Below are positions 1-64,000 of a stretch of 64,000 bases of DNA, one piece after another (position 1 is the first letter of the stretch; the number at the start of each line of letters is the position of its first letter). This DNA is from an uncultured Methanosarcinaceae archaeon (GTDB lineage Archaea; Halobacteriota; Methanosarcinia; Methanosarcinales; Methanosarcinaceae), in the NCBI GenBank assembly GCA_963733675.1, contig CAVTET010000007.1, positions 32,001 to 96,000 on the forward strand. The letters are read 5' to 3'. Position numbers and translations under genes: made by a program. The notes under the pieces are model-generated. The model was not told the origin of the DNA. It saw only the letters and a program-made list of their open reading frames with translations, and ran no database searches.

Positions 1-1120
1 TGTTGATAGTACATTTTTGAGTGTAATTATATCTGAAAAAAACATTTTTGAAGGTAATCGAATTTTGAAATAGAAAACTTCTCTTCAAAACATCATTCCT
101 ATGGACACTTAAATCGTTTTTTTCCTGTAGAAAATTATACACTATTTCAATTGCAGGAAGCTGCTGTACTATTGAACCATATTGTGCCTGGCAACCGTTT
201 AGGGCAGGTAATGTCCTATAAAGAGCAAGCAAAAGTGTTCCAAATATACCTATATACGGTAAAATACGACCATTAGTTGAATAATAAAGTCCTGCAGCAC
301 CAAGTGATATAATCATAAAGATCAGAAGATTATTTACTGCAGCTGAAAGCCGTTGAAGAAATATAGATACTGTATAATTTCTTTTAAGTTTATCTACTGC
401 ATTATTATAATTAATATTCCAGAAATCAATTGAATCGGTAATAAATATTGTTTTAATTCCTGAAATGAACTCATTATATAACACGGATTTTGCTCGTCCT
501 AAGTTGTTCAAAATCAATGAATGTTTATAAATTTTCGAAAAAATCGTTTTTTTCACGAAAAAAGTATAAATGGCTCCAAAAATCAACAGAATAGCACTTA
601 TCTTAAAAGATATAAGAAAAATAAAAGAAATGTAGAACAGACATAGCAGTATGTTCTGAAGAAACCCTATAATATTGAAAACAGCGAGTCCTGTTTGATC
701 CACTGCTTGTTGTCCAATATATAGAATATCGCCTTGCTTATTTCTGGCGAAATATTCATAAGGTTGATTTTTCAGGATCTCAAAAACCGAACGATCAGTT
801 GTGTCTCTTACAGTAGCAAATGTTTTGCTACCAAGATAAGCTACTCCCACCTCCACTCCTGCGCTAATTATACTCACAATAGCAAGCATGAAAGCCGATG
901 CGAGAAATAAATTGAGATTTCCAAAGTTAAATAACTGATAAATCTTCTCAATAAAATTAGAATTTTGATGTACATTGAGTCCATAGTTTATGATAGGATA
1001 GATCAGAAATACTCTAAAAACATCCAAAAAGCTGAAAACAATAAGACTTATGAGGTAGATGATTAACAGTTTTCTATGTGGTCTGAAAAGGAAATAAAGT
1101 GTTTGAAGCGAATTTGTCAT
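1..1120 (-). CDS. ABC transporter permease/ATP-binding fusion (MsbA-like), runs off the window's left edge
   Basis: Manual translation from ATG at 1120 (MTNSLQTLYFLFRPHRK...) stays open to position 1. It has several TM segments, 'EFISGIKTIF' typical of ABC_membrane, then 'ITFKNVFFRY' starting the NBD. Absent from the ORF track because its stop is outside the window. Confidence 0.85.
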   Translation of the reverse strand, partial: MTNSLQTLYFLFRPHRKLLIIYLISLIVFSFLDVFRVFLIYPIINYGLNVHQNSNFIEKIYQLFNFGNLNLFLASAFMLAIVSIISAGVEVGVAYLGSKTFATVRDTTDRSVFEILKNQPYEYFARNKQGDILYIGQQAVDQTGLAVFNIIGFLQNILLCLFYISFIFLISFKISAILLIFGAIYTFFVKKTIFSKIYKHSLILNNLGRAKSVLYNEFISGIKTIFITDSIDFWNINYNNAVDKLKRNYTVSIFLQRLSAAVNNLLIFMIISLGAAGLYYSTNGRILPYIGIFGTLLLALYRTLPALNGCQAQYGSIVQQLPAIEIVYNFLQEKNDLSVHRNDVLKRSFLFQNSITFKNVFFRYNYTQKCTIN

Positions 1121-1871
1121 ATTAATCATAGAAATGAATTCATATAAAATGATTCCACTAAATTTAAGTCGAAGTCACCAAATATTACCTTGTTTTTACG
1201 TTCAGCAAAAAATGCATTTTGCAATAACAACTCTCCTAAACAATGACTAAGTTTATTTTTATACAGCATGCTTAAGCATATGTCCTCTTGATTCTTATAA
1301 CCCCGAAAAATTGAAAAGGCTAAATTCGGACTAGGTTCCAAAACGAACATGAAATTCTTCTAGTGAGAGAAATATTCGAAGCCGTCTTAAAATTTAATTC
1401 AATTTTAATCATATTTTACAGAACTTTCAGTCCACTGCAATACGTGGTAGTGTCGCTAATTTGCTGTAAACTGGAAGCAAAATTTTTATATACTGTGTGC
1501 AATTTTATTCCTTCGATAAGGAATTTTTTACATAATAACTATTGAAAAATAGGATTGAATAGACTCATTTCATTTGCTTACGTAGAGTCCTTAAATATTA
1601 ATATATATATCCAACAATATAATTTTCCATGTCTTTACAAATTTATTGGCTAGATTTCTGTTACGAAAAATTAATTCGAGCATCTATATATATATATGAA
1701 TATAATACCGTATTGTAACACATTTGTGACTAAACATATCGATAGCTTAATACAAAAATAATAATAAGTATACTTGTTAGAATAAATTTCTTCGATCATT
1801 TATTAAAGAAAATATATCTGAATTTTTTAGAAGAAACTATAGGCAAAACATATCAAAAGGGGAGAAAATAC

Positions 1872-2117
1872 ATGATAAGTAAACATAAGTTGTATAAAAT
1901 AACCTTAGTTTCAATGGTTATGGTTTTAATGTTGGTAAGTACCGCAAGTGCAATGAAATCTGGAAATGTAATATTGACAACAGATAATGCAACTCAATCA
2001 GTGGATTTCTTAAAATTCCCAACCTGTGGATGTGGATTTCCAACCGATGAATGTTTCTGTGACCATAGTGACAGAACCGGTGAGGGTTCCTATGGACATA
2101 GTAACGGAAACTGTTGA
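1872..2117 (+). CDS. Small secreted Cys-rich protein
   Basis: GGGGAG RBS, signal peptide ending ASA, mature part with CGCG...CFC...C. Confidence 0.6.
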   Translation: MISKHKLYKITLVSMVMVLMLVSTASAMKSGNVILTTDNATQSVDFLKFPTCGCGFPTDECFCDHSDRTGEGSYGHSNGNC

Positions 2118-2549
2118 AGTAAAGTAACATTGAAAATCAATTCGGTAACTCAAACAATAGACTTGTTAAAATTTCCAGCTGGAAATGTACAATGATGGCA
2201 TATTCTATCAAACCTGCCATCACTATTTTTTACCAAAAAGTGGATAAACACTGATTGATATAGTAAATGCTATGATTAATGCTTTAAGTAACCAAATTTA
2301 GCAAGCAGAGGTTATTTGAATTAATTGAATATAGATAACAATTCCCAAGTAAGAATATAAAATCATTTTTTAGCTATTTTTTAACATGATTCATCACTTA
2401 ATCAAAGATGCATGGTGATTTTTTACAACATGTGTTATTGATTTTTCAAAAGTTTTTTAGAGAAAAAAATAGAGAGTAAAGTTTTTTTGGAACATTATCT
2501 ATATAGCCAAAAAATAGTTCCCTTAAGAAGTTGCCGATGTTCCTGAATC

Positions 2550-2942
2550 TCAAGGTGCCGATGAGCTTGGAGGAGCAGATGAATCTGGAGGTGCGGATGC
2601 TCCGGTAGCTGGGGATGTTCCTGAATCTTTTGATGGTGTTTCTGGAAATAGAGTTGCTCCTGCAAGATTTGGACTTGGATCTGGAGCTTTGGCTGGCTCG
2701 GCAGGTGCTGTAGTTTGAATGGTATATGGCATTCCAGATGTAAAATTGAATCCCGGGCAAAGCCAATTATTACCACCCACCCACCTACAACCAGGGCCAT
2801 AGCCCCAGCCCCAGCCATAGCCGCCCCAGCCACCACCGCCACCATGTGCACTAGCTGCCACAGCTGTCACAGACGCTATAAAAAGGACTGAAAGCAAAAT
2901 AGCAAGTACCTTTTTCATTCTACTAAACTTTTGTTTCAACAT
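2550..2942 (-). CDS. Secreted Gly/Trp-rich peptide with Pro/Ser tail (MLKQ..MKKVL signal family)
   Basis: GGAGTG RBS; signal peptide ending AASA shared with 3681-3992, 40154-40432, 58255-58539, 58770-58991. Confidence 0.75.
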   Translation of the reverse strand: MLKQKFSRMKKVLAILLSVLFIASVTAVAASAHGGGGGWGGYGWGWGYGPGCRWVGGNNWLCPGFNFTSGMPYTIQTTAPAEPAKAPDPSPNLAGATLFPETPSKDSGTSPATGASAPPDSSAPPSSSAP

Positions 2943-3680
2943 TCAATTCACTCCTTTTTTATCAGGTTTGATACAATCTTAATCCGGCTATAAAACAATT
3001 CGTTGAGATCGAAGGTTTTTCTAAATTCCCATTTGGGTGTATGACAAACTTATATTTAATATTTTTCTTTTATTTAATTGCATTTTATGATATCAAAGTC
3101 AAAATTTGTGTTATTTGCGATAGATAAAAGAAATTATATATGTTACTGATTGAACAATCACTCGGCCAAATCAATAAGAATTAAAAATCCAAAGAGTTTG
3201 GTATTTTACAGATGAGAGCCAGAAAAGATCCCGGAAAATATTGAAATTTATCGATATCCATATTTTTTTACTTGGCTTCCGAAATATTTACGATTATAAG
3301 CCCGTAAAGGTTTGTTAATATACACTTATGTGTTGTCCCATTCATCACAAGGATGTAGTGTACTAAAAATTCTGTAGAAATGACTTTTCCATCCTTTTTT
3401 TTCATTAAAAAACAAGATTTCTCGGTTTCACTGAAGAATAGATTTTCTGACAAAAAGATTTATTCACGAAAGCTGGATTTATTCGGAATTTTATGGTCAT
3501 AAAAAGAAATCAATTTAGTTCTAAAAAAGAAACAAATTAAAGGTCTCATACGTACTTTTACGACCAATTGCTAGTGGACTTTTTTAAGTCATTTTGCGAA
3601 GAATTATAAAAGCGGCCAGACCTTGTTTACAGTTTAGATATAATTTTATTTCTTTAAGTTGTTGTGATCATTTTTTGGGA

Positions 3681-3992
3681 CTAAGACTGGACTGTGGGAG
3701 TAAAGTGATCTGAGATTGTGCCGGCTGGTATTTCACCCAAGTAGGGGAAGCTGGTTGCTGGAGAAGGACAAGACACAACCCAGGATCCTGTGCCATTAAA
3801 AACATACTGACAAGGGCCTGACCAGTTCCATCCCCCGCCAAGGCTGTCACCCCAGCTTCCTCCTCCGCCCCAAGGTCCACCACGGTACCAACCAGGACGT
3901 GCACTAGCTGACATAGCTGTAAACGATACTATAAAAAGGACTGCAAAAGAAATGGACAGTACCTTTTTCATTTTACTGGATGATTGTTTCAA
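3681..3992 (-). CDS. Secreted Gly/Trp-rich peptide (same signal family)
   Basis: GGAG RBS; signal ending SASA; GGPWGGGGSWG; CQYVFNGTGSWVVSC hairpin motif. Confidence 0.7.
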   Translation of the reverse strand: MKQSSSKMKKVLSISFAVLFIVSFTAMSASARPGWYRGGPWGGGGSWGDSLGGGWNWSGPCQYVFNGTGSWVVSCPSPATSFPYLGEIPAGTISDHFTPTVQS

Positions 3993-4411
3993 TATTTTAT
4001 TACGCTCCTTTCATATTGTTCAACTTAGCACTAAATGCAGATAACACTTTTAGATATATAAATATATATGTATAATTTCTAGTTTATTGTGGATAAGCTT
4101 TTTGTGATATTTTGGTGGCGTTTACACAGGTACATTTTGTGGGTCATCAATACGGATATCTAAAATATACAGAGCTTTCATTGCAAAATCTATGCATCGA
4201 TGAAAATAATGGAAAAATTCTGTTTTGTCTGATGCGATAAAATTATACATAGTCAATCCGAATTTAGAGATCTTTAAGAATATAAAACATCAGACACCTA
4301 ATTGGAGAAAATGACGAGTAGATATAATAGATATTATGCATATTCTCGTTAGCTATAAATTCACTGTTCTACCATTATTAGTGTGGAGATGCTTGGAGGA
4401 CTTAATAGACA

Positions 4412-4720
4412 ATGCCTTCTCAAGAGCTAAAAAATTCGGAATTTTTTATTGAGATATTAAGACAACATCTACCCAAGTTAAGAGAAAAATATAGTGTAAG
4501 CTATCTTGGAATTTTTGGGTCTTACATTCGTGGAGAGCAGACCAAAGATAGTGACCTTGATGTACTAATACAATTTGATAAGAAGCCAGGACTTTTGAAA
4601 TACATTGAATTGGAAAACTATCTCAGCGACCTTTTAGGAGTAAAGGTTGACCTAGTAATGAAAAGTGCACTTAAACCCAATATTGGGAAGCAAATTTTGA
4701 ATGAGGTAAAAGCTCTATGA
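4412..4720 (+). CDS. Minimal nucleotidyltransferase (MNT antitoxin)
   Basis: FGSYIRGEQTKDSDLDVL (GS...DxD) motif, 102 aa. Confidence 0.9.
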   Translation: MPSQELKNSEFFIEILRQHLPKLREKYSVSYLGIFGSYIRGEQTKDSDLDVLIQFDKKPGLLKYIELENYLSDLLGVKVDLVMKSALKPNIGKQILNEVKAL

Positions 4721-4812
4721 AAATAGAGAAAAGAAATCCTGTAGATTTTTTGATGGATATTTTTGATGGATATACTAGACTCGATTGAAAAAATAGAAAA
4801 TTTTGTTGAAGG
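4717..4812 (+). pseudogene. HEPN/DUF86 toxin 5' fragment, frameshifted and truncated by the left TIR
   Basis: ATG overlaps the MNT stop; 'DILDSIEKIENFVEG' reads in a shifted frame after a duplicated GATGGATAT; similarity ends at 4813. Confidence 0.7.
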
Positions 4813-5120
4813 GCTTCAAAGTGCAGTTTTATTGACTCCAGTAGGTCAGTCCATGACTCTTTTACTTGTCTGTTAGCTTTTGTTAAAGTGTGCCGATTTT
4901 TCTGTAAAATCAAAATACCTAAAAGTCATTGGGTAAAAAAGTTTATGCCCGAAGAACAAAATTTAAAACCATAAACAGAAATCCAACTTTGAATTTACAG
5001 TAAATCCACGACACTATCAATTTTTGCCTATGTGCCTGTAAACTCAATTATTCCATAGTTTATAGGAATATTCAAGATTCTACCGATTTATACCCTACTA
5101 AATGCAAAAAAATAGTGAGA
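4813..5120 (+). repeat. Left ~310 bp inverted repeat
   Basis: GCTTCAAAGTGCAGTTTTATTGACTCCA...AATGCAAAAAAATAGT aligns along its length with the reverse complement of 16505-16813. Confidence 0.9.
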
Positions 5121-5386
5121 ACCACATCTATACTAAAGAATCATAATCCTTGGATTAATTTTACGGCTATATGTTATATTTTGTAGTTAATATGTGTGGA
5201 TTTCACCAGGAAACTTTTATAATAAATTATAGATTGATCCTCAGATCCTCTGTTTAATATTTAGGATATGGTTAGACTAATTATATTATGGATATTTTTA
5301 TATAATGAAGACGTGCTATGAGATATAAACTTAACAAATGTGTTCACTAATGGTAGATTATTTTCATAAACACAATTAATATATTC

Positions 5387-6595
5387 TCAAAACATACAAT
5401 CCATCTGCTTAATCAATGTGTATAAGTGATAATTATTTTGTTGTATAACAATTGGTTTATTTTGACATGTTGCACTTAACTCAGCCGCTCTCATTTTGTT
5501 GTTATACACAAAATCTCTTTCTTTATCCACTATATTTTTTTCTTTAGATACGACATCTTTTTCTTGGGGAGAAACAGTACCGTTTAGAATATCTTGATAA
5601 AAACAATGTTCGAGAATCATATATGGACTCCATTTGCGAGCCATACGTTGATACAATTTCAGTCCTAAGAAATAACAACACATGTCTTCTATATTTTCTT
5701 TCATGAGTCTTTTAAATATTTCATCGGATATTGCATTTAACAATTTTTCCGATATTTTTAGGAATTCTGTTGGCACTGCTGCCAATGTTTTCTGAAATAT
5801 TTCAGACGCAATTTTCAGGGATATTTCCCTTATAATCCTTTGTTCCAATTCTTCAGCAGAAACATCTTCCCAAGACATTATTGATATTTCTTCCAATAAT
5901 TTCCGGAATCTGTTTTCTGAAACTTCAACGTTAGAAGAGTATTTTTGAGAATTTGGATCAAAATATAATTTTGATGAATCGTTTGTATATTTATTGTTAC
6001 CAATCGGTTGAATATTGTAGTTCATTGAAATCCTTTTCATAAATTCAGTATAAAGATTTTTAACAAACTCTTTAACCTCTTGTGCCATCTCAAAGCCTTC
6101 ACGATGCTGGTAAATCTCTTCAGCTTTGGCATATAAAGCTCCAATATCAGTTTCGGTTTTCATGCATACATCAAAAAATGAAGTAGAGCTAGATAATTGC
6201 TTGATCAGGGTGCTTTTATTGTCTGGACTTACGTCAAAAAAGAGCTCTTTAATTATTATATTTACTGATTTTTTATATGTTTGCAACTCAATTTCCCTAA
6301 ACTGTTGTTTGATATTTTTTAAGTGTTTTAGTGACTTAATATCCCAATGATTTTTAAAACCACGTTTACTAGAAAATTTTTTAATACAATTCTCATCAAG
6401 TAAAAAGCTTAGATGTTCATCTATACTAGTTCTATCATGTAATCCATGTTTATTTTTCAAAAATGCTCTGATATTTGGCGTAGAAACTTTTGATGAGTTA
6501 TTTAAAATGTATTCCACTATATCTGTTTCAACTTCGCCTTCTTTCAAGCGTTTCCCTACACCCCTAATGTCTGTCTTTTTTATAGATTCTCTCAT
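5387..6595 (-). CDS. Hypothetical protein with N-terminal winged-helix; candidate element repressor
   Basis: 402 aa ORF; wHTH-like N-terminus (IVEYILNN...SIDEHLSFLLDENCIKK...W); divergent from the AbrB-like gene. Confidence 0.6.
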   Translation of the reverse strand: MRESIKKTDIRGVGKRLKEGEVETDIVEYILNNSSKVSTPNIRAFLKNKHGLHDRTSIDEHLSFLLDENCIKKFSSKRGFKNHWDIKSLKHLKNIKQQFREIELQTYKKSVNIIIKELFFDVSPDNKSTLIKQLSSSTSFFDVCMKTETDIGALYAKAEEIYQHREGFEMAQEVKEFVKNLYTEFMKRISMNYNIQPIGNNKYTNDSSKLYFDPNSQKYSSNVEVSENRFRKLLEEISIMSWEDVSAEELEQRIIREISLKIASEIFQKTLAAVPTEFLKISEKLLNAISDEIFKRLMKENIEDMCCYFLGLKLYQRMARKWSPYMILEHCFYQDILNGTVSPQEKDVVSKEKNIVDKERDFVYNNKMRAAELSATCQNKPIVIQQNNYHLYTLIKQMDCMF

Positions 6596-6803
6596 CGTTT
6601 ATGACATATGCTATAAGGTATTTTAAACTTATTATTTGTTATAAATGTGTATAAATATGGTGTTAATAGAAATCATTTTTTAGAAAAATAATAAGATAAG
6701 TATAGGGTCTTTTTCAGAATAAAATCTGTTACTTCTATATAAACCCAGTCGCGCATGATATGTAGGTAGCATAGTCCATTATCGAAATTCAGGGTTAATT
6801 CTA

Positions 6804-6989
6804 GTGAGAATGATCAAAATGATTTCAAATCACAACCAAAGAAAAATCCAAAAGGTCCGTTATACGTACCTGTTACCGATTCCAATAAACCATGTGAGAA
6901 ACATGAAGATTAGAAAAGGAGACACACTAAATGTCGAACTTCAAGCAGATAATAGCCTTAGGATCACACAGGGCCGGAGGCTAGATTGA
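6804..6989 (+). CDS. AbrB/MazE-like small DNA-binding protein
   Basis: RKIQKV..TYLLPIP..HVRNMKIRKGDTLNVEL pattern of swapped-hairpin regulators. Confidence 0.75.
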   Translation: MRMIKMISNHNQRKIQKVRYTYLLPIPINHVRNMKIRKGDTLNVELQADNSLRITQGRRLD

Positions 6990-7619
6990 ATGCCACTTGA
7001 AACCGAAGAATTAACACCGGATAGAAAATTGTTCAATGTTATTGAGAAAGTTGTGATTGTAAAGGGTACGATCCCAAGCGATCCTACAATATGGGAATTT
7101 TACATACAGAATAAAGTTTTGAGAATAGATGCTACCAAATTGGAAAACATGACACAATTTAGGAAGGAGTATCTAAAAGTCTTTGACCATCCTGCTCCCA
7201 AAGTTACACCGGCCAGGTGGATTGCTGTCCTTGAAGCGTTGGCAGATGAAAAAGCAACCCATATACAAGCTCCGGAAGAATCGAGTCATGTATTTATAGC
7301 TAACAGTATTTTTGAAATTGTATGCGATCGTGAAGTCTCAGATGACCCAGATGAAGCATTTTCCGGGTTTGCTCTATATGAACATTTTTTCCAAGATGAT
7401 GAAAAGCCCTATTGTTGTGTGCCTTCAAAAGTTTTATTGTCGCTGGTTGATGGTTCAGGATTTAAAATTCCCCTGAATGATTTGTCTTCAACAATGACAG
7501 AGCTTGGAATGAAAAAAGAAGGGACACCACGCATTAGTTATTGTAATAAACAATTAAGATCCTGGTGTTTTTTTAAAGATGCTGTATTGAGAGAAAAGGG
7601 AGAAAAATTGGATGACTAA
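6990..7619 (+). CDS. Hypothetical replication-module protein
   Basis: 209 aa ORF starting immediately after the AbrB stop, upstream of the iterons and helicase. Confidence 0.7.
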   Translation: MPLETEELTPDRKLFNVIEKVVIVKGTIPSDPTIWEFYIQNKVLRIDATKLENMTQFRKEYLKVFDHPAPKVTPARWIAVLEALADEKATHIQAPEESSHVFIANSIFEIVCDREVSDDPDEAFSGFALYEHFFQDDEKPYCCVPSKVLLSLVDGSGFKIPLNDLSSTMTELGMKKEGTPRISYCNKQLRSWCFFKDAVLREKGEKLDD

Positions 7620-7620
7620 A

Positions 7621-7830
7621 GTAGACACCGAGACTCCTATATTGTATATTTCTCATGAGAAATGCAAAAAATGGTGTCTAGGTGTCTTGTTTATATATAC
7701 AGTTATTGTTTTTGGCAAGACACCACTAGACACCACAATTTATAGCAATGTCTCTCAATATGGATTAAGCAAGACACCACTAGACACCAATACATGGTTT
7801 TCTTACGATTTGATCAAAGGTGGTGTCTAT
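7621..7830. repeat. AGACACC iteron cluster, candidate element origin
   Basis: Eight AGACACC/GGTGTCT copies; 21-bp direct repeat GCAAGACACCACTAGACACCA at 7715 and 7769. Confidence 0.7.
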
Positions 7831-9388
7831 TCTGACTGAAAAAATTAAAATATTTGGTGGTCCAGGGTGTGGTAAAACATCAATTATCAAGGATTTCTAT
7901 CAAAGGTATTTGTTCGATGGATACAAGCCAACTGAGATTACAGTGTTAACCTTCAGAAAAACTGCAGCAGCTGACTTAATCAGTGCCACGATTTCATATG
8001 CTAGAGTGGAAGAAAATGAATTAAAGAAGCATGTTGGAACTATCCATTCAATATGCTATCGATTAATAGGGCATTCTAAACTGATGGAACATTATGATTA
8101 TGCAGCTTTTGTGAAGAGACACAATTACGGAAAATATCTAAAGAACGGCAGTTTCAAAACTAAAATTGATGATATGGAAGAGTCGGTATACTCAGGTGAT
8201 TTGTTTGACCTTTATTCCTGGCTTCACAATACATGTACACCTGTCAACGAATGGAAGAAGTATCCAGGTGTAAATAATATAAAATGTATAAATATAGTTC
8301 CTGAATTTCTAAAAAATTACGGAGAATATAAAAAACAAATCGGTAAAATTGACTTTTCAGATATGCTGCAAATCGTGATTGATAAGCATATACTTCTCGA
8401 TACTCCAATTTTAATGGTGGATGAATTTCAGGATTTTACAGCTCAAATGTATAAGGTATTTGAAATGTGGGTACCAGATTGCGAATCTGTTTTGATTGCA
8501 GCTGATCCAAATCAATCAATCTATGAGTTTTTTGGTGGTTGCCCTGATTATTATTACCATTTTGAAGCAACTGAAATTGTAAGACATGAAACTTTCAGGC
8601 TATCTGAACAGATTAATAATTTTTCTCGTAAGATACTAAACAGTAATGGGATGTCCGCTCCCGAAACTAAGGCAAAAAAAGTGGCTTCCAGAACCATACA
8701 TCGTGTGAGATATGATTGTAAACTTCCTTTCTATGAAAATGAGTTGCACTTGGTACGGTGTAATTATCAGGCTCATGCAGTTGCATTAAGTCTTGCAAAA
8801 GAAGGTAGAGTATTTGGCGGGTTGTGTGGATGGACAGAAGATGAAGTTAATGCAGCAAACGCTATAATTTCAATACGTCAAAATAAAGCAATTTCTTTCG
8901 ATCAGATTAGAGAACTAATTAATTTATTTTCTGCAAAAATGCTATGTATAAGATGTACTAAAGAAGATTTTGTTAGCAGTCTTGAACAAAAATATGCTCC
9001 CCAATTGCATACCGGAACTGGGGTGCTCAACTGTAACATATTGGATATTCTTAACTCAACTGATCCTACAAAAGGAATGACCAGAAACAGCAAGTTGTTC
9101 AGAGTTAAGATAAATGGTATCAAAAACCGATTCAATTTGATAACTCTGCAAGAAGTAAAAAATCGGAATATATTAACAATTCATGGAGCTAAAGGACTGG
9201 AAGCCGAAGCTGTTTTTTTGCATACTGCAATAACTCCAAGAATTCAAAAGGCACTATTGCTACCTGGAAAAGAATCACAAGCGGAAACGAGGGTTTGGTA
9301 TGTTGGAGTTACTAGAGCTAAGAATGTGTTGTATCTAGTTATGGATGCAGGTAAAAATTATACCCTTCCTGGAGTTCCTTCATGCTAA
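7820..9388 (+). CDS. UvrD/Rep superfamily 1 DNA helicase
   Basis: GGPGCGKT Walker A, TFRKTAA, GTIHS, VDEFQD, ADPNQSIY, TIHGAKGLEA, YVGVTRAK. Confidence 0.92.
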   Translation: MVSILTEKIKIFGGPGCGKTSIIKDFYQRYLFDGYKPTEITVLTFRKTAAADLISATISYARVEENELKKHVGTIHSICYRLIGHSKLMEHYDYAAFVKRHNYGKYLKNGSFKTKIDDMEESVYSGDLFDLYSWLHNTCTPVNEWKKYPGVNNIKCINIVPEFLKNYGEYKKQIGKIDFSDMLQIVIDKHILLDTPILMVDEFQDFTAQMYKVFEMWVPDCESVLIAADPNQSIYEFFGGCPDYYYHFEATEIVRHETFRLSEQINNFSRKILNSNGMSAPETKAKKVASRTIHRVRYDCKLPFYENELHLVRCNYQAHAVALSLAKEGRVFGGLCGWTEDEVNAANAIISIRQNKAISFDQIRELINLFSAKMLCIRCTKEDFVSSLEQKYAPQLHTGTGVLNCNILDILNSTDPTKGMTRNSKLFRVKINGIKNRFNLITLQEVKNRNILTIHGAKGLEAEAVFLHTAITPRIQKALLLPGKESQAETRVWYVGVTRAKNVLYLVMDAGKNYTLPGVPSC

Positions 9389-10704
9389 CGAGACAGCAGA
9401 TTAAGGAACATTACAGCACAGCAGAAATAAGAGAGAATATTATTCGAGTTTCTGCAGACTGTGGCAGTTTTAGAGCAGGCAATGGTAATCGCTGCAAGTG
9501 GTATAAATATCAATATGGGAAAAAAGTAAAATGGTGCCTTGCTAACAATGCAGACTATATCAAAATGGCGCTCCGTTTTAGGACATTCTATTGGACTCTT
9601 AATGTTTTTGATTCTGAAATATTCGGTATTGATTACAATACAGTAAAGACGGAAGACAGTCCTGCAATAAGTCGTAAATATACTGTAGGTTACACTTTTG
9701 GAGTAGATATTGATAAGAAACCTGGAACTGACATCCATGATCTGGAAGTAAAAAAGGTAGTAGAAGATATGGCGCAGTATTTTTCAGATAAATTAAGAGA
9801 ATATGTTCCAAATTCGGTTTACTGCTTATATTCAGGTGGTGGAATTTACGTTATGGTACATCACAAGGTATTTGATCAATTCTGCGACCGATTTAAAAAC
9901 GATCCTAAAGAACCATGGGATAAAATGGCTAAGGTACTTGGAGATGCGTTAGACTATCTAATAGGACATCTAAATGATGAGTTCTTCGAGCTTCATCCAG
10001 AACATATCGGAAAAGTGAAAGCGGATCAACTTAATAACTCTCAGAGAATATTTAAAACACTTTTCAGTATTCATAATAAGCTTGATTATGCTGTTGTTCC
10101 CCTAGATCCTAAAAACATAGAGATTAACTTTGAGAATGCTTCAATTCCTTTGAAACCTGAAATAATCAAATTGGGAGATAATTGGTATACAAAATATGAC
10201 GATGGTGGATATCTTTTAACTAGTTTACTACAACCATTTTTTGTGCAATCATACAATAACATCAATAAAACATATCTTGAAGAAGGACAGCACGAATTTT
10301 ACTGTTCACCAATCCCAATAGAAGATATTGAGAAATGGCCCCCATGTATGCGAAATTTATACAATCTTGCGTGGTGTGGTGATGGGCAGACTAGAGCACT
10401 TGCAGCTTTTGCTTCATTTTTAGGGCAAATAGGGATTGAAGAGAATCAAGCATATATGATGTTTAATGAACTTGCAAATAGATGGGGAGCAAGAACAGAA
10501 AATATTTTTTTAAATTATTTTAGGAAAATGAAAGTGCCAACCTGCAAGCGTTTAATTTCAGATGATAATAGGGGTTTTCCTAAAGGCGTATCGATAAAAA
10601 TGCTTGGAGTTTGTAAGCCTGATATACAATGTATGAATGTGCCTTCTCCTTATTATTACACCGACAAAGAAGGAAACAGAAACAGATTGCTCACTCACTA
10701 CTAG
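9382..10704 (+). CDS. Archaeo-eukaryotic primase-like protein with C-terminal PriL-type Fe-S domain
   Basis: GVDID (DxD) and YSGGGIYV AEP-like motifs; C-terminal WPPCM...PTC...C...C resembling PriL-CTD; overlaps the helicase stop. Confidence 0.7.
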   Translation: MLTRQQIKEHYSTAEIRENIIRVSADCGSFRAGNGNRCKWYKYQYGKKVKWCLANNADYIKMALRFRTFYWTLNVFDSEIFGIDYNTVKTEDSPAISRKYTVGYTFGVDIDKKPGTDIHDLEVKKVVEDMAQYFSDKLREYVPNSVYCLYSGGGIYVMVHHKVFDQFCDRFKNDPKEPWDKMAKVLGDALDYLIGHLNDEFFELHPEHIGKVKADQLNNSQRIFKTLFSIHNKLDYAVVPLDPKNIEINFENASIPLKPEIIKLGDNWYTKYDDGGYLLTSLLQPFFVQSYNNINKTYLEEGQHEFYCSPIPIEDIEKWPPCMRNLYNLAWCGDGQTRALAAFASFLGQIGIEENQAYMMFNELANRWGARTENIFLNYFRKMKVPTCKRLISDDNRGFPKGVSIKMLGVCKPDIQCMNVPSPYYYTDKEGNRNRLLTHY

Positions 10705-10905
10705 AAAAACCAATACCAGAAAAAGAGCGATAAAGGGGAAAGCAGAACATAAGTGGATCTTTTAATTTTGTAAAGAGACTATAAAAATGACAAAATGTTA
10801 TCTATTACCATTACCATCATCAACTAATAATAAACTATAAATATTAATAAATCGTATATAATAGCGTAGTTTCTTGAAAATTTACGGCTGGATAGACTGG
10901 GTAAT

Positions 10906-11129
10906 GTGAAAGGTGGTAAAACAAGATTTCAACAGAAATTTACGGAAGATATGTTCCTAAATGCTCTATCATTGACAGTATTAAGTCCACTACAACTATT
11001 ATGAATTTAGTAGGATGCAGCAGATCCGCTGCTAAAACCATGCTTTATAAGCTCGTAAATGAAGGTAAAGTAAATAAAATAGAGATTGAAGGTGAAGGTT
11101 ATGGTTGGCAGAAAGTGAAAGGTGATTAA
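10906..11129 (+). pseudogene. Small winged-HTH protein, frameshifted
   Basis: Shifted frame reads STTTIMNLVGCSRSAAKTMLYKLVNEGKVNKIEIEGEGYGW. Confidence 0.55.
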
Positions 11130-11453
11130 ACTGAGTTGGACAATGAAATTGTTTCTTGTCACAAATTTAATTTATCATTCATCACTCGCGATTCTTATGA
11201 GTACAATAAAGTGTGGCTCGTGCAACTCACGTTAGAAATACCGAATACAAAGAAAATGATGGTAAATGGCAATATTTAAAACGGAAATTGATTGGAGCTA
11301 CGTTTGCAACACATGTTCAAGCTTTTAAGGATATACTTTGGGTTCTGTGCTGATTTGCACGGTTAATGGGAGTTTGACCATGTATTACAAGTCTGTAATA
11401 GGCAGAAAACAAATAAAGGAATGTAAAGAAAAGCAAACCAAGGAGACAAAATT

Positions 11454-12074
11454 ATGAAATGTTGTTTACAAAAATGTGACGCAGCTTGTGGTGAATGTGC
11501 AGACAGAGTCCCTAGGGCAATGTTTATTGTATTTATAATAAAAAATTTAAATTATATTGCTGAAGATATTGGAAGTTTATTGCTTTCTGTTGGGCATTCC
11601 TTTTTTGAAAAAGGTTGTTCAGACCATGAGCTGAGAACTGTCATTAGTGAAAAAATAGACGATCTTGTTTCATCTGGTGCGTGCAAGTTTGGCACAAAAG
11701 AATTGCTCATAGCAAACTATGACATCTTTTACTTGGAAATGAGTCGTTGGAACACACAACCATCTAATCTAGATGGCGGTAATAATAACCTAAAGCATAG
11801 AATATGGCATACAACTTATCGAATTGATACGGACATCCTTAGAATGGAAGAGAGAATCAAATGGCATATCAACGCAATAGAATGCAGTAACAATGTTATA
11901 AATGCAATCGAAGCTTTATTAAAAGCATATCGACCTGACAAATCATGGGATGAAATTATAACCGATCCTTCAAATAGTGAATACATTGGTATTTGTCAAA
12001 ATCTTCACTACTCAATGGGTCTGTATCACGATGAAATTACGAACTTTCTTCTAACAGAATTACAAATTAACTAA
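11454..12074 (+). CDS. Hypothetical protein
   Basis: 206 aa ORF with GGAG RBS and T-rich terminator. Confidence 0.65.
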   Translation: MKCCLQKCDAACGECADRVPRAMFIVFIIKNLNYIAEDIGSLLLSVGHSFFEKGCSDHELRTVISEKIDDLVSSGACKFGTKELLIANYDIFYLEMSRWNTQPSNLDGGNNNLKHRIWHTTYRIDTDILRMEERIKWHINAIECSNNVINAIEALLKAYRPDKSWDEIITDPSNSEYIGICQNLHYSMGLYHDEITNFLLTELQIN

Positions 12075-13312
12075 TTTTTTCTTGATGTACATCTATTCTA
12101 CTCAAATAAGGCTTCAATCGCTTTACAAATGGTAATTTGTTTATTGCAGAGTAGTAGTGGGACAGAATTTTGCTTTTTTTGAAATCCCACAAAAAAGGCC
12201 CTTAACTTCGACTAGAAATCAATAAAGTAACCTAGGGAGAATAAAAGCGAAACTATCGATATTTCAAAAAATCCACTAACAATGAAGGATTAATTTTGTA
12301 GTGAATTACGAAAATACGGTAGCTATTGAATACCAATAACATATTGCCATATTAGGCTGGTAAAGTGGTACTGGAAGTTAATTGATCCGGCCTGACTTTG
12401 ACAGTAAAGACCGAATAAGCAAAAATAAATGACATTTAACAATATCGATCTTGTTTTACTTTACTTAATTAACTAAGGTGATCTGGATGATCTTGAATAT
12501 CAAAAAGGTGATCTTGTGAGCTGCGGGCGAAGGGGATGCCTACAGCTCGATCTAATGCCTACTTGATTATATGGGTTATCTACTAATTATAATTAAATCT
12601 ACTTAATTATATATTTATATGAAAATATGTCCTAACTTAAACTAATTAGTATTAACATCACCTGTCCTAATCACGTGAATTATAAAATAGGGAAAGCCTT
12701 TTCATGCCCATCAATAACTGATTTCATCTAAGCCCCTCGAACCGGCTTATAATATATGAAAGGTAGAATAGATTCTACCCTACTCAAAAAATGCTTTAAA
12801 TCGTCCTAGAATCGATCTTCTTCAATTTTATTTAAGCAGTTTAGGCGACCAGGCTGATCTATAATACAAAAAAAGTTGATCTTGTAAGCTGCAGGGGTGG
12901 TTACCTGCAGCCCGGTAGAGAATCTGTTCTAAGGTTTGAGAGCCTATAAAATATAACTACATTTAAGTATACATACATTTTTCGCATATATTCTATATAA
13001 TGATAATTTAACTAAATAGTATTAGAAATATGTGGAATTATATCCCAAAATCGAAGCAAATGTCTTACTAAACTTAAATTATATAATTTCAATAATATAA
13101 AAATATATGGAAAAATATCTTGAAGGTACCTAGCGTGCAGAAGCATTCAAATTATGGGGTATTAGATTGGTCAAAAAGCGACTTAACCTGAGCTCACTAG
13201 TGAGACTTTTATAATAAGTTTGATGATTACCATTACCTTTTATAAAAAATGGCCCAGAACGCCTGAGAATGGCTCATCGTTGATCTGACGTAATTGGTTT
13301 AAGTAATGTGAT

Positions 13313-13438
13313 TTAAGACCATTTCACTAAGAGAAACAGAGTAAATATTCCTGCAAATATACCCACAAATACAACGCCAATCGTGACTTTAACTATAAAA
13401 TCTACTGATTGCTTCATCTTAATTTTGTCATCAAGCAT
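13313..13438 (-). CDS. 41-aa single-TM microprotein (copy 1)
   Basis: MLDDKIKMKQSVDFIVKVTIGVVFVGIFAGIFTLFLLVKWS; same-length copy at 54725-54850. Confidence 0.55.
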   Translation of the reverse strand: MLDDKIKMKQSVDFIVKVTIGVVFVGIFAGIFTLFLLVKWS

Positions 13439-13504
13439 GTAAATAATAACCACTTCCTGGTCAAAAGTCATCAATTACTTCGTTTTTTATTGATTTAAAT
13501 GATC

Positions 13505-13556
13505 AGGTTGATCTTGTGAGCTGCAGATGAAGAAACGCACAAGTCTGCAGCTCGAT
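13505..13556. other. Conserved GCTGCAG hairpin motif (one of 9 copies)
   Basis: GATCTTGT-GAGCTGCAGA-loop-TCTGCAGCTC; other copies near 12505, 12870, 14490, 29905, 30235, 36070, 37668, 54915. Confidence 0.7.
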
Positions 13557-13916
13557 AGTAGGTATTGTTGCATGAAAGCACTGACACAGTTGAGTTATAA
13601 ATAGATTTTATTGGTTATATATTGTTAAGAATATATTTTCCTAACTTAAACTAAGTAATACCACAATCATGTAGTCTTTATCTTTGGGCTGCTTAATGTC
13701 TTTGTATCTGCATGAATAGCAAACTTTTATGGGGATATAAACGTGAATATTTTGGATCTCTGGGTAAAAACGTTTGGTTCCGCCAAATAAGCCAAACTCT
13801 CTAAATAAATTTAAAAATACATCAATACTTATAGGTTGCAATTTATCTATATTGTACGGGTAATTTCTAAATATAAACCTGCATTAAATATAAAGAAGTA
13901 TATGGAGATATATAGT

Positions 13917-14054
13917 ATGATTCATTCAGATTCAAAAGTATTACCTATAATTAATAACGCTAACAATGCAGAAAAGATGGCTAAACCGGTGGCAGCTGAA
14001 TCGATCGTGAAAGCAGACTGTATAAAAACAGACTCTTCTACAAAGGCTGTTTAG
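13917..14054 (+). CDS. 45-aa peptide (copy 1)
   Basis: Same length and frame as 30848-30985; followed by T-tract. Confidence 0.45.
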   Translation: MIHSDSKVLPIINNANNAEKMAKPVAAESIVKADCIKTDSSTKAV

Positions 14055-15010
14055 ATATAACATTAATCACTTTTTCTTTTGATAACCCTTTTTTTCGCAT
14101 ACTAGTTTAATACTTCATTGACATTTTGATCTTCACACTCTTACATAATAAATACGATATCTAATTATTTAGGAATAGCAGTTGTCATTTTTATTCCAGT
14201 ATTTACTTGATAAACCTGTGATGTTTAGAGAGTTTGATCTTTTTTAGATATATTCTCATTTCATGACTAAAACTAAGAACATTATGTAGTCATTATTTCA
14301 AAAAGTATACCAGTTGGGAATCTTCCTGATTATCAATAATTGACTGCATCTCAACCCCAACAGCATGTTTACAATTCCTGTAATAGGAGTTGAGTATCTA
14401 ATTCCTAAAAATGCCTAGATCGACCAATAATCGATCTTTGTATGCTTTATTTAAATGGTGTAGGTGAAACAGGGGCAAATCTGAAATGTCAAAAAAGTTG
14501 ATCTTGTGAACTGCAGGATGCCGGTTCCTACAGCCTATGAGTTGAGTGTAATTGAAGGTTTGAGAGAGTTTTGTAGTTATAATTATATTAGATTAGATAT
14601 ATATAGTTTTTGTATATATGGCAAATAGTATTCATGTGGACTAAATCGTACTAGATATATGTAAAACGTCATCTCTAAATCAAAACAACCACTTCCGGCA
14701 ACTTGGTTTATATATATTAAAAGTTATAAATATATATAGAAAATATCGTGAAGTCACTTACCGTGCAGTCAAATTTGGAACATGGGGAATTAAATTGGTC
14801 GAAAAGCGACTTAACCTGAGCTCACTAGTAAGACTTTTATTGTGAGTATTATGAACAACATTACCTTTGTAAAAAGACGTCTTAAAACGGCTGAGAATGG
14901 CTCACGTTGATCTAATGCGTATAAGCCCCGCTTCTATGCAAAACAAAACGAACTAAATATTAAAATACAAGACTAGCTGATATTTATTGTAAAGTAAAAA
15001 CGGTGATCAT

Positions 15011-15433
15011 ATGGTTCGTCCTTCAAAACTGACTCCTGATATACAAAAAAAAATCGGTGAAAATATTGCACTAGGGTTAACTTATAGATTGGCTGCCGAA
15101 TCGGCTGGTGTAACTTACAAAACGTTCAACGAATGGATGAACAGGGGCAAGACAGAGAAATCTGGAAAATATTATCTATTTTATAAGTACATTCAAAAGC
15201 GGAATGCTGATGCCGCAAAAGTCCTCCTGGAACGTTTAAACAAAGCAGCAGATGCTGGAAATTGTCAAGTTTGTATGTGGGTGCTCGAACGCCGTTTTAG
15301 TGACGACTTTGGAAGGCGGATCTATAGGAAAACAAATGTTATCTCAGAGAACATAAATGAAAATGTTGAACTAACGATCGAGGAAGGAGATCAAATAAGA
15401 AAACAAATTTTAGCGAAGTTTGATCGGAGTTAG
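15011..15433 (+). CDS. Terminase small subunit-like HTH protein (intact copy)
   Basis: MxRPSKLT...AAESAGVTYKTFNEW HTH and C-terminal W.LERRF..DFGR pattern recalled from phage TerS-like proteins. Confidence 0.65.
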   Translation: MVRPSKLTPDIQKKIGENIALGLTYRLAAESAGVTYKTFNEWMNRGKTEKSGKYYLFYKYIQKRNADAAKVLLERLNKAADAGNCQVCMWVLERRFSDDFGRRIYRKTNVISENINENVELTIEEGDQIRKQILAKFDRS

Positions 15434-15542
15434 AAAAATCACCAGTTATTAGCTGATTAAGATTTTCTTATCTAAAACTGAGATGTTTTTAACAGAGAGT
15501 TATTCACTACTAATATAATCCTATGATCAATTGTAGCTGGAC

Positions 15543-16022
15543 TTACCAAAATCGCCACCATGGTTTACTTTTTTCTGCGGTCTCCGGAAGCAGCTTAATG
15601 TTTAGCCTGCTATTTTCTTGAATTACCGACTGCAAAGAAAACGCCTGTTTGTCTATCTGTTGATCCTTAATTGCTATTTGATTATCTTTTATCGCGATTT
15701 GCCCTTTCAAAAATTCCACTTGCGCCAATGCGTCAGAAAGTCTCGATTTCAATTCAATGGCGCCGTTGGTGTCATGGTTGTCACCATCGGCGTAATCGTT
15801 GGCGTCAACGTTGGCGTTACGGGCGTCTGTGCTTTTGTACGTGGTGCCACGGTTGGTGCCAGTGGTGCCGCTTGGCGCAATGGCGCCTTCCTTTATTTCT
15901 ACGAGAAGTTCTAAAGCTTCGTTTATAGCTTGCGCCGCACTGGCGTAATGCTGGCGTATCCTGGTGTCTAACTCTTTTGTTATTCTTGCTGACACACGTA
16001 TCCGGTCTTCTACTGGCGCCAT
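15543..16022 (-). CDS. RHH-like DNA-binding / coiled-coil protein ending KPWWRFW
   Basis: N-terminal RVSARI strand plus helices, heptad KDNQI/KDQQI coiled coil, aromatic amphipathic tail; paralogs at 28534 and 56112. Confidence 0.75.
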   Translation of the reverse strand: MAPVEDRIRVSARITKELDTRIRQHYASAAQAINEALELLVEIKEGAIAPSGTTGTNRGTTYKSTDARNANVDANDYADGDNHDTNGAIELKSRLSDALAQVEFLKGQIAIKDNQIAIKDQQIDKQAFSLQSVIQENSRLNIKLLPETAEKSKPWWRFW

Positions 16023-16504
16023 AGTTGGATATATTTGGCGCCAGTTTTAAAAAGGTATCGTTTGTCATTAGTAAAGTAGCTTAGAAGATCGATATTGATC
16101 CACACGAGATATTTTTTATTTTCATAATGTATGCAATCATGTATTCAAACTGTAACAAATTATTTTTACAATATCAAAAGACTCTCTTAATCATATAAAT
16201 CAACGCTTGCCAAATTTAACAAACGCTGTTTTGGCGGTGGTGAGAGAATATAAAAAATGTAAATTGTCAGGATTATCTAAATAAAGATATAAATAAAAAA
16301 TATTTACTAGTTAACGATTGTTGGTCTTTAGTGCATTATTGTACAAAAAACTCATTGTAAGTGCGTATGAAATATAGGATTTTTTTTGATCATATAATAC
16401 AACACAGTATGTTTTAACAATAGATTATTATAAAAATAATTTTCTTGAATTCACTTAACTTAAAATCGATATTCAGTGGATGTATGACAGTTAACCTATG
16501 TTTT

Positions 16505-16813
16505 TCTTACTATTTTTTTGCATTTACTGGGGGGTATAAATCGGTAGAATCTTGAATATTCCTGTAAACTATGGAATGATTGAGATTATAGACACATAGG
16601 TAAAAATTGGTAGTGTCGCGAATTTGCTGTAAATTCAAGGTTGGATTTCTGTTTACGGTTTTAAATTTTGTTCTTCGCACATAAACTTTTCTACCCAATG
16701 ACTTTTAGGTATTTCGATTTTACAGAAAAATCGGCACGCTTTAACAAAGTTAACAGGCAAGTAAAAGAGTCATGGACTAACCTATTGGAGTCAATAAAAC
16801 TGCACTTTGAAGC
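16505..16813 (-). repeat. Right ~310 bp inverted repeat
   Basis: Ends ...GGAGTCAATAAAACTGCACTTTGAAGC; reverse complement of 4813-5120. Confidence 0.9.
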
Positions 16814-17072
16814 TTTTTAAGCTTTTAAATAGACTCATATAGCTACCTGTATTGAAAGTCGTTTCCTCGCTTTTTTAACAACTAACTCAGAAGGAGGGAT
16901 AAGATCATCAGAGAAAATAGGTATCTATAACCAAGAGTAAAAATTTAAAATAACTACTTACATAATAGTATATTGTAGCATATACCAAATTGATCAAAAA
17001 AAGTAAGAAATATCGGCGGATTTGTACGATGAACCGAGAAATAAATATGAACGCAGAAAAGGAGATTGAGTA

Positions 17073-17562
17073 ATGGCAACTTTAACAGTTCTGAAGTTTG
17101 ACACCGCTGATGGTGCAGAAAATGAACTTGAAGTAATTGAAGATTTAAGTAAGCAACAAATGATAAAACTACACGATGCAGCTATAGTCACTTGGCCTGA
17201 GGGGAAAAATAAACCAAAAACAAAGCATTTGATCAATTTAACTCGCATAGGTGCACTGAGTAGCGCTTTTTGGGGGTTGTTATTTGGGATTCTCTTCTTT
17301 ATTCCTTTGGTTGGTATAGCCGCTGGGGCTGCGCTAGGTGCGGTAGTGGGTTCAATGAAACATGTGGGGATCGAATGAAGATTTCATAAAATCTATCCGC
17401 AGCAAGGTGACTGAAGGAACTTCAGCTCTCTTTCTTATGACTAGCGATGCCGTGGAAGATAGGGTAATAGAAGCTATGAAAAAATCCAAGTTTGAAATCA
17501 TTGCCACCAACATGTCAAAGGAAGAAGAAGAAAAGATGCGTGCAACCTTTGCAGAAGAATAA
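17073..17562 (+). pseudogene. DUF1269-family membrane protein, frameshifted near 17370
   Basis: MATLTVLKF...DAAIVTW...FWGLLFG plus second frame EDFIKSIRSKVTEGTSALFL...TNMSKEEE. Confidence 0.8.
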
Positions 17563-17684
17563 AGTTCGCCAAAAAATTCAGTTTTACCAGGGAGTAAACT
17601 CTCTGGGAACTACTTTTGAAAATATACATTCTATGCACATCGTTTCACATAATTGCATTAAATGAGCTAAATTACTAATCGTGT

Positions 17685-17771
17685 GCGAGAGTAGCACAAT
17701 TAGTCGAACTACATCAGATTTAGAATCTAATTTTGTAGGAGTTCTGTGTTCAAATAGTACCTCTCGCACCA
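17685..17771 (+). pseudogene. Degenerate tRNA-Leu(TAG)-like sequence
   Basis: Acceptor stem GCGAGAG/CTCTCGC + ACCA; anticodon arm CAGAT-TTAGA-ATCT; long variable arm GTAGGAGTT; GTTCAAAT loop; D and T stems broken. Confidence 0.7.
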
Positions 17772-17787
17772 AGTAGGAGTTGAGATT

Positions 17788-17937
17788 ATGGAAGAAACAA
17801 TCTGGTATCCTTCAGAATGGAAATGTAAATGCCCACACTGTGAAGCAACTAACACATGTTCTGTGCCTCAGAAAGATCTTGTGTGCACAGAATGTGGAAA
17901 AGCATTTGCAGTTTCTGTAGCGCATACAGAAGAGTAA
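17788..17937 (+). CDS. 49-aa zinc-finger microprotein (CPHC...CTECG)
   Basis: GGAG RBS; MEETIWYPSEWKCKCPHCEATNTCSVPQKDLVCTECGKAFAV. Confidence 0.75.
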   Translation: MEETIWYPSEWKCKCPHCEATNTCSVPQKDLVCTECGKAFAVSVAHTEE

Positions 17938-18122
17938 TTAAGCCATATATCAGAGAAATCTAATTTGCTAGCAATAGGGCTTACACAGTTGAACTGAAAA
18001 ATCTATAGCATTAAACCACATTGTTTATTGTACTTAATTTTACATCTCAAATGTGTAGGGCCAAATAAGTATATTTCAACGACATGAAATTCCACTGCAA
18101 AAATGAAAATCTCATAATTTAT

Positions 18123-18181
18123 GGTTGTGGTGCAAAAATAATATTTCTGCGGTTTGATACTATAATTTTTGCAACGGAACC
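18123..18181. mobile_element. Ultra-short IS6-type TIR remnant
   Basis: GGTTGTGGTGCAAAA...TTTTGCAACGGAACC; right end identical to the IS6 TIR. Confidence 0.5.
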
Positions 18182-18219
18182 ATCAATCCTTCATAGAATT
18201 GCTGCTGAATTTGAATTGT

Positions 18220-18489
18220 TTAATCTTTTTCCCAGAATTCCTCAGCTTCTCTTTCCATCTTTTCCAGCCTGTCATAGTAATCCGGAAATTCATTCAGGTG
18301 CGCCAGAGCAATTTTTCCAATCATTAGAGGATCATCGTTTGTAACATTCGTTAAACTGTCCCTGGTGCCATGTTCAAGTTCCACGTCCATGCCACACCTG
18401 AACTGGTCAACATCGAATTTATCCCATTTCAGTCCCAGTTTTTCTCCAATTGCTTTTGCTTCTTCAGCCGTAAATACCAAAATTATCAA
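18220..18489 (-). CDS. DUF5661-like conserved small protein
   Basis: GMDVELEHG...KIALAHLNEFPDYYDRL motif. Confidence 0.75.
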   Translation of the reverse strand: MIILVFTAEEAKAIGEKLGLKWDKFDVDQFRCGMDVELEHGTRDSLTNVTNDDPLMIGKIALAHLNEFPDYYDRLEKMEREAEEFWEKD

Positions 18490-18635
18490 CTCAAATAACT
18501 AATAATACTTATTTTATAGATAAGGATACTCGCGCTAAAAATGAGTTGTATATATGGTCCAGTTGCAAAAATATTATTTATGCAATAACAGTATTAGTTG
18601 CTGTGTCTATAACTAAAACAATGTTATAAACAAAG

Positions 18636-19086
18636 TCAGCCACATATACTTTTTTTCCGTCTGCAGTTGCTGCAAATGCCAAATATGTTAAAATTCCATC
18701 CTCCAGCAGAAAAATCTACTTCATTTGATATCCGATCCACAATTTTAGAAATAAGGGGATATGTGCAGTCATTGATGCTTTTGCACTGGAGGCAAACCAA
18801 ATGCGTGTGTGGCTTCATATTGGGATCAAATCTGGCCTGATCTTTATCTAAATTCAATTTCTGGATCAAACCTGCCTCTTTCAAAATTTAGAACAGTTTT
18901 ATAAATTGTTGCAAGACTGACTGTTGGATAAACCTTCTTTACTTCACTATAAATTCCCTGAGCCGTTGGGTGGGCATGAGTGTGGAGAACAAATTGACCG
19001 ATCACTATTATCTGGGGCGTGGCCTTGTATCCTTTTTCGTGGAGAGCTTTGATTATGGATGAGTATGAGTCCTGAAGGCTATTCAT
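18636..19086 (-). pseudogene. Fur/PerR-family regulator, frameshifted
   Basis: HPTA..IY...VSLATIYKT in one frame; HTHLVCLQC...GICSNC in another; divergent from katG. Confidence 0.85.
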
Positions 19087-19523
19087 ATCCCATTATTATG
19101 TAATAATCAATATTAACTAGATATCCATGGTTATAGTAGTTGAATACTGAACTGGAATAAGTTCTTCAAGGATAGTAAAATATTAGTAATGATTAAAGGA
19201 GGAAATATAGATAAAATAGGAGTCATAAGATCTAAAGTAACAAACTTCCAGGATTGGAAAGTAAAATTCGACAAGAGGATGAAGATTTGAAAAAATAGCG
19301 AATGGGCTTTACATGAGCTGTATTATGATGAAGCCTATTAAGAGGCTTATGTCGTTCATATCTTAAAAGATGACAAATTGGACATGGCAAAACAGCATTT
19401 AAGAATTTCAAGCACGTGGGAAGCGAACCGAAATTAGGTCTTCTAGCAATCGGAACTCAATTCTTCCAAGAGGAGACAAGATTGAAGAGATTGCATACCA
19501 GAGATTTATTCTTGAATTTTTAG

Positions 19524-21737
<2,214 letters not shown>

Positions 21738-22069
21738 TCGTAGTATAAACGTCTTCAAGGGCTTGAAGATCTTCAAAACAAACGACTGTGCTCAGGCTGA
21801 AGAAAGGTATCGGTCGCTTGATAAGACAGGATAGGAACATATGATTGGCAACCTTGTGGCCGACCTGAGCCATGTCACCATTTTAGCTATTCAAAGATGT
21901 GCAATCGAAAACTTGCGGTAGGCTGATGAGACTTTGGCAACATATGCAGCAAAAGGGTTGAGCCTTTAGATGTTGAGTGGGGCCTGATAGACTTTACTGA
22001 TCTATGAAGAGACACAGATCATTCAAGTTCCTCTCGATTTATAAGTTTTGAATTAGAACTAGTGAGAGA

Positions 22070-22343
22070 ATGAAGAGCTTAAAGGGAACTAAGACCTAGA
22101 AGAATGTATTGCTGTCCTTCGCCGTAGAATCTCAGGCCAGGAATAGATAAAACTATTTTGAATTTCAGGCCAAAGAAGAAAGCCATGAGCAGATAGCAGC
22201 CAATTCCTGGACAGCAGACAATGAAAAAGAGCATGCTAAGATATTTTTCAAGCTTTTAGAAGGTGGAGAAGCGAAGATCACAGGTGCATTCCCTGCCAGA
22301 GTAATCGGGAACACCTTGGCAAATCTCAAAGCTGCTGGTGCCA
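22070..22343 (+). pseudogene. Rubrerythrin fragment
   Basis: MKSLKGTKT...ESQARNR*...TADNEKEHAKIFFKLLEGG...IGNTLANLKAA with stop and frameshifts. Confidence 0.8.
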
Positions 22344-22472
22344 TGTTTTTACACTTCATTTTATTCCTCAAAGTAATAACACCCCCCACTCCCCAATATC
22401 AAAAAACCGATGCCTATTTACTTTTTTAACTTCTTTCTCTTTAACTAAGCTTTAAATGTGTACAGCCTATTT

Positions 22473-22503
22473 ATACATAGGTTTTGTATCAAAATCTCTT
22501 TAT
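22473..22503. other. 31-bp palindromic recombination-like site
   Basis: ATACATAGGTTT-TGTATCA-AAATCTCTTTAT. Confidence 0.55.
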
Positions 22504-22794
22504 TTCCTAAATTTCACAAGAAATAAAAAATATTGATTTAATTCTCATGGAACCCTTGGGACTCATAGAGCATAAACATATGAAGCGTTTTGTAGCTTAC
22601 ATCATAACTCAGACTAGCAAACATAAAAGCAAATTGAACTGAAAAAAACAGGATTATGAAACAACTTAGCGGATTGTTACAGATCCTAAATTTAAATTAA
22701 ATACTAATAATTTGACGTTAAAATACTTATCTGTATATATTATAAAATTTAACCGTTACTTTTTTTAAGTAGAAATAGTTTGAAAAATCAAATC

Positions 22795-23195
22795 CAAAAT
22801 TAAATGTCAAAAAACAAATTTTCGATATTAATAGATCCACTATAGACTGAAGTGGCACCCCCTCTATTGACATTTAAACATATAATTTTGTGCTGAAAAA
22901 AATCCAAATGGAAAGTTTTGATTTATAAAAAGTAAGAAGTCTCGTGTCATGTTTATGATTTACATATATAAATAATTTATTATTTTATCTAACATAATTG
23001 ATTTTTTACCTTCAATATTTTAATGTCAATTGGGGGGTGTATGCCAGCATTTCACTACTTAGCCGATATGGAATTAAATGTCAATCTGGCAAAAAATAGC
23101 TTTAATTTCTTAACATTTGGATTAAACGTCATAAATGTCTATAGTTGTCTCACAAAAATAGACATAATCTTACATACCTCAAATGACATTTAATT
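22795..23195. promoter_or_regulatory. Candidate cdc6-adjacent replication origin
   Basis: Inverted G-string boxes at 22855-22878 and 23018-23039 flanking an AT-rich ~140 bp stretch; further AAATGTCA copies at about 22801, 23075, 23132, 23183. Confidence 0.6.
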
Positions 23196-24453
23196 GATCA
23201 TGCAATCTGAAGACATAGTGACAGATCTTGATGATTTCTTTGGAGAAAACAATAATACAATAGTAAAAGATGCTCAAGCATTATCTTTAGATTACGTTCC
23301 TGAACAAATAGTTGGGCGGAGAGCCGAGATAACAGAACTTGTAAAAATCTTTAAACCAATAGAGTTTAAAGGATATCCTTCTAATGCGACAATATTTGGT
23401 AATTCTGGATATGGAAAGACTGTAGTTGCCAAGTTTGTTCTCCAAAAGCTTATGGAGCGTGTAGAGAAGAAAAAATTATTGAATCACACACTAAAATGGG
23501 TCTATATTCAGTGCAAAAAACATAAAACGGAGATAAAAGTCCTGTTTGAAACAATAACTCAATTAGATTCTAAAACAAAAGTGCCTAAAACTGGCTTGTC
23601 TCCAGGTGAATATTACGATGCTTTATGGGATCTAATCAAAGAGCAGAATATCTCTCTTATTGTAGTTCTCGATGAAATTGATAAATTGAAAAGTGGTGAT
23701 CTTTTATATAATTTAAGTCGTGCTGGTGAATCTCATCAACTTCCAGAACGTCATTTTCTAACTACGATAGGCATTTCAAACGATTTTGAATTTGGTAAGT
23801 ATCTTGACACTAGAACAAAATCATCAATGAATTTCAAAGATGTGGTTTTCTCGGCATATAATGCAGAACAGATAAAAATGATTCTTTTTGACCGTGTTAA
23901 AATTGCATTTAATCCGGGGGCAGTCTCCAACGAGACAATTGAGTTATGTGCTGCAATTTCAGCTAAGGCTCACGGAGATGCTCGCAAAGCTATCGATCTT
24001 TTAAGGGCAGCTGCTATCTATGCTGAAGAGAATGGATATGAGCAGGTACTTCCAGAACATATTGACAAGGCTTTTGAAGAACTGGATGGAGATAGAATGA
24101 TAAAATTTATTCCAAAACTTGCTTTGCATGATAAACTTGTCCTATTATCAATTGTGAAAACAACTAACTATAATAAACAAATTACAAATGTTAGACAAGT
24201 TACTGCAATGTATAATAAACTTTGTGATGAGATTCAAGAAAAAAGGAAAGGGAGAACAACTGTTTCAACTAAGATAGGAGAATTACTCACGATGAGCTAT
24301 ATTAAAGTTCTTTCTGTTAGAAAGGGACGTGGAGAAGGAGGACGAGAGGTAGAATTAAATGTTTCTTCGCGACGTGTTTTAGAAGATGTGTTGTATGAGG
24401 ATTATAACCTGGGAGACTTAAGAGATTTTAATCCAACGATGTTTTCCAATTAA
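23194..24453 (+). CDS. cdc6: Orc1/Cdc6-family replication initiator (divergent, probably MGE-borne)
   Basis: LSLDYVPEQIVGR, GNSGYGKT, VLDEID, GDARKAIDLL, C-terminal wHTH with GRGEGG wing. Confidence 0.92.
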   Translation: MIMQSEDIVTDLDDFFGENNNTIVKDAQALSLDYVPEQIVGRRAEITELVKIFKPIEFKGYPSNATIFGNSGYGKTVVAKFVLQKLMERVEKKKLLNHTLKWVYIQCKKHKTEIKVLFETITQLDSKTKVPKTGLSPGEYYDALWDLIKEQNISLIVVLDEIDKLKSGDLLYNLSRAGESHQLPERHFLTTIGISNDFEFGKYLDTRTKSSMNFKDVVFSAYNAEQIKMILFDRVKIAFNPGAVSNETIELCAAISAKAHGDARKAIDLLRAAAIYAEENGYEQVLPEHIDKAFEELDGDRMIKFIPKLALHDKLVLLSIVKTTNYNKQITNVRQVTAMYNKLCDEIQEKRKGRTTVSTKIGELLTMSYIKVLSVRKGRGEGGREVELNVSSRRVLEDVLYEDYNLGDLRDFNPTMFSN

Positions 24454-24991
24454 TTCTTTTTGTAATCCATAAACGCACATGTTTTAAAGTGAAACATCTA
24501 TATTTTTTAATCTAGTGATAGCCTGCATACGATTCATTACTTAGTTCTAATGTCTTATGTTGATTAAGGATCCAGAAGTCCAACATTTTTTTAGAATGTA
24601 TATCTTAGACTATTTAGTTAGTATAATAAATACATATAAAAAATACTAAAAATATATATTCTTTGGTGTTCATTTAATATCTTAGGACCCATAAATGCAC
24701 TATGGCATAGATCTCAAAATAAAATGTCTTAGCGTGATTATGTGTCTAAAATGAAAAAGCATCAAGTAGCTCTTCGATGTATAGTGTATCTTACCCACAA
24801 CTTATAAAACTATTTTTTATCTATCTTTGAATATACGATATCAGTGGGATGCATGGTGTCTCAAGGATCATAGATGACAGTAAGCTTTTCTGGTAAATAA
24901 TTATTTTTTCTGGTAAATAATTATTATTTCTAAAATATTATATCTAATTTTAATAGGTCCTAGCCTTTTAACTTCCATAGACTCAAAACAG

Positions 24992-25264
24992 AAATAGGGC
25001 AATATCGATTAGTACAAAGAATATCGTTATTGCCCTGGAGATTCGGCGCCCAATTACTTAAAATTATCCATGGAGTTAACATGTATCAACATGAAATTAA
25101 CAACAATAAATTATTGTTTGTGCAGTTGGTGGGATGATCGATCCGATACTTTTAAGCTCATTTTCCCTAACAGTTTAACTTGTTCTGTTAATAGACTGAG
25201 TACTGCTCAATGGTATTGTGTTACATTGATCAAAAGCACATGTTTTACATTAAAACCTATGCAT
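24992..25264 (+). repeat. ~270 bp dispersed repeat (copies 31651-31925 direct, ~47320-47510 inverted)
   Basis: AAATAGGGCAATATCGATTA...GTTACATTGATCAAAAGCA alignable; ends in a 31-bp palindromic site. Confidence 0.8.
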
Positions 25265-25274
25265 ATTGTCAACA

Positions 25275-25725
25275 TCACCCATAAATGTTAGTTTTTATTT
25301 GAAGATCTCTGTTGTTATTTATATTGTATATGTTTTTGATATTCTGTTCTACAACATTACGGCATGGTGAACAACATGGGCATTCACAGCAAGACTTGGA
25401 GGGCGTTATTGTTGCACTAGTATTGGGTGAAAATACTGGTTTGTAATTGTATGAACCTGTTGCATTCGCTAAATTGGTCACTGAACCATTATTAAAATCC
25501 GACTGTTTTATTGTGTAGGTAGCTGTTCCTGTAACACTGCTACCAGGTACAAGATCAGCGCTGGTTATATTGAATGTTCCAGTTATGTTGTCTGCAACAG
25601 TAATAGGTGCGGTGATATTCACATTTCCTGTGTTTGTTACATTATAAGTGTATTCGATAACCTGCCAGACAGCATTATAAGTTGATGGATATGCTGATTT
25701 TACTATTGTCAGAGCTGCAGCATGG
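25275..25725 (-). pseudogene. Surface-protein Ig-like repeat (DUF11/DUF7507-type) fragment
   Basis: LTIVKSA.PSTY...IEYTYNVTNTGNVNIT...ATYTIKQSDFNNGSVTNLANATG with no proper 5' end. Confidence 0.7.
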
Positions 25726-25939
25726 ATGATTTTCTGTAAAATCGTAAATCTCTATATTTGGAGTATTTTTTTTCTTCTCGTTTATTATGTTTTGATTTTA
25801 AATATGGCTTCTGCTATCCTTAAAATATTTCATTTATTTTTAATATCATCACTAACTAGCATTGATATTAATAAAATCTATGCATTTTCCGTTAAATAAG
25901 TGTAAAAAATGCTCTAGAATGTTGACTGAAACTGGAAAA

Positions 25940-25970
25940 ACGCACAGGTTTTGATACAAAAACTGTGCAT
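25940..25970. other. 31-bp palindromic recombination-like site
   Basis: ACGCACAGGTTT-TGATACA-AAAACTGTGCAT. Confidence 0.6.
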
Positions 25971-26076
25971 CAGTTAAAATTAAAAAGAATACGATAAACC
26001 CCTAAATATTATGACAATATTTAAAACTATTACGAAGCAGTTAATATATAAATAGAAATAAGTAGACAGTGTTGAT

Positions 26077-26619
26077 ATGGCTGAACGGCAAGTAGAAAGT
26101 GTGGTTATCGAAATCCCAAAAGGAAGTCGGAACAAATACGAGTATGATAAAAAACAGAAAGTCATTAAATTTAACAGAATGCTTTATTCTTCAATGGTAT
26201 ATCCCTGTGATTATGGGTTTTTTCCCGATACTATAGCACTTGATGGTGATCCCTTAGATGCCCTTGTTTTAACATGGGAACCTACATTTCCAGGATGTGT
26301 AATAGATGTATACCCTATCGCATTGTTTGATATGGAAGATGATAAGGGAATAGATGAAAAGATACTCTGTGTTCCAAAGAGTGATCCATTGTGGAATTAT
26401 ATAGAAACAATTGAACAGGTTCCTCCTCACCTATTAAAGGAAATCACTCACTTTTTTGAAACTTATAAGAATTTAGAGAACAAACACGTGATAATTATTG
26501 GTTGGGAAGGTCTCAAAACAGCAGCCAATATACTCCAAGAAGCTAAATCTCGATATATTGAACAAAATGAAATTGCGGATGGTCACCTTACCCTTAACAA
26601 GCTGTCTGACAATTACTAG
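26077..26619 (+). CDS. ppa: Family I inorganic pyrophosphatase
   Basis: EIPKGSRNKYE, YGFFP, DGDPLDAL, DEKIL, FFETYK. Confidence 0.95.
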   Translation: MAERQVESVVIEIPKGSRNKYEYDKKQKVIKFNRMLYSSMVYPCDYGFFPDTIALDGDPLDALVLTWEPTFPGCVIDVYPIALFDMEDDKGIDEKILCVPKSDPLWNYIETIEQVPPHLLKEITHFFETYKNLENKHVIIIGWEGLKTAANILQEAKSRYIEQNEIADGHLTLNKLSDNY

Positions 26620-26817
26620 CAATAATAAATATTAATCATCTATCAATTAGCTCGTTTTTATTAGTAAATCCATATTTCCATAAAGCATCAATGAAATGCG
26701 GAACAAAAAAACCGAAAAATGACTATACTTTTATTTTTGAAACAAAACCAACTAAATAATAGAGGACTATCCATGCTTGCATAAATTATTTATTTAATAT
26801 TGGTAAACTTCTCCCTG

Positions 26818-26880
26818 AAAGATGATGAAGTCCACCTAGATCTTTAAATCTAAACCGCTTATGCTAATGACTTCTACACA
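26818..26880 (+). ncRNA. Fluoride riboswitch (crcB motif)
   Basis: GATGAAGTCCACC...AAACCGC...GCTAATGACTTCTAC; GAAGTC/GACTTC pseudoknot; directly upstream of crcB. Confidence 0.85.
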
Positions 26881-26898
26881 ATCATCGAGGCTTTTGAC

Positions 26899-27297
26899 TT
26901 GTACATACTTCTATTAGTAGGCATAGGCGGTTTCATAGGCTCTATCTTGAGATATACTTTAAGTGGATGGGTACAGAGTAATCTTGTTAATTTCCCGGTT
27001 GGTACTTTGGCTGTAAATGTTAGTGGCAGCTTCCTTTTGGGGTTAATAATGTACCTTTCTGAGTATCAAGAACTCTTTGGCGAAGAAACCAGGATATTTC
27101 TGACAATTGGATTAATCGGTGGCTATACAACATTATCAACATTTAGTTATGAGTCATTCAGATTATTAGACGATTCAAAACTAACACTAATGGCAATAAA
27201 TTTGATGGCCACAGTATTATTTTCCATGTTTGCAGTGTATTTAGGGAAAATTGTGGCTTTGAACTTTTACACGTATCTGCTAAGGGGAATTAGATGA
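26899..27297 (+). CDS. crcB: Fluoride channel CrcB/FluC
   Basis: GGFIGSILRY, PVGTLAVN, GGYTTLSTFSYE. Confidence 0.95.
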   Translation: MYILLLVGIGGFIGSILRYTLSGWVQSNLVNFPVGTLAVNVSGSFLLGLIMYLSEYQELFGEETRIFLTIGLIGGYTTLSTFSYESFRLLDDSKLTLMAINLMATVLFSMFAVYLGKIVALNFYTYLLRGIR

Positions 27298-27680
27298 AAA
27301 AAGAATCTCAGGCTATATTATTGAGAATATTCATTGGAGAGTCTGATAGGTATAACGGCAAATCGATGTATATACATATACTTGAGATGCTCAAAAATGA
27401 AGGAATCGCAGGGGCAACTGTCTTTAGAGGCATTGCTGGTTTTGGAAAACACAGCCGTTTTCATACAACATTTATATTGCAGTTATCCACTGACCTGCCA
27501 ATACTTATCGAAATAGCTGATCTCGAAGAAAAAATTGATAAGATCAAACCAAAATTGGACGAAATAATTACCCAAGGGTTGATCACAGAAAAAAAATTAA
27601 AATTGTATTTTATGACTACAACAAAGAGAAATGAAATCTTCGTTACAATATCCTTACGCAGTGAACTGGGAAATCAATAA
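27294..27680 (+). CDS. DUF190 protein (crcB-associated, PII-like); C-terminus possibly frameshifted
   Basis: LLRIFIGESD, GATVFRGIAGFG, LSTDLPILIEI. Confidence 0.85.
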   Translation: MKKESQAILLRIFIGESDRYNGKSMYIHILEMLKNEGIAGATVFRGIAGFGKHSRFHTTFILQLSTDLPILIEIADLEEKIDKIKPKLDEIITQGLITEKKLKLYFMTTTKRNEIFVTISLRSELGNQ

Positions 27681-28044
27681 CATCAAACCTTCAATTGTCT
27701 AAGAAATGATTTTAACCACACTATCTAAAGTACTTGATTTTATACTTCACGTGCTTAAATTATAATGAAATTGGCGATTAGACCCGAAGGAACCTTTGCT
27801 GATGTCAGTGTATTAAAATGTATACAGTATATCTAAAGTTCTGTAAATTCCGATAGATATTATCCCCTTTCTTTACAACAAAAAGAAGATTTATCGTTTT
27901 TATTGATGTGGAAGTTTTCATACAAAACCTATCATCTCGGGATTAAGGGAATTCAAACCTTTGGACCAAAGCTATACTGCTGTTCAATAATTTTATCATG
28001 AAATCAAAGCACTTATAGCACTCATGACAGGCTATGAATTTTCA

Positions 28045-28230
28045 CTGTCCCTTCGTTGCTCTGTCTCCTGCCTTATCCGCTTCTTTCTGACAAACATAAG
28101 CTCCGCTCTTGGTGTTCCCGTACCAATGTTGACCTTTGTAATGATAGATGCCTGTCGGAAGATTAAGCCACACAACAGTATCTGTTGGACAATGCCGTTT
28201 TTGTCTGCTTGAATGTTGGGTTTTTCATTT
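28045..28230 (-). pseudogene. Internally deleted copy of the 57074-57385 secreted protein
   Basis: Reverse strand reads HCPTDTVVWLNLPTGIYHYKGQHWYGNTKSGAYVCQKEADKAGDRAT; signal peptide missing. Confidence 0.75.
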
Positions 28231-28533
28231 ATTTAGACTCCAAAATTTTCTTATACATACAGTTAGAAATATATTTGATAATTAAAAAATTTTGGCGTAA
28301 TAAATAGTTTTAATTTGTTAGGCTGTAGTTGTAATATTTTTAACTTAGTAAGTTAAAGAGTGCTTTACTTTTAACCCTACTGCATAGTCAACTTCATGTA
28401 AAATTCACTACCCATTACCTTCATTCGCTAGAATGACCTGTTTTATTACAATAATGTATATTAGGTCTCAATAAATACAACAATTGGAAACAAATGGAAA
28501 TGTTTTTTAATTATGTTTCCAAATTACCATAAT

Positions 28534-28986
28534 ATGCCGGAAACAAAGAGAAAAATTTGCGTATGGGTTTCTACTGATATGTATAACAGTGTAGTAAAAG
28601 CAGGTTATGATAGTCCTACAGTTGCCGTAATAAAAGGTTTTGAATTATTACTAGGAGAAGCGGAATGCCGGCAAAATGCCGGCAATTTGGAACAAGCTGC
28701 CGCACAAATTACGGCGGATAATCATAATTTAAAAAATGAAGTTCAGAGACTTACTTTAGCGCTTCAAGACACACCAGATCCTAGTGAACTTGCACAACTA
28801 AAAGCTAGGTATGAAGAGTTAAAAAAGCATAACGAAACTTTAAAAGCAGAGCTTGAGAGTACACGCCAGAGAGAGCAAGATCTTAAAAAGACGTTTGATA
28901 ATTATATGGTTCAAGTTCAAACCCTAATCAATCAAAAAGCAGTTGAAGCACCGGGATCTAAGAAACCATGGTGGCGTTTTTGGTAA
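28534..28986 (+). CDS. RHH-like / coiled-coil protein ending KKPWWRFW (paralog 2)
   Basis: KICVWVS...GYDSPTVAVIKGFELL, coiled coil, QTLINQKAVEAPGSKKPWWRFW. Confidence 0.8.
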   Translation: MPETKRKICVWVSTDMYNSVVKAGYDSPTVAVIKGFELLLGEAECRQNAGNLEQAAAQITADNHNLKNEVQRLTLALQDTPDPSELAQLKARYEELKKHNETLKAELESTRQREQDLKKTFDNYMVQVQTLINQKAVEAPGSKKPWWRFW

Positions 28987-29070
28987 GTTCAACTACAATA
29001 ATACAAACTGATAAAAATTGATAATAACTTAGTTTATATTAAAAATAAATTAAGTTAGAGTGAAAAATAT

Positions 29071-29428
29071 TAAATAGTTTGATACTTTTGATTTTCGTTA
29101 CCCAAATTAAACTTTTCTAGAATTTGTGCCCTAATGCCATCTGCATAATTGATTGCTATATCAACAATCACATTCTGATTCTCTGAAACCAGATTTGTTT
29201 TCTTAGTTCCAAAAGAACTTTTGCAGCCTCAGCATTACATTTTTGAATGTATTTATAGAACTGATAATACTTTCCTGATATCTCTGTCTTCCCCTTGTTC
29301 ATCCAGTCATTGAATGTCTTATAGATTATGCCGGCTGATTCAGCAGCAAGAGCATATGTCAATCCAAGAGACACACCATCGCCAATTCATTTGGTTACAT
29401 CAGACGTCATTTTGGTTGGTCTAGACAT
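29071..29428 (-). pseudogene. TerS-like gene, frameshifted and deleted
   Basis: MSRPTKMT...LGLTYALAAESAGIIYKTFNDW homologous to 15011-15433. Confidence 0.75.
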
Positions 29429-30529
29429 GGTCGCACCGTTTTTTATTTATTGTAATTAATATTAGTGAATTTTGTATTTAATATTTAGTTAGTTTTGTTC
29501 TGAATGAAGGCGGGATTGCTACCAGCTAAATCAAAATAGAGCCACTCTCAGACGCTGTGAGCCAGTTTATTGACTAAGGCAATGGGTAAAAACATTAGAC
29601 TCTTCACAAAAGCCTTACTAGTAGCCCCAGAATAAGTCATTTTCCGACCAAATTAATTCCTCATGATTTAACTATCATTGCACGGTAAGTACCTTCACGA
29701 TATTTTTCCATATAGTTTTATAACATTATAATAATAAAAATTATGTTAACTAAGATATTTGCTTAGATTTTTAGCTAGAATTTCACTTCTATTCTATACT
29801 ATTTAGTTATAACTAATACTATTTAATATATATGCAAAAACTATATATTGGGTCAAATATAACTGTAAGTATAGGATTCTCTCAAACCTTCAATTAAAAC
29901 CTACTCATGGACTGCAGGTAGCAACACCCTGCAGTTCACAAGATCAACTTTTTTGACATTTTAGATTAGCCTGATCGCCTAAAGGGATTAAGTAAAAGAA
30001 CTTTCATTTCGGAATTTGAGCACATAATTGATCAATGTTAGCTCTTTGTGTTATATACTCTGCAAAAGTTTGCTGCTGATATTTGTGCAAAGATATTAAG
30101 TAGCACAAAAATCAGGATTACATAACTTATTAAAATTAGTTTAAGTTAGTACTATTTAGACTATATGCAAAAGAGATATAACAAATCAAACAGAATTGTA
30201 AAGTATAGGTTTCCCCACCTTCTAATAGATTTTCCATTGGGCTGTAGGTATTCCCCCGCAGCTCATAATATCCACCTTTTTGATATTTTAGGTTAACCTG
30301 ATCACCTGAGCTAATAAAAATTTCTGTTTAAGATCAATATTTTTGCTCATGTTCGCCCTATTTAACTATATTAATTTCTAGTTGAAGTAAAGGGCCATTT
30401 TTTCTTGTAAAATTTAAAGAAGAACAAGGTTCTGTCCGACTTATTACCTTACAATAAACGGATTATCATTTGTTGAATGATTTAAGCCTTTTTAAGCACA
30501 ATGGGTAACCACCAGAGATAAATTAAAAC

Positions 30530-31092
30530 AGAATGTGGAGACTGAGATTGAGTCATTTATTGATTATCGTGAAGACTCCCGGCTGTTGTAATTCTCGAGA
30601 TAATGACTGCATAATGTTCTGACTCTTTAGTTTTAGTCGTGAAATAAGAATAGATGTGAAAATATCCAACTGTCCAAACATCACAAGTTTATTAAGTGAA
30701 TACTGGAATAAAAATGACAACTGCTCTTCCTCAATAATTAGATATTGTATTTATTATGTAAGAGTATGAAGATCAAAATGTCAATGAAGTATTATGCTAG
30801 TATGTGAAAAAAGGGTTATCAAAAGAAAAAAGTAATTAATACTATATTTAAATAGCCTTTGTAGAAGAGTCTGTTTTTATACAGTCTGCTTTTAAGATAG
30901 ATTCAGATGCCGCCGGTTTAGCCATATTTTCTGCATTGTTAGCGTTATTAACTATAGGTAATACTTTTGAATCTGATTTTGTCATACTATATATCTTCAT
31001 ACAGTTTATTATATTTAATGCAGACTTATATTTAGTAATTACCTGTACAATATAGATCAATTGTAACCTATAAGTATTAATGTATTTTTTAA
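30530..31092 (-). repeat. ~560 bp inverted duplicate of 13805-14365
   Basis: Alignable throughout; includes the 45-aa peptide ORF. Confidence 0.85.
30848..30985 (-). CDS. 45-aa peptide (copy 2)
   Basis: MTKSDSKVLPIVNNANNAENMAKPAASESILKADCIKTDSSTKAI. Confidence 0.45.
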   Translation of the reverse strand: MTKSDSKVLPIVNNANNAENMAKPAASESILKADCIKTDSSTKAI

Positions 31093-31312
31093 TTTCTTTA
31101 TGAAGTCTAACTACTATATTTAAAAATAAAATACCTATATCTAGCAGTTTTATTTTGACAAAACTTAATTAATCAAAACAATTTAAGTACAAAACAAAAA
31201 GCTATCTCTCTAAGATGATTTATGTACATATACATATGTATATAGAAATTGCTTCAATAAGATATAGATAGATACTCTCACTCTTATAACAAAACTTACA
31301 AGCCCACAAAAG

Positions 31313-31461
31313 GGTTCTGTTGCAAAAATAATTTTACTGCTTTTGTAGGCTATAACTATTGCTTTTTGTATCATTATTGACCTGTTTATGGCGTGTAAAT
31401 ATCCTATTTGTGATGTTTTTTACTGGTTTTGTAAAATAGCCAGATTTTTTGCAACAGAACC
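31313..31461 (-). mobile_element. 149-bp IS6-type MITE (copy 1)
   Basis: GGTTCTGTTGCAAAAA TIRs; near-identical to 33438-33586 and 41036-41184. Confidence 0.9.
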
Positions 31462-32321
31462 GAAAAAAGCATACATATTTAATTTTAAACAAACATGTTT
31501 ATTTCCAGTCTAACTTGCTTTTTTGTCTCAAGAGGTAGTAATTAATTTTGACGAAAGAGGTCAATGAGTACTTTTTTGAAGCTCAATATAAGTAATTTAA
31601 GCTTTGAATCCCAGAAAAGGGGGTTCAAAATATTCTATTATTTTTAAAAAAATAGGGCAATATCGATTACCTTAAGAAATGTTATTATTGCCCTGGAAAT
31701 TAGGTGACCAACCATTTTAAATTATACATGGAGACTACATTTATCAACATGAAATAAACAACAATAAAAGATTGCTTGTGCAGTTAGTGAGATGATTAAT
31801 CCGATATTTTAAAGCTGATTTTTCCCTAACTGTTTAACTCGTTCTGTTAATAGACGGAATACTGCTTAATGGTATTGTGTTACATTGATCAAAAGCATAG
31901 GTTTTAATGTAACAAAACTGTGCATTAAAAAGAGTCAAGAAAAGGTTGTTACATTCTTTGATTATGGCTAGATATTATGTGAGATAATCCTTGTCAGAAA
32001 GATCATGTATTTTATGATTCTTGATACCAATTTTGATATATCATTTCCAACGTGCTGGATATTTTAATTTTCATACATAAGTACACTTGATTTATATATA
32101 AATATGCCTAAAAAACACATATTTTTGTTCAAAATATTGTGTAAGAAAATATCAACAGCTGATGAGCAAGACCAAAAACCAAAACTTTGAAACTGGAATA
32201 TCTAATCTTGATTTATTTGTAAAAAGTTAATCGGAATGAAGACTTAACAAAGGAAGTTTGATATAAAGTCCCAAGTTTCCGATTTATATCGTTATATATC
32301 TATATATTTCAAATTCCTGGT

Positions 32322-33194
32322 TCATCGAGATGTGGAGTAAGATACATCAAGATATGGAGTAAGAGACGAAAGAGTTTCTACTCTTCGCAGAAGAGCAGCG
32401 GCTCCCCTGCGAAGATACTCGGATTGAACCTCGTGTTTAAAATAAACTGCTTTCTCATTAATTTCGTTTTGTCTGGATTCATCCATATGTGGAATAATAA
32501 TTGAGAGGGCCTGTAACGCCATATTTTTGTCTTTAAGATTGAAAGCTAACTCAATAGCTTGTTCCATAATTTCTTCTTTTCTTTGCTCATCCATAAATGG
32601 GAGAAGAAGAGAAAAAGACTCTATCCTTTGATACTCTGATATAATCCCAGATACCAGCTCAAGAGCTTTTTCGACAATAGATTCATTTTTTGATCCGTAA
32701 AGATACGGAACAAGCGAAGAAATGATCTGGAACTTTGCATCCCCGTATTGAATGTGGGAAGAGAAATCTAAAATATGTTCAATAAGTTCTTCTTTATCAT
32801 GCCCTCTAATATGACGGACAAGTGAAGAAAGAACAAGGGCTCTTTCGTTTTCATCTTGAATATTGGAGCAAGAATAAATGACATTTTCTATAAATCCTAC
32901 TTTTTTTTGCCCCTCTAGTATCGGAACAAGTAGGGAAAGAGCCTGGGCCCTTAAATCTCCATATTGAATATTGCAAGCAAAGTCAAGGGCTTTTTCTATA
33001 AACTCTTCTTTTACTGATCCCTTCAGTTGAGAGACGGTTATAGCTCTCTGATCAAGTTTATTATGCGTATACTGCCCCTGTGGCTTTTCGGCACAGGTTT
33101 CTCTGAAATCCTCAAACAACTTATTGAATTCTTCAATCACTTTATCTCTATCACTTGAATTTTGTTTTATATCAATAGAACGATTTTCAACCAT
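32322..33194 (-). CDS. HEAT/alpha-helical repeat protein, possibly truncated
   Basis: Recurrent ~37-aa units (EEFIEKALDFACNIQYGDLRAQALSLLVP). Confidence 0.7.
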   Translation of the reverse strand: MVENRSIDIKQNSSDRDKVIEEFNKLFEDFRETCAEKPQGQYTHNKLDQRAITVSQLKGSVKEEFIEKALDFACNIQYGDLRAQALSLLVPILEGQKKVGFIENVIYSCSNIQDENERALVLSSLVRHIRGHDKEELIEHILDFSSHIQYGDAKFQIISSLVPYLYGSKNESIVEKALELVSGIISEYQRIESFSLLLPFMDEQRKEEIMEQAIELAFNLKDKNMALQALSIIIPHMDESRQNEINEKAVYFKHEVQSEYLRRGAAALLRRVETLSSLTPYLDVSYSTSR

Positions 33195-33437
33195 TAATTT
33201 TCACTTCTATATTAAATAAATCATTTCTTTTGTTTTTTCATAAATTTGGATTTTTAAACCCAAATTTTTGTACCAATATTAAAAAATATAAATTTTGGCC
33301 TAAAATGTATCTGATTTTATTTTGACATATACAAGCTATTGTAAAACAATATATTATATCAATGTATTTGAACTGAAAATAAATTATAATTATAAATGAT
33401 GATAGATATTAATTTAGTTTCATACTATTGTATCAAA

Positions 33438-33586
33438 GGTTCTGTTGCAAAAAATCTGGCTATTTTACAAAACCAGTAAAAAACATCACAAATAGGATAT
33501 TTACACGCCATAAACAGGTCAATAATGATACAAAAAGCAATAGTTATAGCCTACAAAGGCAGTAAAATTATTTTTGCAACAGAACC
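33438..33586 (+). mobile_element. 149-bp IS6-type MITE (copy 2)
   Basis: TIRs GGTTCTGTTGCAAAAA / TTTTTGCAACAGAACC. Confidence 0.9.
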
Positions 33587-33954
33587 CTCTGCGATTTATG
33601 TGACTCACATGAAAAAAATAAAGCACTATTCTACTTGTTAATTCAAAATATTACAACAACAGCCTAACAAATTGAAAGTATTTATCACGCTAAAATATTT
33701 TAATTATCAAATATATTTTTAAGTATGTATAAGATAATTTAGATAATTGGTTTCTTAGTTCTATTACTTGGAACAGGACTGCCAACGACTGTAAGCGCAG
33801 ATCATTGGTATAGTCATTGGAGGAGTCGTCATCATCATTGGAATGGAGACCGTGTTTACCATTTATACGCGTCACACTTGGCATGATTGGAACGGGCATA
33901 GACATTGGAGATGGCATAGACATTGCTGATGGGAATGATATTTAAAAATAATAT

Positions 33955-34500
33955 TTGGTGATATTTTTGGTAAATCGAAAACTTAAAATTTTTGGAATAA
34001 CTACCCTAGCTCTTTTGATACTAGTGGGCGTCGTATCTGCATCAACGGAATCCCACGCCCTTGTCACAAAAGGAATTAGTCTAGCTAACTCCAAACAATA
34101 TGATGATGCTCTATCAAATTTCAATAGAGCAATTAACTTAGATCCGCAAGATGCCGAAGCATGGTATTTTAAAGGACTGGCTTTAACTCAAGAATTTAAA
34201 ATAAAAGAAGCAAACGCAGCATTTGACCAGGCACTTTTATTAAATCCGAATTATTCAAGTTACTACATCTCGAAAAGCTTGGGTTTGTATATGCAAGGTA
34301 AATATACCGACGCAGAAAATTATGTAGATAAAAGCTTGGTGCTTAATCCAAACGATTCCGTTGGTTGGGGTGTAAAAGGAATCATTGCCGAAGCTAAAGG
34401 CGATAAGGCGGTAGCAATCTTTGCTTACAATAAAGCAATAAAACTTGACCCTAACAACACACCAGCATTGGAAAGCTTACATCGATTAGGGAATTCATGA
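33955..34500 (+). CDS. Secreted TPR-repeat protein
   Basis: Signal peptide then TPRs (AINLDPQDAEAWYFKG, AIKLDPNN). Confidence 0.85.
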   Translation: MVIFLVNRKLKIFGITTLALLILVGVVSASTESHALVTKGISLANSKQYDDALSNFNRAINLDPQDAEAWYFKGLALTQEFKIKEANAAFDQALLLNPNYSSYYISKSLGLYMQGKYTDAENYVDKSLVLNPNDSVGWGVKGIIAEAKGDKAVAIFAYNKAIKLDPNNTPALESLHRLGNS

Positions 34501-35026
34501 TTAAATGATTGAACGCTTGTATATTTTTGGTCCAAATGTTTGAATTACCTTAACCCTAAGATGGTTAGGTTTCGTATGAAAACATCCACATCATTAAAAA
34601 CAATAAATTCTATTTTTTGTAGTGACAGAAAAAGGACATAGAGTCAATTAGATTTTGCAGAACTTTAGGTACAATGCTGCAGAAAATATTTTTTGAATAC
34701 AGTAATTCCATTCTAGTTAGTTAATACAGAACTAAATTTTCACGATAAAGGAAAATTATTATTTAATTATTATTAAAATTAATAGAAAGTCAATAGTTCT
34801 AATGACAAATATTCTGTTTCTTATTTTTACACTGACCCTCTGTACCACGGTCGCGTCCCCAATATCCATTGTCATCATATTTATCGTCTATATAACACGT
34901 GGCAAAATATCTATCTTCATCCACTATTTCATCAATGTTTGGTATAGTGAAACTTAGATAACATTTATCAGGACTGTCTGAATCATAAGAGCCATATAAA
35001 GAAACAAGGTCTCGTATAGGAATTAA

Positions 35027-35879
35027 GGCTCAGTTGCAAAAAATCCTTTCTAATGATACAATAGAATAAAAAGAAAACCAAAGATAGTAATATGCTATCT
35101 AATTCCTTTAAATGGAAGCATTATGAAGGAGAAATTATCCTATTGAATGTAAGATGGTACTTAAAATACCCATTGAGCTATAGAAATTTAAAGGAAATGA
35201 TGGTGGAAAGGGAAGTAAAAGTCGACCATACAACAATCATGAGATGGGTACATCAATATTCACCTGAAATAGAAAAGAAAATCAGAAGACATCTAAAACT
35301 AACAAACTATTCGTGGAGAGTTGATGAAACCTATATCAAAGTAAAAGGTAAATGGAAATATTTTTACCGAGCAGTTGACTCAAATGGAGAGACAATCGAT
35401 TTCATGTTAAGTGCAAAACGAAACCGAAAAGCAGCAAAGAGATTCTTTAAGAAAGCTTTGAGTTCTAATCATAACCAAATTCCACAAGTAATAACAGTTG
35501 ATAAGAATCCAGCTTATCCACCTGCTATAGGTAAACTGAAAAATGATAAAATACTACCTAAAAACGTAGATATTCGACAAATCAAGTATTTGAATAACAT
35601 TATAGAACAAGATCATAGATCTATAAAGCGAATCGTTAATCCAATGTTAGGATTTCAGTCTTTTCTATCTGCTAATAAGACTTTAAAAGGAATTGAAGCT
35701 ATGAATATGATCAAAAAAAACAAGTCAATAATCTAAATTACTCTATTCTTAATGAAATCAAATACATTAATAAATTGTGTGGTATAGTTTTATAATGTTA
35801 GTACATTTCCTTGAATATTTTGATTTTTATTTATTACTTATAGATTTACATATTTTTTTGAATTTTTTGCAACGGAACC
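35027..35879 (+). mobile_element. IS6-family insertion sequence (C-terminally frameshifted transposase)
   Basis: TIRs GGCTCAGTTGCAAA / TTTGCAACGGAACC around the transposase. Confidence 0.92.
35092..35736 (+). CDS. IS6-family DDE transposase, frameshifted in a poly-A run near the end
   Basis: WRVDETYIKVKG, YRAVD, NNIIEQDHR; shorter than the 234-aa copy. Confidence 0.9.
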   Translation: MLSNSFKWKHYEGEIILLNVRWYLKYPLSYRNLKEMMVEREVKVDHTTIMRWVHQYSPEIEKKIRRHLKLTNYSWRVDETYIKVKGKWKYFYRAVDSNGETIDFMLSAKRNRKAAKRFFKKALSSNHNQIPQVITVDKNPAYPPAIGKLKNDKILPKNVDIRQIKYLNNIIEQDHRSIKRIVNPMLGFQSFLSANKTLKGIEAMNMIKKNKSII

Positions 35880-36198
35880 TGATAATCCGTTTATTGTAAG
35901 ATAATAAGTCGGACAGAACCTTGTTCTTCTTTAAATCTTACAAGAAAAAATGGCCCTCCACTTTAACTAAAAATTAATATAGTTAAACGGATAGAATAAG
36001 AGCAAAAATATAAATCTTAAATAGAAATTCTTATTCGCTAAAGCTACCAGGCCGATCTAAGATGTGAAAAAGTTGATCTTGTGAGCTGCAGATGAAGAAA
36101 AGCAAATGTCTGCAGCTCGATAGTAGGTATGGTTGCATGAAAGTACTGACACAGTTGAATTTATTAAATAAATATTAAATGTAATACAGTGATTATCA

Positions 36199-37317
36199 AT
36201 GAAACTGAAAACCACACTAATAATTTTACTAATATTATTAACTGTCACCCTAGCAAGCGCGGAAAATAATTTGAAACAAAGCAGACATCCAGATCAAAAT
36301 TTGAGTGTCAGTCCTGTAAAGAACGATGTGCACAATTTAACACTATCAGAGGCGCATTCATACAATCGAAACAATGCTAATTCTCATCAGTGGTGGTTTC
36401 CGCCTGGTCTAGTGCCAAATCCAAATGCAACAGATCCAACATTTGCTCAAGTGGTAAACTTCATTAAAGCGGACCCAACAGATAAAAAATTATACGTATC
36501 TGGCGTGTACGAGTGTGATTCCATGGCAAGAGATGTTTACAATAATGCGTCGAAGGCAGGAATAAGAGTTGGATTAGTAGATATTTGGTTACAAGGTGAA
36601 GATGATCAATATGATACTTGCTACAACACAATTGATAAAGGTCTTGTATTTATCGATTGTACAGGTGATCCTACTTCAGGATGTTCAGGATGTGGAGACT
36701 GTGACTGTATAGTAAATGTTACAAAAGGTATAATCTATCACCCACACTCATTGTACTCCCCATATTGTAGAGACTATACACAGGGTCAAATACTCGATTA
36801 CAAAATTGAATGGTCATCGGTAAATTCTACTGGCACAGTACCTGTAGCACAATTTACAGCCAATAAAACCACTGGTAACGCTCCATTAACCGTAAAATTT
36901 ACTGATACAAGTACGGGATCACCAACGTCATGGCACTGGTCATTTGGGGATGGACAGTCTGCTACCACACAGAATCCAGCGCACACTTACTCTAACGCAG
37001 GAAATTATAGTGTTGTAATGGTAGCAAGTAATAGCTATGGTCAATCACAACAAAGTTCACCAAAGACAATAACTGTAACTTCTACTGGTACAATACCAGT
37101 TGCAAAATTTAGTACTGCACCACTAACTGTCAATTTCACTGATAAAAGTACAGGCTCACCAACTTCCTAGCACTGGTCCTTTGGAGATGGAACTAGTTCT
37201 ACACAAGAGAATCCAACACATACTTATTCGAATGCAGGGAACTATAACGTTGTAATGGTAGCAATAAATAACATTGGTCAAAGTGCATCAGCGCAAGATA
37301 CAGTAATTGTAACATAG
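36199..37317 (+). pseudogene. Secreted Cys-rich domain + PKD-repeat surface protein, interrupted by stops
   Basis: Signal peptide, PKD (APLTVKFTDTSTGSPTSWHWSFGDG); TAG at 37168 replaces the conserved Trp of the second PKD and the frame continues to 37317. Confidence 0.8.
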
Positions 37318-38188
37318 GCAGCTTCAACAATTACCTGAAGTAACCCTGCTGTTTATGGAACACCTTTGAATAGCACTCAGCGAAATTCAAGTGTATATGT
37401 ACTTGGACCGATTGGTTATAATAAAGTAAAAAAGAAATAACCAAATGTGAAATAAATAAAAATAACAATATTAAATTAGTCGATGACCAGGTTTTACCTG
37501 GATATCCAAAATTTTTACATTTGTTTTTAGATAGGTATTAGATCAAAACTCCATAAGTCTTTAACTCTTTAGTTTTTTTACTATTTAGAATATATGCAAA
37601 AACTATATAATTACTTAATATTGTTATATTTTATAGGTATTCCAGTACCTGGCAATAGACTTCCCGGCAGGCTGCAGGCAGCTAACACCTGCAGCTACAA
37701 GATCAATTTTTTAGACATTTCAAATTAGCCTGATCATATAAGCCAATTAAATAGAATCGAAGAAGAGAGATTGTTGGGAAATTTAAGGTGTTTTTCAGTG
37801 GTATGTTACTGTTCTTCAATTGAAAGAATGATAAGCCTACTGTTGGGGTTGATATGCAGTCATTTCTTAACTGGCGTGGAAAAGGCTTCTACATACAATG
37901 ATTCATGAGATCAGGACTACATAATGTTAATACTAAAAATACTGAATAGTTTAAGTTAGGAGAATATGTTCATAACAATATATAATCAATAAAATCTATT
38001 TATAGTAGTTTTCTATCAAAATAAAAGTATTAGTATATTAAATTGTAATTTTCTTTAAAAGAGTATAGTTGATATTTTAAATCCGGCCAAACAACCGTTT
38101 TACACATTCACTTATGCCATTTGCAAGACTTGAAGCATACTTTCGACAAACTTAGAAGCTCTAGATATTCGAAAAGCAAAAAGAAAGG

Positions 38189-38491
38189 ATGAAATACCCT
38201 ACAGATCCAGAGAAAGACCCTGATATTTTGACATGTAGGTGCATCTTTGAAATAATATTTCAGAACGTTTACAATGTCGCTGCTCCTTATATTGATGCGG
38301 TTTCTTGGAATGATAAAGAGCACAGACGAAACCACGACAAATTTTTAGACTTACTTGCAGGGATCACAGTTTATAATTTAAGGCAGCGAGATACCATCAA
38401 TGGTATGTTAGTTTCTATCCATGACGATTATGATCGAGCTATAAAAATATATGACGGAACAGCAAAAAGTAATGTCGATAATTATTATTAA
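38189..38491 (+). pseudogene. Fragment resembling the C-terminal part of an MGE primase/helicase-type protein
   Basis: RRNHDKFLDLL..ITVYNLRQR....LVS..DDYDRA pattern; no N-terminal part. Confidence 0.4.
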
Positions 38492-38621
38492 CAAATCTTA
38501 TGCTTTTTCGTTTTCCTGATGCATAATTTTTGTATCTAAAATCACTGGATTTCATAATTTTGATGACTCAAAAAAAATATCAATCGAGTGGTTTTGAGTA
38601 TCTTTTTATTTACATATGTTT

Positions 38622-39014
38622 TTAATAATATGTAACTTCAAGTCCTGGCACTTTTTTGAAATGGTTATCTCTGGTAACTATTTTTTCATTGTGACATAGT
38701 GTTATGGCAGCTATGAGCTCGTCGAATGCTCCAATGGATTTTCCATTTGAGAGCAAATTTGCAGAAAGGGATGCAAATACTTCATAAACTGATTCTTCAA
38801 GCTCCAGAATCTGAAAACATTCTAGAATTTTCTTGATTTTTTCAAGATTTTGATGTGTTTTCATAGAGAGATAGGCACCTCTGTACAACTCAAGGACATT
38901 GACTTCGGTGGTGCTGAAGGGGATGTATTCTGTTTCCATTTCAGCTAATTTTTTAAGCGCACTTTCGTTTTCTCTTAAGAGATCAACAATAAAAGAACTA
39001 TCAAGCACCGGCAT
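38622..39014 (-). CDS. vapC: PIN-domain toxin
   Basis: [10 protein letters not shown](L)YRG, FDELIAA, TRDNHF. Confidence 0.92.
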
Positions 39015-39240
39015 CAAGATCAACTTCCCTCATATTTGCCTCTCTCATATCCATAGAAGCTTTTTCGATTGCATTTGCTAGTTCAGGGTTGGATCCTATT
39101 TTTGCGAGTACTTCCGAGAGCTTTCTTTTCTTGGGGTAGTACTTAAGGATAACATCGGAGAAACTTTCTTTTTCTGAAGCTTTTAAACATTTGAGCTTTT
39201 CATATGCTTCTTCACTTATGCTAATTGTTTTAGTTGCCAT
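39001..39240 (-). CDS. vapB: VapB antitoxin
   Basis: [16 protein letters not shown]...ESFSDVI; overlaps vapC. Confidence 0.9.
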
Positions 39241-39527
39241 GATATTTTCTGTGTATGTATGTGTATTTAATAGTTTCCTTAAATGATGAAACATTGAAAA
39301 TAAAATTTCGAAACATTATAACTGTAGGAATAAAAATTACAAGGGGTGACCACACTTAATGCACTGTGAAGCAAATTCCGGTTTTGTATCCAATAACATT
39401 TCATGATAGTGTACTAAAAGTTCTGTAAATTCTAATTGGCTCAATATCCATTTTTCATTCACTGCAGAAAAGCAGGGTGCTGAGCCAGTGATAATATTAA
39501 CAAATTTATTTCCCGATTGTTTCATTT

Positions 39528-39558
39528 ATGCATAGGTTTTGCTATAAAACCTATGCAT
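39528..39558. other. Perfect 31-bp palindromic recombination-like site
   Basis: ATGCATAGGTTT-TGCTATA-AAACCTATGCAT. Confidence 0.7.
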
Positions 39559-39750
39559 CTGTGAAAGCAATACAGGAGCTTTATCAATAACATAATTGAC
39601 TAGGTATCCTTCTTTTGAAACAAAAAATCGAGTTATCATTTTTTCCAGAACTTTGAGTACACTGATTTCTTGTACTTTAATACTTGAAATGTAGGATGAT
39701 ATAAAAAAAGAAATAATAATTTCCTGCATATACACTAAAAAGGTGTAGAA

Positions 39751-39909
39751 ATGAAAGCTGGAGTTTTAGTTTCTCATATTTTGTTATTAACCGTAACACT
39801 TTATTTACTTTTCACAATAGTTCCGGCAGCTGAATACAAAGTAGTTAATATAGAAGTTAATGCAGAAGATAACGAAGGAAATGCTAAAATAGGATTTAAT
39901 ATAGCTTGA
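39751..39909 (+). CDS. 52-aa small membrane/secreted peptide
   Basis: AGGTG RBS, hydrophobic N-terminus, followed by a GGGG/CCCC hairpin and T-tract at about 39927-39957. Confidence 0.4.
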   Translation: MKAGVLVSHILLLTVTLYLLFTIVPAAEYKVVNIEVNAEDNEGNAKIGFNIA

Positions 39910-40153
39910 AATGAGCTAAATAATTAAAAGGGGGTTATTACAGTTCCCCTTTTTTTGCCTACATTACTTTATGCACTTGTGGGATTTGGTAAGTTCCATT
40001 TAATACCTTGGACCTGGTGGATACATTTTAGATTTCACATAAAAATTTTCATTTGGTGTGGATAGCCAATTTGATTCTTTTCCTGAAGGTTCATCGTGTT
40101 GGATGTAATGTCCAGGGAATTATCTGGGTTTATCATGTGGCACATTTTTATAT

Positions 40154-40432
40154 TCAGATTACATAGCTGCCGCATCCACCGTATCCGATGCCGTAACCGC
40201 AGCTGCCATACCAGGGATATCCAAAGCCATAGCCCCAGCCGCCATACCAGGGGTATCCAAAACCATAGCCACCCCAGCCACCGCCCCAGCCGCCGTGGCC
40301 CCAATGGCCGCCATGACCGCCGTGACCGCCACCGTGTGCACTAGCTGCAACTGCTGACAAAGACGTTATAAATAAAACTGCCAGTAAAATGGCAAGTACT
40401 TTTTTCATTTTATCAGATGATTGTTTCAACAT
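40154..40432 (-). CDS. Secreted Gly/His/Trp/Tyr-rich peptide (signal family)
   Basis: GGAGTGG RBS; signal ending AASA; tandem GYGFGYPWYG. Confidence 0.8.
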   Translation of the reverse strand: MLKQSSDKMKKVLAILLAVLFITSLSAVAASAHGGGHGGHGGHWGHGGWGGGWGGYGFGYPWYGGWGYGFGYPWYGSCGYGIGYGGCGSYVI

Positions 40433-41035
40433 TTATTCCACTCCTTTTATTATATTTACATTATAATATTTTGAGCCTTATCTTTGAATCATTGCTCTAT
40501 CGATTAATAGTGAAACCAAACTTAACTGGCCTGCTAGTAAAAAGATAAGTATCTTTGTTACTGAGCAGCAATCATTAATAATGGCTTAATTATATATTAA
40601 GATTATTAGATTAATAAAAAAATAAATATAAGGGAGTTCACGAATGAATCCACACGTTTAAAAAGCGCATTTCTGCATTAAAATGAAGAAAAATAAAACG
40701 TCAAATACCCTTCAATAAAATTCAAAAATGTAATTAACAACAGAATTTCTATAATAACCAGCCAGTACTACCCTAACTGTGACTGTGTGCTGAACCCTTA
40801 CACTAACCAATGGATTGAAATGCTAATCAGTATGTATAGGCACCTATTAATAGATTCAAGTTTTAAGACCAACTCCATTTTCAAGACAATGTTTCTAAAC
40901 ATCTATAAATTCCAATTGGCTCTGTATCACTTTACTTCATCAAAAAATAGAATCCAGAGCTTTGTGTCTGAATGAAGACGAACAGGCGATATTATGGGGT
41001 TTATCAAGTGGAGATGAATTAACGTCTAAACAGCT

Positions 41036-41184
41036 GGTTCTGTTGCAAAAAATCTGGCTATTTTACAAAACCAGTAAAAAACATCACAAATAGGATATTT
41101 ACACGCCATAAACAGGTCAATAATGATACAAAAAGCAATAGTTATAGCCTACAAAGGCAATAAAATTATTTTTGCAACAGAACC
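41036..41184 (+). mobile_element. 149-bp IS6-type MITE (copy 3)
   Basis: Near-identical to 33438-33586. Confidence 0.9.
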
Positions 41185-41496
41185 ATGTTTCTTATTGTTT
41201 TAGGGATCTTTGAAATTTGATGCTAAACTCATCCCTAAAAGTACTATAGAGTAACCTTAGATCAAATTCTTGATTTTAAACGCCTGATAAGAGTTATTAT
41301 CCACACCACTTGATTGAAGCAAAAATTATTCAATATATAGTAGCGACTTTGTATCTGAAAAATATTGGTGATCACAAGATAACAACAAGCTGAAATGGCT
41401 GGAATTTGATTGTTAATGACTTGAAGTATGAACATGATGCAAATATATTTAACAGTTCACTAGGTCCTCAAACTATAGAAATTGTCGAAGGTGGTG

Positions 41497-42992
41497 ATAT
41501 TGAAATAAAAATAGTATATTTAGTAAAAGGACATATAACCCATGCTAAATTGTAATACAATGGAGCTTGAATTACAGGGATGAATGTTGCAAAAATTAAC
41601 TATTATGGAAATCAAAGTGCATTATGAATTAAAAAGATTGATACTGCTGATGCTGCACATATCAACAGTATCTAATTGACTGTATGAGGATTTGTTTGTC
41701 TGTTCGACAAAACAATATTTGTTCTAGCACACTATAAACTTTTTTATTTAGTTTTTTGAAATCTGGTTCTTTTCTATACAACCCACAAAACATATTTGCT
41801 CAGTATTCCATAACATTTTTTGGTTCTTTGATTCGTCTATTTTGGATAATACCCCACGTACCCTTTATGGATTAAATTTTGAAAATATGAAATCATAAGA
41901 GACTGAATCAAATATTGACTTTGCAACAAACAAAAAAATGTTCTGTTTACATGTTATCTAAACTCCTACATAATGATTTTTCCAATATAGGTCACATACT
42001 TAGTCTAATTGACCGGATTTTTTCATTAATTCACGTGTATGCTTAACAAGAAAATCTGATGTCTTTGAATTTGGATCTGCTACAATAGCTATATTATAAA
42101 ACTTCAGTGAAGTATTGTAATCTCCAGCTTGCTCAGCTAACATTCCATCATGAATAATTAATCTTTGAAAGTTTTGTCCAGTTGGTTTCATTTTTGCTGC
42201 TTCGTTGTAAGATTTAATTGCAGAATTAATATCTTCTGCCTGAATGGAAAACTGTCCGTCCTGAAGTAACCGCTCAAATTTGCTTTGATCGAAATTGATA
42301 TTTTTATGATTATCGTTGTTATTATTCCAAGGCCAAGCGTTGACTGCGGAACCACTGTTTACTAGCATCAGTAGTGCTACTATTCCAATCACAATTATTT
42401 TTTTATTCATATAAAAAAATCTCCCTTATGAAACTGATTGATCACATTTTGGATCTAAAGGCAAATGTGATAATATAATGGACTTCAATATGATGAAGAT
42501 TCAGCAACTTTTGATGCTTCGATGGGTAATCAAGATGTGGATGTTTTTAAAAGAGATGAACTCAAATCAAAAATAGTATTTCTATTAAACGGCCATCCAA
42601 TCCGTGCTCAATTGCAATACAAAAGAGCCTGGGGGATGGGTCTGAGCATCGCAAAAGTTAACTATTATGGGAATAAAAGTTCATTATGAATTGGAGAGAT
42701 TGATACTGTTGATGCTGCACATATCAACAGTATCTAATTTACTTTAAAATGTTTATTAATCTGTTCTGCAAAAACAATATTTGTTTTAAACATTATAAAC
42801 TTTTTCATTTAGTTTTTTGAACTCTCAATTTTGTTCTATACAACCCACAAAACACATTTGCTCAACATTAAACAGCATATTTTGGGTTATTCAGTTCGTC
42901 TGTTTTTGATATCATATGGATCATTTGTGGATAAAATCCTGGGATATATAGTCAGAAGAGACTAAATCACGTATTGACTCTGCAATAAACAA
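41497..42992 (+). repeat. Two diverged ~440 bp direct repeats (41497-41933, 42555-42992) flanking one gene
   Basis: Shared GATACTG.TGATGCTGCACATATCAACAGTATC and CTATACAACCCACAAAACA blocks; partial third copy at about 47880-47980. Confidence 0.8.
42000..42410 (-). CDS. Secreted TPR-like protein
   Basis: Signal peptide, helical TPR-like pairs, GGGAG RBS. Confidence 0.7.
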   Translation of the reverse strand: MNKKIIVIGIVALLMLVNSGSAVNAWPWNNNNDNHKNINFDQSKFERLLQDGQFSIQAEDINSAIKSYNEAAKMKPTGQNFQRLIIHDGMLAEQAGDYNTSLKFYNIAIVADPNSKTSDFLVKHTRELMKKSGQLD

Positions 42993-43287
42993 CATAGAAT
43001 ATCATGTATTTATATAAAAGCTAAATTTTATTGGATTATATGAACAAAATTGTACTCAAAATGTAGAATATCCCCAGCAGTTGTAAATAACGAACAAAAA
43101 AAAGATGAAAAAAATATTTTCTTACTATCACCTGGAAAAAGTCTGTCTTCTGGTGAAATTCAGGAAAAAATGTGCCAATAGATAGCGAAAAATAGAATAC
43201 AAGCGGATTGTCTTTTGGTGTCTTCTGACGCAATTGTAAACACTGATGAACAAAAATCTGATGATAATCCCGGTTTAGCTTCGTTAC

Positions 43288-43737
43288 TTAGAAAAGCATT
43301 AAACAGACTTGCGCATCTCCTACAGCGGGCTGGACAGCCGTAGGGACTTCGCCTATTACTGGTACTGCAGGTTGGACTTCTATTGGTACGGGTATATAGG
43401 TCCAGTCCCACACTAGAGTAGCAGGATTATATATCCATTCATAATCTGGATAGTAAATTCCATTGTAGTAGTGGTGGTGGTGATGTTCGTGGTCATGCCA
43501 TCTATGGAAGTCACGGTCATGCCTGTCGTGGTCATGCCTGTCGTGGTCATGCCTGTCGTAGAAGTTGTTTTTCCCAGGTTGCTGTCCACTTGGGTGATAT
43601 CCTCCTTGGTTTCCACTTGGGTGGTGTTGTATATCGTATGCGGCGCTTACTGCAGTAGCTGTCATTGAAATTATTACAAAAAACACTACCAAAAGAGCGA
43701 GTTTATCTTTTATCCTATTAAATACTTTTTTTCGCAT
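43288..43737 (-). CDS. Secreted His/Asp-rich protein (related signal family)
   Basis: Signal ending AVSA; (DRHDH)x3 from a 15-bp repeat; His-run; YEWIYNPATLVWDWTY. Confidence 0.7.
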   Translation of the reverse strand: MRKKVFNRIKDKLALLVVFFVIISMTATAVSAAYDIQHHPSGNQGGYHPSGQQPGKNNFYDRHDHDRHDHDRHDRDFHRWHDHEHHHHHYYNGIYYPDYEWIYNPATLVWDWTYIPVPIEVQPAVPVIGEVPTAVQPAVGDAQVCLMLF

Positions 43738-43896
43738 CTAATTTTGCATTTACTAGGCATGTAATCGATAGAAACTTGGATATTCCTATATATAATGGAA
43801 TGATCCAGTTAGTAAAAACATAGGTAGAAAACAAGAACTTTCAGGTGGGATTTTAACGAAAAAAAATGCTATAAGGCGATATATATAAAATATAAT

Positions 43897-44139
43897 TTAC
43901 ATCACTTCAAACCTAGTCAATGACTTTTCAGCAATAGCTACATATTCTGCAAATGATTCTGATTCCGGAATCGGTAAATTATCATCCAACAATCTCTGAA
44001 CGTGCATTTCGATAGCTTCATAGATATTCTTCTCCGCTTCGGCCCTGGTTGAGCCAGTAGCTATACAACCTGGCAAGTCAGGAGAATATGCTGAATAGTT
44101 ATTGCTTGCTTTTTCTATTACAACAAGGAACCGGTACAT
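43897..44139 (-). CDS. hicB: HicB antitoxin
   Basis: YSAYSPDLPGCIATGST..EA...I.EAI. Confidence 0.9.
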   Translation of the reverse strand: MYRFLVVIEKASNNYSAYSPDLPGCIATGSTRAEAEKNIYEAIEMHVQRLLDDNLPIPESESFAEYVAIAEKSLTRFEVM

Positions 44140-44141
44140 TT

Positions 44142-44336
44142 TTAACCCTCCATTTTCAATCGCGCTTGCTTTACTATGCTATTTAACGTACCCGGAGCAA
44201 GGTCATCTCCGCTATGACCCGCAATCGTTACTCGGCCTGATTTAATCGGGTGTTTATATTGCCGTCGGCTTCCTTTTGTGGCAACCAGATGCCAACCATC
44301 GGCTTCAAGTAGCTTGATAACCTCACGCACTTTCAT
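44142..44336 (-). CDS. hicA: HicA toxin (GSH motif altered to GSR)
   Basis: MKVREVIKLLEADGW...KGSRRQYKHP...VTIAGH...LAPGTLNSI. Confidence 0.88.
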   Translation of the reverse strand: MKVREVIKLLEADGWHLVATKGSRRQYKHPIKSGRVTIAGHSGDDLAPGTLNSIVKQARLKMEG

Positions 44337-44669
44337 TTTAATCTGTCTAATTCTATGCCATTTGAATTTTATATAGATTCTGGAAGTCGGATGATTAAAG
44401 TTTAAGGGTTCCTTATGTTGACTGACCAAAAGCCTATCCGAAAGATAAATAATTGTTATATCTAGGTAAGTTGGCTAATCATAAGAAGTAAAACCATACA
44501 CAACTAAGAGATCCCTGAGAAACTCTGAATGAAGGAATACTTAGAAAAAAATGATTGAAAAATAATGAAGGGGATACTATATCTCCTGCAACATGACCGT
44601 TAATAGAAAAGCCATCCAAGATTTTATGGAACTTCATAGATGGAGCATTAAATCTCTGGCTTAATCTAA

Positions 44670-45260
44670 TTAACTCCTTGTCGCTAACATCAGATAAGCT
44701 TTAATGCTGCTTGGCCCAACTCCAGAATCTAAAGCCGAGTCTTGTATATATATAATATTAAAAAGTGGCGTGAAAGTACGTTCTATCTCAGCTTTTGAAA
44801 TCCGCCTGGGCCCGTAGTCACCGGGCTCTTTATCGGAGAAACTCAGCATGAAATATTTGCCGTCTGGTTTTAGCACTCTATGTATCTACCTTGCAAAAAC
44901 TGGCCTTTCCTCATCCATCATCACATGAAACAAACCCGAATCAATAACGATATCGAATTCAGCCTCTGTGAAAAGTTGGTCCATCTGTAACACATTTCCA
45001 ACTACAAAATTTACCTTAACATGGTGCTTTATAGCTTTTGCATCTGTGATAGCATCTTCAACAATGTCTATACCTGTAACATTACATCCATTTATGGCTA
45101 ACATTATTGCACTATCATCCCGGCCACATCCAATATCCAGAGCTCTACCATGCGTAATTTCTCCATCCTTTATAAGAGCTTCGAAAACTGACTGGGGGTG
45201 ACCGATATCCCAGGTGGTGTACCCTTGTATGCTTCATTTCAGTCCAAGCTAATCTTCTCA
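44670..45260 (-). pseudogene. Class I SAM-dependent methyltransferase, disrupted
   Basis: PWDIG.PQ, ALDIGCG, DIVIDSGLFH, LKPDGKY across frames with stop and frameshift. Confidence 0.8.
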
Positions 45261-45502
45261 CGACCAAAAATTCAGTTACTATTTTGATTAAAGATAAATA
45301 TTTTAATAATTGATTATTGTATGCTTTTAGTTTTTTCTGAATAAAATTATTTGGTTAACTATAGCACAGTTTTCTTCAGATAAAATATTTTATATCATTT
45401 TCTGTGTTTTTAATTCGTTGCAGAACAGTATACTGAAAGTTCCATGAAAACTACTGCTTTTCACTTTTCCCCATTATAAAATGAGATTTCGCGGTTACGT
45501 AG

Positions 45503-45533
45503 ATACATATATTTTGCTATAAAATCTGTGTAT
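45503..45533. other. 31-bp palindromic recombination-like site
   Basis: ATACATATATTT-TGCTATA-AAATCTGTGTAT. Confidence 0.55.
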
Positions 45534-45678
45534 AATTAACACAATACAATACTATTTTTGTTTTGGAGAAAAATAGATACAAGATCCTTTGGAATTTACA
45601 GAACTTTTGTACACTGCCAACAAACTATAAAGTTATTGAAGAATATACAATTCAATCACTGAAATAGGTGTTGCAAGA

Positions 45679-46407
45679 ATGAATAAGCTGATAGTTTTGA
45701 CGATCGAGCAGATTCACAATGATAATATAAAAGTATACCATCCTGTCATTTTAAAAAGTGATACCGAAATGGTCTTGGTAGACTGTGGTACACCAGGTTC
45801 TGTGTCTAAAATCAAAGAAAATGCTCTGACACAAGGTGTGAATATAGACAATCTAACAAAAGTAGTTCTCACACACCAGGATTTAGACCACGTCGGTTCT
45901 TTAGCAGAATTGAAGCGTAAATATCATGGTATACAGGTTCTTGCTGATATTAAAGAAAGACCATATATTAATGGCGAAAAAGAATTTGTAAAATTACAAA
46001 AACAACGTGAAACATATGATAGTCTCCCTGAAAGCCAAAAAGAAATAATAAGGGTTCTACAACAATCATATAGTAGCTACGAACCTGTTGATATCGATGG
46101 AATTCTTCATGATCATGATATCTTTTCATGGTGTGGTGATGTTGAAATTGTTTCAACTCCAGGGCATACAGGTGGTCATATCTGCTTGTATTTATATGAG
46201 TTCAAAACATTGATTGCGGGAGATGCTTTGTTTATTCAAGATGATGAACTTGTGATCTCGCTGCCAATGTATACTCTAGATTTTGAGCAAGCAAAACAAT
46301 CTATAAGAAAACTTATTGACTATGATATCGAAGAAATAATTTGTTACCATGGTGGTATATACAAAGGTAATATTAAAGCAGCTCTTAATAGAATATTGAT
46401 GACCTAA
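45679..46407 (+). CDS. MBL-fold metallo-hydrolase
   Basis: THQDLDHVG, TPGHTGGH, AGDA, CYHG. Confidence 0.9.
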   Translation: MNKLIVLTIEQIHNDNIKVYHPVILKSDTEMVLVDCGTPGSVSKIKENALTQGVNIDNLTKVVLTHQDLDHVGSLAELKRKYHGIQVLADIKERPYINGEKEFVKLQKQRETYDSLPESQKEIIRVLQQSYSSYEPVDIDGILHDHDIFSWCGDVEIVSTPGHTGGHICLYLYEFKTLIAGDALFIQDDELVISLPMYTLDFEQAKQSIRKLIDYDIEEIICYHGGIYKGNIKAALNRILMT

Positions 46408-46550
46408 AAATTGTTAAAAAAGTAATGTCAAAAGTATGATATATATGTATACATATATATATTTAAAGCTGGTGAAATATTAAAAAATATTTGATTCAGC
46501 CTTAAAATATCAATTTAAAAAAATATAATAACTTAAAGGAGACATATCAC

Positions 46551-46778
46551 ATGCACGATTTAGCAGGAAAAGGCCCAATAATACAGACTTTGATGACTCA
46601 GACCTGGGAAATTCTTACTGAAGAACAGAAAAAGAAAGTTACATTAATGAGAATGGAAAAAATAATCAAAATTTTAGAAATGAAAATATCTGGTATGGAA
46701 AAAATGATCGAAATTAAAAAAGAGGCTATAGCTGATGTTCGAAAAGTTCAGGAAATGATCAAAGGAGGTAAATGCTAA
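46551..46778 (+). CDS. Small coiled-coil hypothetical protein
   Basis: AAGGGAG RBS, 75 aa helical. Confidence 0.7.
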   Translation: MHDLAGKGPIIQTLMTQTWEILTEEQKKKVTLMRMEKIIKILEMKISGMEKMIEIKKEAIADVRKVQEMIKGGKC

Positions 46779-47798
46779 ATAAAGAAATAATTTCAAAATT
46801 TAGGTTCTGTAGAAATATCTGAAATAACAATTTCCATGACTATTCAACTAAGGCAGGATTCATAATTTTCTCTACATTTTATTCAATACACTTTTATTTT
46901 TTGTTTACTGTTTTATTATATTTATAATAGCATGAATAGATCTTTTTTTGGTAAATCATTCCTATTTAATATGCAATCCTTAAATGCAACGTTTTTATAT
47001 GAAAACTTCTGCATCAGTAAATATGATAACTTCATCCTAGTTAGTTGATACAGAACTAAATTTTCATGATAAGAGAAAGGAATAATGTCTTTAAAATCAG
47101 AATTGGGACAACTTTGCAAGAATATGTACAGTATAAAGGAACTCCTAGAAAATCTGGAGCTTCTGGGACACTTGGAACTAATTAGCCCAAACAACCATCA
47201 TAAATAGAAACATAAGGAAATAATACATATATAGTTCTGGCAGTGCACCAAAGGTTCTGTAAAGTGTAGTTGATTCTGTATCTTTTTCTTCCCAATGAAA
47301 AACAGAAATTGCTCAGTCGGTTAGCAGAATGAGTTAGGGAGTTCAAAAAATAAGCTTAAAAGTATCAGATTGATCATCTCACTAACTACTAATATTTATT
47401 TGTTGTTAATTCCATGTTGATATGTTCTCTCCACGCATCATCAAACAGAATTAGTGACCTAATTTTTGGGCTAATTATGATATATCTTTAGATTGTCGTT
47501 ATTGCCTTTTCTTCTTTTTGTTACATTTAATCTCAAATTAGTAGAAAACTAAATAAAAACATAAAAAGTTTTATACCATGTAAACTTAATGAATTTATTA
47601 TAAAAGTTTACACCATAAGTAGCAATAAAATGTATTTAAGAAAAAAATGGAGTAATAAAAGTATTAAAAAAGTATAGCAAAATTTAATAAATTCGTTAGC
47701 TATCGATTTTAATTAGATAGTAGTGTATCGAAAGGTCCGTAAAAATTACTGTTCACCTTCTTTTTTTCATTGCAAAATAAGATTTCTTGGTTACATTG

Positions 47799-47829
47799 AT
47801 GCATAGCTTTTATAGCAAAATCACGGCAT
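47799..47829. other. 31-bp palindromic recombination-like site
   Basis: ATGCATAGCTTT-TATAGCA-AAATCACGGCAT; spacer is the reverse complement of TGCTATA. Confidence 0.55.
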
Positions 47830-47990
47830 TCAAATACCAGTTTTATAAGTTTACTTGTTGACTCTTGGCTTTTTTTGCGGTGGAAATATTGAAATAAAAT
47901 AGTATATCTAGTAAAAGGTTATCCAACCCATGGCGCTGCAAAAATTAACCATTATGGAAATAAAGTGCATTATGAATTGTTTGAGATAAT

Positions 47991-48845
47991 GGTTCCGTTG
48001 CAAAAAAATCCAAAAAATATGTAAATCTATAAGTAATTAATAAAAATCAAAATATTCAAGGAAAATGTACTAACATTATAAAACTATACCAAACAATTGA
48101 TTAATGTATTTGACTTCATTAAGAACAGAGTAATTTAGATCATTTACTTGTCCTTTTTTGATCATATTCATAGCTTCAATTCCTTTTAAAGTCTTATTAG
48201 CAGATCGAAAAGACTGAAATCCTAACATTGGATTAACGATTCGTTTTATAGATCTATGATCTTGTTCTATAATGTTATTCAAATACCTGGTTTGTCGAAT
48301 ACCTATGTTTTTAGGTAGTATTTTATCATTTTTCAGTTTACCTATAGCAGGTGGATAAGCTGGATTCTTATCAACGGTTATTACCTTTGGAATTTGATTA
48401 TGATACGAACTTAAAGCTTTCTTAAAGAATCTCTTCGCAGCTTTTCGGTTTCGTTTTGCACTTAACATGAAATCGATTGTCTCTCCATTTGAGTCAACTG
48501 CTCGGTAAAAATATTTCCATTTACCTTTTACTTTGATATAGGTTTCATCAACTCTCCACGAATAGTTTGTTAGCTTTAAATGTCTTCTGATTTTCTTTTC
48601 TATTTCAGGTGAATATTGATGTACCCATCTCATGATTGTTGTATGGTCGACTTTTACTTCCCTTTCCACCATCATTTCCTTTAAATTTCTATAGCTCAAT
48701 GGGTATTTTAAGTACCATCTTACATTCAATAGGATAATTTCTCCTTCATAATGCTTCCATTTAAAGGAATTAAATAGCATATTACTATCTTTGATTCCCT
48801 TTTTATTCTATTGTATCATTAGAAAGGATTTTTTGCAACGGAACC
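47991..48845 (-). mobile_element. IS6-family insertion sequence, intact
   Basis: TIRs GGTTCCGTTGCAAAAA / TTTTTGCAACGGAACC. Confidence 0.95.
48076..48780 (-). CDS. IS6-family transposase
   Basis: 234 aa, DETY / D / EQDHR DDE motifs. Confidence 0.95.
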   Translation of the reverse strand: MLFNSFKWKHYEGEIILLNVRWYLKYPLSYRNLKEMMVEREVKVDHTTIMRWVHQYSPEIEKKIRRHLKLTNYSWRVDETYIKVKGKWKYFYRAVDSNGETIDFMLSAKRNRKAAKRFFKKALSSYHNQIPKVITVDKNPAYPPAIGKLKNDKILPKNIGIRQTRYLNNIIEQDHRSIKRIVNPMLGFQSFRSANKTLKGIEAMNMIKKGQVNDLNYSVLNEVKYINQLFGIVL

Positions 48846-48923
48846 CTAAAAACTTATAAATACATCATTTCCTGTTATATCATCGTTTGATATATCAGCT
48901 TTCAAGATGTTGAGGCTCGAGCT

Positions 48924-49373
48924 ATGGAAAACAAAATGTGTACAGAAGTCAGACGAGTTTTTCTCAAGTACATCGTTCTGATGATTATTAAAGATAAGCC
49001 TACCCATGGCTATGATATAATCAAGACCATCAAGCTCCGCTCAAAAGGATGCTGGATCCCAAGTACAGGTTCGATTTATCCAATACTGGAGAGTCTAGAG
49101 TCAAATGGCTTAATCCAGAGCAAAGAGATAGAGGAGCGCCGCAAAAAGGTGTATTCAATCACCGATAAGGGAATAGTGGCGCTGGATCACATGACACAGA
49201 AGAGATTGGAGCTCTTGGATGAAATGTCCCAGATCATCAATATTATGACTGAAGGTAATGGCAGTAGTGATATTGGTGATGAGGTCAGTAATATCAGTAG
49301 TTTGGATCGGCAGCCTGAAAAAACACACAATGGCAATTCTCAGACTCTACAAACAGTTGATAATGGAAGGTAA
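48924..49373 (+). CDS. PadR-family transcriptional regulator
   Basis: PTHGYDII...[15 protein letters not shown]...[10 protein letters not shown]. Confidence 0.92.
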
Positions 49374-51189
49374 CAGGTTGAGCGAAGACAATAATATGAC
49401 AGACAAAGTGATCGCTGGCAAATTAGGAAAGGGCGTTGAATACAAGTGGATTGCACTATTCAATGTGACCTTAGCGACTCTGATGGGGTCTACCGACAAC
49501 AGCATTGTTCTGATTGCGCTGCCTACGATATTCAAGGGCATACAGATTAACCCTATGGCCCCTGATGTATTCCAGTATCTGCTGTGGATCCTGATGGGCT
49601 ATGGTCTGGTAACTGCAACACTGCTCCTCAGTTTCGGGAGACTTGCAGACATGTACGGTCGGGTGAAACTCTTTAGGTTGGGTTTCCTGATATTTGCCAT
49701 TGGATCAACCCTACTTTACCTTACTCCCAGCACCGGTAACGCGGGTGCACTGGAGCTAATTATTTTCCGGTTCATACAGGCCGTGGGTAGTGCATTCACT
49801 ATGTCAAACGGTGCAGCCATTATAACAGATGCATTTCCGGCTAGTGAGAGGGGGAAGGCTTTAGGCATAAATATGGTTGCCTTCATGTCCGGCCAGTTCA
49901 TTGGTTTATTGCTGGGTGGAGTACTAGCTGTATACAACTGGCGCTATGTGTTTTTAGTCAGTGTCCCCTTTGCTATATTTGGGACACTATGGTCTTACTG
50001 GAAGATGAAGGAGGTTTCTTTCCGTGCACCAAAAACAAGCATCGATTTCTTAGGCAATTTAGTCTTCATCGGTGGGCTAACTTCTCTGCTTGTCGGTGTA
50101 ACCTATGGCCTGATGCCGTACAAACATGATAGCATCACCGATGCTATGGGCTGGGGAAACCCTTGGGTAATTAGAGCAATCATTGTCGGCATACTGCTGT
50201 TGATCATTTTCCCATTTGTAGAGAGCAAAGTAAAGAACCCTATGTTCCGGTTGGAATTCTTCAAGATCCGAGCTTTCGCCTATGCGAATCTCGCCAGCTT
50301 TGCAGCAGCTATTTCGCGAGGAGGCGTCATGTTTATGCTTATCATGTTGTTGCAGGGTATCTGGCTGCCACTTCATGGTTATCGCTTCGAAGATACACCT
50401 TTTTGGGCAGGTATCTACATGCTTCCCATGACCTTTGGCTTTGTAGTTATGGGACCGATCTCTGGGATACTTTCGGACAAGTATGGGCCCCGATGGATCG
50501 CTACCTGTGGGATGACCCTCGTGACCCTGGTCTTCATTTGCCTCTCAATGCTTCCCTATAATTTCGATTATTGGGAGCTTGGCATCCTGATTTTCCTAAT
50601 GGGTGCTGGTAATGGCATGTTTAGCTCTCCTAATAGCTCATCAGTCATGAATTCAGTACCCCCGCAAGATCGGGGTGTAGCATCGGGTACGATGTTTACA
50701 TTGACAAGTTCGGCCAATACGGTGAGCATGGCTGTGTTTTTTACCATCGTTATCGTAGGTATCAAGGGAGCTTTTCCAGGAGCGATACACGACTATTTCG
50801 CTAGCCTTGGATCCTTACAGATTAACCCCACTGTTCAACAACTCGCAGATCGGCTAGCCAGCATGTCACCGACCAATGCGCTGTTTTCTGCTTTCTTAGG
50901 ATATAACCCGATGGGCTCTATCTTGAGCTCCATGGATCCACATATTGTCAGCGCGATACCACAACAGATCGTGACCACCCTGACAAGCAGATACTGGTTC
51001 CCACGAACATTACAGCAGGCTTTTATGCCGGCGCTGCAGTTTGCGTTTAGAATCGGGGCTGTACTCTCAGGCACAGCTGCGGTATTGTCTGCAATGAGGG
51101 GCCAACGATACGTGCATGAAACAGATTTTATGGGTAAAGATACTAGTAAAAGTGGTCTTGAAGGAGAAGGAAAGAAGGAGCAGACTTGA
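49363..51189 (+). CDS. MFS efflux transporter (DHA2-like, 14 TM); start uncertain (49363 or 49396)
   Basis: GRLADMYGR motif [18 protein letters not shown]. Confidence 0.92.
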
Positions 51190-51329
51190 TAATTGATATT
51201 CTAGACAATATCAATTGGAGAGTACTGATTGGCAGCGTTGCAATAAATCAGCTTCAATGCAGACTGTCACTTTTATCAAGTATTAACATTTTGATTTTGA
51301 GAAAGTGCAATAACAAAGGAGATAATTAG

Positions 51330-52253
51330 ATGAAAGAAAACCAGGCTAGCTTTACTGCAATGTCGGTAGCCTATATGCGTGCTTACCATTCCATATATGA
51401 TGCTCCAAAAATCTTTGATGATTTTTTGGCCTATGATTTGATACCCGAGGAAAAACGAGAACTAATTGAAAAACATTTAATTGAACAATATGTAACCTGG
51501 GATCAACAATTAAAAGATACTGAAAATTCTACATCGCTCCACGATAGGATTACTACCTCAGAGTCCTTAATGCAAGCAATTAATAATGTTATCAGTCGTG
51601 CTCGATATACGGAAGATACCTTGGAGGAAGCTTTCAGGCAAGGAGTGAAGCAGTACGTAATTCTTGGGGCAGGAATGGATACATTTGCGTTTCGGAGACC
51701 CGAAATGTTGGAAGAGTTGGAAGTATTTGAGGTTGATCACCCTTCCACTCAAAAATTTAAGCTACATCGACTTGCTGAGTTGGGATGGAAACATCCAGCA
51801 AAATTACACTTCGTTCCTATAGATTTCACGAAGGAAAGTTTAGTAACAGCACTCATGCGCTCATCATCTTATGACCCCAAAATTAAAACTTTCTTCAGCT
51901 GGTTCGGTGTCACCCCGTACTTACCCCAAAAAGATGTGTTGGCGACACTACGTTTCATCGCTGATGTTGCACCTGTTGGGAGCTCTTTAGTTTTTGATTA
52001 TATAGATACTGATGCATTTATTCCCGAAAAATTGTCTCCGCAAATGCGAGAGCTGTTAGAGTATTTGAGTAAAATTGGTGAACCACTGGAAAGCAATGGC
52101 TTCAATCCGTTAAACTTGGCCGAAGAGCTCGCAAGTTTAGGATTTCGGTTATATGAGGACCTAAGCCCAACAGACATCGAAGGACGTTACTTGCAAGGAC
52201 GTACGTATGGACATTATGAGCATGGACATTTTGCATGTGCAGTTGTCGAATAA
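51330..52253 (+). CDS. SAM-dependent methyltransferase (LCM/Ppm1-like)
   Basis: QYVILGAGMDTFAFR, FEVDHP, FVPIDF. Confidence 0.9.
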   Translation: MKENQASFTAMSVAYMRAYHSIYDAPKIFDDFLAYDLIPEEKRELIEKHLIEQYVTWDQQLKDTENSTSLHDRITTSESLMQAINNVISRARYTEDTLEEAFRQGVKQYVILGAGMDTFAFRRPEMLEELEVFEVDHPSTQKFKLHRLAELGWKHPAKLHFVPIDFTKESLVTALMRSSSYDPKIKTFFSWFGVTPYLPQKDVLATLRFIADVAPVGSSLVFDYIDTDAFIPEKLSPQMRELLEYLSKIGEPLESNGFNPLNLAEELASLGFRLYEDLSPTDIEGRYLQGRTYGHYEHGHFACAVVE

Positions 52254-52335
52254 CCAGGTACTTTAATACATTTACCTGCCCAATAAAGGGGCAGTTTGTC
52301 ATTAATTTGCCACTAAACTTTTTGATGCACATCTT

Positions 52336-52561
52336 GGTTCCGTTGCAAAAAAATCCAAAGAATATGTAAATCTATAAGTAATTAATAAAAATCAAAATAT
52401 TCAAGGAAAATGTACTAACATTATAAAACTATACCAAACAATTGATTAATGTATTTGACTTCATTAAGAACAAAGTAATGTAAATTATTGACTTGTCTTT
52501 TTTAATCATATTCATTACTCATAGATTTAAATGCTTATTTTGAAATTTTTGCAACGGAACC
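52336..52561 (-). mobile_element. IS6 internal-deletion derivative (226 bp)
   Basis: First ~180 bp nearly identical to 47991-48170; closes with TTTTTGCAACGGAACC. Confidence 0.88.
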
Positions 52562-52929
52562 TTTATTGGCATGTAATCAGCTGAAACTTCTACATTTCTA
52601 TGAGCTATAGGATGATCTCGTTCTCAAAAGCATAAGCAAGATGCATCAAAAAAAATAACCAATCAACTACGACTGATATTGTTCATTCATGTGAATCGCT
52701 TCATATTAAGAGAAAACCACATGTCTATGTATGTAGAGTAGGATGAAACACTTCATATGGATCTTCTCTCCGGAAAGCAATTCGGCTATCACAAACATCA
52801 GTAAGTCGATTAATTTTGAGACTTATAAGCTTTCGATAGGCTTGTCGCTCTATCATCATGTTCTCTGAAGGACTTAATATTTGGAACAGCTTGTTCCATC
52901 TCAGAGTTTCCGGCTTCAACATTTCCTTT

Positions 52930-53422
52930 TAAATTAAATAAATTCGATGAAGCGCTAAAAGCATTTGACAAGTCAATTAAAATTGACCCGCAGTACTCAT
53001 ATGCTTGGGATGGCAAAGGACTTGCTCTTAATCATTTAAACAAACATGAAGATGCAATAAAAGATTATGACAAAGCAATTGAAATTAACCCTCAGCACTT
53101 AGATGCTTGGTACAATAAAGGAAATGCTCTATCTAAACAAAATAAATACGATGAAGCATTAAAATCATTTGACAAAGCAATTGAAATTAATCCGCAAGAT
53201 TCAATGGCTTGGTACAATAAAGGAGTTGCTATAGGTAAATTGAATAAATCTGATGAAGCACTAATAGCCTATGACAAAGCAATTGAAATTAACCCGCAGA
53301 ATTCAGATGCTTGGTACAATAAAGCAGTAATTTTAAATAAATTAAGTAAATCAGCTGAAGCAATAAATGCATATGAGAAAGCAATTGAAATTAATCCGCA
53401 ACTCAGAAATTTGGCACAATAA
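52930..53422 (+). pseudogene. TPR-repeat protein fragment
   Basis: Repeated 34-aa DKAIEINPQ..AWYNKG units lacking a 5' start. Confidence 0.8.
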
Positions 53423-54192
53423 AAGTACTTCATTTAAATGGATTAAATAAATCCGTTTTTGTAGGTAATGTACCTAAAAATCTGTAAATTCTGATTGACT
53501 CTGTATCAATTTACTTAATCACAAAAACACGATGTAGAGTCAATAGCTTCACTGATCAAGATTCTGTTTTTATTTTGATAGCTTAAAATAAATCTCGACA
53601 TGAGATTTTCGTTCTAATCATCTTGTAGATAATATTAGCCAAAATCTTAAATCTATGACAATTATCTTAGAACAATTATCTTAGAACAATTCAATTTCAA
53701 TACCTTAAACAATGGCTTTCTGTGTAATATAATTAAATAAATAGTTATAGATACTTAAATTATATACTTTTAAAGCAATAAATGTCTATAGAAAATATCC
53801 GGAAGACACTTACTGTGCTATGTTAACAAAATCATGAGGGTAAATTGTAGATATTCAACTAACAAGTTGTTACATAATTTGTTATGAATTCTATATGTCT
53901 TATTCTAAAAGAATGAGATAGAGATTAAAATCTCCCTTAATCATTTAATGTTTTAGTATAATTTCCATGATTATGAAATCCAAATTCATATAATTGGCTT
54001 AAGTGGCGCAACTAATATTGAAAGTTCAATGATTATTATCATTACTTTTGTAAAAAATGTCTTAAAACGGCTGAGAACGGTCCATTATTGATCTGGCATG
54101 TATAAACCCCGTCGTTGTATCAAAGGGAACTAAGAAAATATAAATGCAACATTAATTGGTAGTTATTTTAAAGAGTAAAAACGGTGTTACAA

Positions 54193-54465
54193 ATGGCCAG
54201 ACCTACAAAATTAACGGATGTAGTACAACAAGAGATCGGTGATGGCGTGTCCCCTGGATTGACGTACTCTCTCGCTGCTTCGTCAGCAGGTGTGACTTAC
54301 CAGACGTTCAATCAATGGATGAAATTGGGAAGAGATTCGACTTCAAGAAGGCACTTTGAATTTTATAAACATATCAAACAACGGAATGCTGAAGGAGCTC
54401 TAAGAATATTACAGAAACTGAACGATGCTGCTAGAGCTGGAAATTGACAGGTTTGCTTGTGGATT
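54193..54465 (+). pseudogene. TerS-like gene, nonsense codon and truncation
   Basis: MARPTKLT...AGVTYQTFNQW; TGA at 54445 followed by QVCLWI. Confidence 0.75.
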
Positions 54466-54724
54466 ATATAATAACAATGTTATATTATCAAGCATAACGT
54501 TTAATTGTAATATCTATATATGAATACTTATACTATATAATTAGAAGAGAACATTAGATTAAAAATACAATTATACGTTTTATAATATTTAAGTGAACAA
54601 AAAAATCTTCAAACCTTGTCTTATTAAATAGAAAATTTATGGGAAAATTGTTTGGCTTATTTGGCTTCCCTATTGCATGAATACCTGCTCTAAAAACTAT
54701 AGTAATTATTTTAAATAATGCGAT

Positions 54725-54850
54725 TTAAGACCATTTCATCAAGAGAAACAGAGCAAATATTCCTACAAAGATACCCACAAATACAACGCCAATCGTGACT
54801 TTAACTATAAAATCTACTGATTGCTTCATCTTAATTTTGTCATCAAGCAT
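54725..54850 (-). CDS. 41-aa single-TM microprotein (copy 2)
   Basis: MLDDKIKMKQSVDFIVKVTIGVVFVGIFVGIFALFLLMKWS. Confidence 0.55.
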   Translation of the reverse strand: MLDDKIKMKQSVDFIVKVTIGVVFVGIFVGIFALFLLMKWS

Positions 54851-55674
54851 GTAAATAATAACCACTTCCTGGTCAAAAGTCATCAACTACTTCGTTTTTT
54901 ATTAATTTAAATGATCAGGCTGATCTTAGGAGCTGCAGGCGAAGAGAGATACCTAGAACTCAATCGAATATTTAATTGAAAAGACGGAGAAATATATTAA
55001 CTAGGATTGTATTCATTTTATTATATACGTTTGTGGATATAAGTTACTAACTTAAAATAATCAGTATTAACATTACATGTCTTAATTTTCAGGAATTATA
55101 ATAGATAGGAACCTTCTCCCGACAATCAATAAATGACTTCATATCCGCCCCTACAACAGGCTTATAATTTATTTCAGATGATATAAATTGAATCTCTTAT
55201 AGAAAGTGCTTTAGATCGCTCTACAGTTTTTGAATTTTGGTGCTATGTTTATCACAAATCACACGTTCGCCAGAATCTCTCCTATTTCGTTATTATATAA
55301 TATATTTCACTACCAATATACCAAATCAGATCTAGAAAGTTAAGTATTTAGCTCAATAATTTAATATATATTATTTTAATGTAATTAATATATATGGGAA
55401 ATATCGTGAAGCTACCCCATGTTCTTAGGCTTAGATTCATGAAGATTCCATTTTTGTCCAAAAAATGACTTATTCTGGGCTTACAAGAGAGACTTTTATT
55501 AAGAGTCCCTTGGGGAATACATTATCCAAGTAAAAAGATGGCCCAGAGCGTCTGAGAATAGCTAATATTTGATTAACCCAGCCTAAAGCTCGTCTCCATG
55601 CAAAACAAAACTAACTAAATATTAAATACATGATTCACTAATATTAATTCTAAGAAATAAAAAACGGTGTTATC

Positions 55675-56037
55675 GTGCCACGTCCTATAAAACTCACGCC
55701 TAAAATTCAAAAGCTGATCGGTGATGGTGTATCTCTTGGATTAACTTATGCTCTTGCAGCTTCTGCTGCCGGTGTAACGTACCAGAGTTTAAATTCCTGG
55801 ATTAAACGGGGACAGAAAGATCAATCTGGAGAGTATTATCAGTTCTATAAATATATTCAAAAATGTAATGCGGACGGTGCTAAAAAACTTCTTGAACGCC
55901 TTAATGATCTTGCGGAAGCAGGAAACTGTCAGGTTTGCATGTGGATTCTGGAGCGAAGGTTTCCTGAAGACTTTGGACGAAGGATATACAAAAAACAAAT
56001 GTTGTATCTGAAAATCAAAACGCAAATGTTGAGATAG
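55675..56037 (+). CDS. TerS-like HTH protein (C-terminal frameshift; homologous tail continues to ~56105)
   Basis: Paralog of 15011-15433; WILERRFPEDFGRR. Confidence 0.7.
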   Translation: MPRPIKLTPKIQKLIGDGVSLGLTYALAASAAGVTYQSLNSWIKRGQKDQSGEYYQFYKYIQKCNADGAKKLLERLNDLAEAGNCQVCMWILERRFPEDFGRRIYKKQMLYLKIKTQMLR

Positions 56038-56111
56038 TAATTACGGACACAGATGTAATTAGAAATAAAATTCTAGATAAGTTATCGATAGTTGGAAAAT
56101 TGTAGTCTGAC

Positions 56112-56591
56112 TCACCAAAAACGCCACCATGGACTCTTTTTTTCAATCTCTTCAGGCAATAACTTTGTGTTCAACCTGCTGTTCTCTTGGATTAAACTCT
56201 GAATATGAACTGCCTGTTTATGCATATTCTCATTTTGATCCTTGATTTGTTCATCTTTAGTATGTAACTGGTCATCTTTGACTTGCAGTTGGTCATGAAA
56301 TGTTTGGATCTGAGTTTTAAGATCATCTATTCTATTTTGTTGATGCATATCGTTTACTTTCATCTGTTCTTGTAACTCTCTTATCCTTGTATCTTTTTCT
56401 TCCACCCTTACTTTTAATTCCCCAATGTCTATTGAAGCGGGAGTTTCTTGGGAGTCTGTAGTCAATAATTGAAGCGCTTTTAACACGGTCTCTGTAGGAC
56501 TTGAGTATCCCATTGATACCACTTTATCCCATACTTTTAATGGAACCCACACTTGTATTTTCTTATAGTCACTTCTATCTTCAGCTGTCAT
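56112..56591 (-). CDS. RHH-like / coiled-coil protein ending SPWWRFW (paralog 3)
   Basis: KIQVWVP...GYSSPTETVLKALQLL, KDDQL/KDEQI heptads, QSLIQENSRLNTKLLPE. Confidence 0.8.
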   Translation of the reverse strand: MTAEDRSDYKKIQVWVPLKVWDKVVSMGYSSPTETVLKALQLLTTDSQETPASIDIGELKVRVEEKDTRIRELQEQMKVNDMHQQNRIDDLKTQIQTFHDQLQVKDDQLHTKDEQIKDQNENMHKQAVHIQSLIQENSRLNTKLLPEEIEKKSPWWRFW

Positions 56592-57073
56592 GGGAGTAAT
56601 ATTACTCCCGAAAAGTTATAACCATTTCCATACTCTCAACAATTATTTATGTGCTAATGACAATTGTTTTCCATACTCCCAAAGCCCATTACAATACTCC
56701 CAATATTTATTTTTTACACTCCCATTAAATGTTACTATGCTGGTAAAAACTGACCTAATAACTACTATTACATATAATCCCAATAGCTAGTTATATATTC
56801 CCAATAAGCAACTAAATACTCCCAATTGGGAGTAAGCAGAATAAAAAGTTAGCAAATGCCGTACAAAATTCTAAACTCCGAATTTCTCCACAAAAAATCA
56901 GAATAACTATTTAATCATAGTAAATATAAATTTATAATTTGATATATATATTTTTCTTTTTAATGTAAATTACAAATCTATATACCCTATTTAGTAATAA
57001 CAATTTGATGTACTAAAAAATGGCGTTCATTGAACTAATTATAAAATTGAACAAAAATTCGGAGTCTAAACAA

Positions 57074-57385
57074 ATGGGAAGACAAACATGTAACCAAACA
57101 AAAAAAATACTGAGCATTTTACTAGTTGTTCTTTTTGTAGTAACAGTAACAGCTCCGGCAATAAGTGCGGATAAACCCAATCACAGCAGCAGCGGACTGC
57201 AAACATTCAGCACCGAGCAATCAGCCAAACAGCATTGTCCAACAGATACTGTTATGTGGCTTAATCTTCCAACAGTTATTTATCATTACACAGGTCAACA
57301 TTGGTATGGAAACACTAAGAGCGGCGCGTATTTTTGTCAGAAAGAAGCAGATAAGGTAGGAGACCGAGCTACGCGGGGAATGTGA
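57074..57385 (+). CDS. Small secreted protein (CP.D.V.WLN...YH..G..WYG.TK.GAY.C motif)
   Basis: GGAG RBS, signal ending ISA, conserved in the deleted copy at 28045. Confidence 0.8.
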   Translation: MGRQTCNQTKKILSILLVVLFVVTVTAPAISADKPNHSSSGLQTFSTEQSAKQHCPTDTVMWLNLPTVIYHYTGQHWYGNTKSGAYFCQKEADKVGDRATRGM

Positions 57386-57692
57386 AAATTCATAACCTTT
57401 CATAGATACTATGAGAATTTGGATCCCATGATAAAATGATTAAGCTACGGTACAGTTTTGGTTCAAATGTTTTAATTATCTCGACCCTAAGATGCATATG
57501 TTTCATATGAAAACATCCACATCATTAAAAACGATAAATTCTATTTTTTGTAGTGACAGAAAAAGAATATGGGGTCAATCAGATTTTGTAAACTTTAGGT
57601 GTACTGCCACAGAAAATGTCTTTCAAATATGGAATTTAATCCTAGTTAGTTGATACAGAACTAAATGTTCGTGAAAAAGGAAATAGACTATG

Positions 57693-57833
57693 GGTTCTGG
57701 TGCAAAAAATCTGGCTTTATTGCAAAATCAATGTAAACATTTACAATTAGGGAATCTCATTACAGATAAAATAGCACATAACGGAAATAATTATAGTATC
57801 AAACTGCGGAAATATCATTTGTGCACCACAATC
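57693..57833. mobile_element. Diverged IS6-type MITE
   Basis: GGTTCTGGTGCAAAAAATCTGGCT...TGTGCACCACAATC. Confidence 0.55.
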
Positions 57834-58254
57834 GAAAAAAGAATCATAAACATATATTCTAAAATATATTTAATAATATATAGTGATTAATCTTTCCCTA
57901 TAATTTATAATACTTTAAAAGTAAGTATCAAATAGTCCAATAAAAAAACACCTTTAATTATAGATGCTCGTACAATATTTTTAATAGTTGTATTCATTTT
58001 TAACAGCTCGCGTTTAAGAACTAATCGACCATGCTATATTTCTGCGGTGCACTACCACTGAAAGGTGATTATAAAGAATTTAGTGTCTATTTGGACATCA
58101 GGAAAACGTACCATAATAAAGAATGATGCACTGAAGAGAAAAAGCACTTAATTTCATTATAACTATTGTAATATATAATTGTTTGAAGTTAATGTTGCTT
58201 TTACTTTGTTTCACTAGTGTAGACTCATAATAAAGTGAAGGAGTGAACTAAACG

Positions 58255-58539
58255 ATGGAACAGTTATCTCGTAAAATGAAAAAAATATGTAATATTTTGG
58301 TGGCAGTCTTATTTTTAGTATCATTGACGGTAGCAGCATCTGGCGCTCAACCAGATCACAAACACAAACATTTGGAACACACTCATTTGGGTGGAAATTC
58401 AACCCATAATGATCATGACGATAATAACAACCATGATGATAATAACGATCATAATAATGATCATAATAACCATCAACATGATGATGATGACTGTTGGGCG
58501 TGGAGTCCCACCAAAGAACAATGGGTATATATCTGTTAA
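58255..58539 (+). CDS. Secreted His/Asp/Asn-rich peptide (signal family)
   Basis: GGAGTGA RBS; ends CWAWSPTKEQWVYIC. Confidence 0.75.
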   Translation: MEQLSRKMKKICNILVAVLFLVSLTVAASGAQPDHKHKHLEHTHLGGNSTHNDHDDNNNHDDNNDHNNDHNNHQHDDDDCWAWSPTKEQWVYIC

Positions 58540-58769
58540 TGGCAATGCTGACAGAAACTACATAAATTAAAAATGTAACTAAAATGAATATATGTGTCTG
58601 ACTGCGTATGTAATCTGACAGCACATTGTATCAAAAAATTAAGCTGGAAACTGCGTTAAAATAAAATAATAAAGGATAAAATCCATCAATCGTACATTTT
58701 TAATTCAACTGTGCAAGTCCTAACCAAATTAAAATTATTTTCAAACTTAATAAAAAAGGAGTGAATTAA

Positions 58770-58991
58770 ATGTTGAAACAACAATGTAGTAAAGTAAAAA
58801 CAGTACTGACCATTATGCTGGTAATCTTCTTTTTAGTATCATTGACTGCTGCAGCATCGAGCGCTGAATCAGATCACAAACATGACCATTTGGACCAAGA
58901 TCAATTGGACCACGACCATCATCATCACGATAATAATGATGAATGTTTGGTGTGGAACTCTACCAAGCACGATTGGGTATGGATTTGTTGA
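58770..58991 (+). CDS. Secreted His/Asp-rich peptide (signal family)
   Basis: GGAGTGA RBS; ends CLVWNSTKHDWVWIC. Confidence 0.75.
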   Translation: MLKQQCSKVKTVLTIMLVIFFLVSLTAAASSAESDHKHDHLDQDQLDHDHHHHDNNDECLVWNSTKHDWVWIC

Positions 58992-60012
58992 CGATAATAA
59001 TAACAAAAAATACCAAAAAATGAGAACTCTAAATAGTAGCTCTACTAGGATATGAATTGATAGTAATTTCTGCATGTATTTTGGAATAAATTCCTATTTA
59101 ATAATTTTTTAATAGTTGTTGTCTTATAGAACTTCCGGTACAGTACTCAAGTCAATAGTATACATAACTTTTTTGTAAACTCTGCTCTATACCTTTGTTT
59201 CCACCACAAAAACAGTATTTATTGTTTCATTTATGCATAGTTTTAGTGATTAAATCTCTGGATTTCCTAAATGCCATCAATAGTAAGAAAACCTTATTGA
59301 TCTTTGACTCATGGAGCTTTTGGAACTCTTGGAGCTTATGGAACTCATAGAACATCTGGATCTCTTGGAACACTTGGAACTAATTAACCAGAACCACAAT
59401 TCTAAATAGAAATATTAGAAAAGAATGATAATAAAATACTCTAAACAAAATTAAAAACATGAATATATTAAATCAGGGACTCAATTTATCAACACCACAG
59501 TTTAACTCAATGCTTTTCTAACAAATTTCCCCATCTTGTTATTCTTACTAGAAAAAAATGTCTTAATAGGTTTTGCCATACTCCCTATATTTTTATATTT
59601 GGTTATGGCGTAGATCCCAAAATAAAATGTCTTAGCGTGATTATGTGTCTGAAAGTGAAAAAATGTCAAGGAATTCTTCGATGTATATTGTATCTTACCC
59701 ACAACTTATAAGATTTATTTTTTGATACATTATTGATGCTCATCAGGCTCAGTTATTCACTACTATTGTCTGATCATGGATCAAGATTTCATTTCTTTCT
59801 GATACCCTGCAAGATCAGGATCTTAAAGTTTAATAATGATAGCAATCTTTTAAATATTAACATGTCTCAAAATTAAATCAACTTTTACAATTGTATAATG
59901 TGTAAACTTGATTTTAAATGCAGATCGGAAATTATTCCAAAATGCATACAGGGATTGCTACCAACTCGCATTTTAGTAAAGTTACTCCATATACTTTATT
60001 GGAGAAAATAAA

Positions 60013-60714
60013 ATGAAACTTTTACTGATTGCTGACATTCACGCAAATTATGAAGCTCTCCAGACTGTTCTTGAAGTCCCTCACGATAGTGCTATCTGCC
60101 TTGGAGACATCGTAGATTACGGGCCGGATCCTGACAAATGTATTGATCTCTTGCGAGAAAAAGCAATCCCAACAATAAGGGGAAACCATGATAATGCTGC
60201 TGCTTTTAGGGTAGACTGTCAATGTGGATACAAGTATAAGCATCTATCAATTGCGACCAGGGAATACACATGGAAAATTCTTGACAAATTTAGAATAGAA
60301 TATTTGCAAAAACTCCCTCTCCTGATTGAAGAGCTAATCGATGGTAAAAGGTTTTATCTGACCCATGGAAGTCCTAGGTCTATGTTTGAATATATTAAAC
60401 CAGACACTCCGGATGAAGTAATTAGGGATATGGTAGATAAAGCAATGGAGACTATGGATGCAGATTTCCTGGCAATTGGACATTCACATATTCCTATGGA
60501 TAAAAAGCTAGGAAATCTTACAATTATAAACCCTGGTTCAGTAGGACAACCAAGAGACGGGAATCCCAGAGCAAGTTGCGTATTGTTTGATACAGAATAC
60601 GACAAAGCCGAATTTCTTCGACTTGATTACAATATCGATGCTGTCTGCACAAAAATTAAAGACAGAATGCCTCATGCAGATGAACTGATAGATATCCTCA
60701 GGCATGGGTATTAA
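60013..60714 (+). CDS. Metallophosphoesterase (calcineurin-like, YfcE-type)
   Basis: DIHAN, GDIVDYG, RGNHD, HGSP, GHSH, NPGSVGQPRD. Confidence 0.92.
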   Translation: MKLLLIADIHANYEALQTVLEVPHDSAICLGDIVDYGPDPDKCIDLLREKAIPTIRGNHDNAAAFRVDCQCGYKYKHLSIATREYTWKILDKFRIEYLQKLPLLIEELIDGKRFYLTHGSPRSMFEYIKPDTPDEVIRDMVDKAMETMDADFLAIGHSHIPMDKKLGNLTIINPGSVGQPRDGNPRASCVLFDTEYDKAEFLRLDYNIDAVCTKIKDRMPHADELIDILRHGY

Positions 60715-60746
60715 TAGTAAATAAATAGGTGTTAACTTCTTTTAGT

Positions 60747-60905
60747 TCATCGCAATTCCATCGGCACTCCGCAGCATTGTATATCGCCATTACAGCATAC
60801 GTCTGTAGAGCAGCAATTCTCTACGCATGCATTTGCTACTTCAAGTTCAAACCCGCATACTTCACAAAAAAGACGCTGATCTTGCATTAGCTCACTGCAA
60901 TTCAT
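60747..60905 (-). CDS. 52-aa Cys-rich desulforedoxin-like microprotein
   Basis: GAGGTGA RBS; MNCSELMQDQRLFCEVCGFELEVANACVENCCSTDVCCNGDIQCCGVPMELR. Confidence 0.75.
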   Translation of the reverse strand: MNCSELMQDQRLFCEVCGFELEVANACVENCCSTDVCCNGDIQCCGVPMELR

Positions 60906-61017
60906 CTTATGTCACCTCAGAGTGTTTTATATAAAATTAGGTAATTTATATTTAAATATTTTTCGAAACAATAATTCTTTGTTGCCTAAGTTATCTCATA
61001 ATGATCCCTACGTATTT

Positions 61018-61629
61018 TCAATCCAAACGTGCAATTCTTACAAGAAACTGAATCGGAACATTATAAATTGTATCTGCACCCTTTTTGTCGACCAGCGCCA
61101 CTACAACTCTTGGTTTTGCATCCATTTCTCTAAGCTGCTCAATCACTTCCACAATAGTTGAACCGGTGGTAATAACATCATCTACAATAACGCAGTTTTT
61201 ACCGGCAACGGATCCAAAATTTCTGCTTATGGTTCCTCTATGACATACCTTGACGATATCATGACCTTTACAATGATAAATCGCTAAATCTGCACCCAGT
61301 TCATATGCCACCATGCTTGCTAGGGGAATACCATTGGCAGCAACACCAACAACAACGTCGACTTCAGTATTTATTTTTTCCAAGGTCTCAAGCACCATGT
61401 CGCAGAGCACAAGTGAGATGTTGTGGAGACGTTTAGCACTTTTTCCTATATTGCTCCAGTTTACGGAAATATCTTTCGGAGCTAGGGATAATACTTCTTT
61501 TTTTGAACGGTTTAAAAGCCAGGTAACAGTTTCTCTTGAAACGTTGAGTTCATCTGCGATCTGACCGGTAATAAGCCCGTTACTTTGCAGTTCTACAGCT
61601 TTCTGTATTAAATCTTCTATATCCTTTAT
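61018..61629 (-). CDS. gfcR: Orotate phosphoribosyltransferase-like HTH regulator (GfcR), ATA at the expected start
   Basis: Frame open from (I)[18 protein letters not shown]...[13 protein letters not shown] through [10 protein letters not shown]. Confidence 0.85.
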
Positions 61630-62161
61630 GATTACATACCCACCTGAAATTTTTATCTGGCTTTATTTCCGGGGCTTCCAAATCAATGACAGTATTATAA
61701 TATCAAGCGTTATATCGCTTTCTTCTCCTAAGATTGAATTTTTTCTTTAGCATTTGCTACTGCTGCTGCTATTGATAATAAAAAACAGTTTTGGTGTAAA
61801 AAATAATATTTACGTAATTTGATACTATAATTCTTACCTTTGTTTACTAATTTTCCAGGAAATGAGATTGATTAACTTCCTAATTGTGAATGCCTATATT
61901 GATTTTGTAACAAAGCCAGATTTTCACATTACAATCCCAAATGAAGTTAATTCCCACGGAAAAAAGGTTCGAAGCTACCCCAGAGAAATGTAGTAGTTTT
62001 CTAAAAGTACTTTATTTTGCCTGTAATCGTCTAAAGTATACCGTTAACCGTAACGTTTAATTTGCTTGATTCTGAACCTCAAGTGCATAGATCCTAAGTT
62101 TGGATAGCTTAAAGTATCAAGTTATTGTCTTCTACTTCAACAGAATAAATCTTATGAAGAG

Positions 62162-63421
62162 ATGAAAGATTTAATGAAGACCACACAGATTGATTATGCC
62201 CGTGATGGGATACTTACTCATGAAATGAAACAAATCATGGAAACCGAAAATATTGATGAAAATATACTGCTTTCGAGAGTAGCTGAAGGAAGCCTAGTTA
62301 TAATGACAAGGAAAAGTTACTCTCCCATAGCTATAGGTAAAAGCAGCAGCACTAAGGTAAATGTTAACCTTGGTACATCTGCTGCAAAAATTGACCCTGA
62401 TGCTGAGATAGAAAAGGTAAAGGTTGCAGAGAAGTATGGAGCAGATACAATCACTGATCTTTCCATGGGTGGAGAGATTAAGTCAATCCGTGCAAGTATA
62501 TTAAAAAATTGTAGTCTACCTATTACCACGGTGCCAATTTATCAGGCCATTGTGGAGTGTGGTATGAAAGATATTACTGAAGATGATCTTTTATCGTATC
62601 TAAGGGCTCATGTAGATGCAGGTATGAGTTCTGTGGTGCTGCATTGTGTGGATAAGACGACCCTAGAAAAACTGAAGGGGGGGGGTAGGATAATGGGTAT
62701 GGTTTCGAAGGGTGGTTCTCTTACAAGTGTTTATATGCTTACAAATGGTTGTGAAAATCCATTCATAAAGAACTTTGAAGAGATTATCGAGATACTTAGA
62801 AAAAAGGATGTTGTTCTTTCCCTAGGAAATACTATGCGAAGTGGATGCGTTCATGATTTTAGGGACAGTGCCCAGATGATGGAAATTGAGACAAATGTCA
62901 GGCTTGCAAATCGAGCTAACGAAGAAGGTGTTCAGGTCATAATAGAAGGCATGGGTGGGCATATACAGGCAGCGGATATTCCTACTCAAGTTGAGCTGTA
63001 TAAATCAAGATCAAGTTCCCCTCTCTTCGTTGCAGGTCCCCTACCCACAGACATCGCCCTTGGATATGATCATATCGCAGGAGCAATAGGGGCTAGTATT
63101 GCAAGCGGTGCAGGAGCAGATTATTTGTGTTATATTACACCTGCAGAGCACCTTTCTCTGCCGAGTTCTCAGCAAGTAAGAGAAGGTTTAATTGCTTTTA
63201 AGATAGCTGCCCATATAGGTGATTCTGTGAAGTATGGAGTTAATTGCAGGGATCTGCTGCTTGCAAAGAAACGTGCACAAATTGACTGGAAAGGTCAAAT
63301 AGATCTTGCACTTGACCCTGACAAACCTAAGGAGATGTGTCCCACAATTGGTCCATGTTCGATGTGTGGTGAATATTGTGCCATAAAAATTATGGGAGAT
63401 TATAGTCAACGTACTGGATAA
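62162..63421 (+). CDS. thiC: Phosphomethylpyrimidine synthase ThiC family (radical SAM)
   Basis: KVNVNLGTS, DLSMGG, TVPIYQA, YDHI, TPAEHL, CSMCGEYC. Confidence 0.92.
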   Translation: MKDLMKTTQIDYARDGILTHEMKQIMETENIDENILLSRVAEGSLVIMTRKSYSPIAIGKSSSTKVNVNLGTSAAKIDPDAEIEKVKVAEKYGADTITDLSMGGEIKSIRASILKNCSLPITTVPIYQAIVECGMKDITEDDLLSYLRAHVDAGMSSVVLHCVDKTTLEKLKGGGRIMGMVSKGGSLTSVYMLTNGCENPFIKNFEEIIEILRKKDVVLSLGNTMRSGCVHDFRDSAQMMEIETNVRLANRANEEGVQVIIEGMGGHIQAADIPTQVELYKSRSSSPLFVAGPLPTDIALGYDHIAGAIGASIASGAGADYLCYITPAEHLSLPSSQQVREGLIAFKIAAHIGDSVKYGVNCRDLLLAKKRAQIDWKGQIDLALDPDKPKEMCPTIGPCSMCGEYCAIKIMGDYSQRTG

Positions 63422-63772
63422 GAGCCTATTCAAAACTAGAAAAATGAATTAACTAATCAAATATGAATTGCATGCTCAGTAAATACTAAAAAATAATTAT
63501 ATGATATATAAATATATTTGGCATGTATTAATACTGGTTAAATATAGAATTGATTAATTAGTTTATGAAGTCTGGTTAATTTGTCAGAAATTGGATAATG
63601 TGTCTGAAATGATAGAAATATAAAAGCCAACGCCAGGACTTATATTATCACCTGTCACAACGTCGTTACTTGCGCTACTTTTACCATTGTTGTGGATTGC
63701 ACTAACCTTTGTTGCTACCAACGAAGCTGCAATGACAGCCACTGACAAAAGATCTGTTTTAGAGTTTTATTT

Positions 63773-63803
63773 ATACATAGTTTTTGTAGCAAAATCTATG
63801 CAT
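63773..63803. other. 31-bp palindromic recombination-like site
   Basis: ATACATAGTTTT-TGTAGCA-AAATCTATGCAT. Confidence 0.6.
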
Positions 63804-64000
63804 TTTCTTATTTTTAAGCCAAAATTATAGGACATTTTTACCTGATTGTGCAGAAAAAGCATAGTTTTTATTAAAATACATGTTCGTTTAGAAAATAAAA
63901 AATGCTTTTTTCGCTTTTCGCCGAGTCAATAAATCCATACAAAGTGAGTTCGAAGTCTAGAAAAGAGTACAGTTTTCATCTAAAGAGCAGCGCTATCGTT

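Follow-up and report, generated by a model that had tools for sequence, protein, structure and literature searches.

The window, by which we mean the whole 64,000-nt stretch that was analysed, holds ORB-type origin repeats (about 22800-23200), cdc6 (23194-24453), a fragment of a DUF7507 surface domain (25275-25622), ppa, vapBC (38622-39294), an MBL hydrolase gene (45679-46407), thiC, and two IS6-family DDE transposase genes (35092-35736 and 48076-48780). Dispersed among these genes are copies of a short interrupted palindrome. A preliminary description had placed this motif at 14 positions, and all of them hold: a relaxed scan of the window, allowing up to 6 mismatches and spacers of 4 to 11 nt, recovered 13 of 13 full sites, and the remaining position is a half-site detected by the half-site scan. 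The relaxed scan added three sites to the list, namely a weak one at 34561..34591, one at 46984..47014 (26.3 bits with the position weight matrix, PWM), and a degenerate second site at 63857..63887 within the right-hand module. The strict pattern with at most 3 mismatches gave 10 matches at six places (4167, 25234, 25940, 39528, 59233, and 63773), compared with none in 100 shuffles. The half-site with at most 1 mismatch gave 14 matches; 100 shuffled sequences averaged 1.01, and none exceeded 4. Only 1 of the 14 is solitary.

The cargo reported earlier does lie between the sites that were named. The origin repeats and cdc6 are located between the site at 22473..22503 (orientation +, 32.6 bits, with a weak right arm) and the weak site at 24473..24503 (15.2 bits), which begins 20 nt past the cdc6 stop. 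The DUF7507 fragment lies between the site at 25234..25264 and the solitary half-site at 25874..25885 (orientation -; first listed as ~25860), beyond which a full site at 25940..25970 is found 107 nt upstream of ppa. Sites at 38519..38550, which has an 8-nt spacer and lies 72 nt past the vapC stop, and at 39528..39558, which matches the pattern perfectly, enclose vapBC, and the MBL hydrolase gene is enclosed by sites at 45503..45533 and 47799..47829 (weak right arm). The other copies are at 4167..4197 (orientation -, 31.8 bits, detected by both the strict and relaxed scans), 31893..31925 (9-nt spacer, relaxed scan), 57492..57522 (weak), 59233..59263 (orientation +), and 63773..63803, 352 nt past thiC. 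Sites 22473, 24473, 38519, 47799, and 57492 each have one weak arm that accounts for 4 mismatches. Short-read contigs from independent runs read through sites 24473, 38519, and 39528 and show no differences there, which supports the assembly at these places.

The motif was first written as 12-7-12. Because the outermost bases of that spacer are nearly always T and A, it is best written as 13-5-13, that is, ATGCAYAGNTTTT-N5-AAAANCTRTGCAT. The site is a 31-bp, A+T-rich, slightly lopsided palindrome that consists of a 13-nt left arm (ATGCAYAGNTTTT), a 5-nt spacer with the consensus RTRNY, and a 13-nt right arm (AAAAYCTRTGCAT), with consensus inner arm ends of TTTT/AAAA. It may also be read as two ATGCAYAG boxes 15 bp apart, and a T4-5 run is present inside the first arm on either strand. 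Orienting the sites by expectation-maximisation yielded an asymmetric consensus, and the site has an intrinsic polarity. In either notation, the inverted arms and the polar spacer match the geometry of a simple tyrosine-recombinase site, which has two arms of about 13 bp and an asymmetric spacer of 6-8 bp. The recurrence of 7-nt spacers reported earlier is reproduced: TGCTATA at 39528 and 45503, TATAGCA at 47799, TGTATCA at 22473, and TGATACA at 25940. Across 160 sites, 57 different 5-nt spacers occur, with GTGAT (16), ATAGC (15), and GCTAT (13) as the largest classes.

The motif had been described as a feature of an island within the window. It is real, but it is genome-wide: the weight matrix finds 192 copies in 3.9 Mb and none in the reversed genome, and the motif is present on 11 of 15 contigs and mostly on the chromosome (the source genome, G000, is 92% complete). 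Overall, this soil methanogen has about 150-200 copies. The motif is almost restricted to one clade of the genus, with dozens of copies within the clade and 0-2 elsewhere; one relative (G032, 81% complete) has 13 sites. The initial observation is confirmed, and it is larger than first described. Most sites are solitary; others form clusters of two or more, spaced by less than 4 kb and accompanied by short ORFs that run the same way. Neighbouring sites within 10 kb have the same orientation in 35 cases and the opposite orientation in 16, and within 5 kb 20 are direct and 13 are inverted.

Of 134 sites, 132 are located outside ORFs of 90 aa or more, which make up 54% of the genome. The sites are closer to the 3' ends of genes than to their starts (10th-percentile distances of 43-91 nt and 167-186 nt, respectively); several lie 11-41 nt past stop codons, and 37 of 134 are just after stop codons or between convergent genes. 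T4-5 runs are a known kind of archaeal transcription stop signal, and the site carries one in the first arm on each strand. The strictly intergenic location, the bias toward 3' ends, and the T runs would fit an extragenic repeat of the REP/BIME kind with a structural or housekeeping role, either in binding a chromatin protein or in ending or insulating transcription. We consider this explanation possible but on balance improbable, for reasons given below.

The site caps several unrelated repeat modules at one fixed end. These include a family of 26-aa micro-ORFs, an 80-nt module, genes for small secreted His/Gly-rich proteins, and toxin-antitoxin pairs, and the organisation is a mosaic in which the site and modules A, B, and C are combined variously. 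Family A, whose micro-ORF is of the His-containing HxxxH type, has 67 loci in the genome, and in this family the spacing from the site to the downstream ATG is constant at approximately 55 nt. In the window, site 59233 heads a family-A module with a 32-aa micro-ORF at 59311..59409 (+ strand; MELLELLELMELIEHLDLLEHLELINQNHNSK). A full in-register site is present in 29 of the 67 copies, and among these 29 the mean pairwise identity is 0.34 in the 20 nt upstream, 0.83 in the left arm, 0.63 in the spacer, 0.80 in the right arm, and 0.74 in the next 30 nt. The site is conserved above its flanks. Module B, a repeat of ~80 nt, has 57 matches, 30 of which adjoin a site at a distance of 1-11 nt. In the window it is found at 34596-34666 next to site 34561, at 45436..45501 and 47731..47798 (both + strand) abutting sites 45503 and 47799, and at 57527-57594 (- strand) to the right of site 57492. 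A unit of 1.43 kb with a small secreted-protein gene begins at the outer edge of site 39528 and is 92-93% identical to positions 8345-9763 of contig C13. It stops 45 nt before the position of the second C13 site, and the window has no site there. Many modules bear a site at one end only, and their far ends are arbitrary. The claim that a repeat of ~270 bp ends in a site is borne out: the copies at 25234 and 31893 are 85% identical over 214 nt, which comprise a 200-nt flank and the first 14 nt of the site, and the left-hand copy terminates about 14 nt within site 25234. The palindrome occurs as one unit, either internal or terminal; the defined length, two terminal inverted repeats, and target-site duplication of a MITE were not found, and the junctions examined for such duplications (ppa and thiC) showed none.

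Two 8-nt boxes flanking an AT-rich stretch resemble known tetramer operators, and the site has this arrangement. A clade-specific transcription factor, for example a dimeric or tetrameric ribbon-helix-helix or metal-sensing protein, might bind the two ATGCAYAG boxes and control, as one regulon, small secreted proteins rich in His, micro-ORFs that contain His, and toxin-antitoxin pairs. Site neighbours are indeed enriched in small His/Gly-rich secreted proteins and in the HxxxH-type micro-ORF, and a ribbon-helix-helix-like gene is located approximately 260 nt from a site on the viral contig L114 and on contig C13. The fixed spacing to the ATG would also suit an operator, but it is restricted to family A and is due to descent. 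Genome-wide, there is no fixed distance between sites and gene starts (the median to the next start is ~600 nt), and polarity has no tie to gene direction (57 vs 53 and 59 vs 51). A promoter-linked regulon, which the preliminary description had set against its own proposal, is thus not what we find. The sites past stops or between convergent genes also argue against an operator, a rise from 0-2 to dozens of copies in one clade would be unusual for a regulon, and the breaks of homology at the sites between genomes would be left unexplained. We regard the operator explanation as unlikely.

These breaks were examined in kindred genomes, most of which are metagenome assemblies. At the ppa locus (G000, G031, and G044), one arm and the gene-side flank are common to all three genomes, and the remainder differs. 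At the thiC locus, homology to the 94%-identical relative G070 is lost inside or at site 63773. The two flanks of site 45503 at the MBL locus are found on separate G070 contigs, each adjoining a full site. At all three junctions, in the PWM orientation, the left arm stays with one flank, and the spacer and right arm go with the other. Counted by hand, 37 of 59 matches to site-abutting flanks in relatives end within 52 nt of a G000 site, and of 14 sites in relatives with both flanks matched, 13 map to two different G000 loci and one is contiguous. The DNA on the two sides of the site changes partner at the site between related genomes, and the expectation that breakpoints of synteny and homology coincide with sites is supported. 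When two sites have the right flank alone in common, they resemble each other more in the spacer and the variable right-arm positions, and not in left-arm positions 2 and 5; with a shared right flank, right-arm mismatches were 2.05 (n = 22) compared with 3.38 for unrelated pairs, a baseline worked out by hand. A systematic test of where exchange takes place gave a weak result: linkage of the left arm to the left flank was not measurable (2.46 mismatches, n = 13; baseline 2.35), and many of the flank matches are paralogues at 80-85% identity. The genomes yielded neither a simple filled-versus-empty case nor a reciprocal exchange, and there was no site-to-site joint among the 15 joints listed, of 45, from contigs of four metagenome DNA runs, a kind of contig that drops rare variants.

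If the sites were REP/BIME-like repeats, the partner changes would result from ordinary recombination, whether homologous or mediated by microhomology, and from template switching among many similar copies in a genome churned by insertion sequences. The genome is indeed extremely repeat-rich (an IS6-family element is present in 114 long copies, and Y1 transposases have 70 loci), and the mosaic of the site with modules A, B, and C, as well as the failure to find a dedicated enzyme (see below), would be in keeping with that explanation. However, the copies share just ~20 invariant bases, which offer little for homologous recombination to account for 13 of 14 partner changes, and the high-identity junctions fall at the same polar position. 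Furthermore, no compensatory covariation between the two arms was detected in 110 sites. Positions 8 and 22 of the stem are complementary in 18 of the 110, compared with 34 expected. Five copies in the window have hairpin energies between -14.3 and -2.6 kcal/mol, and two of these (-2.6 and -3.6 kcal/mol, with z-scores of -0.7 and -1.5) fold no better than shuffles. A stable extragenic stem-loop is not a property of the site, and the absence of covariation together with these energies indicates that a folded, REP-like form is not maintained. The lack of covariation fits recognition as double-stranded DNA, as would also be expected of an operator.

The same data bear on mobility through a single-stranded hairpin. 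An HUH enzyme (of the IS200/IS605, RAYT, or rolling-circle Rep type) or an integron-type integrase might cut the folded site, so that segments between direct sites would be copied or excised as loop, right arm, cargo, and left arm. Such rolling-circle or attC-like behaviour would agree with a polar joint at the loop's foot, with modules that have a site at one end, and with the direct arrays. Structure-specific sites keep unpaired bases, and the mismatch at positions 8/22 is retained more often than chance. The abundance of Y1 loci also points in this direction, and the arrays of short ORFs split by sites resemble archaeal integron cassette arrays as described in the preprint 10.1101/2022.02.06.479319. 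Nevertheless, only 5 of 63 Y1 loci are within 1.5 kb of a site, compared with 8.9 expected at random; no RAYT-like gene is flanked by sites, and the Y1 copy nearest to a site belongs to a common insertion-sequence family. Hairpins at both ends of tnpA/tnpB elements, as in IS200/IS605, are not what the sites form. Many copies cannot form a hairpin, no relation exists between polarity and GC skew (Fisher p = 0.69), and solitary sites are also found beside the housekeeping genes ppa and thiC. We consider hairpin mobility quite unlikely.

Because neighbouring blocks change partners at the site between genomes, the site looks like a module-shuffling joint rather than an ordinary gene switch. We therefore tentatively favour, with somewhat less than even confidence, the interpretation that the motif is a clade-specific, polar joint for site-specific exchange, where small DNA modules are swapped or inserted. 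A putative sequence-specific enzyme acting in trans would cut and rejoin the DNA at or close to the boundary where the left arm meets the spacer. With a cut at this boundary, a module would travel as the spacer, the right arm, and the cargo, and land beside a left arm. The most likely candidate would be a tyrosine recombinase acting on a simple site like loxP or FRT. The 57 spacers among 160 sites mean that classical two-strand exchange would be blocked between most pairs, and the reaction may be a one-strand exchange that is finished by replication. Its products would be the local arrays of direct sites with micro-ORFs, small secreted-protein genes, toxin-antitoxin pairs, and gene fragments. 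A more extensive picture, in which a soil Methanosarcina clade shuffles modules chromosome-wide at more than 150 loxP-sized, polar 31-bp sites per genome, is doubtful at present. In this picture a putative recombinase would cut at the arm-spacer boundary, micro-ORFs, secreted His-rich proteins, toxin-antitoxin pairs, and gene fragments would be inserted, exchanged, and stacked in direct arrays, and viruses or plasmids would carry the modules between species.

No match to integrase or resolvase families was detected among the 41 ORFs of the window, and none of the 14 PF00589 matches in the genome is on its contig (C7), in agreement with the earlier statement that the window encodes no recombinase. 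None of the 14 was tied to the sites. A multi-copy, clade-limited 378-aa integrase tracks site richness only in part; it is missing in G032, a genome with 13 sites, and the ends of its repeat unit do not coincide with a site. The preliminary description had proposed that a host XerA in trans uses the sites as extra dif copies and thereby builds pdif-like modules. The inverted arms around a short asymmetric spacer, the cargo between site pairs in the window, and the breakpoints at the sites would all be expected from this model. Against it, no canonical XerA was recognised among the 14 inspected PF00589 matches of this 92%-complete genome, and the motif has neither the sequence nor the copy number of archaeal dif, which PMC11840125 describes as a single 28-bp, 11-6-11 site with a TAA-N6-8-TTA core. 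Neighbouring sites do not alternate in orientation and many modules have one site, neither of which suits pdif-like modules, and the diversity of the spacers would not favour them. The XerA model is thus very unlikely, and the earlier interpretation as a whole is partly supported.

Like archaeal dif/XerA, the motif is an archaeal inverted repeat with a short spacer, and it differs from the single 11-6-11 dif of a chromosome in its 13-5-13 anatomy, in lacking the dif core, and in its more than 150 copies, where dif occurs once per replicon. The pdif sites of Acinetobacter plasmids, according to PMC13141974, have an 11-6-11 form in which the XerC and XerD arms differ, and their orientation alternates strictly; exchange was shown there between near-identical spacers, which classical tyrosine recombination needs. 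Like pdif, the present system has many short two-arm sites with an asymmetric spacer, toxin-antitoxin pairs and accessory genes between sites, homology of module copies that ends inside sites, and crossovers inside sites at which flanks change partner. Unlike pdif, the 13-5-13 sites are mostly chromosomal, exceed 150 copies, are mostly direct neighbours, often occur singly on a module, and have 57 spacer variants.

The loxP and FRT sites are 13-8-13, with an 8-bp spacer, and occur once or twice per replicon beside their own recombinase gene. The 13-nt inverted arms, the short directional spacer, and the apparent recognition as a duplex are shared with them, whereas the spacer of 5-7 bp and the copies in the hundreds are not, and no cognate gene emerged from the 14 PF00589 matches. 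REPs form G+C-rich stem-loops and flank the RAYT genes. Enterobacterial REP/BIME elements likewise comprise hundreds of extragenic palindromic units in mosaics with short motifs, and rearrangements occur there; in contrast, the present sites are A+T-rich, do not conserve pairing, and flank no Y1 gene. In integrons, attC is recognised as a folded single strand, varies in sequence and length, and lies beside an IntI gene and attI (10.1101/2022.02.06.479319). Local arrays of short ORFs, often in one direction, with imperfect palindromes between them, a polar joint, and toxin-antitoxin cargo are common to both systems. In attC, pairing is kept while the sequence varies; here the sequence is highly conserved, pairing is not kept, and the sites are scattered genome-wide. 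If the doubtful chromosome-wide shuffling system outlined above exists, it would represent an archaeal counterpart of integrons and dif modules that is built on a different kind of site.

The preliminary description had proposed that palindromes resembling recombinase sites are dispersed through the window and enclose cargo genes, and the motif is indeed present at the positions it gave. Matches to a 12-7-12 pattern (arm, spacer, arm) with no more than three mismatches lie at 4167, 25234, 25940, 39528 (perfect), 59233, and 63773, and 100 dinucleotide-preserving shuffles contained no match to the strict pattern. The window contains 14 half-sites at one mismatch, compared with a shuffle mean of 1.0. 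A relaxed scan of the window recovered all 13 full sites of that description, including those with 8- and 9-nt spacers, and added sites at 34561, 46984, and 63857. The reported recurrence of spacers was confirmed in the same scan, and the genes named as cargo (among them vapBC and an MBL hydrolase gene) do sit between the paired sites. As had been stated, no integrase or resolvase gene was found in the window. Two IS6-family transposases are present there; the element (DDE_Tnp_IS240, ~825 bp, ends GGTTCCGTTGCAAAA) lies at ~34700-35879 and ~47950-48851.

The assembly of the source genome (G000) consists of 3.92 Mb in 15 contigs with 35.7% G+C, and the window belongs to contig C7. With up to four mismatches, the motif has 135 matches on 11 of the 15 contigs, 93 of them with a 7-nt spacer. 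The preliminary description had suggested a weight-matrix scan of the genome; with a matrix derived from oriented site copies and a cut-off of 14 bits, this gave 192 matches, compared with none in the reversed genome. When genes are approximated crudely by all ORFs of at least 90 aa (54% genome coverage), 132 of the 134 sites fall between genes. Because the outermost spacer bases are T and A in nearly all copies, the true form of the 31-bp site is 13-5-13, ATGCAYAGNTTTT-N5-AAAANCTRTGCAT. Iterative orientation yields an asymmetric consensus, ATGCAyAGTTTTT-GT..t-AAAAtCTaTGcAT, and we hereafter designate the left and right arms accordingly. The 5-nt spacers, which comprise 57 variants in 160 sites, follow a loose RTRNY rule, and the commonest are GTGAT, ATAGC, and GCTAT. 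The last ~4 kb of contig C12 (342000-346154) has 68-71% G+C compared with 35% elsewhere and contains actinobacterium-like ORFs, including one integrase; this end is probably a chimeric join or a contaminant in the assembly.

We observed no covariation between the arms at the variable stem positions of 110 sites. Positions 5/25 are complementary in 36 sites (43 expected), positions 2/28 in 49 (51 expected), and positions 8/22 in just 18 (34 expected). Single-strand folding of five window copies gave energies from -14.3 (the perfect site) to -2.6 kcal/mol, and two of the five folded no better than shuffles. The lack of covariation and the poor folding of some copies show that pairing is not conserved; the base sequence is, which points to recognition of the site as duplex DNA. 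A folded structure in which a mismatch is deliberately retained is less likely. Hairpin-based mobility receives one of the smaller shares of probability. Among known RNA families, the sole match in the window is a fluoride riboswitch (RF01734, 36.3 bits, 26812-26883, plus strand) upstream of crcB and a DUF190 gene, and such families were rejected as the identity of the site.

An operator of one regulon should lie at a fixed distance from promoters, as the preliminary description had noted. The polarity of a site shows no relation to the orientation of the nearest gene on its left or on its right (57 versus 53 and 59 versus 51), and site-to-start distances are broad, with a median of ~600 nt; the operator scenario, which that description had named as the refutation of its own model, fails on these two points and is left with a small share. 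Gene 3' ends are nearer to sites than starts, some sites lying 11-41 nt past stop codons, and the intergenic regions that hold sites are convergent in 37, divergent in 26, and tandem in 69 cases. A terminator is likewise given a minor share. Site orientation showed no strand bias with respect to either GC skew or the strand of genes.

When all flanks were compared with one another, homology was mostly one-sided and ended at the site. Family A has 67 loci in the genome, at which the site precedes a conserved micro-ORF (MELMELIEHLELMEHLELINPNNHHK type, 23-32 aa; 59311-59409 in the window) by ~55 nt. This ORF is intact, with start and stop kept, in ~40 of the 67. The copies are merely 70-85% identical in DNA and differ in length by 18-nt steps, and these micro-ORFs are likely to represent a real, unannotated family of small proteins. 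In the 29 of 67 copies with a full in-register site, identity rises from 0.34 just outside to 0.83 in the first arm. Module B is ~80 nt long, with an internal A/T-rich hairpin and the outer end AAAGTTC. It has 57 nhmmer matches in the genome, and those in the window are at 3367-3433, 27835-27905, 34596-34666, 45436-45501, 47731-47798, and 57527-57594. Of the 57, 30 adjoin a site, which can carry the module on one side or the other but in G000 never has it on both; the remaining 27 have no neighbouring 7-nt-spacer site. A fully palindromic element of ~190 bp (module B, site, inverted module B) was considered and rejected, being found at one locus of the related genome G031 and at 0 of 160 sites of G000.

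Toxin-antitoxin pairs also adjoin sites, as do small secreted-protein genes, whose products have the signal peptide MLKQSSSRIKKVLAILL and tails rich in His, Gly, and Trp. The latter family occurs in the window at 2550-2942 (minus strand), 40154-40432 (minus), and 58770-58991 (plus), and at least 15 more members lie elsewhere in the genome. Their signal peptide is near-identical (MLKQSSSRIKKVLAILLAVLF...SA), and their tails are variable, rich in His/Gly/Trp/Tyr or His/Asp. These proteins may have a role in metal binding or in the cell envelope.

The source genome carries 32 copies of the site with at most one mismatch. In a first sample of 18 other genomes of the genus, nine contain copies (7, 7, 2, 2, 1, 1, 1, 1, and 1), and further genomes of the genus hold 28, 18, 13, 11, and 1; at the same threshold, the 12 genomes examined from five other families contain no copy. 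One genome from each of 185,579 species was also scanned for exact matches. Of the 45 stretches returned, 42 come from records with Methanosarcina, Methanosarcinaceae, Methanosarcinales, or Methanobacteriota archaeon in the title and three from metagenome bins labelled as bacteria; two of the records are of isolate type. A viral contig (L114) with a terminase-like gene carries a site, and genes related to those of L114 adjoin sites on C13, where site density is highest among the G000 contigs. The site has expanded within one lineage and is also carried on mobile DNA. Contig C13 (50 kb) has the appearance of a plasmid or provirus, with orc1/cdc6 and primase-polymerase-like genes, terminase-small-like and ribbon-helix-helix-like genes in common with L114, and a ~10-kb terminal inverted duplication whose end is ~23 nt beyond a site.

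Breakpoints between relatives, which the preliminary description had proposed to look for at the sites, were found at ppa, thiC, and site 45503. Upstream of ppa, the gene-side arm and flank are common to G000, G031, and a second relative (G044), whereas the spacers and other arms differ and the DNA beyond is unrelated. Downstream of thiC, the window and a third relative (G070) are 94% identical through the left arm; G070 then differs in the spacer, at two bases of the right arm, and in all DNA beyond, where it has a family-A module. At 45503, the MBL side with its arm is on contig C13 of G070 and the HicA/module-B side, whose spacer is identical to that of G000, on contig C15 of G070, both counterparts adjoining full sites. 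Within G000, the 1.43-kb unit at 39528 is 92-93% identical to C13:8345-9763 from the site edge onward. Neither reciprocal exchange nor simple cassette insertion was found between G000 and G070.

We also surveyed 61 sites from G044 and G031. Of 59 site-abutting flank matches, 37 stop no more than 52 nt from a G000 site, where best matches may be paralogues, and four further flank matches adjoin sites with 9-nt spacers. Both flanks were matched at 14 sites, of which one is contiguous in G000 and 13 are at two loci (paralogues possible); in five of the 13, both loci are themselves at sites, with the same possibility of paralogous best matches. In four high-identity cases, the left arm goes with one flank, and the spacer and right arm go with the other. 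Pairs sharing the right flank only are more similar in the spacer and the variable right-arm positions, and in the relatives' set a common right flank is accompanied by 2.05 right-arm mismatches versus ~3.4 in unrelated pairs, the baselines being calculated by hand. A common left flank has no measurable link in this set to the left arm, which is already well conserved. These statistics agree only in part with the case-by-case pattern of arms and flanks.

Neighbouring sites within 10 kb of each other are in the same orientation in 35 pairs and opposite in 16, compared with 11 and 12 for those more than 50 kb apart. In arrays with sites 0.5-2 kb apart, micro-ORFs, small secreted-protein genes, toxin-antitoxin pairs, and broken genes lie between them. 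The window stretch is found in soil metagenome runs; the single RNA run, a metatranscriptome, contains 7% of the sampled words. Contigs of four DNA runs (X1, X2, X4, and X5; 22001-42000) match the reference across 24473, 38519, and 39528. Among the 15 joints listed for these runs and this region, none is site-to-site, and they originate from paralogues or IS ends. One X5 contig departs from the reference within site 25940 in its final 17 letters, too short to count. Because rare variants are dropped from contigs, these data are neutral on present-day activity.

There are 14 PF00589 matches in the genome, none on C7, and no canonical short XerA was seen among the ORFs at these loci. A 378-aa tyrosine recombinase has four copies that are 97-100% identical, all at contig ends (C1:1159553-1160686, C3:665344-666477, C4:1240-2373, and C8:329-1462). 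It was rejected as the enzyme: the genome G032 lacks it despite holding 13 sites, and the boundary of its repeat is 1.3 kb away from the nearest site. Relatives with at least 84% identity occur only in G000, G068, G070, G044, and G031, with a fragment in G047; since multiple copies are confined to a few related genomes, it is a clade-specific integrative element. IS200/IS605 ends or RAYT were rejected because the 70 Y1 loci (e.g., C5:330753-331121 and C1:936469-936837) do not cluster near sites. The main Y1 family has an in-frame TAA at one codon in nearly all copies, between the HUH motif and the catalytic Tyr, and a second stop common to many; either a dead master copied in trans or stop readthrough could explain the common stop. 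IS110-type targeting of palindromes was discarded, with no PF01548 match in the genome (92% complete), as were back-to-back transposon ends, solitary half-sites being rare. Origin recognition boxes were set aside too, because the repeats at the cdc6-linked origin (TTAAATGTCAAT with G-strings) are of a separate kind and bear no relation to the motif. This origin-like region (22795-23195) is upstream of the orc1/cdc6 gene (23194-24453), and its ORB-type repeats (TTAAATGTCAAT with C/G strings) are inverted.

We tentatively interpret the site as a polar, sequence-specific joint for module exchange or insertion, a reading that we hold at somewhat less than an even balance. It is based on the conservation of sequence rather than pairing, the intrinsic polarity, and the position at one end of unrelated repeat families, together with the repeated change of partners at sites between close genomes, the direct local arrays, and the viral or plasmid-like carriers. 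One-strand exchange completed by replication would fit the one-sided joint and the many spacers. The main rival, which we consider rather unlikely, is a repeat of the REP/BIME kind with ordinary recombination between its copies, and the 114 long IS6-family copies in the genome speak for it. These copies (at least 700 bp each) have a median identity of 91.8%, and the genome fits an IS burst because of their number and the many broken genes, with ORFs of at least 90 aa making up just 54% of it.

To our knowledge, little is known about how archaea gain and reshuffle small accessory genes beyond insertion sequences, tRNA-gene-targeting integrases, and recently reported integrons. Should the site prove to be a recombination joint, it would represent a new, abundant cassette system in methanogens relevant to soil and peat methane, and its compact 31-bp form would be a possible genetic tool in Methanosarcina. 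Under the duller reading too, the sites mark where these genomes break and rejoin, account for part of the mosaic structure of the island in the window, and flag two large families of unannotated small proteins. No such Methanosarcina repeat was found in titles and abstract openings of the literature searched, and the arm sequences occurred there in unrelated fields, with no relevant context.

The preliminary description had linked the sites to XerA/dif and to pdif-style inverted pairs; neither link was borne out on comparison with PMC11840125 and PMC13141974. Simple tyrosine-recombinase sites have the same geometry as this site. Each of dif modules, integron cassettes, and BIMEs has defining features that are absent here, but these are the closest known systems: the element behaves like the first two and has the mosaic look of the third.

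Follow-up and report, generated by a model that had tools for sequence, protein, structure and literature searches.

A 12-kb locus bracketed by inverted repeats in a Methanosarcinaceae genome is probably a partly decayed, integrase-less copy of a capsid-less integrative element

PICIs redirect the packaging of their helper, and the same role has been proposed for a TerS-like protein of the locus described here. Methanosarcina genomes rich in MITEs have also been described (PMC11602168). We analysed a window of 64,000 nucleotides from an uncultured Methanosarcinaceae archaeon (assembly GCA_963733675.1, contig CAVTET010000007.1), in which the stretch from 4813 to 16813 had been read, in an original prediction, as integrated mobile DNA of an integrase-free kind, with its own helicase and primase and with long inverted repeats as its ends. 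Our analysis retains the integrated mobile DNA, its helicase and primase and the lack of an integrase, but neither the repeats as ends nor an integrase-free kind of element. The stretch probably belongs to a family of capsid-less integrative elements of the Methanosarcinales that are small (about 10-16 kb), as a copy that has partly decayed and lacks an integrase. The sequence features first reported were likewise upheld in part: the repeat, the cut HEPN gene, the helicase and the primase were, whereas the iterons and the AbrB assignment were not. The assembly comprises 3.92 Mb in 15 contigs and is 92% complete, and its contig breaks fall in these very elements.

The left edge of the stretch lies in an MNT-HEPN locus. 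The MNT-type nucleotidyltransferase gene (4412-4720, forward strand; PF01909, E = 1.9e-17) belongs to the host-side left flank, outside the element, and is the partner of a HEPN (DUF86-like) gene (4717-4812, forward strand) that is severed at 4812 and keeps only about the first 29 of ~120 residues; its reading frame is shifted as well, by a tandem duplication of 13 nt (4747-4773). We indeed found homologous MNT-HEPN loci in eight relatives, and in all eight the homology (80-84%) stops at window positions 4812-4816. The gene breaks off at a genuine junction: a metagenome contig of run X3, possibly the source sample, agrees with the window across 3973-4970 with 0 differences. In contigs of runs X7 and X10, whose alleles look unbroken, the 13-nt duplication is absent and the match ends at 4812. 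As noted earlier for this locus, no target-site duplication is visible at the arm junctions, and the remaining HEPN sequence is not found on the right; it is absent from the whole assembly, where the only other match is a 49% paralogue on contig C6. The outer edge of the left arm lies within 4 nt of the breakpoint, and a true element end would look alike.

The inverted repeat itself was verified, with arms at 4813-5127 (forward) and 16498-16813 (reverse) that are 90.9% identical over 317 aligned nucleotides, and these two are the only full-length copies in the assembly. The left arm consists of module 0 (about 4813-4871), MITE A (4887-5016) and module B (about 5020-5127), the dispersed copies of the last extending to about 5290. 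The right arm holds the same modules in reverse orientation, and both arms are collinear across all three. An alignment of 25 copies defines MITE A as a ~130-nt unit with ~26-nt inverted ends, and its fold z-score is -3.6; in both arms the repeat reaches about 74 nt outside and about 110 nt inside this unit. Sub-modules of the arms match 38 other places in this genome at 69-86% identity and are present in 34 of 58 other genomes of the genus (E <= 1e-10), and host intergenic DNA of relatives carries two-module combinations. None of the 38 places lies less than 1 kb, and one lies less than 2 kb, from any other landmark of the element family (38 other TerS-like loci, 9 integrase loci and 3 helicase/primase loci). 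Over 235 shared columns the two arms are 90.6% identical to each other, and over the same columns each is 90.2% identical to a copy in another species (G066), which adjoins an ORF read by eye as aRF1-like, a housekeeping gene. Inverted pairs are common in this genome: those of at least 200 nt within 30 kb number 136 genome-wide, 40 of them under 400 nt. Taken together, the arms are a mosaic of dispersed genomic repeats, including a MITE, and not the element's own ends; nor are they a special pair, their mutual identity being no higher than that to the copy of another species.

The sequence outside the right arm (16814-16953) is contiguous with the arm in three related genomes, in which single alignments cover 16607-16953 at 82-85% identity (L054, L055 and L057). 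Beyond, these loci continue into DNA homologous to contig C3 of the present genome at ~20.0-20.7 kb, and no element protein lies near the right-arm homologues in the three genomes. A contig of run X7 spans 16531-17090, and the flank at 16814-16942 has no match elsewhere in the present genome. Because arm homology runs unbroken into the flank, the outer edge of the right arm is not a junction in the relatives.

Consistent with the original prediction, family searches of the ORFs between the arms revealed no integrase, transposase, Cas1 or capsid family, and no integrase remnant was found there (best tblastn E = 1.5). The hallmark of the element family is a 402-aa protein of unassigned family (5387-6595, reverse strand), with paralogues at 26-36% identity by tblastn. 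It has no Pfam, PHROG or NCBIfam match, and an Atlas score of 0.87-0.88 is the only wHTH lead. Divergent from this gene, a 61-aa protein (6804-6989, forward) may be an AbrB/MazE-fold regulator; its paralogues adjoin 402-aa homologues, and a 55%-identical one matches PF04014 (MazE_antitoxin) at a sub-threshold E of 2.9e-4, whereas the window copy has no match. The adjoining 209-aa and 75-aa proteins (6990-7839, forward) include o209, the 209-aa gene that opens a conserved o209-helicase-primase module and is collinear with helicase and primase in IMG/VR contig L038 (55% amino acid identity) and in 10 of 32 genome loci. The SF1 (UvrD/Rep-like) helicase (7820-9388, forward) is intact, matches PF00580 (7.6e-26), PF13361 and phrog_1967 (1.1e-54), and shares 74% amino acid identity with that of L038. 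Also intact is the primase (9382-10704, forward), which carries a C-terminal 4-Cys domain; searches of Pfam, PHROG and NCBIfam gave no match, and Pfam has no model of its family. Its predicted fold is that of an archaeo-eukaryotic primase (AEP): the only structures resembling the AlphaFold model (pLDDT 90) are AEP primase-polymerases (best 6sa0, E = 4.6e-5), and the DxD and SGGG..HH motifs are invariant across 42 homologues.

To the right lies a conserved 360-nt cassette (10778-11137, forward). It contains a TATA stretch resembling a promoter and a small regulator gene of 74 aa (10903-11130), which a 1-nt deletion has put out of frame here. The wHTH match of this gene stays below threshold (PF22168, 23.4 bits; cut-off 27), so that the wHTH remnant formerly described is upheld as a broken small gene with a tentative wHTH assignment. 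The cassette has seven other copies at 83-89% identity: six, in collinear elements on C8, C5, C6, C11 and (two) C1, precede a TerS-like gene by 1.23-1.36 kb, and the copy on C13 precedes one by 2.0 kb. A 206-aa orphan ORF without paralogue or family (11454-12074, forward) is followed by a mostly non-coding patchwork of dispersed repeats (12440-14520), with three extra partial copies of the TerS-upstream segment. What had been taken for an iteron cluster is a 17-26-nt motif at 12510, 12878, 13510 and 14500 (spacings 368, 632 and 990 nt). It comes from partial copies of a segment found elsewhere ~505 nt upstream of TerS-like genes, and neither Tandem Repeats Finder nor short-repeat scans gave iterons. 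The TerS-like unit (14700-15620, forward), delimited by a conservation profile over 20 copies, comprises ~300 nt of conserved upstream DNA, a 140-aa HTH protein (15011-15433) and, likewise conserved, the 3' end of the convergent coiled-coil gene. The protein matches phrog_4102 ('terminase small subunit') at E = 6.1e-22. The gene is present as claimed but is not unique to the element, being one of 39 dispersed-family loci in this genome. A 159-aa coiled-coil protein ending in PWWRFW (15543-16022, reverse) is present as well, and at 11 loci its gene converges with the TerS-like gene.

In five of seven paralogous loci, a tyrosine integrase directly adjoins the 402-aa homologue. On contig C8, the integrase spans 329-1465 and a 399-aa homologue of the 402-aa protein 1646-2845; in such relatives an integrase occupies exactly the place of the window's left arm. 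At least 3-4 copies of the C8-type element were detected, at 96-99.7% identity. Among 32 homologous loci of other genomes, the helicase lies beside the primase in 14, and a tyrosine integrase is present, within the DNA examined, in nine, five of them strong (L072, L075, L077, L079 and L081). In L077, 55-nt direct repeats 15,630 nt apart overlap a tRNA-Gln, with the integrase 43 nt inside, and in L079 exact 55-nt direct repeats 10,814 nt apart adjoin the integrase. Because these two loci have direct-repeat att sites, the o209-helicase-primase elements of other Methanosarcinales insert by site-specific recombination. Three sister copies in the present genome gave, as att-like direct repeats, only 12-13-nt matches or none. 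Bracketing inverted repeats of at least 35 nt were found in 0 of 7 helicase-primase loci examined, and none of at least 40 nt in L028, L030 or L033. A diverged helicase-primase copy on C2 is bracketed by an inverted repeat (84 nt, 77%) that is unrelated to the window arms, belongs to another dispersed family and encloses a host PAP2 gene.

Intact members of the family carry, at their left end, a tyrosine integrase with a C-terminal zinc ribbon. It is followed by a 400-aa gene pointing leftward and an operon pointing rightward, in which the replication module is exchangeable, and the right end has the small regulator gene, the TerS-like HTH gene and the convergent coiled-coil gene. The module is o209, SF1 helicase and AEP primase here, and a prim-pol or DnaG-like primase with DUF3987, exonuclease and PolA in sister copies. 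In the window, the integrase and the left att site were probably lost in a deletion, together with the 3' three quarters of HEPN. One breakpoint would fall at HEPN codon ~29 and the other in the middle of a composite repeat copy (module 0, MITE A and module B), a second copy of which lies, inverted, in the right flank. The cut in the left copy would then be the sole reason why the 'terminal inverted repeats' stop at 4813 and 16813, and the window's copy alone should be immobile. Searches for an integrase remnant, an att site or an empty site that would mark this deletion found none, and because the locus is not syntenic in relatives, the original arrangement is not reconstructable. Decay is evident in the frameshifted regulator and in the repeat debris at 12.4-14.5 kb. 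The replication genes are still open, and since the helicase, primase, o209 and 402-aa genes are intact, 'decayed' holds for part of the element only.

The arms could instead be the termini of a mobile element, or of an integrated linear replicon, that uses no integrase, transposase or Cas1. The ~315-nt inverted repeat is indeed real, long and the sole full-length pair, its left outer edge is the HEPN breakpoint, and intact replication genes without an integrase lie between the arms. Such an element is nevertheless very improbable, given the lack of a target duplication and of the HEPN remainder on the right or assembly-wide, the right-arm homology that passes the outer edge in three relatives, and arms that are built of a MITE and other independently occurring modules and match a copy in another species as closely as they match each other. 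Family members, moreover, carry tyrosine integrases and direct-repeat att sites without such arms. The original prediction had itself named two findings that would speak against it, an independent high-copy MITE and homologous primase-helicase modules without such ends; the latter is what we observed, and the former applies to the sub-modules though not to the whole 317-nt composite, which is not high-copy, so that the reading of the arms as termini fails. Transfer of the 11.7 kb between the two inverted MITE A copies by an IS630-like transposase acting in trans, as a composite transposon, is extremely improbable. MITE A does have inverted ends and is multi-copy across the genus, and its link to IS630 is our assumption from the appearance of those ends. 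However, in each arm the repeat continues past MITE A, so that the duplicated unit exceeds the MITE in size, and neither a target duplication, a second copy of the 12-kb unit nor a matching transposase was identified.

It is unlikely, too, that the family, including this defective copy, represents capsid-less self-replicating satellites of head-tailed Methanosarcina viruses, in which the TerS-like protein would redirect helper packaging. A size of ~10 kb, the integrase in sister copies, the divergent gene pair, the own primase-helicase or polymerase, the lack of any detected capsid or large terminase and the phrog_4102 match are all consistent with a satellite, as is the replication module shared (55-74% amino acid identity) with L038, which reaches a large-terminase fragment. 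However, the TerS assignment derives from one PHROG label: the best Pfam match is HTH_29 at only E = 0.013, in 7 of 35 members, a PDB profile search gave nothing relevant, and the structure model is poor (pLDDT 57). The only two IMG/VR relatives of the gene lie between a DnaC-like loader and SSB, with no adjoining large terminase, and the protein has no homology to the candidate TerS of L038. Neither the Terminase_6N and HK97 capsid families nor relatives of the L038 late genes were found in this 92% complete genome, and 39 loci per genome, many of them broken, are unlike any satellite gene known to us. An early-gene stump of a head-tailed provirus that had lost its integrase and its late (terminase to tail) genes is quite improbable. 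L038 does have o209, o75, helicase and primase in the same order (69.7% DNA identity over 3431 nt), followed by terminase genes, and IMG/VR contigs of 37-61 kb carry primase homologues at 48-50% identity. Yet the left module (the 402-aa gene and the small divergent gene) and the right module are common to ~10-kb capsid-less sister elements of this genome, which run from integrase to TerS-like gene with no room for virion genes, and the post-primase genes of L038 have no relatives in this genome. L038, which joins the shared replication module to a large-terminase fragment, shows that genes have been exchanged with head-tailed viruses.

The DNA between the two arms is best read as a defective member of a known group of archaeal elements, plasmid-like and integrative, with a tyrosine integrase, and it lies in a MITE-rich genome. 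The original prediction had taken the arms to be the termini of an integrase-free element of a new type; its observations are largely sound, but the evidence does not support this interpretation of the repeats. We indeed recovered the inverted repeat, at 4813-5127 (left arm) and 16498-16813 (right arm), with 317 aligned nt that are 90.9% identical. BLAST of either arm against the source assembly (G000) returned 38 further places, with partial matches only, to arm positions 1-59, 75-203 and 208-315, and the same three modules were found separately in 34 of the 58 other species of the genus that we compared (genomes of at most 5.8 Mb). The idea that the 310-nt sequence is an independently occurring MITE is therefore right in part: its modules are dispersed, but the full 317-nt composite has only the two window copies in G000.

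The middle module (MITE A) is a MITE, known here by its ends, size and copy number, with AT-rich flanks. Like prokaryotic MITEs, it is short (~130 nt), non-coding, bounded by inverted ends of ~26 nt, multi-copy and genus-wide; the ends were read from 25 aligned copies. Its hairpin z-score is -3.6. It occupies 4887-5016 and 16611-16740, its inverted ends read GGCAGTGTGCCGATTTTTCTGTAAAA..., and many species of the genus have copies that are 71-86% identical. From the look of the ends, we presume a likeness to IS630. Unlike a single MITE, the arms are composites of three modules. Methanosarcina spelaei is listed among the archaeal genomes richest in MITEs (PMC11602168).

The behavior of these modules elsewhere argues against the arms as element ends. 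Dispersed copies of the inner module extend past the inner edges of both arms, and in three related species (G064, G019 and G055) one unbroken alignment of 82-85% identity over 16607-16953 crosses the outer edge of the right arm at 16813. This arm-like sequence is a single locus shared by the three, has no element gene nearby and runs on into DNA that corresponds to contig C3 of G000. In a further genome of the genus (G066), two inner modules adjoin a gene that looks aRF1-like by eye; over the 235 columns common to all three sequences, the arms are 90.6% identical to each other and each is 90.2% identical to the G066 copy. All 38 other places in G000 are more than 1 kb from any further copy of the element family, and bracketing inverted repeats were found at none of 7 homologous primase-helicase loci and none of 3 sister loci of G000. 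Taken together, these results identify the arms as two members of a dispersed composite repeat; a cut in the left copy sets the limits of their mutual homology, 4813 and 16813. G000 holds 136 inverted pairs of at least 200 nt within 30 kb. Since inverted pairs around a few kilobases are common in this repeat-laden genome and the present pair is made of dispersed repeats, a new class of archaeal mobile elements defined by long terminal inverted repeats is not upheld.

Repeats of 800-900 nt make up 58 of these 136 pairs; we presume them to be copies of the insertion sequence whose IS240-type DDE transposase genes lie at 35092-35736 and 48076-48780. An inverted pair on contig C5 (317 nt, 92.7% identical, 9.8 kb apart) was considered as a similar case and rejected; it is a paralogous gene pair, unrelated to the arms in sequence. 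On contig C2 (locus L029), an 84-nt inverted repeat of 77% identity (2905-2988 and 12549-12632) brackets a diverged helicase-primase-TerS remnant together with a host PAP2 gene; its sequence is unrelated to the window arms and belongs to another dispersed family.

The left arm does cut a HEPN gene, as had been proposed: homology of 80-84% ends at 4812-4816 in all eight MNT-HEPN loci from relatives. The stump retains ~29 of ~120 codons and carries a frame-shifting 13-nt tandem duplication. As also noted originally, the remainder is missing on the right, with no trace in the whole G000 assembly, and no target-site duplication is seen at the arm junctions. A contig from metagenome run X3, which may be the source sample, equals the window over 3973-4970 with no difference; because it crosses the HEPN junction, the junction is not an assembly artefact. 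Contigs from runs X7 and X10, of two other studies, lack the 13-nt duplication, match up to 4812 and then diverge; they give no cover at 9.4-10.5 kb and 11.5-12.1 kb, which was not counted as evidence, and neither were the small RNA shares. The sequence occurs in peat and soil habitats. Among the 15 listed of 37 contig joints, none links 4812 to 16814 and none switches strand between the arms, but metagenome contigs are short and break at repeats, making such joints uninformative on excision or inversion. In none of the 58 genomes compared within the genus do the left and right flanks occur together; the neighborhood is non-syntenic in relatives, so an empty site is not definable. A tRNA scan of the window gave no tRNA usable as an att site.

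Between the arms, the first gene (5387-6595, minus strand) encodes a 402-aa protein of no known family, for which the best ESM Atlas scores (0.87-0.88) fall below the counting level. A 61-aa gene diverges from it (6804-6989, plus strand); this product had been read as AbrB, and a sub-threshold match of its paralogue is what hints at an AbrB/MazE fold. The genes that follow, all on the plus strand, encode 209-aa and 75-aa proteins (6990-7839), an intact SF1 helicase (7820-9388) that family matches bear out as predicted, and an intact 440-aa AEP primase (9382-10704), assigned by structure model and invariant residues. Next come a conserved 360-nt cassette (10778-11137) with a 74-aa small regulator gene, frameshifted in the window copy, a 206-aa orphan (11454-12074, plus strand) and roughly 2 kb of repeat debris (~12.4-14.5 kb). 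At the right end, a 140-aa TerS-like gene matching phrog_4102 (15011-15433, plus strand) converges with a coiled-coil gene (15543-16022, minus strand). The 402-aa, 74-aa cassette, TerS-like and coiled-coil genes set the family apart from known integrated archaeal elements: searches of Pfam, PHROG and NCBIfam placed none of them in a described family, apart from phrog_4102 for the TerS-like gene. In the same libraries, no integrase, transposase, Cas1 or capsid family was found among the ORFs between the arms, nor is there an integrase remnant. The supposed iteron cluster was not found; its recurring 17-nt motif is part of partial copies of a segment ~505 nt upstream of TerS-like genes elsewhere.

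The 360-nt cassette occurs in the window and in seven other copies (C1 twice, C5, C6, C8, C11 and C13) at 83-89% identity. Elements that share it have other genes with only ~36% amino-acid identity or unrelated ones, and its conservation suggests recent exchange or strong constraint.

The motifs of AEP primases are named DxD and sGxGxH-type. The 440-aa protein has 106 homologues, all unnamed, and 42 aligned sequences share invariant D109, D111, S151-G154, H160 and H161 (DxD and SGGG..HH) together with four C-terminal cysteines. Its structure model reached a pLDDT of 90, and all Foldseek matches listed (E <= 5.4e-3) are AEP primase-polymerases. The predicted primase thus stands on a modeled AEP catalytic fold together with these motifs, and judged by fold, acidic DxD and sGxGxH-type motif it belongs to the AEP superfamily. 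The same AEP fold and DxD and SGGG..H motifs characterize archaeal plasmid primases of the fused PriS-PriL-like type (PolpTN2 of pTN2; PMC3973330) and AEP families associated with mobile elements (PMC5862659). Like these, the window primase is predicted to continue into a C-terminal helical domain after the AEP fold, here with the four invariant cysteines; unlike these, it has no sequence-level match in Pfam, NCBIfam or PDB, nor in PHROG. A result of modest value is an AEP primase family of about 100 homologues with no Pfam model, common to these elements and to contigs of head-tailed viruses.

The family becomes clear from the relatives of the window copy. Sister copies in G000 keep the same order, in which a 402-aa homologue and its small divergent partner are followed by the 360-nt cassette and then by the TerS-like gene with the coiled-coil gene, and differ in the replication module, which consists of a prim-pol or DnaG-like primase, DUF3987, a 3'-5' exonuclease and PolA. 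They carry a tyrosine integrase with a zinc ribbon directly to the left of the 400-aa gene, which is the place of the left arm in the window; an integrase lies beside the 402-aa homologue in five of seven paralogous loci. Around these sister copies, the search for att-like direct repeats gave 12-13-nt or chance-level matches, or none. An integrase-bearing element of ~10 kb is present on C8, C9 and C10 and at the ends of C1, C3, C4, C5 and C6 (L030, L032 and L035-L037), in at least 3-4 copies of 96-99.7% identity that break the assembly. It opens with the integrase and the 399-aa gene, followed by prim-pol, DUF3987, exonuclease and PolA, and then by the 74-aa regulator and the TerS-like gene; its first ~280 nt are themselves a repeat of ~15 copies, and the high-identity homology between copies stops at or inside the TerS-like gene (C5 2200-2409).

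The replication module of the window, with its collinear o209 (the 209-aa gene), SF1 helicase and AEP primase, is collinear with that of the IMG/VR contig L038 at 55-74% amino-acid identity, where a large-terminase fragment follows. The same order recurs in L038 and in 10-14 of 32 Methanosarcinales genome loci. A tyrosine integrase is present at 9 of the 32, including L072, L075 and L081 with an integrase alone. In L077, on a Methanolobus chromosome, a 15.6-kb element is flanked by 55-nt direct repeats (1477-1531 and 17107-17161), which overlap tRNA-Gln. Its integrase lies just within the repeats, and among its other genes are those for a Schlafen/AlbA_2-type ATPase and a lamin-tail-domain endonuclease. 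The 10.9-kb contig L079 has exact 55-nt direct repeats (67-121 and 10881-10935), 10,814 nt apart, beside its integrase; these are possibly att sites or a sign of a circular contig. An integrase with a C-terminal zinc ribbon at the left end, together with such direct repeats, was thus found in L077 and L079 and not in the window.

These features agree with integrated archaeal elements of the tyrosine-recombinase type, among which are cryptic elements inserted at tRNA genes (PMC8371274, PMC6563490). Like them, the family spans ~10-16 kb with no virion genes found, brings its own primase and helicase or polymerase, and in relatives has an integrase adjoining direct-repeat att sites, one of them at tRNA-Gln; unlike them, the window copy has neither integrase nor att site. 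Intact members would integrate and excise by their own tyrosine integrase and replicate by a primase-helicase or polymerase module that they encode themselves. In the window copy, we infer that a deletion ending inside a copy of the composite repeat removed the integrase together with the left att site and the greater part of the HEPN gene; a search for its traces found no integrase remnant, att site or empty site. The copy has open replication genes, a broken regulator gene and ~2 kb of debris, and judged from its sequence it should be unable to move, except possibly through the action of a sister integrase. Casposons, described for example in Methanosarcina mazei (PMC4779613, PMC10359463), resemble the window in host group, in flanking inverted repeats and as self-replicating mobile DNA. 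In contrast to casposons, no Cas1 (casposase) family and no family B DNA polymerase were found between the arms, where the replication genes are the SF1 helicase and AEP primase; there is no target-site duplication, and the inverted repeats are copies of dispersed repeats.

The TerS-like gene bears on a satellite reading. Its conserved unit of ~0.9 kb (~14700-15620) comprises ~300 nt of upstream DNA, the 140-aa HTH gene and the 3' end of the coiled-coil gene (PWWRFW), and occurs in the window also at 29207-29428, 54193-54564 and 55681-56084. In G000, it occupies 39 loci (45 matched pieces by another count, 21 of them at E <= 1e-40), at 44-85% amino-acid identity, and many copies carry stops. 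Of the 59 genomes of the genus, only 6 show this expansion, namely G000 and five sister species at comparable numbers, and the gene is nearly missing from the remainder of the order, where 2 of 60 genomes gave a match; for a gene resembling the terminase small subunit, such a clade-restricted spread to dozens of loci is of modest value. A large protein collection holds 669 TerS-like clusters, some labeled 'transposase'. The gene is indeed present and matches phrog_4102, 'terminase small subunit', at 6.1e-22, but support for a terminase role consists of this one PHROG label, on a gene with 39 loci. Pfam gave no supporting match, the profile retrieved only designed helical proteins and ferritin among PDB sequences, the structure model (pLDDT 56.7) was too poor for a fold search, and the family profile showed no relation to a small HTH protein of L079 or the candidate TerS of L038. 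The only viral relatives are placed in replication regions. In the IMG/VR contig L100, the phrog_4102 member (5989-6423) is flanked by genes for a DnaC-like helicase loader and an SSB, with no large terminase adjoining, so that the PHROG label may be a poor guide to what the protein does.

The family resembles PICIs and other phage satellites in its size, in the divergent pair of genes on the left, in having replication genes of its own (here an intact AEP primase and SF1 helicase) and in the lack of capsid genes, and its small HTH gene may be a terminase-like counterpart. Integrase and att sites are absent from the window; sister copies have the integrase, and direct-repeat att sites occur only in o209-helicase-primase elements of other Methanosarcinales. 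Unlike PICIs, the family has an archaeal host, a TerS-like gene of weakly supported identity at 39 loci and no known helper virus. The window copy could be a defective member of an undescribed group of capsid-less methanogen virus satellites of ~10 kb, with an integrase, swappable replication modules (helicase plus AEP primase, or prim-pol plus PolA) and a conserved right end (74-aa regulator, TerS-like and coiled-coil genes) that would hijack packaging by head-tailed Methanosarcina viruses; we regard this as rather improbable. If true, the spread of the ~0.9-kb unit to ~40 loci in each genome of a six-species clade would be the trace of integrations that recurred and decayed, and the family would provide an early example of methanogen satellites. 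Alternatively, the TerS-like unit could be the chromosomal target of the family. Terminase_6N and HK97 capsid families were not found in G000, which is 92% complete. With one PHROG label, viral relatives in replication regions and no capsid or terminase family in G000, the satellite remains a minority reading. Read as integrative plasmid-like elements, the family has a remaining, modest value as small Methanosarcinales elements with exchangeable replication modules; no description was found in main texts of the literature, and supplementary MITE and provirus catalogues (for example PMC11602168 and PMC13573593) could list such sequences.

G000 comprises 3.92 Mb in 15 contigs at 35.7% G+C. Homologues of the element proteins bear Methanosarcina, Methanolobus and Methanothrix names, and the window includes an Orc1/Cdc6 gene (23194-24453), an archaeal marker; the host is probably a Methanosarcina. 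Its first 19 kb form a variable island of toxin-antitoxin pairs, split genes and dispersed repeats. A DUF1269 gene (17073-17562) and a FUR-family gene (18636-19086) are each present as two ORFs, probably through frameshifts, and the DUF1269 cassette is multi-copy, with 81-91% nucleotide identity on C1, C4, C6 and C12. The catalase-peroxidase gene at 19527-21737 (PF00141, 736 aa) lies in an island of 54-57% G+C within a 36% G+C genome and looks like a horizontal acquisition. An Rfam scan of the window returned a single hit, a fluoride riboswitch (RF01734, 26812-26883, 36.3 bits) that is closely followed by crcB (26899-27297) and a DUF190 gene. Two small secreted Gly/Trp-rich proteins, each opening with a segment like a signal peptide and continuing in GGGGWGG repeats, are encoded at 2550-2942 and 3681-3992, in DNA that is dispersed as paralogous copies in G000 and its relatives.
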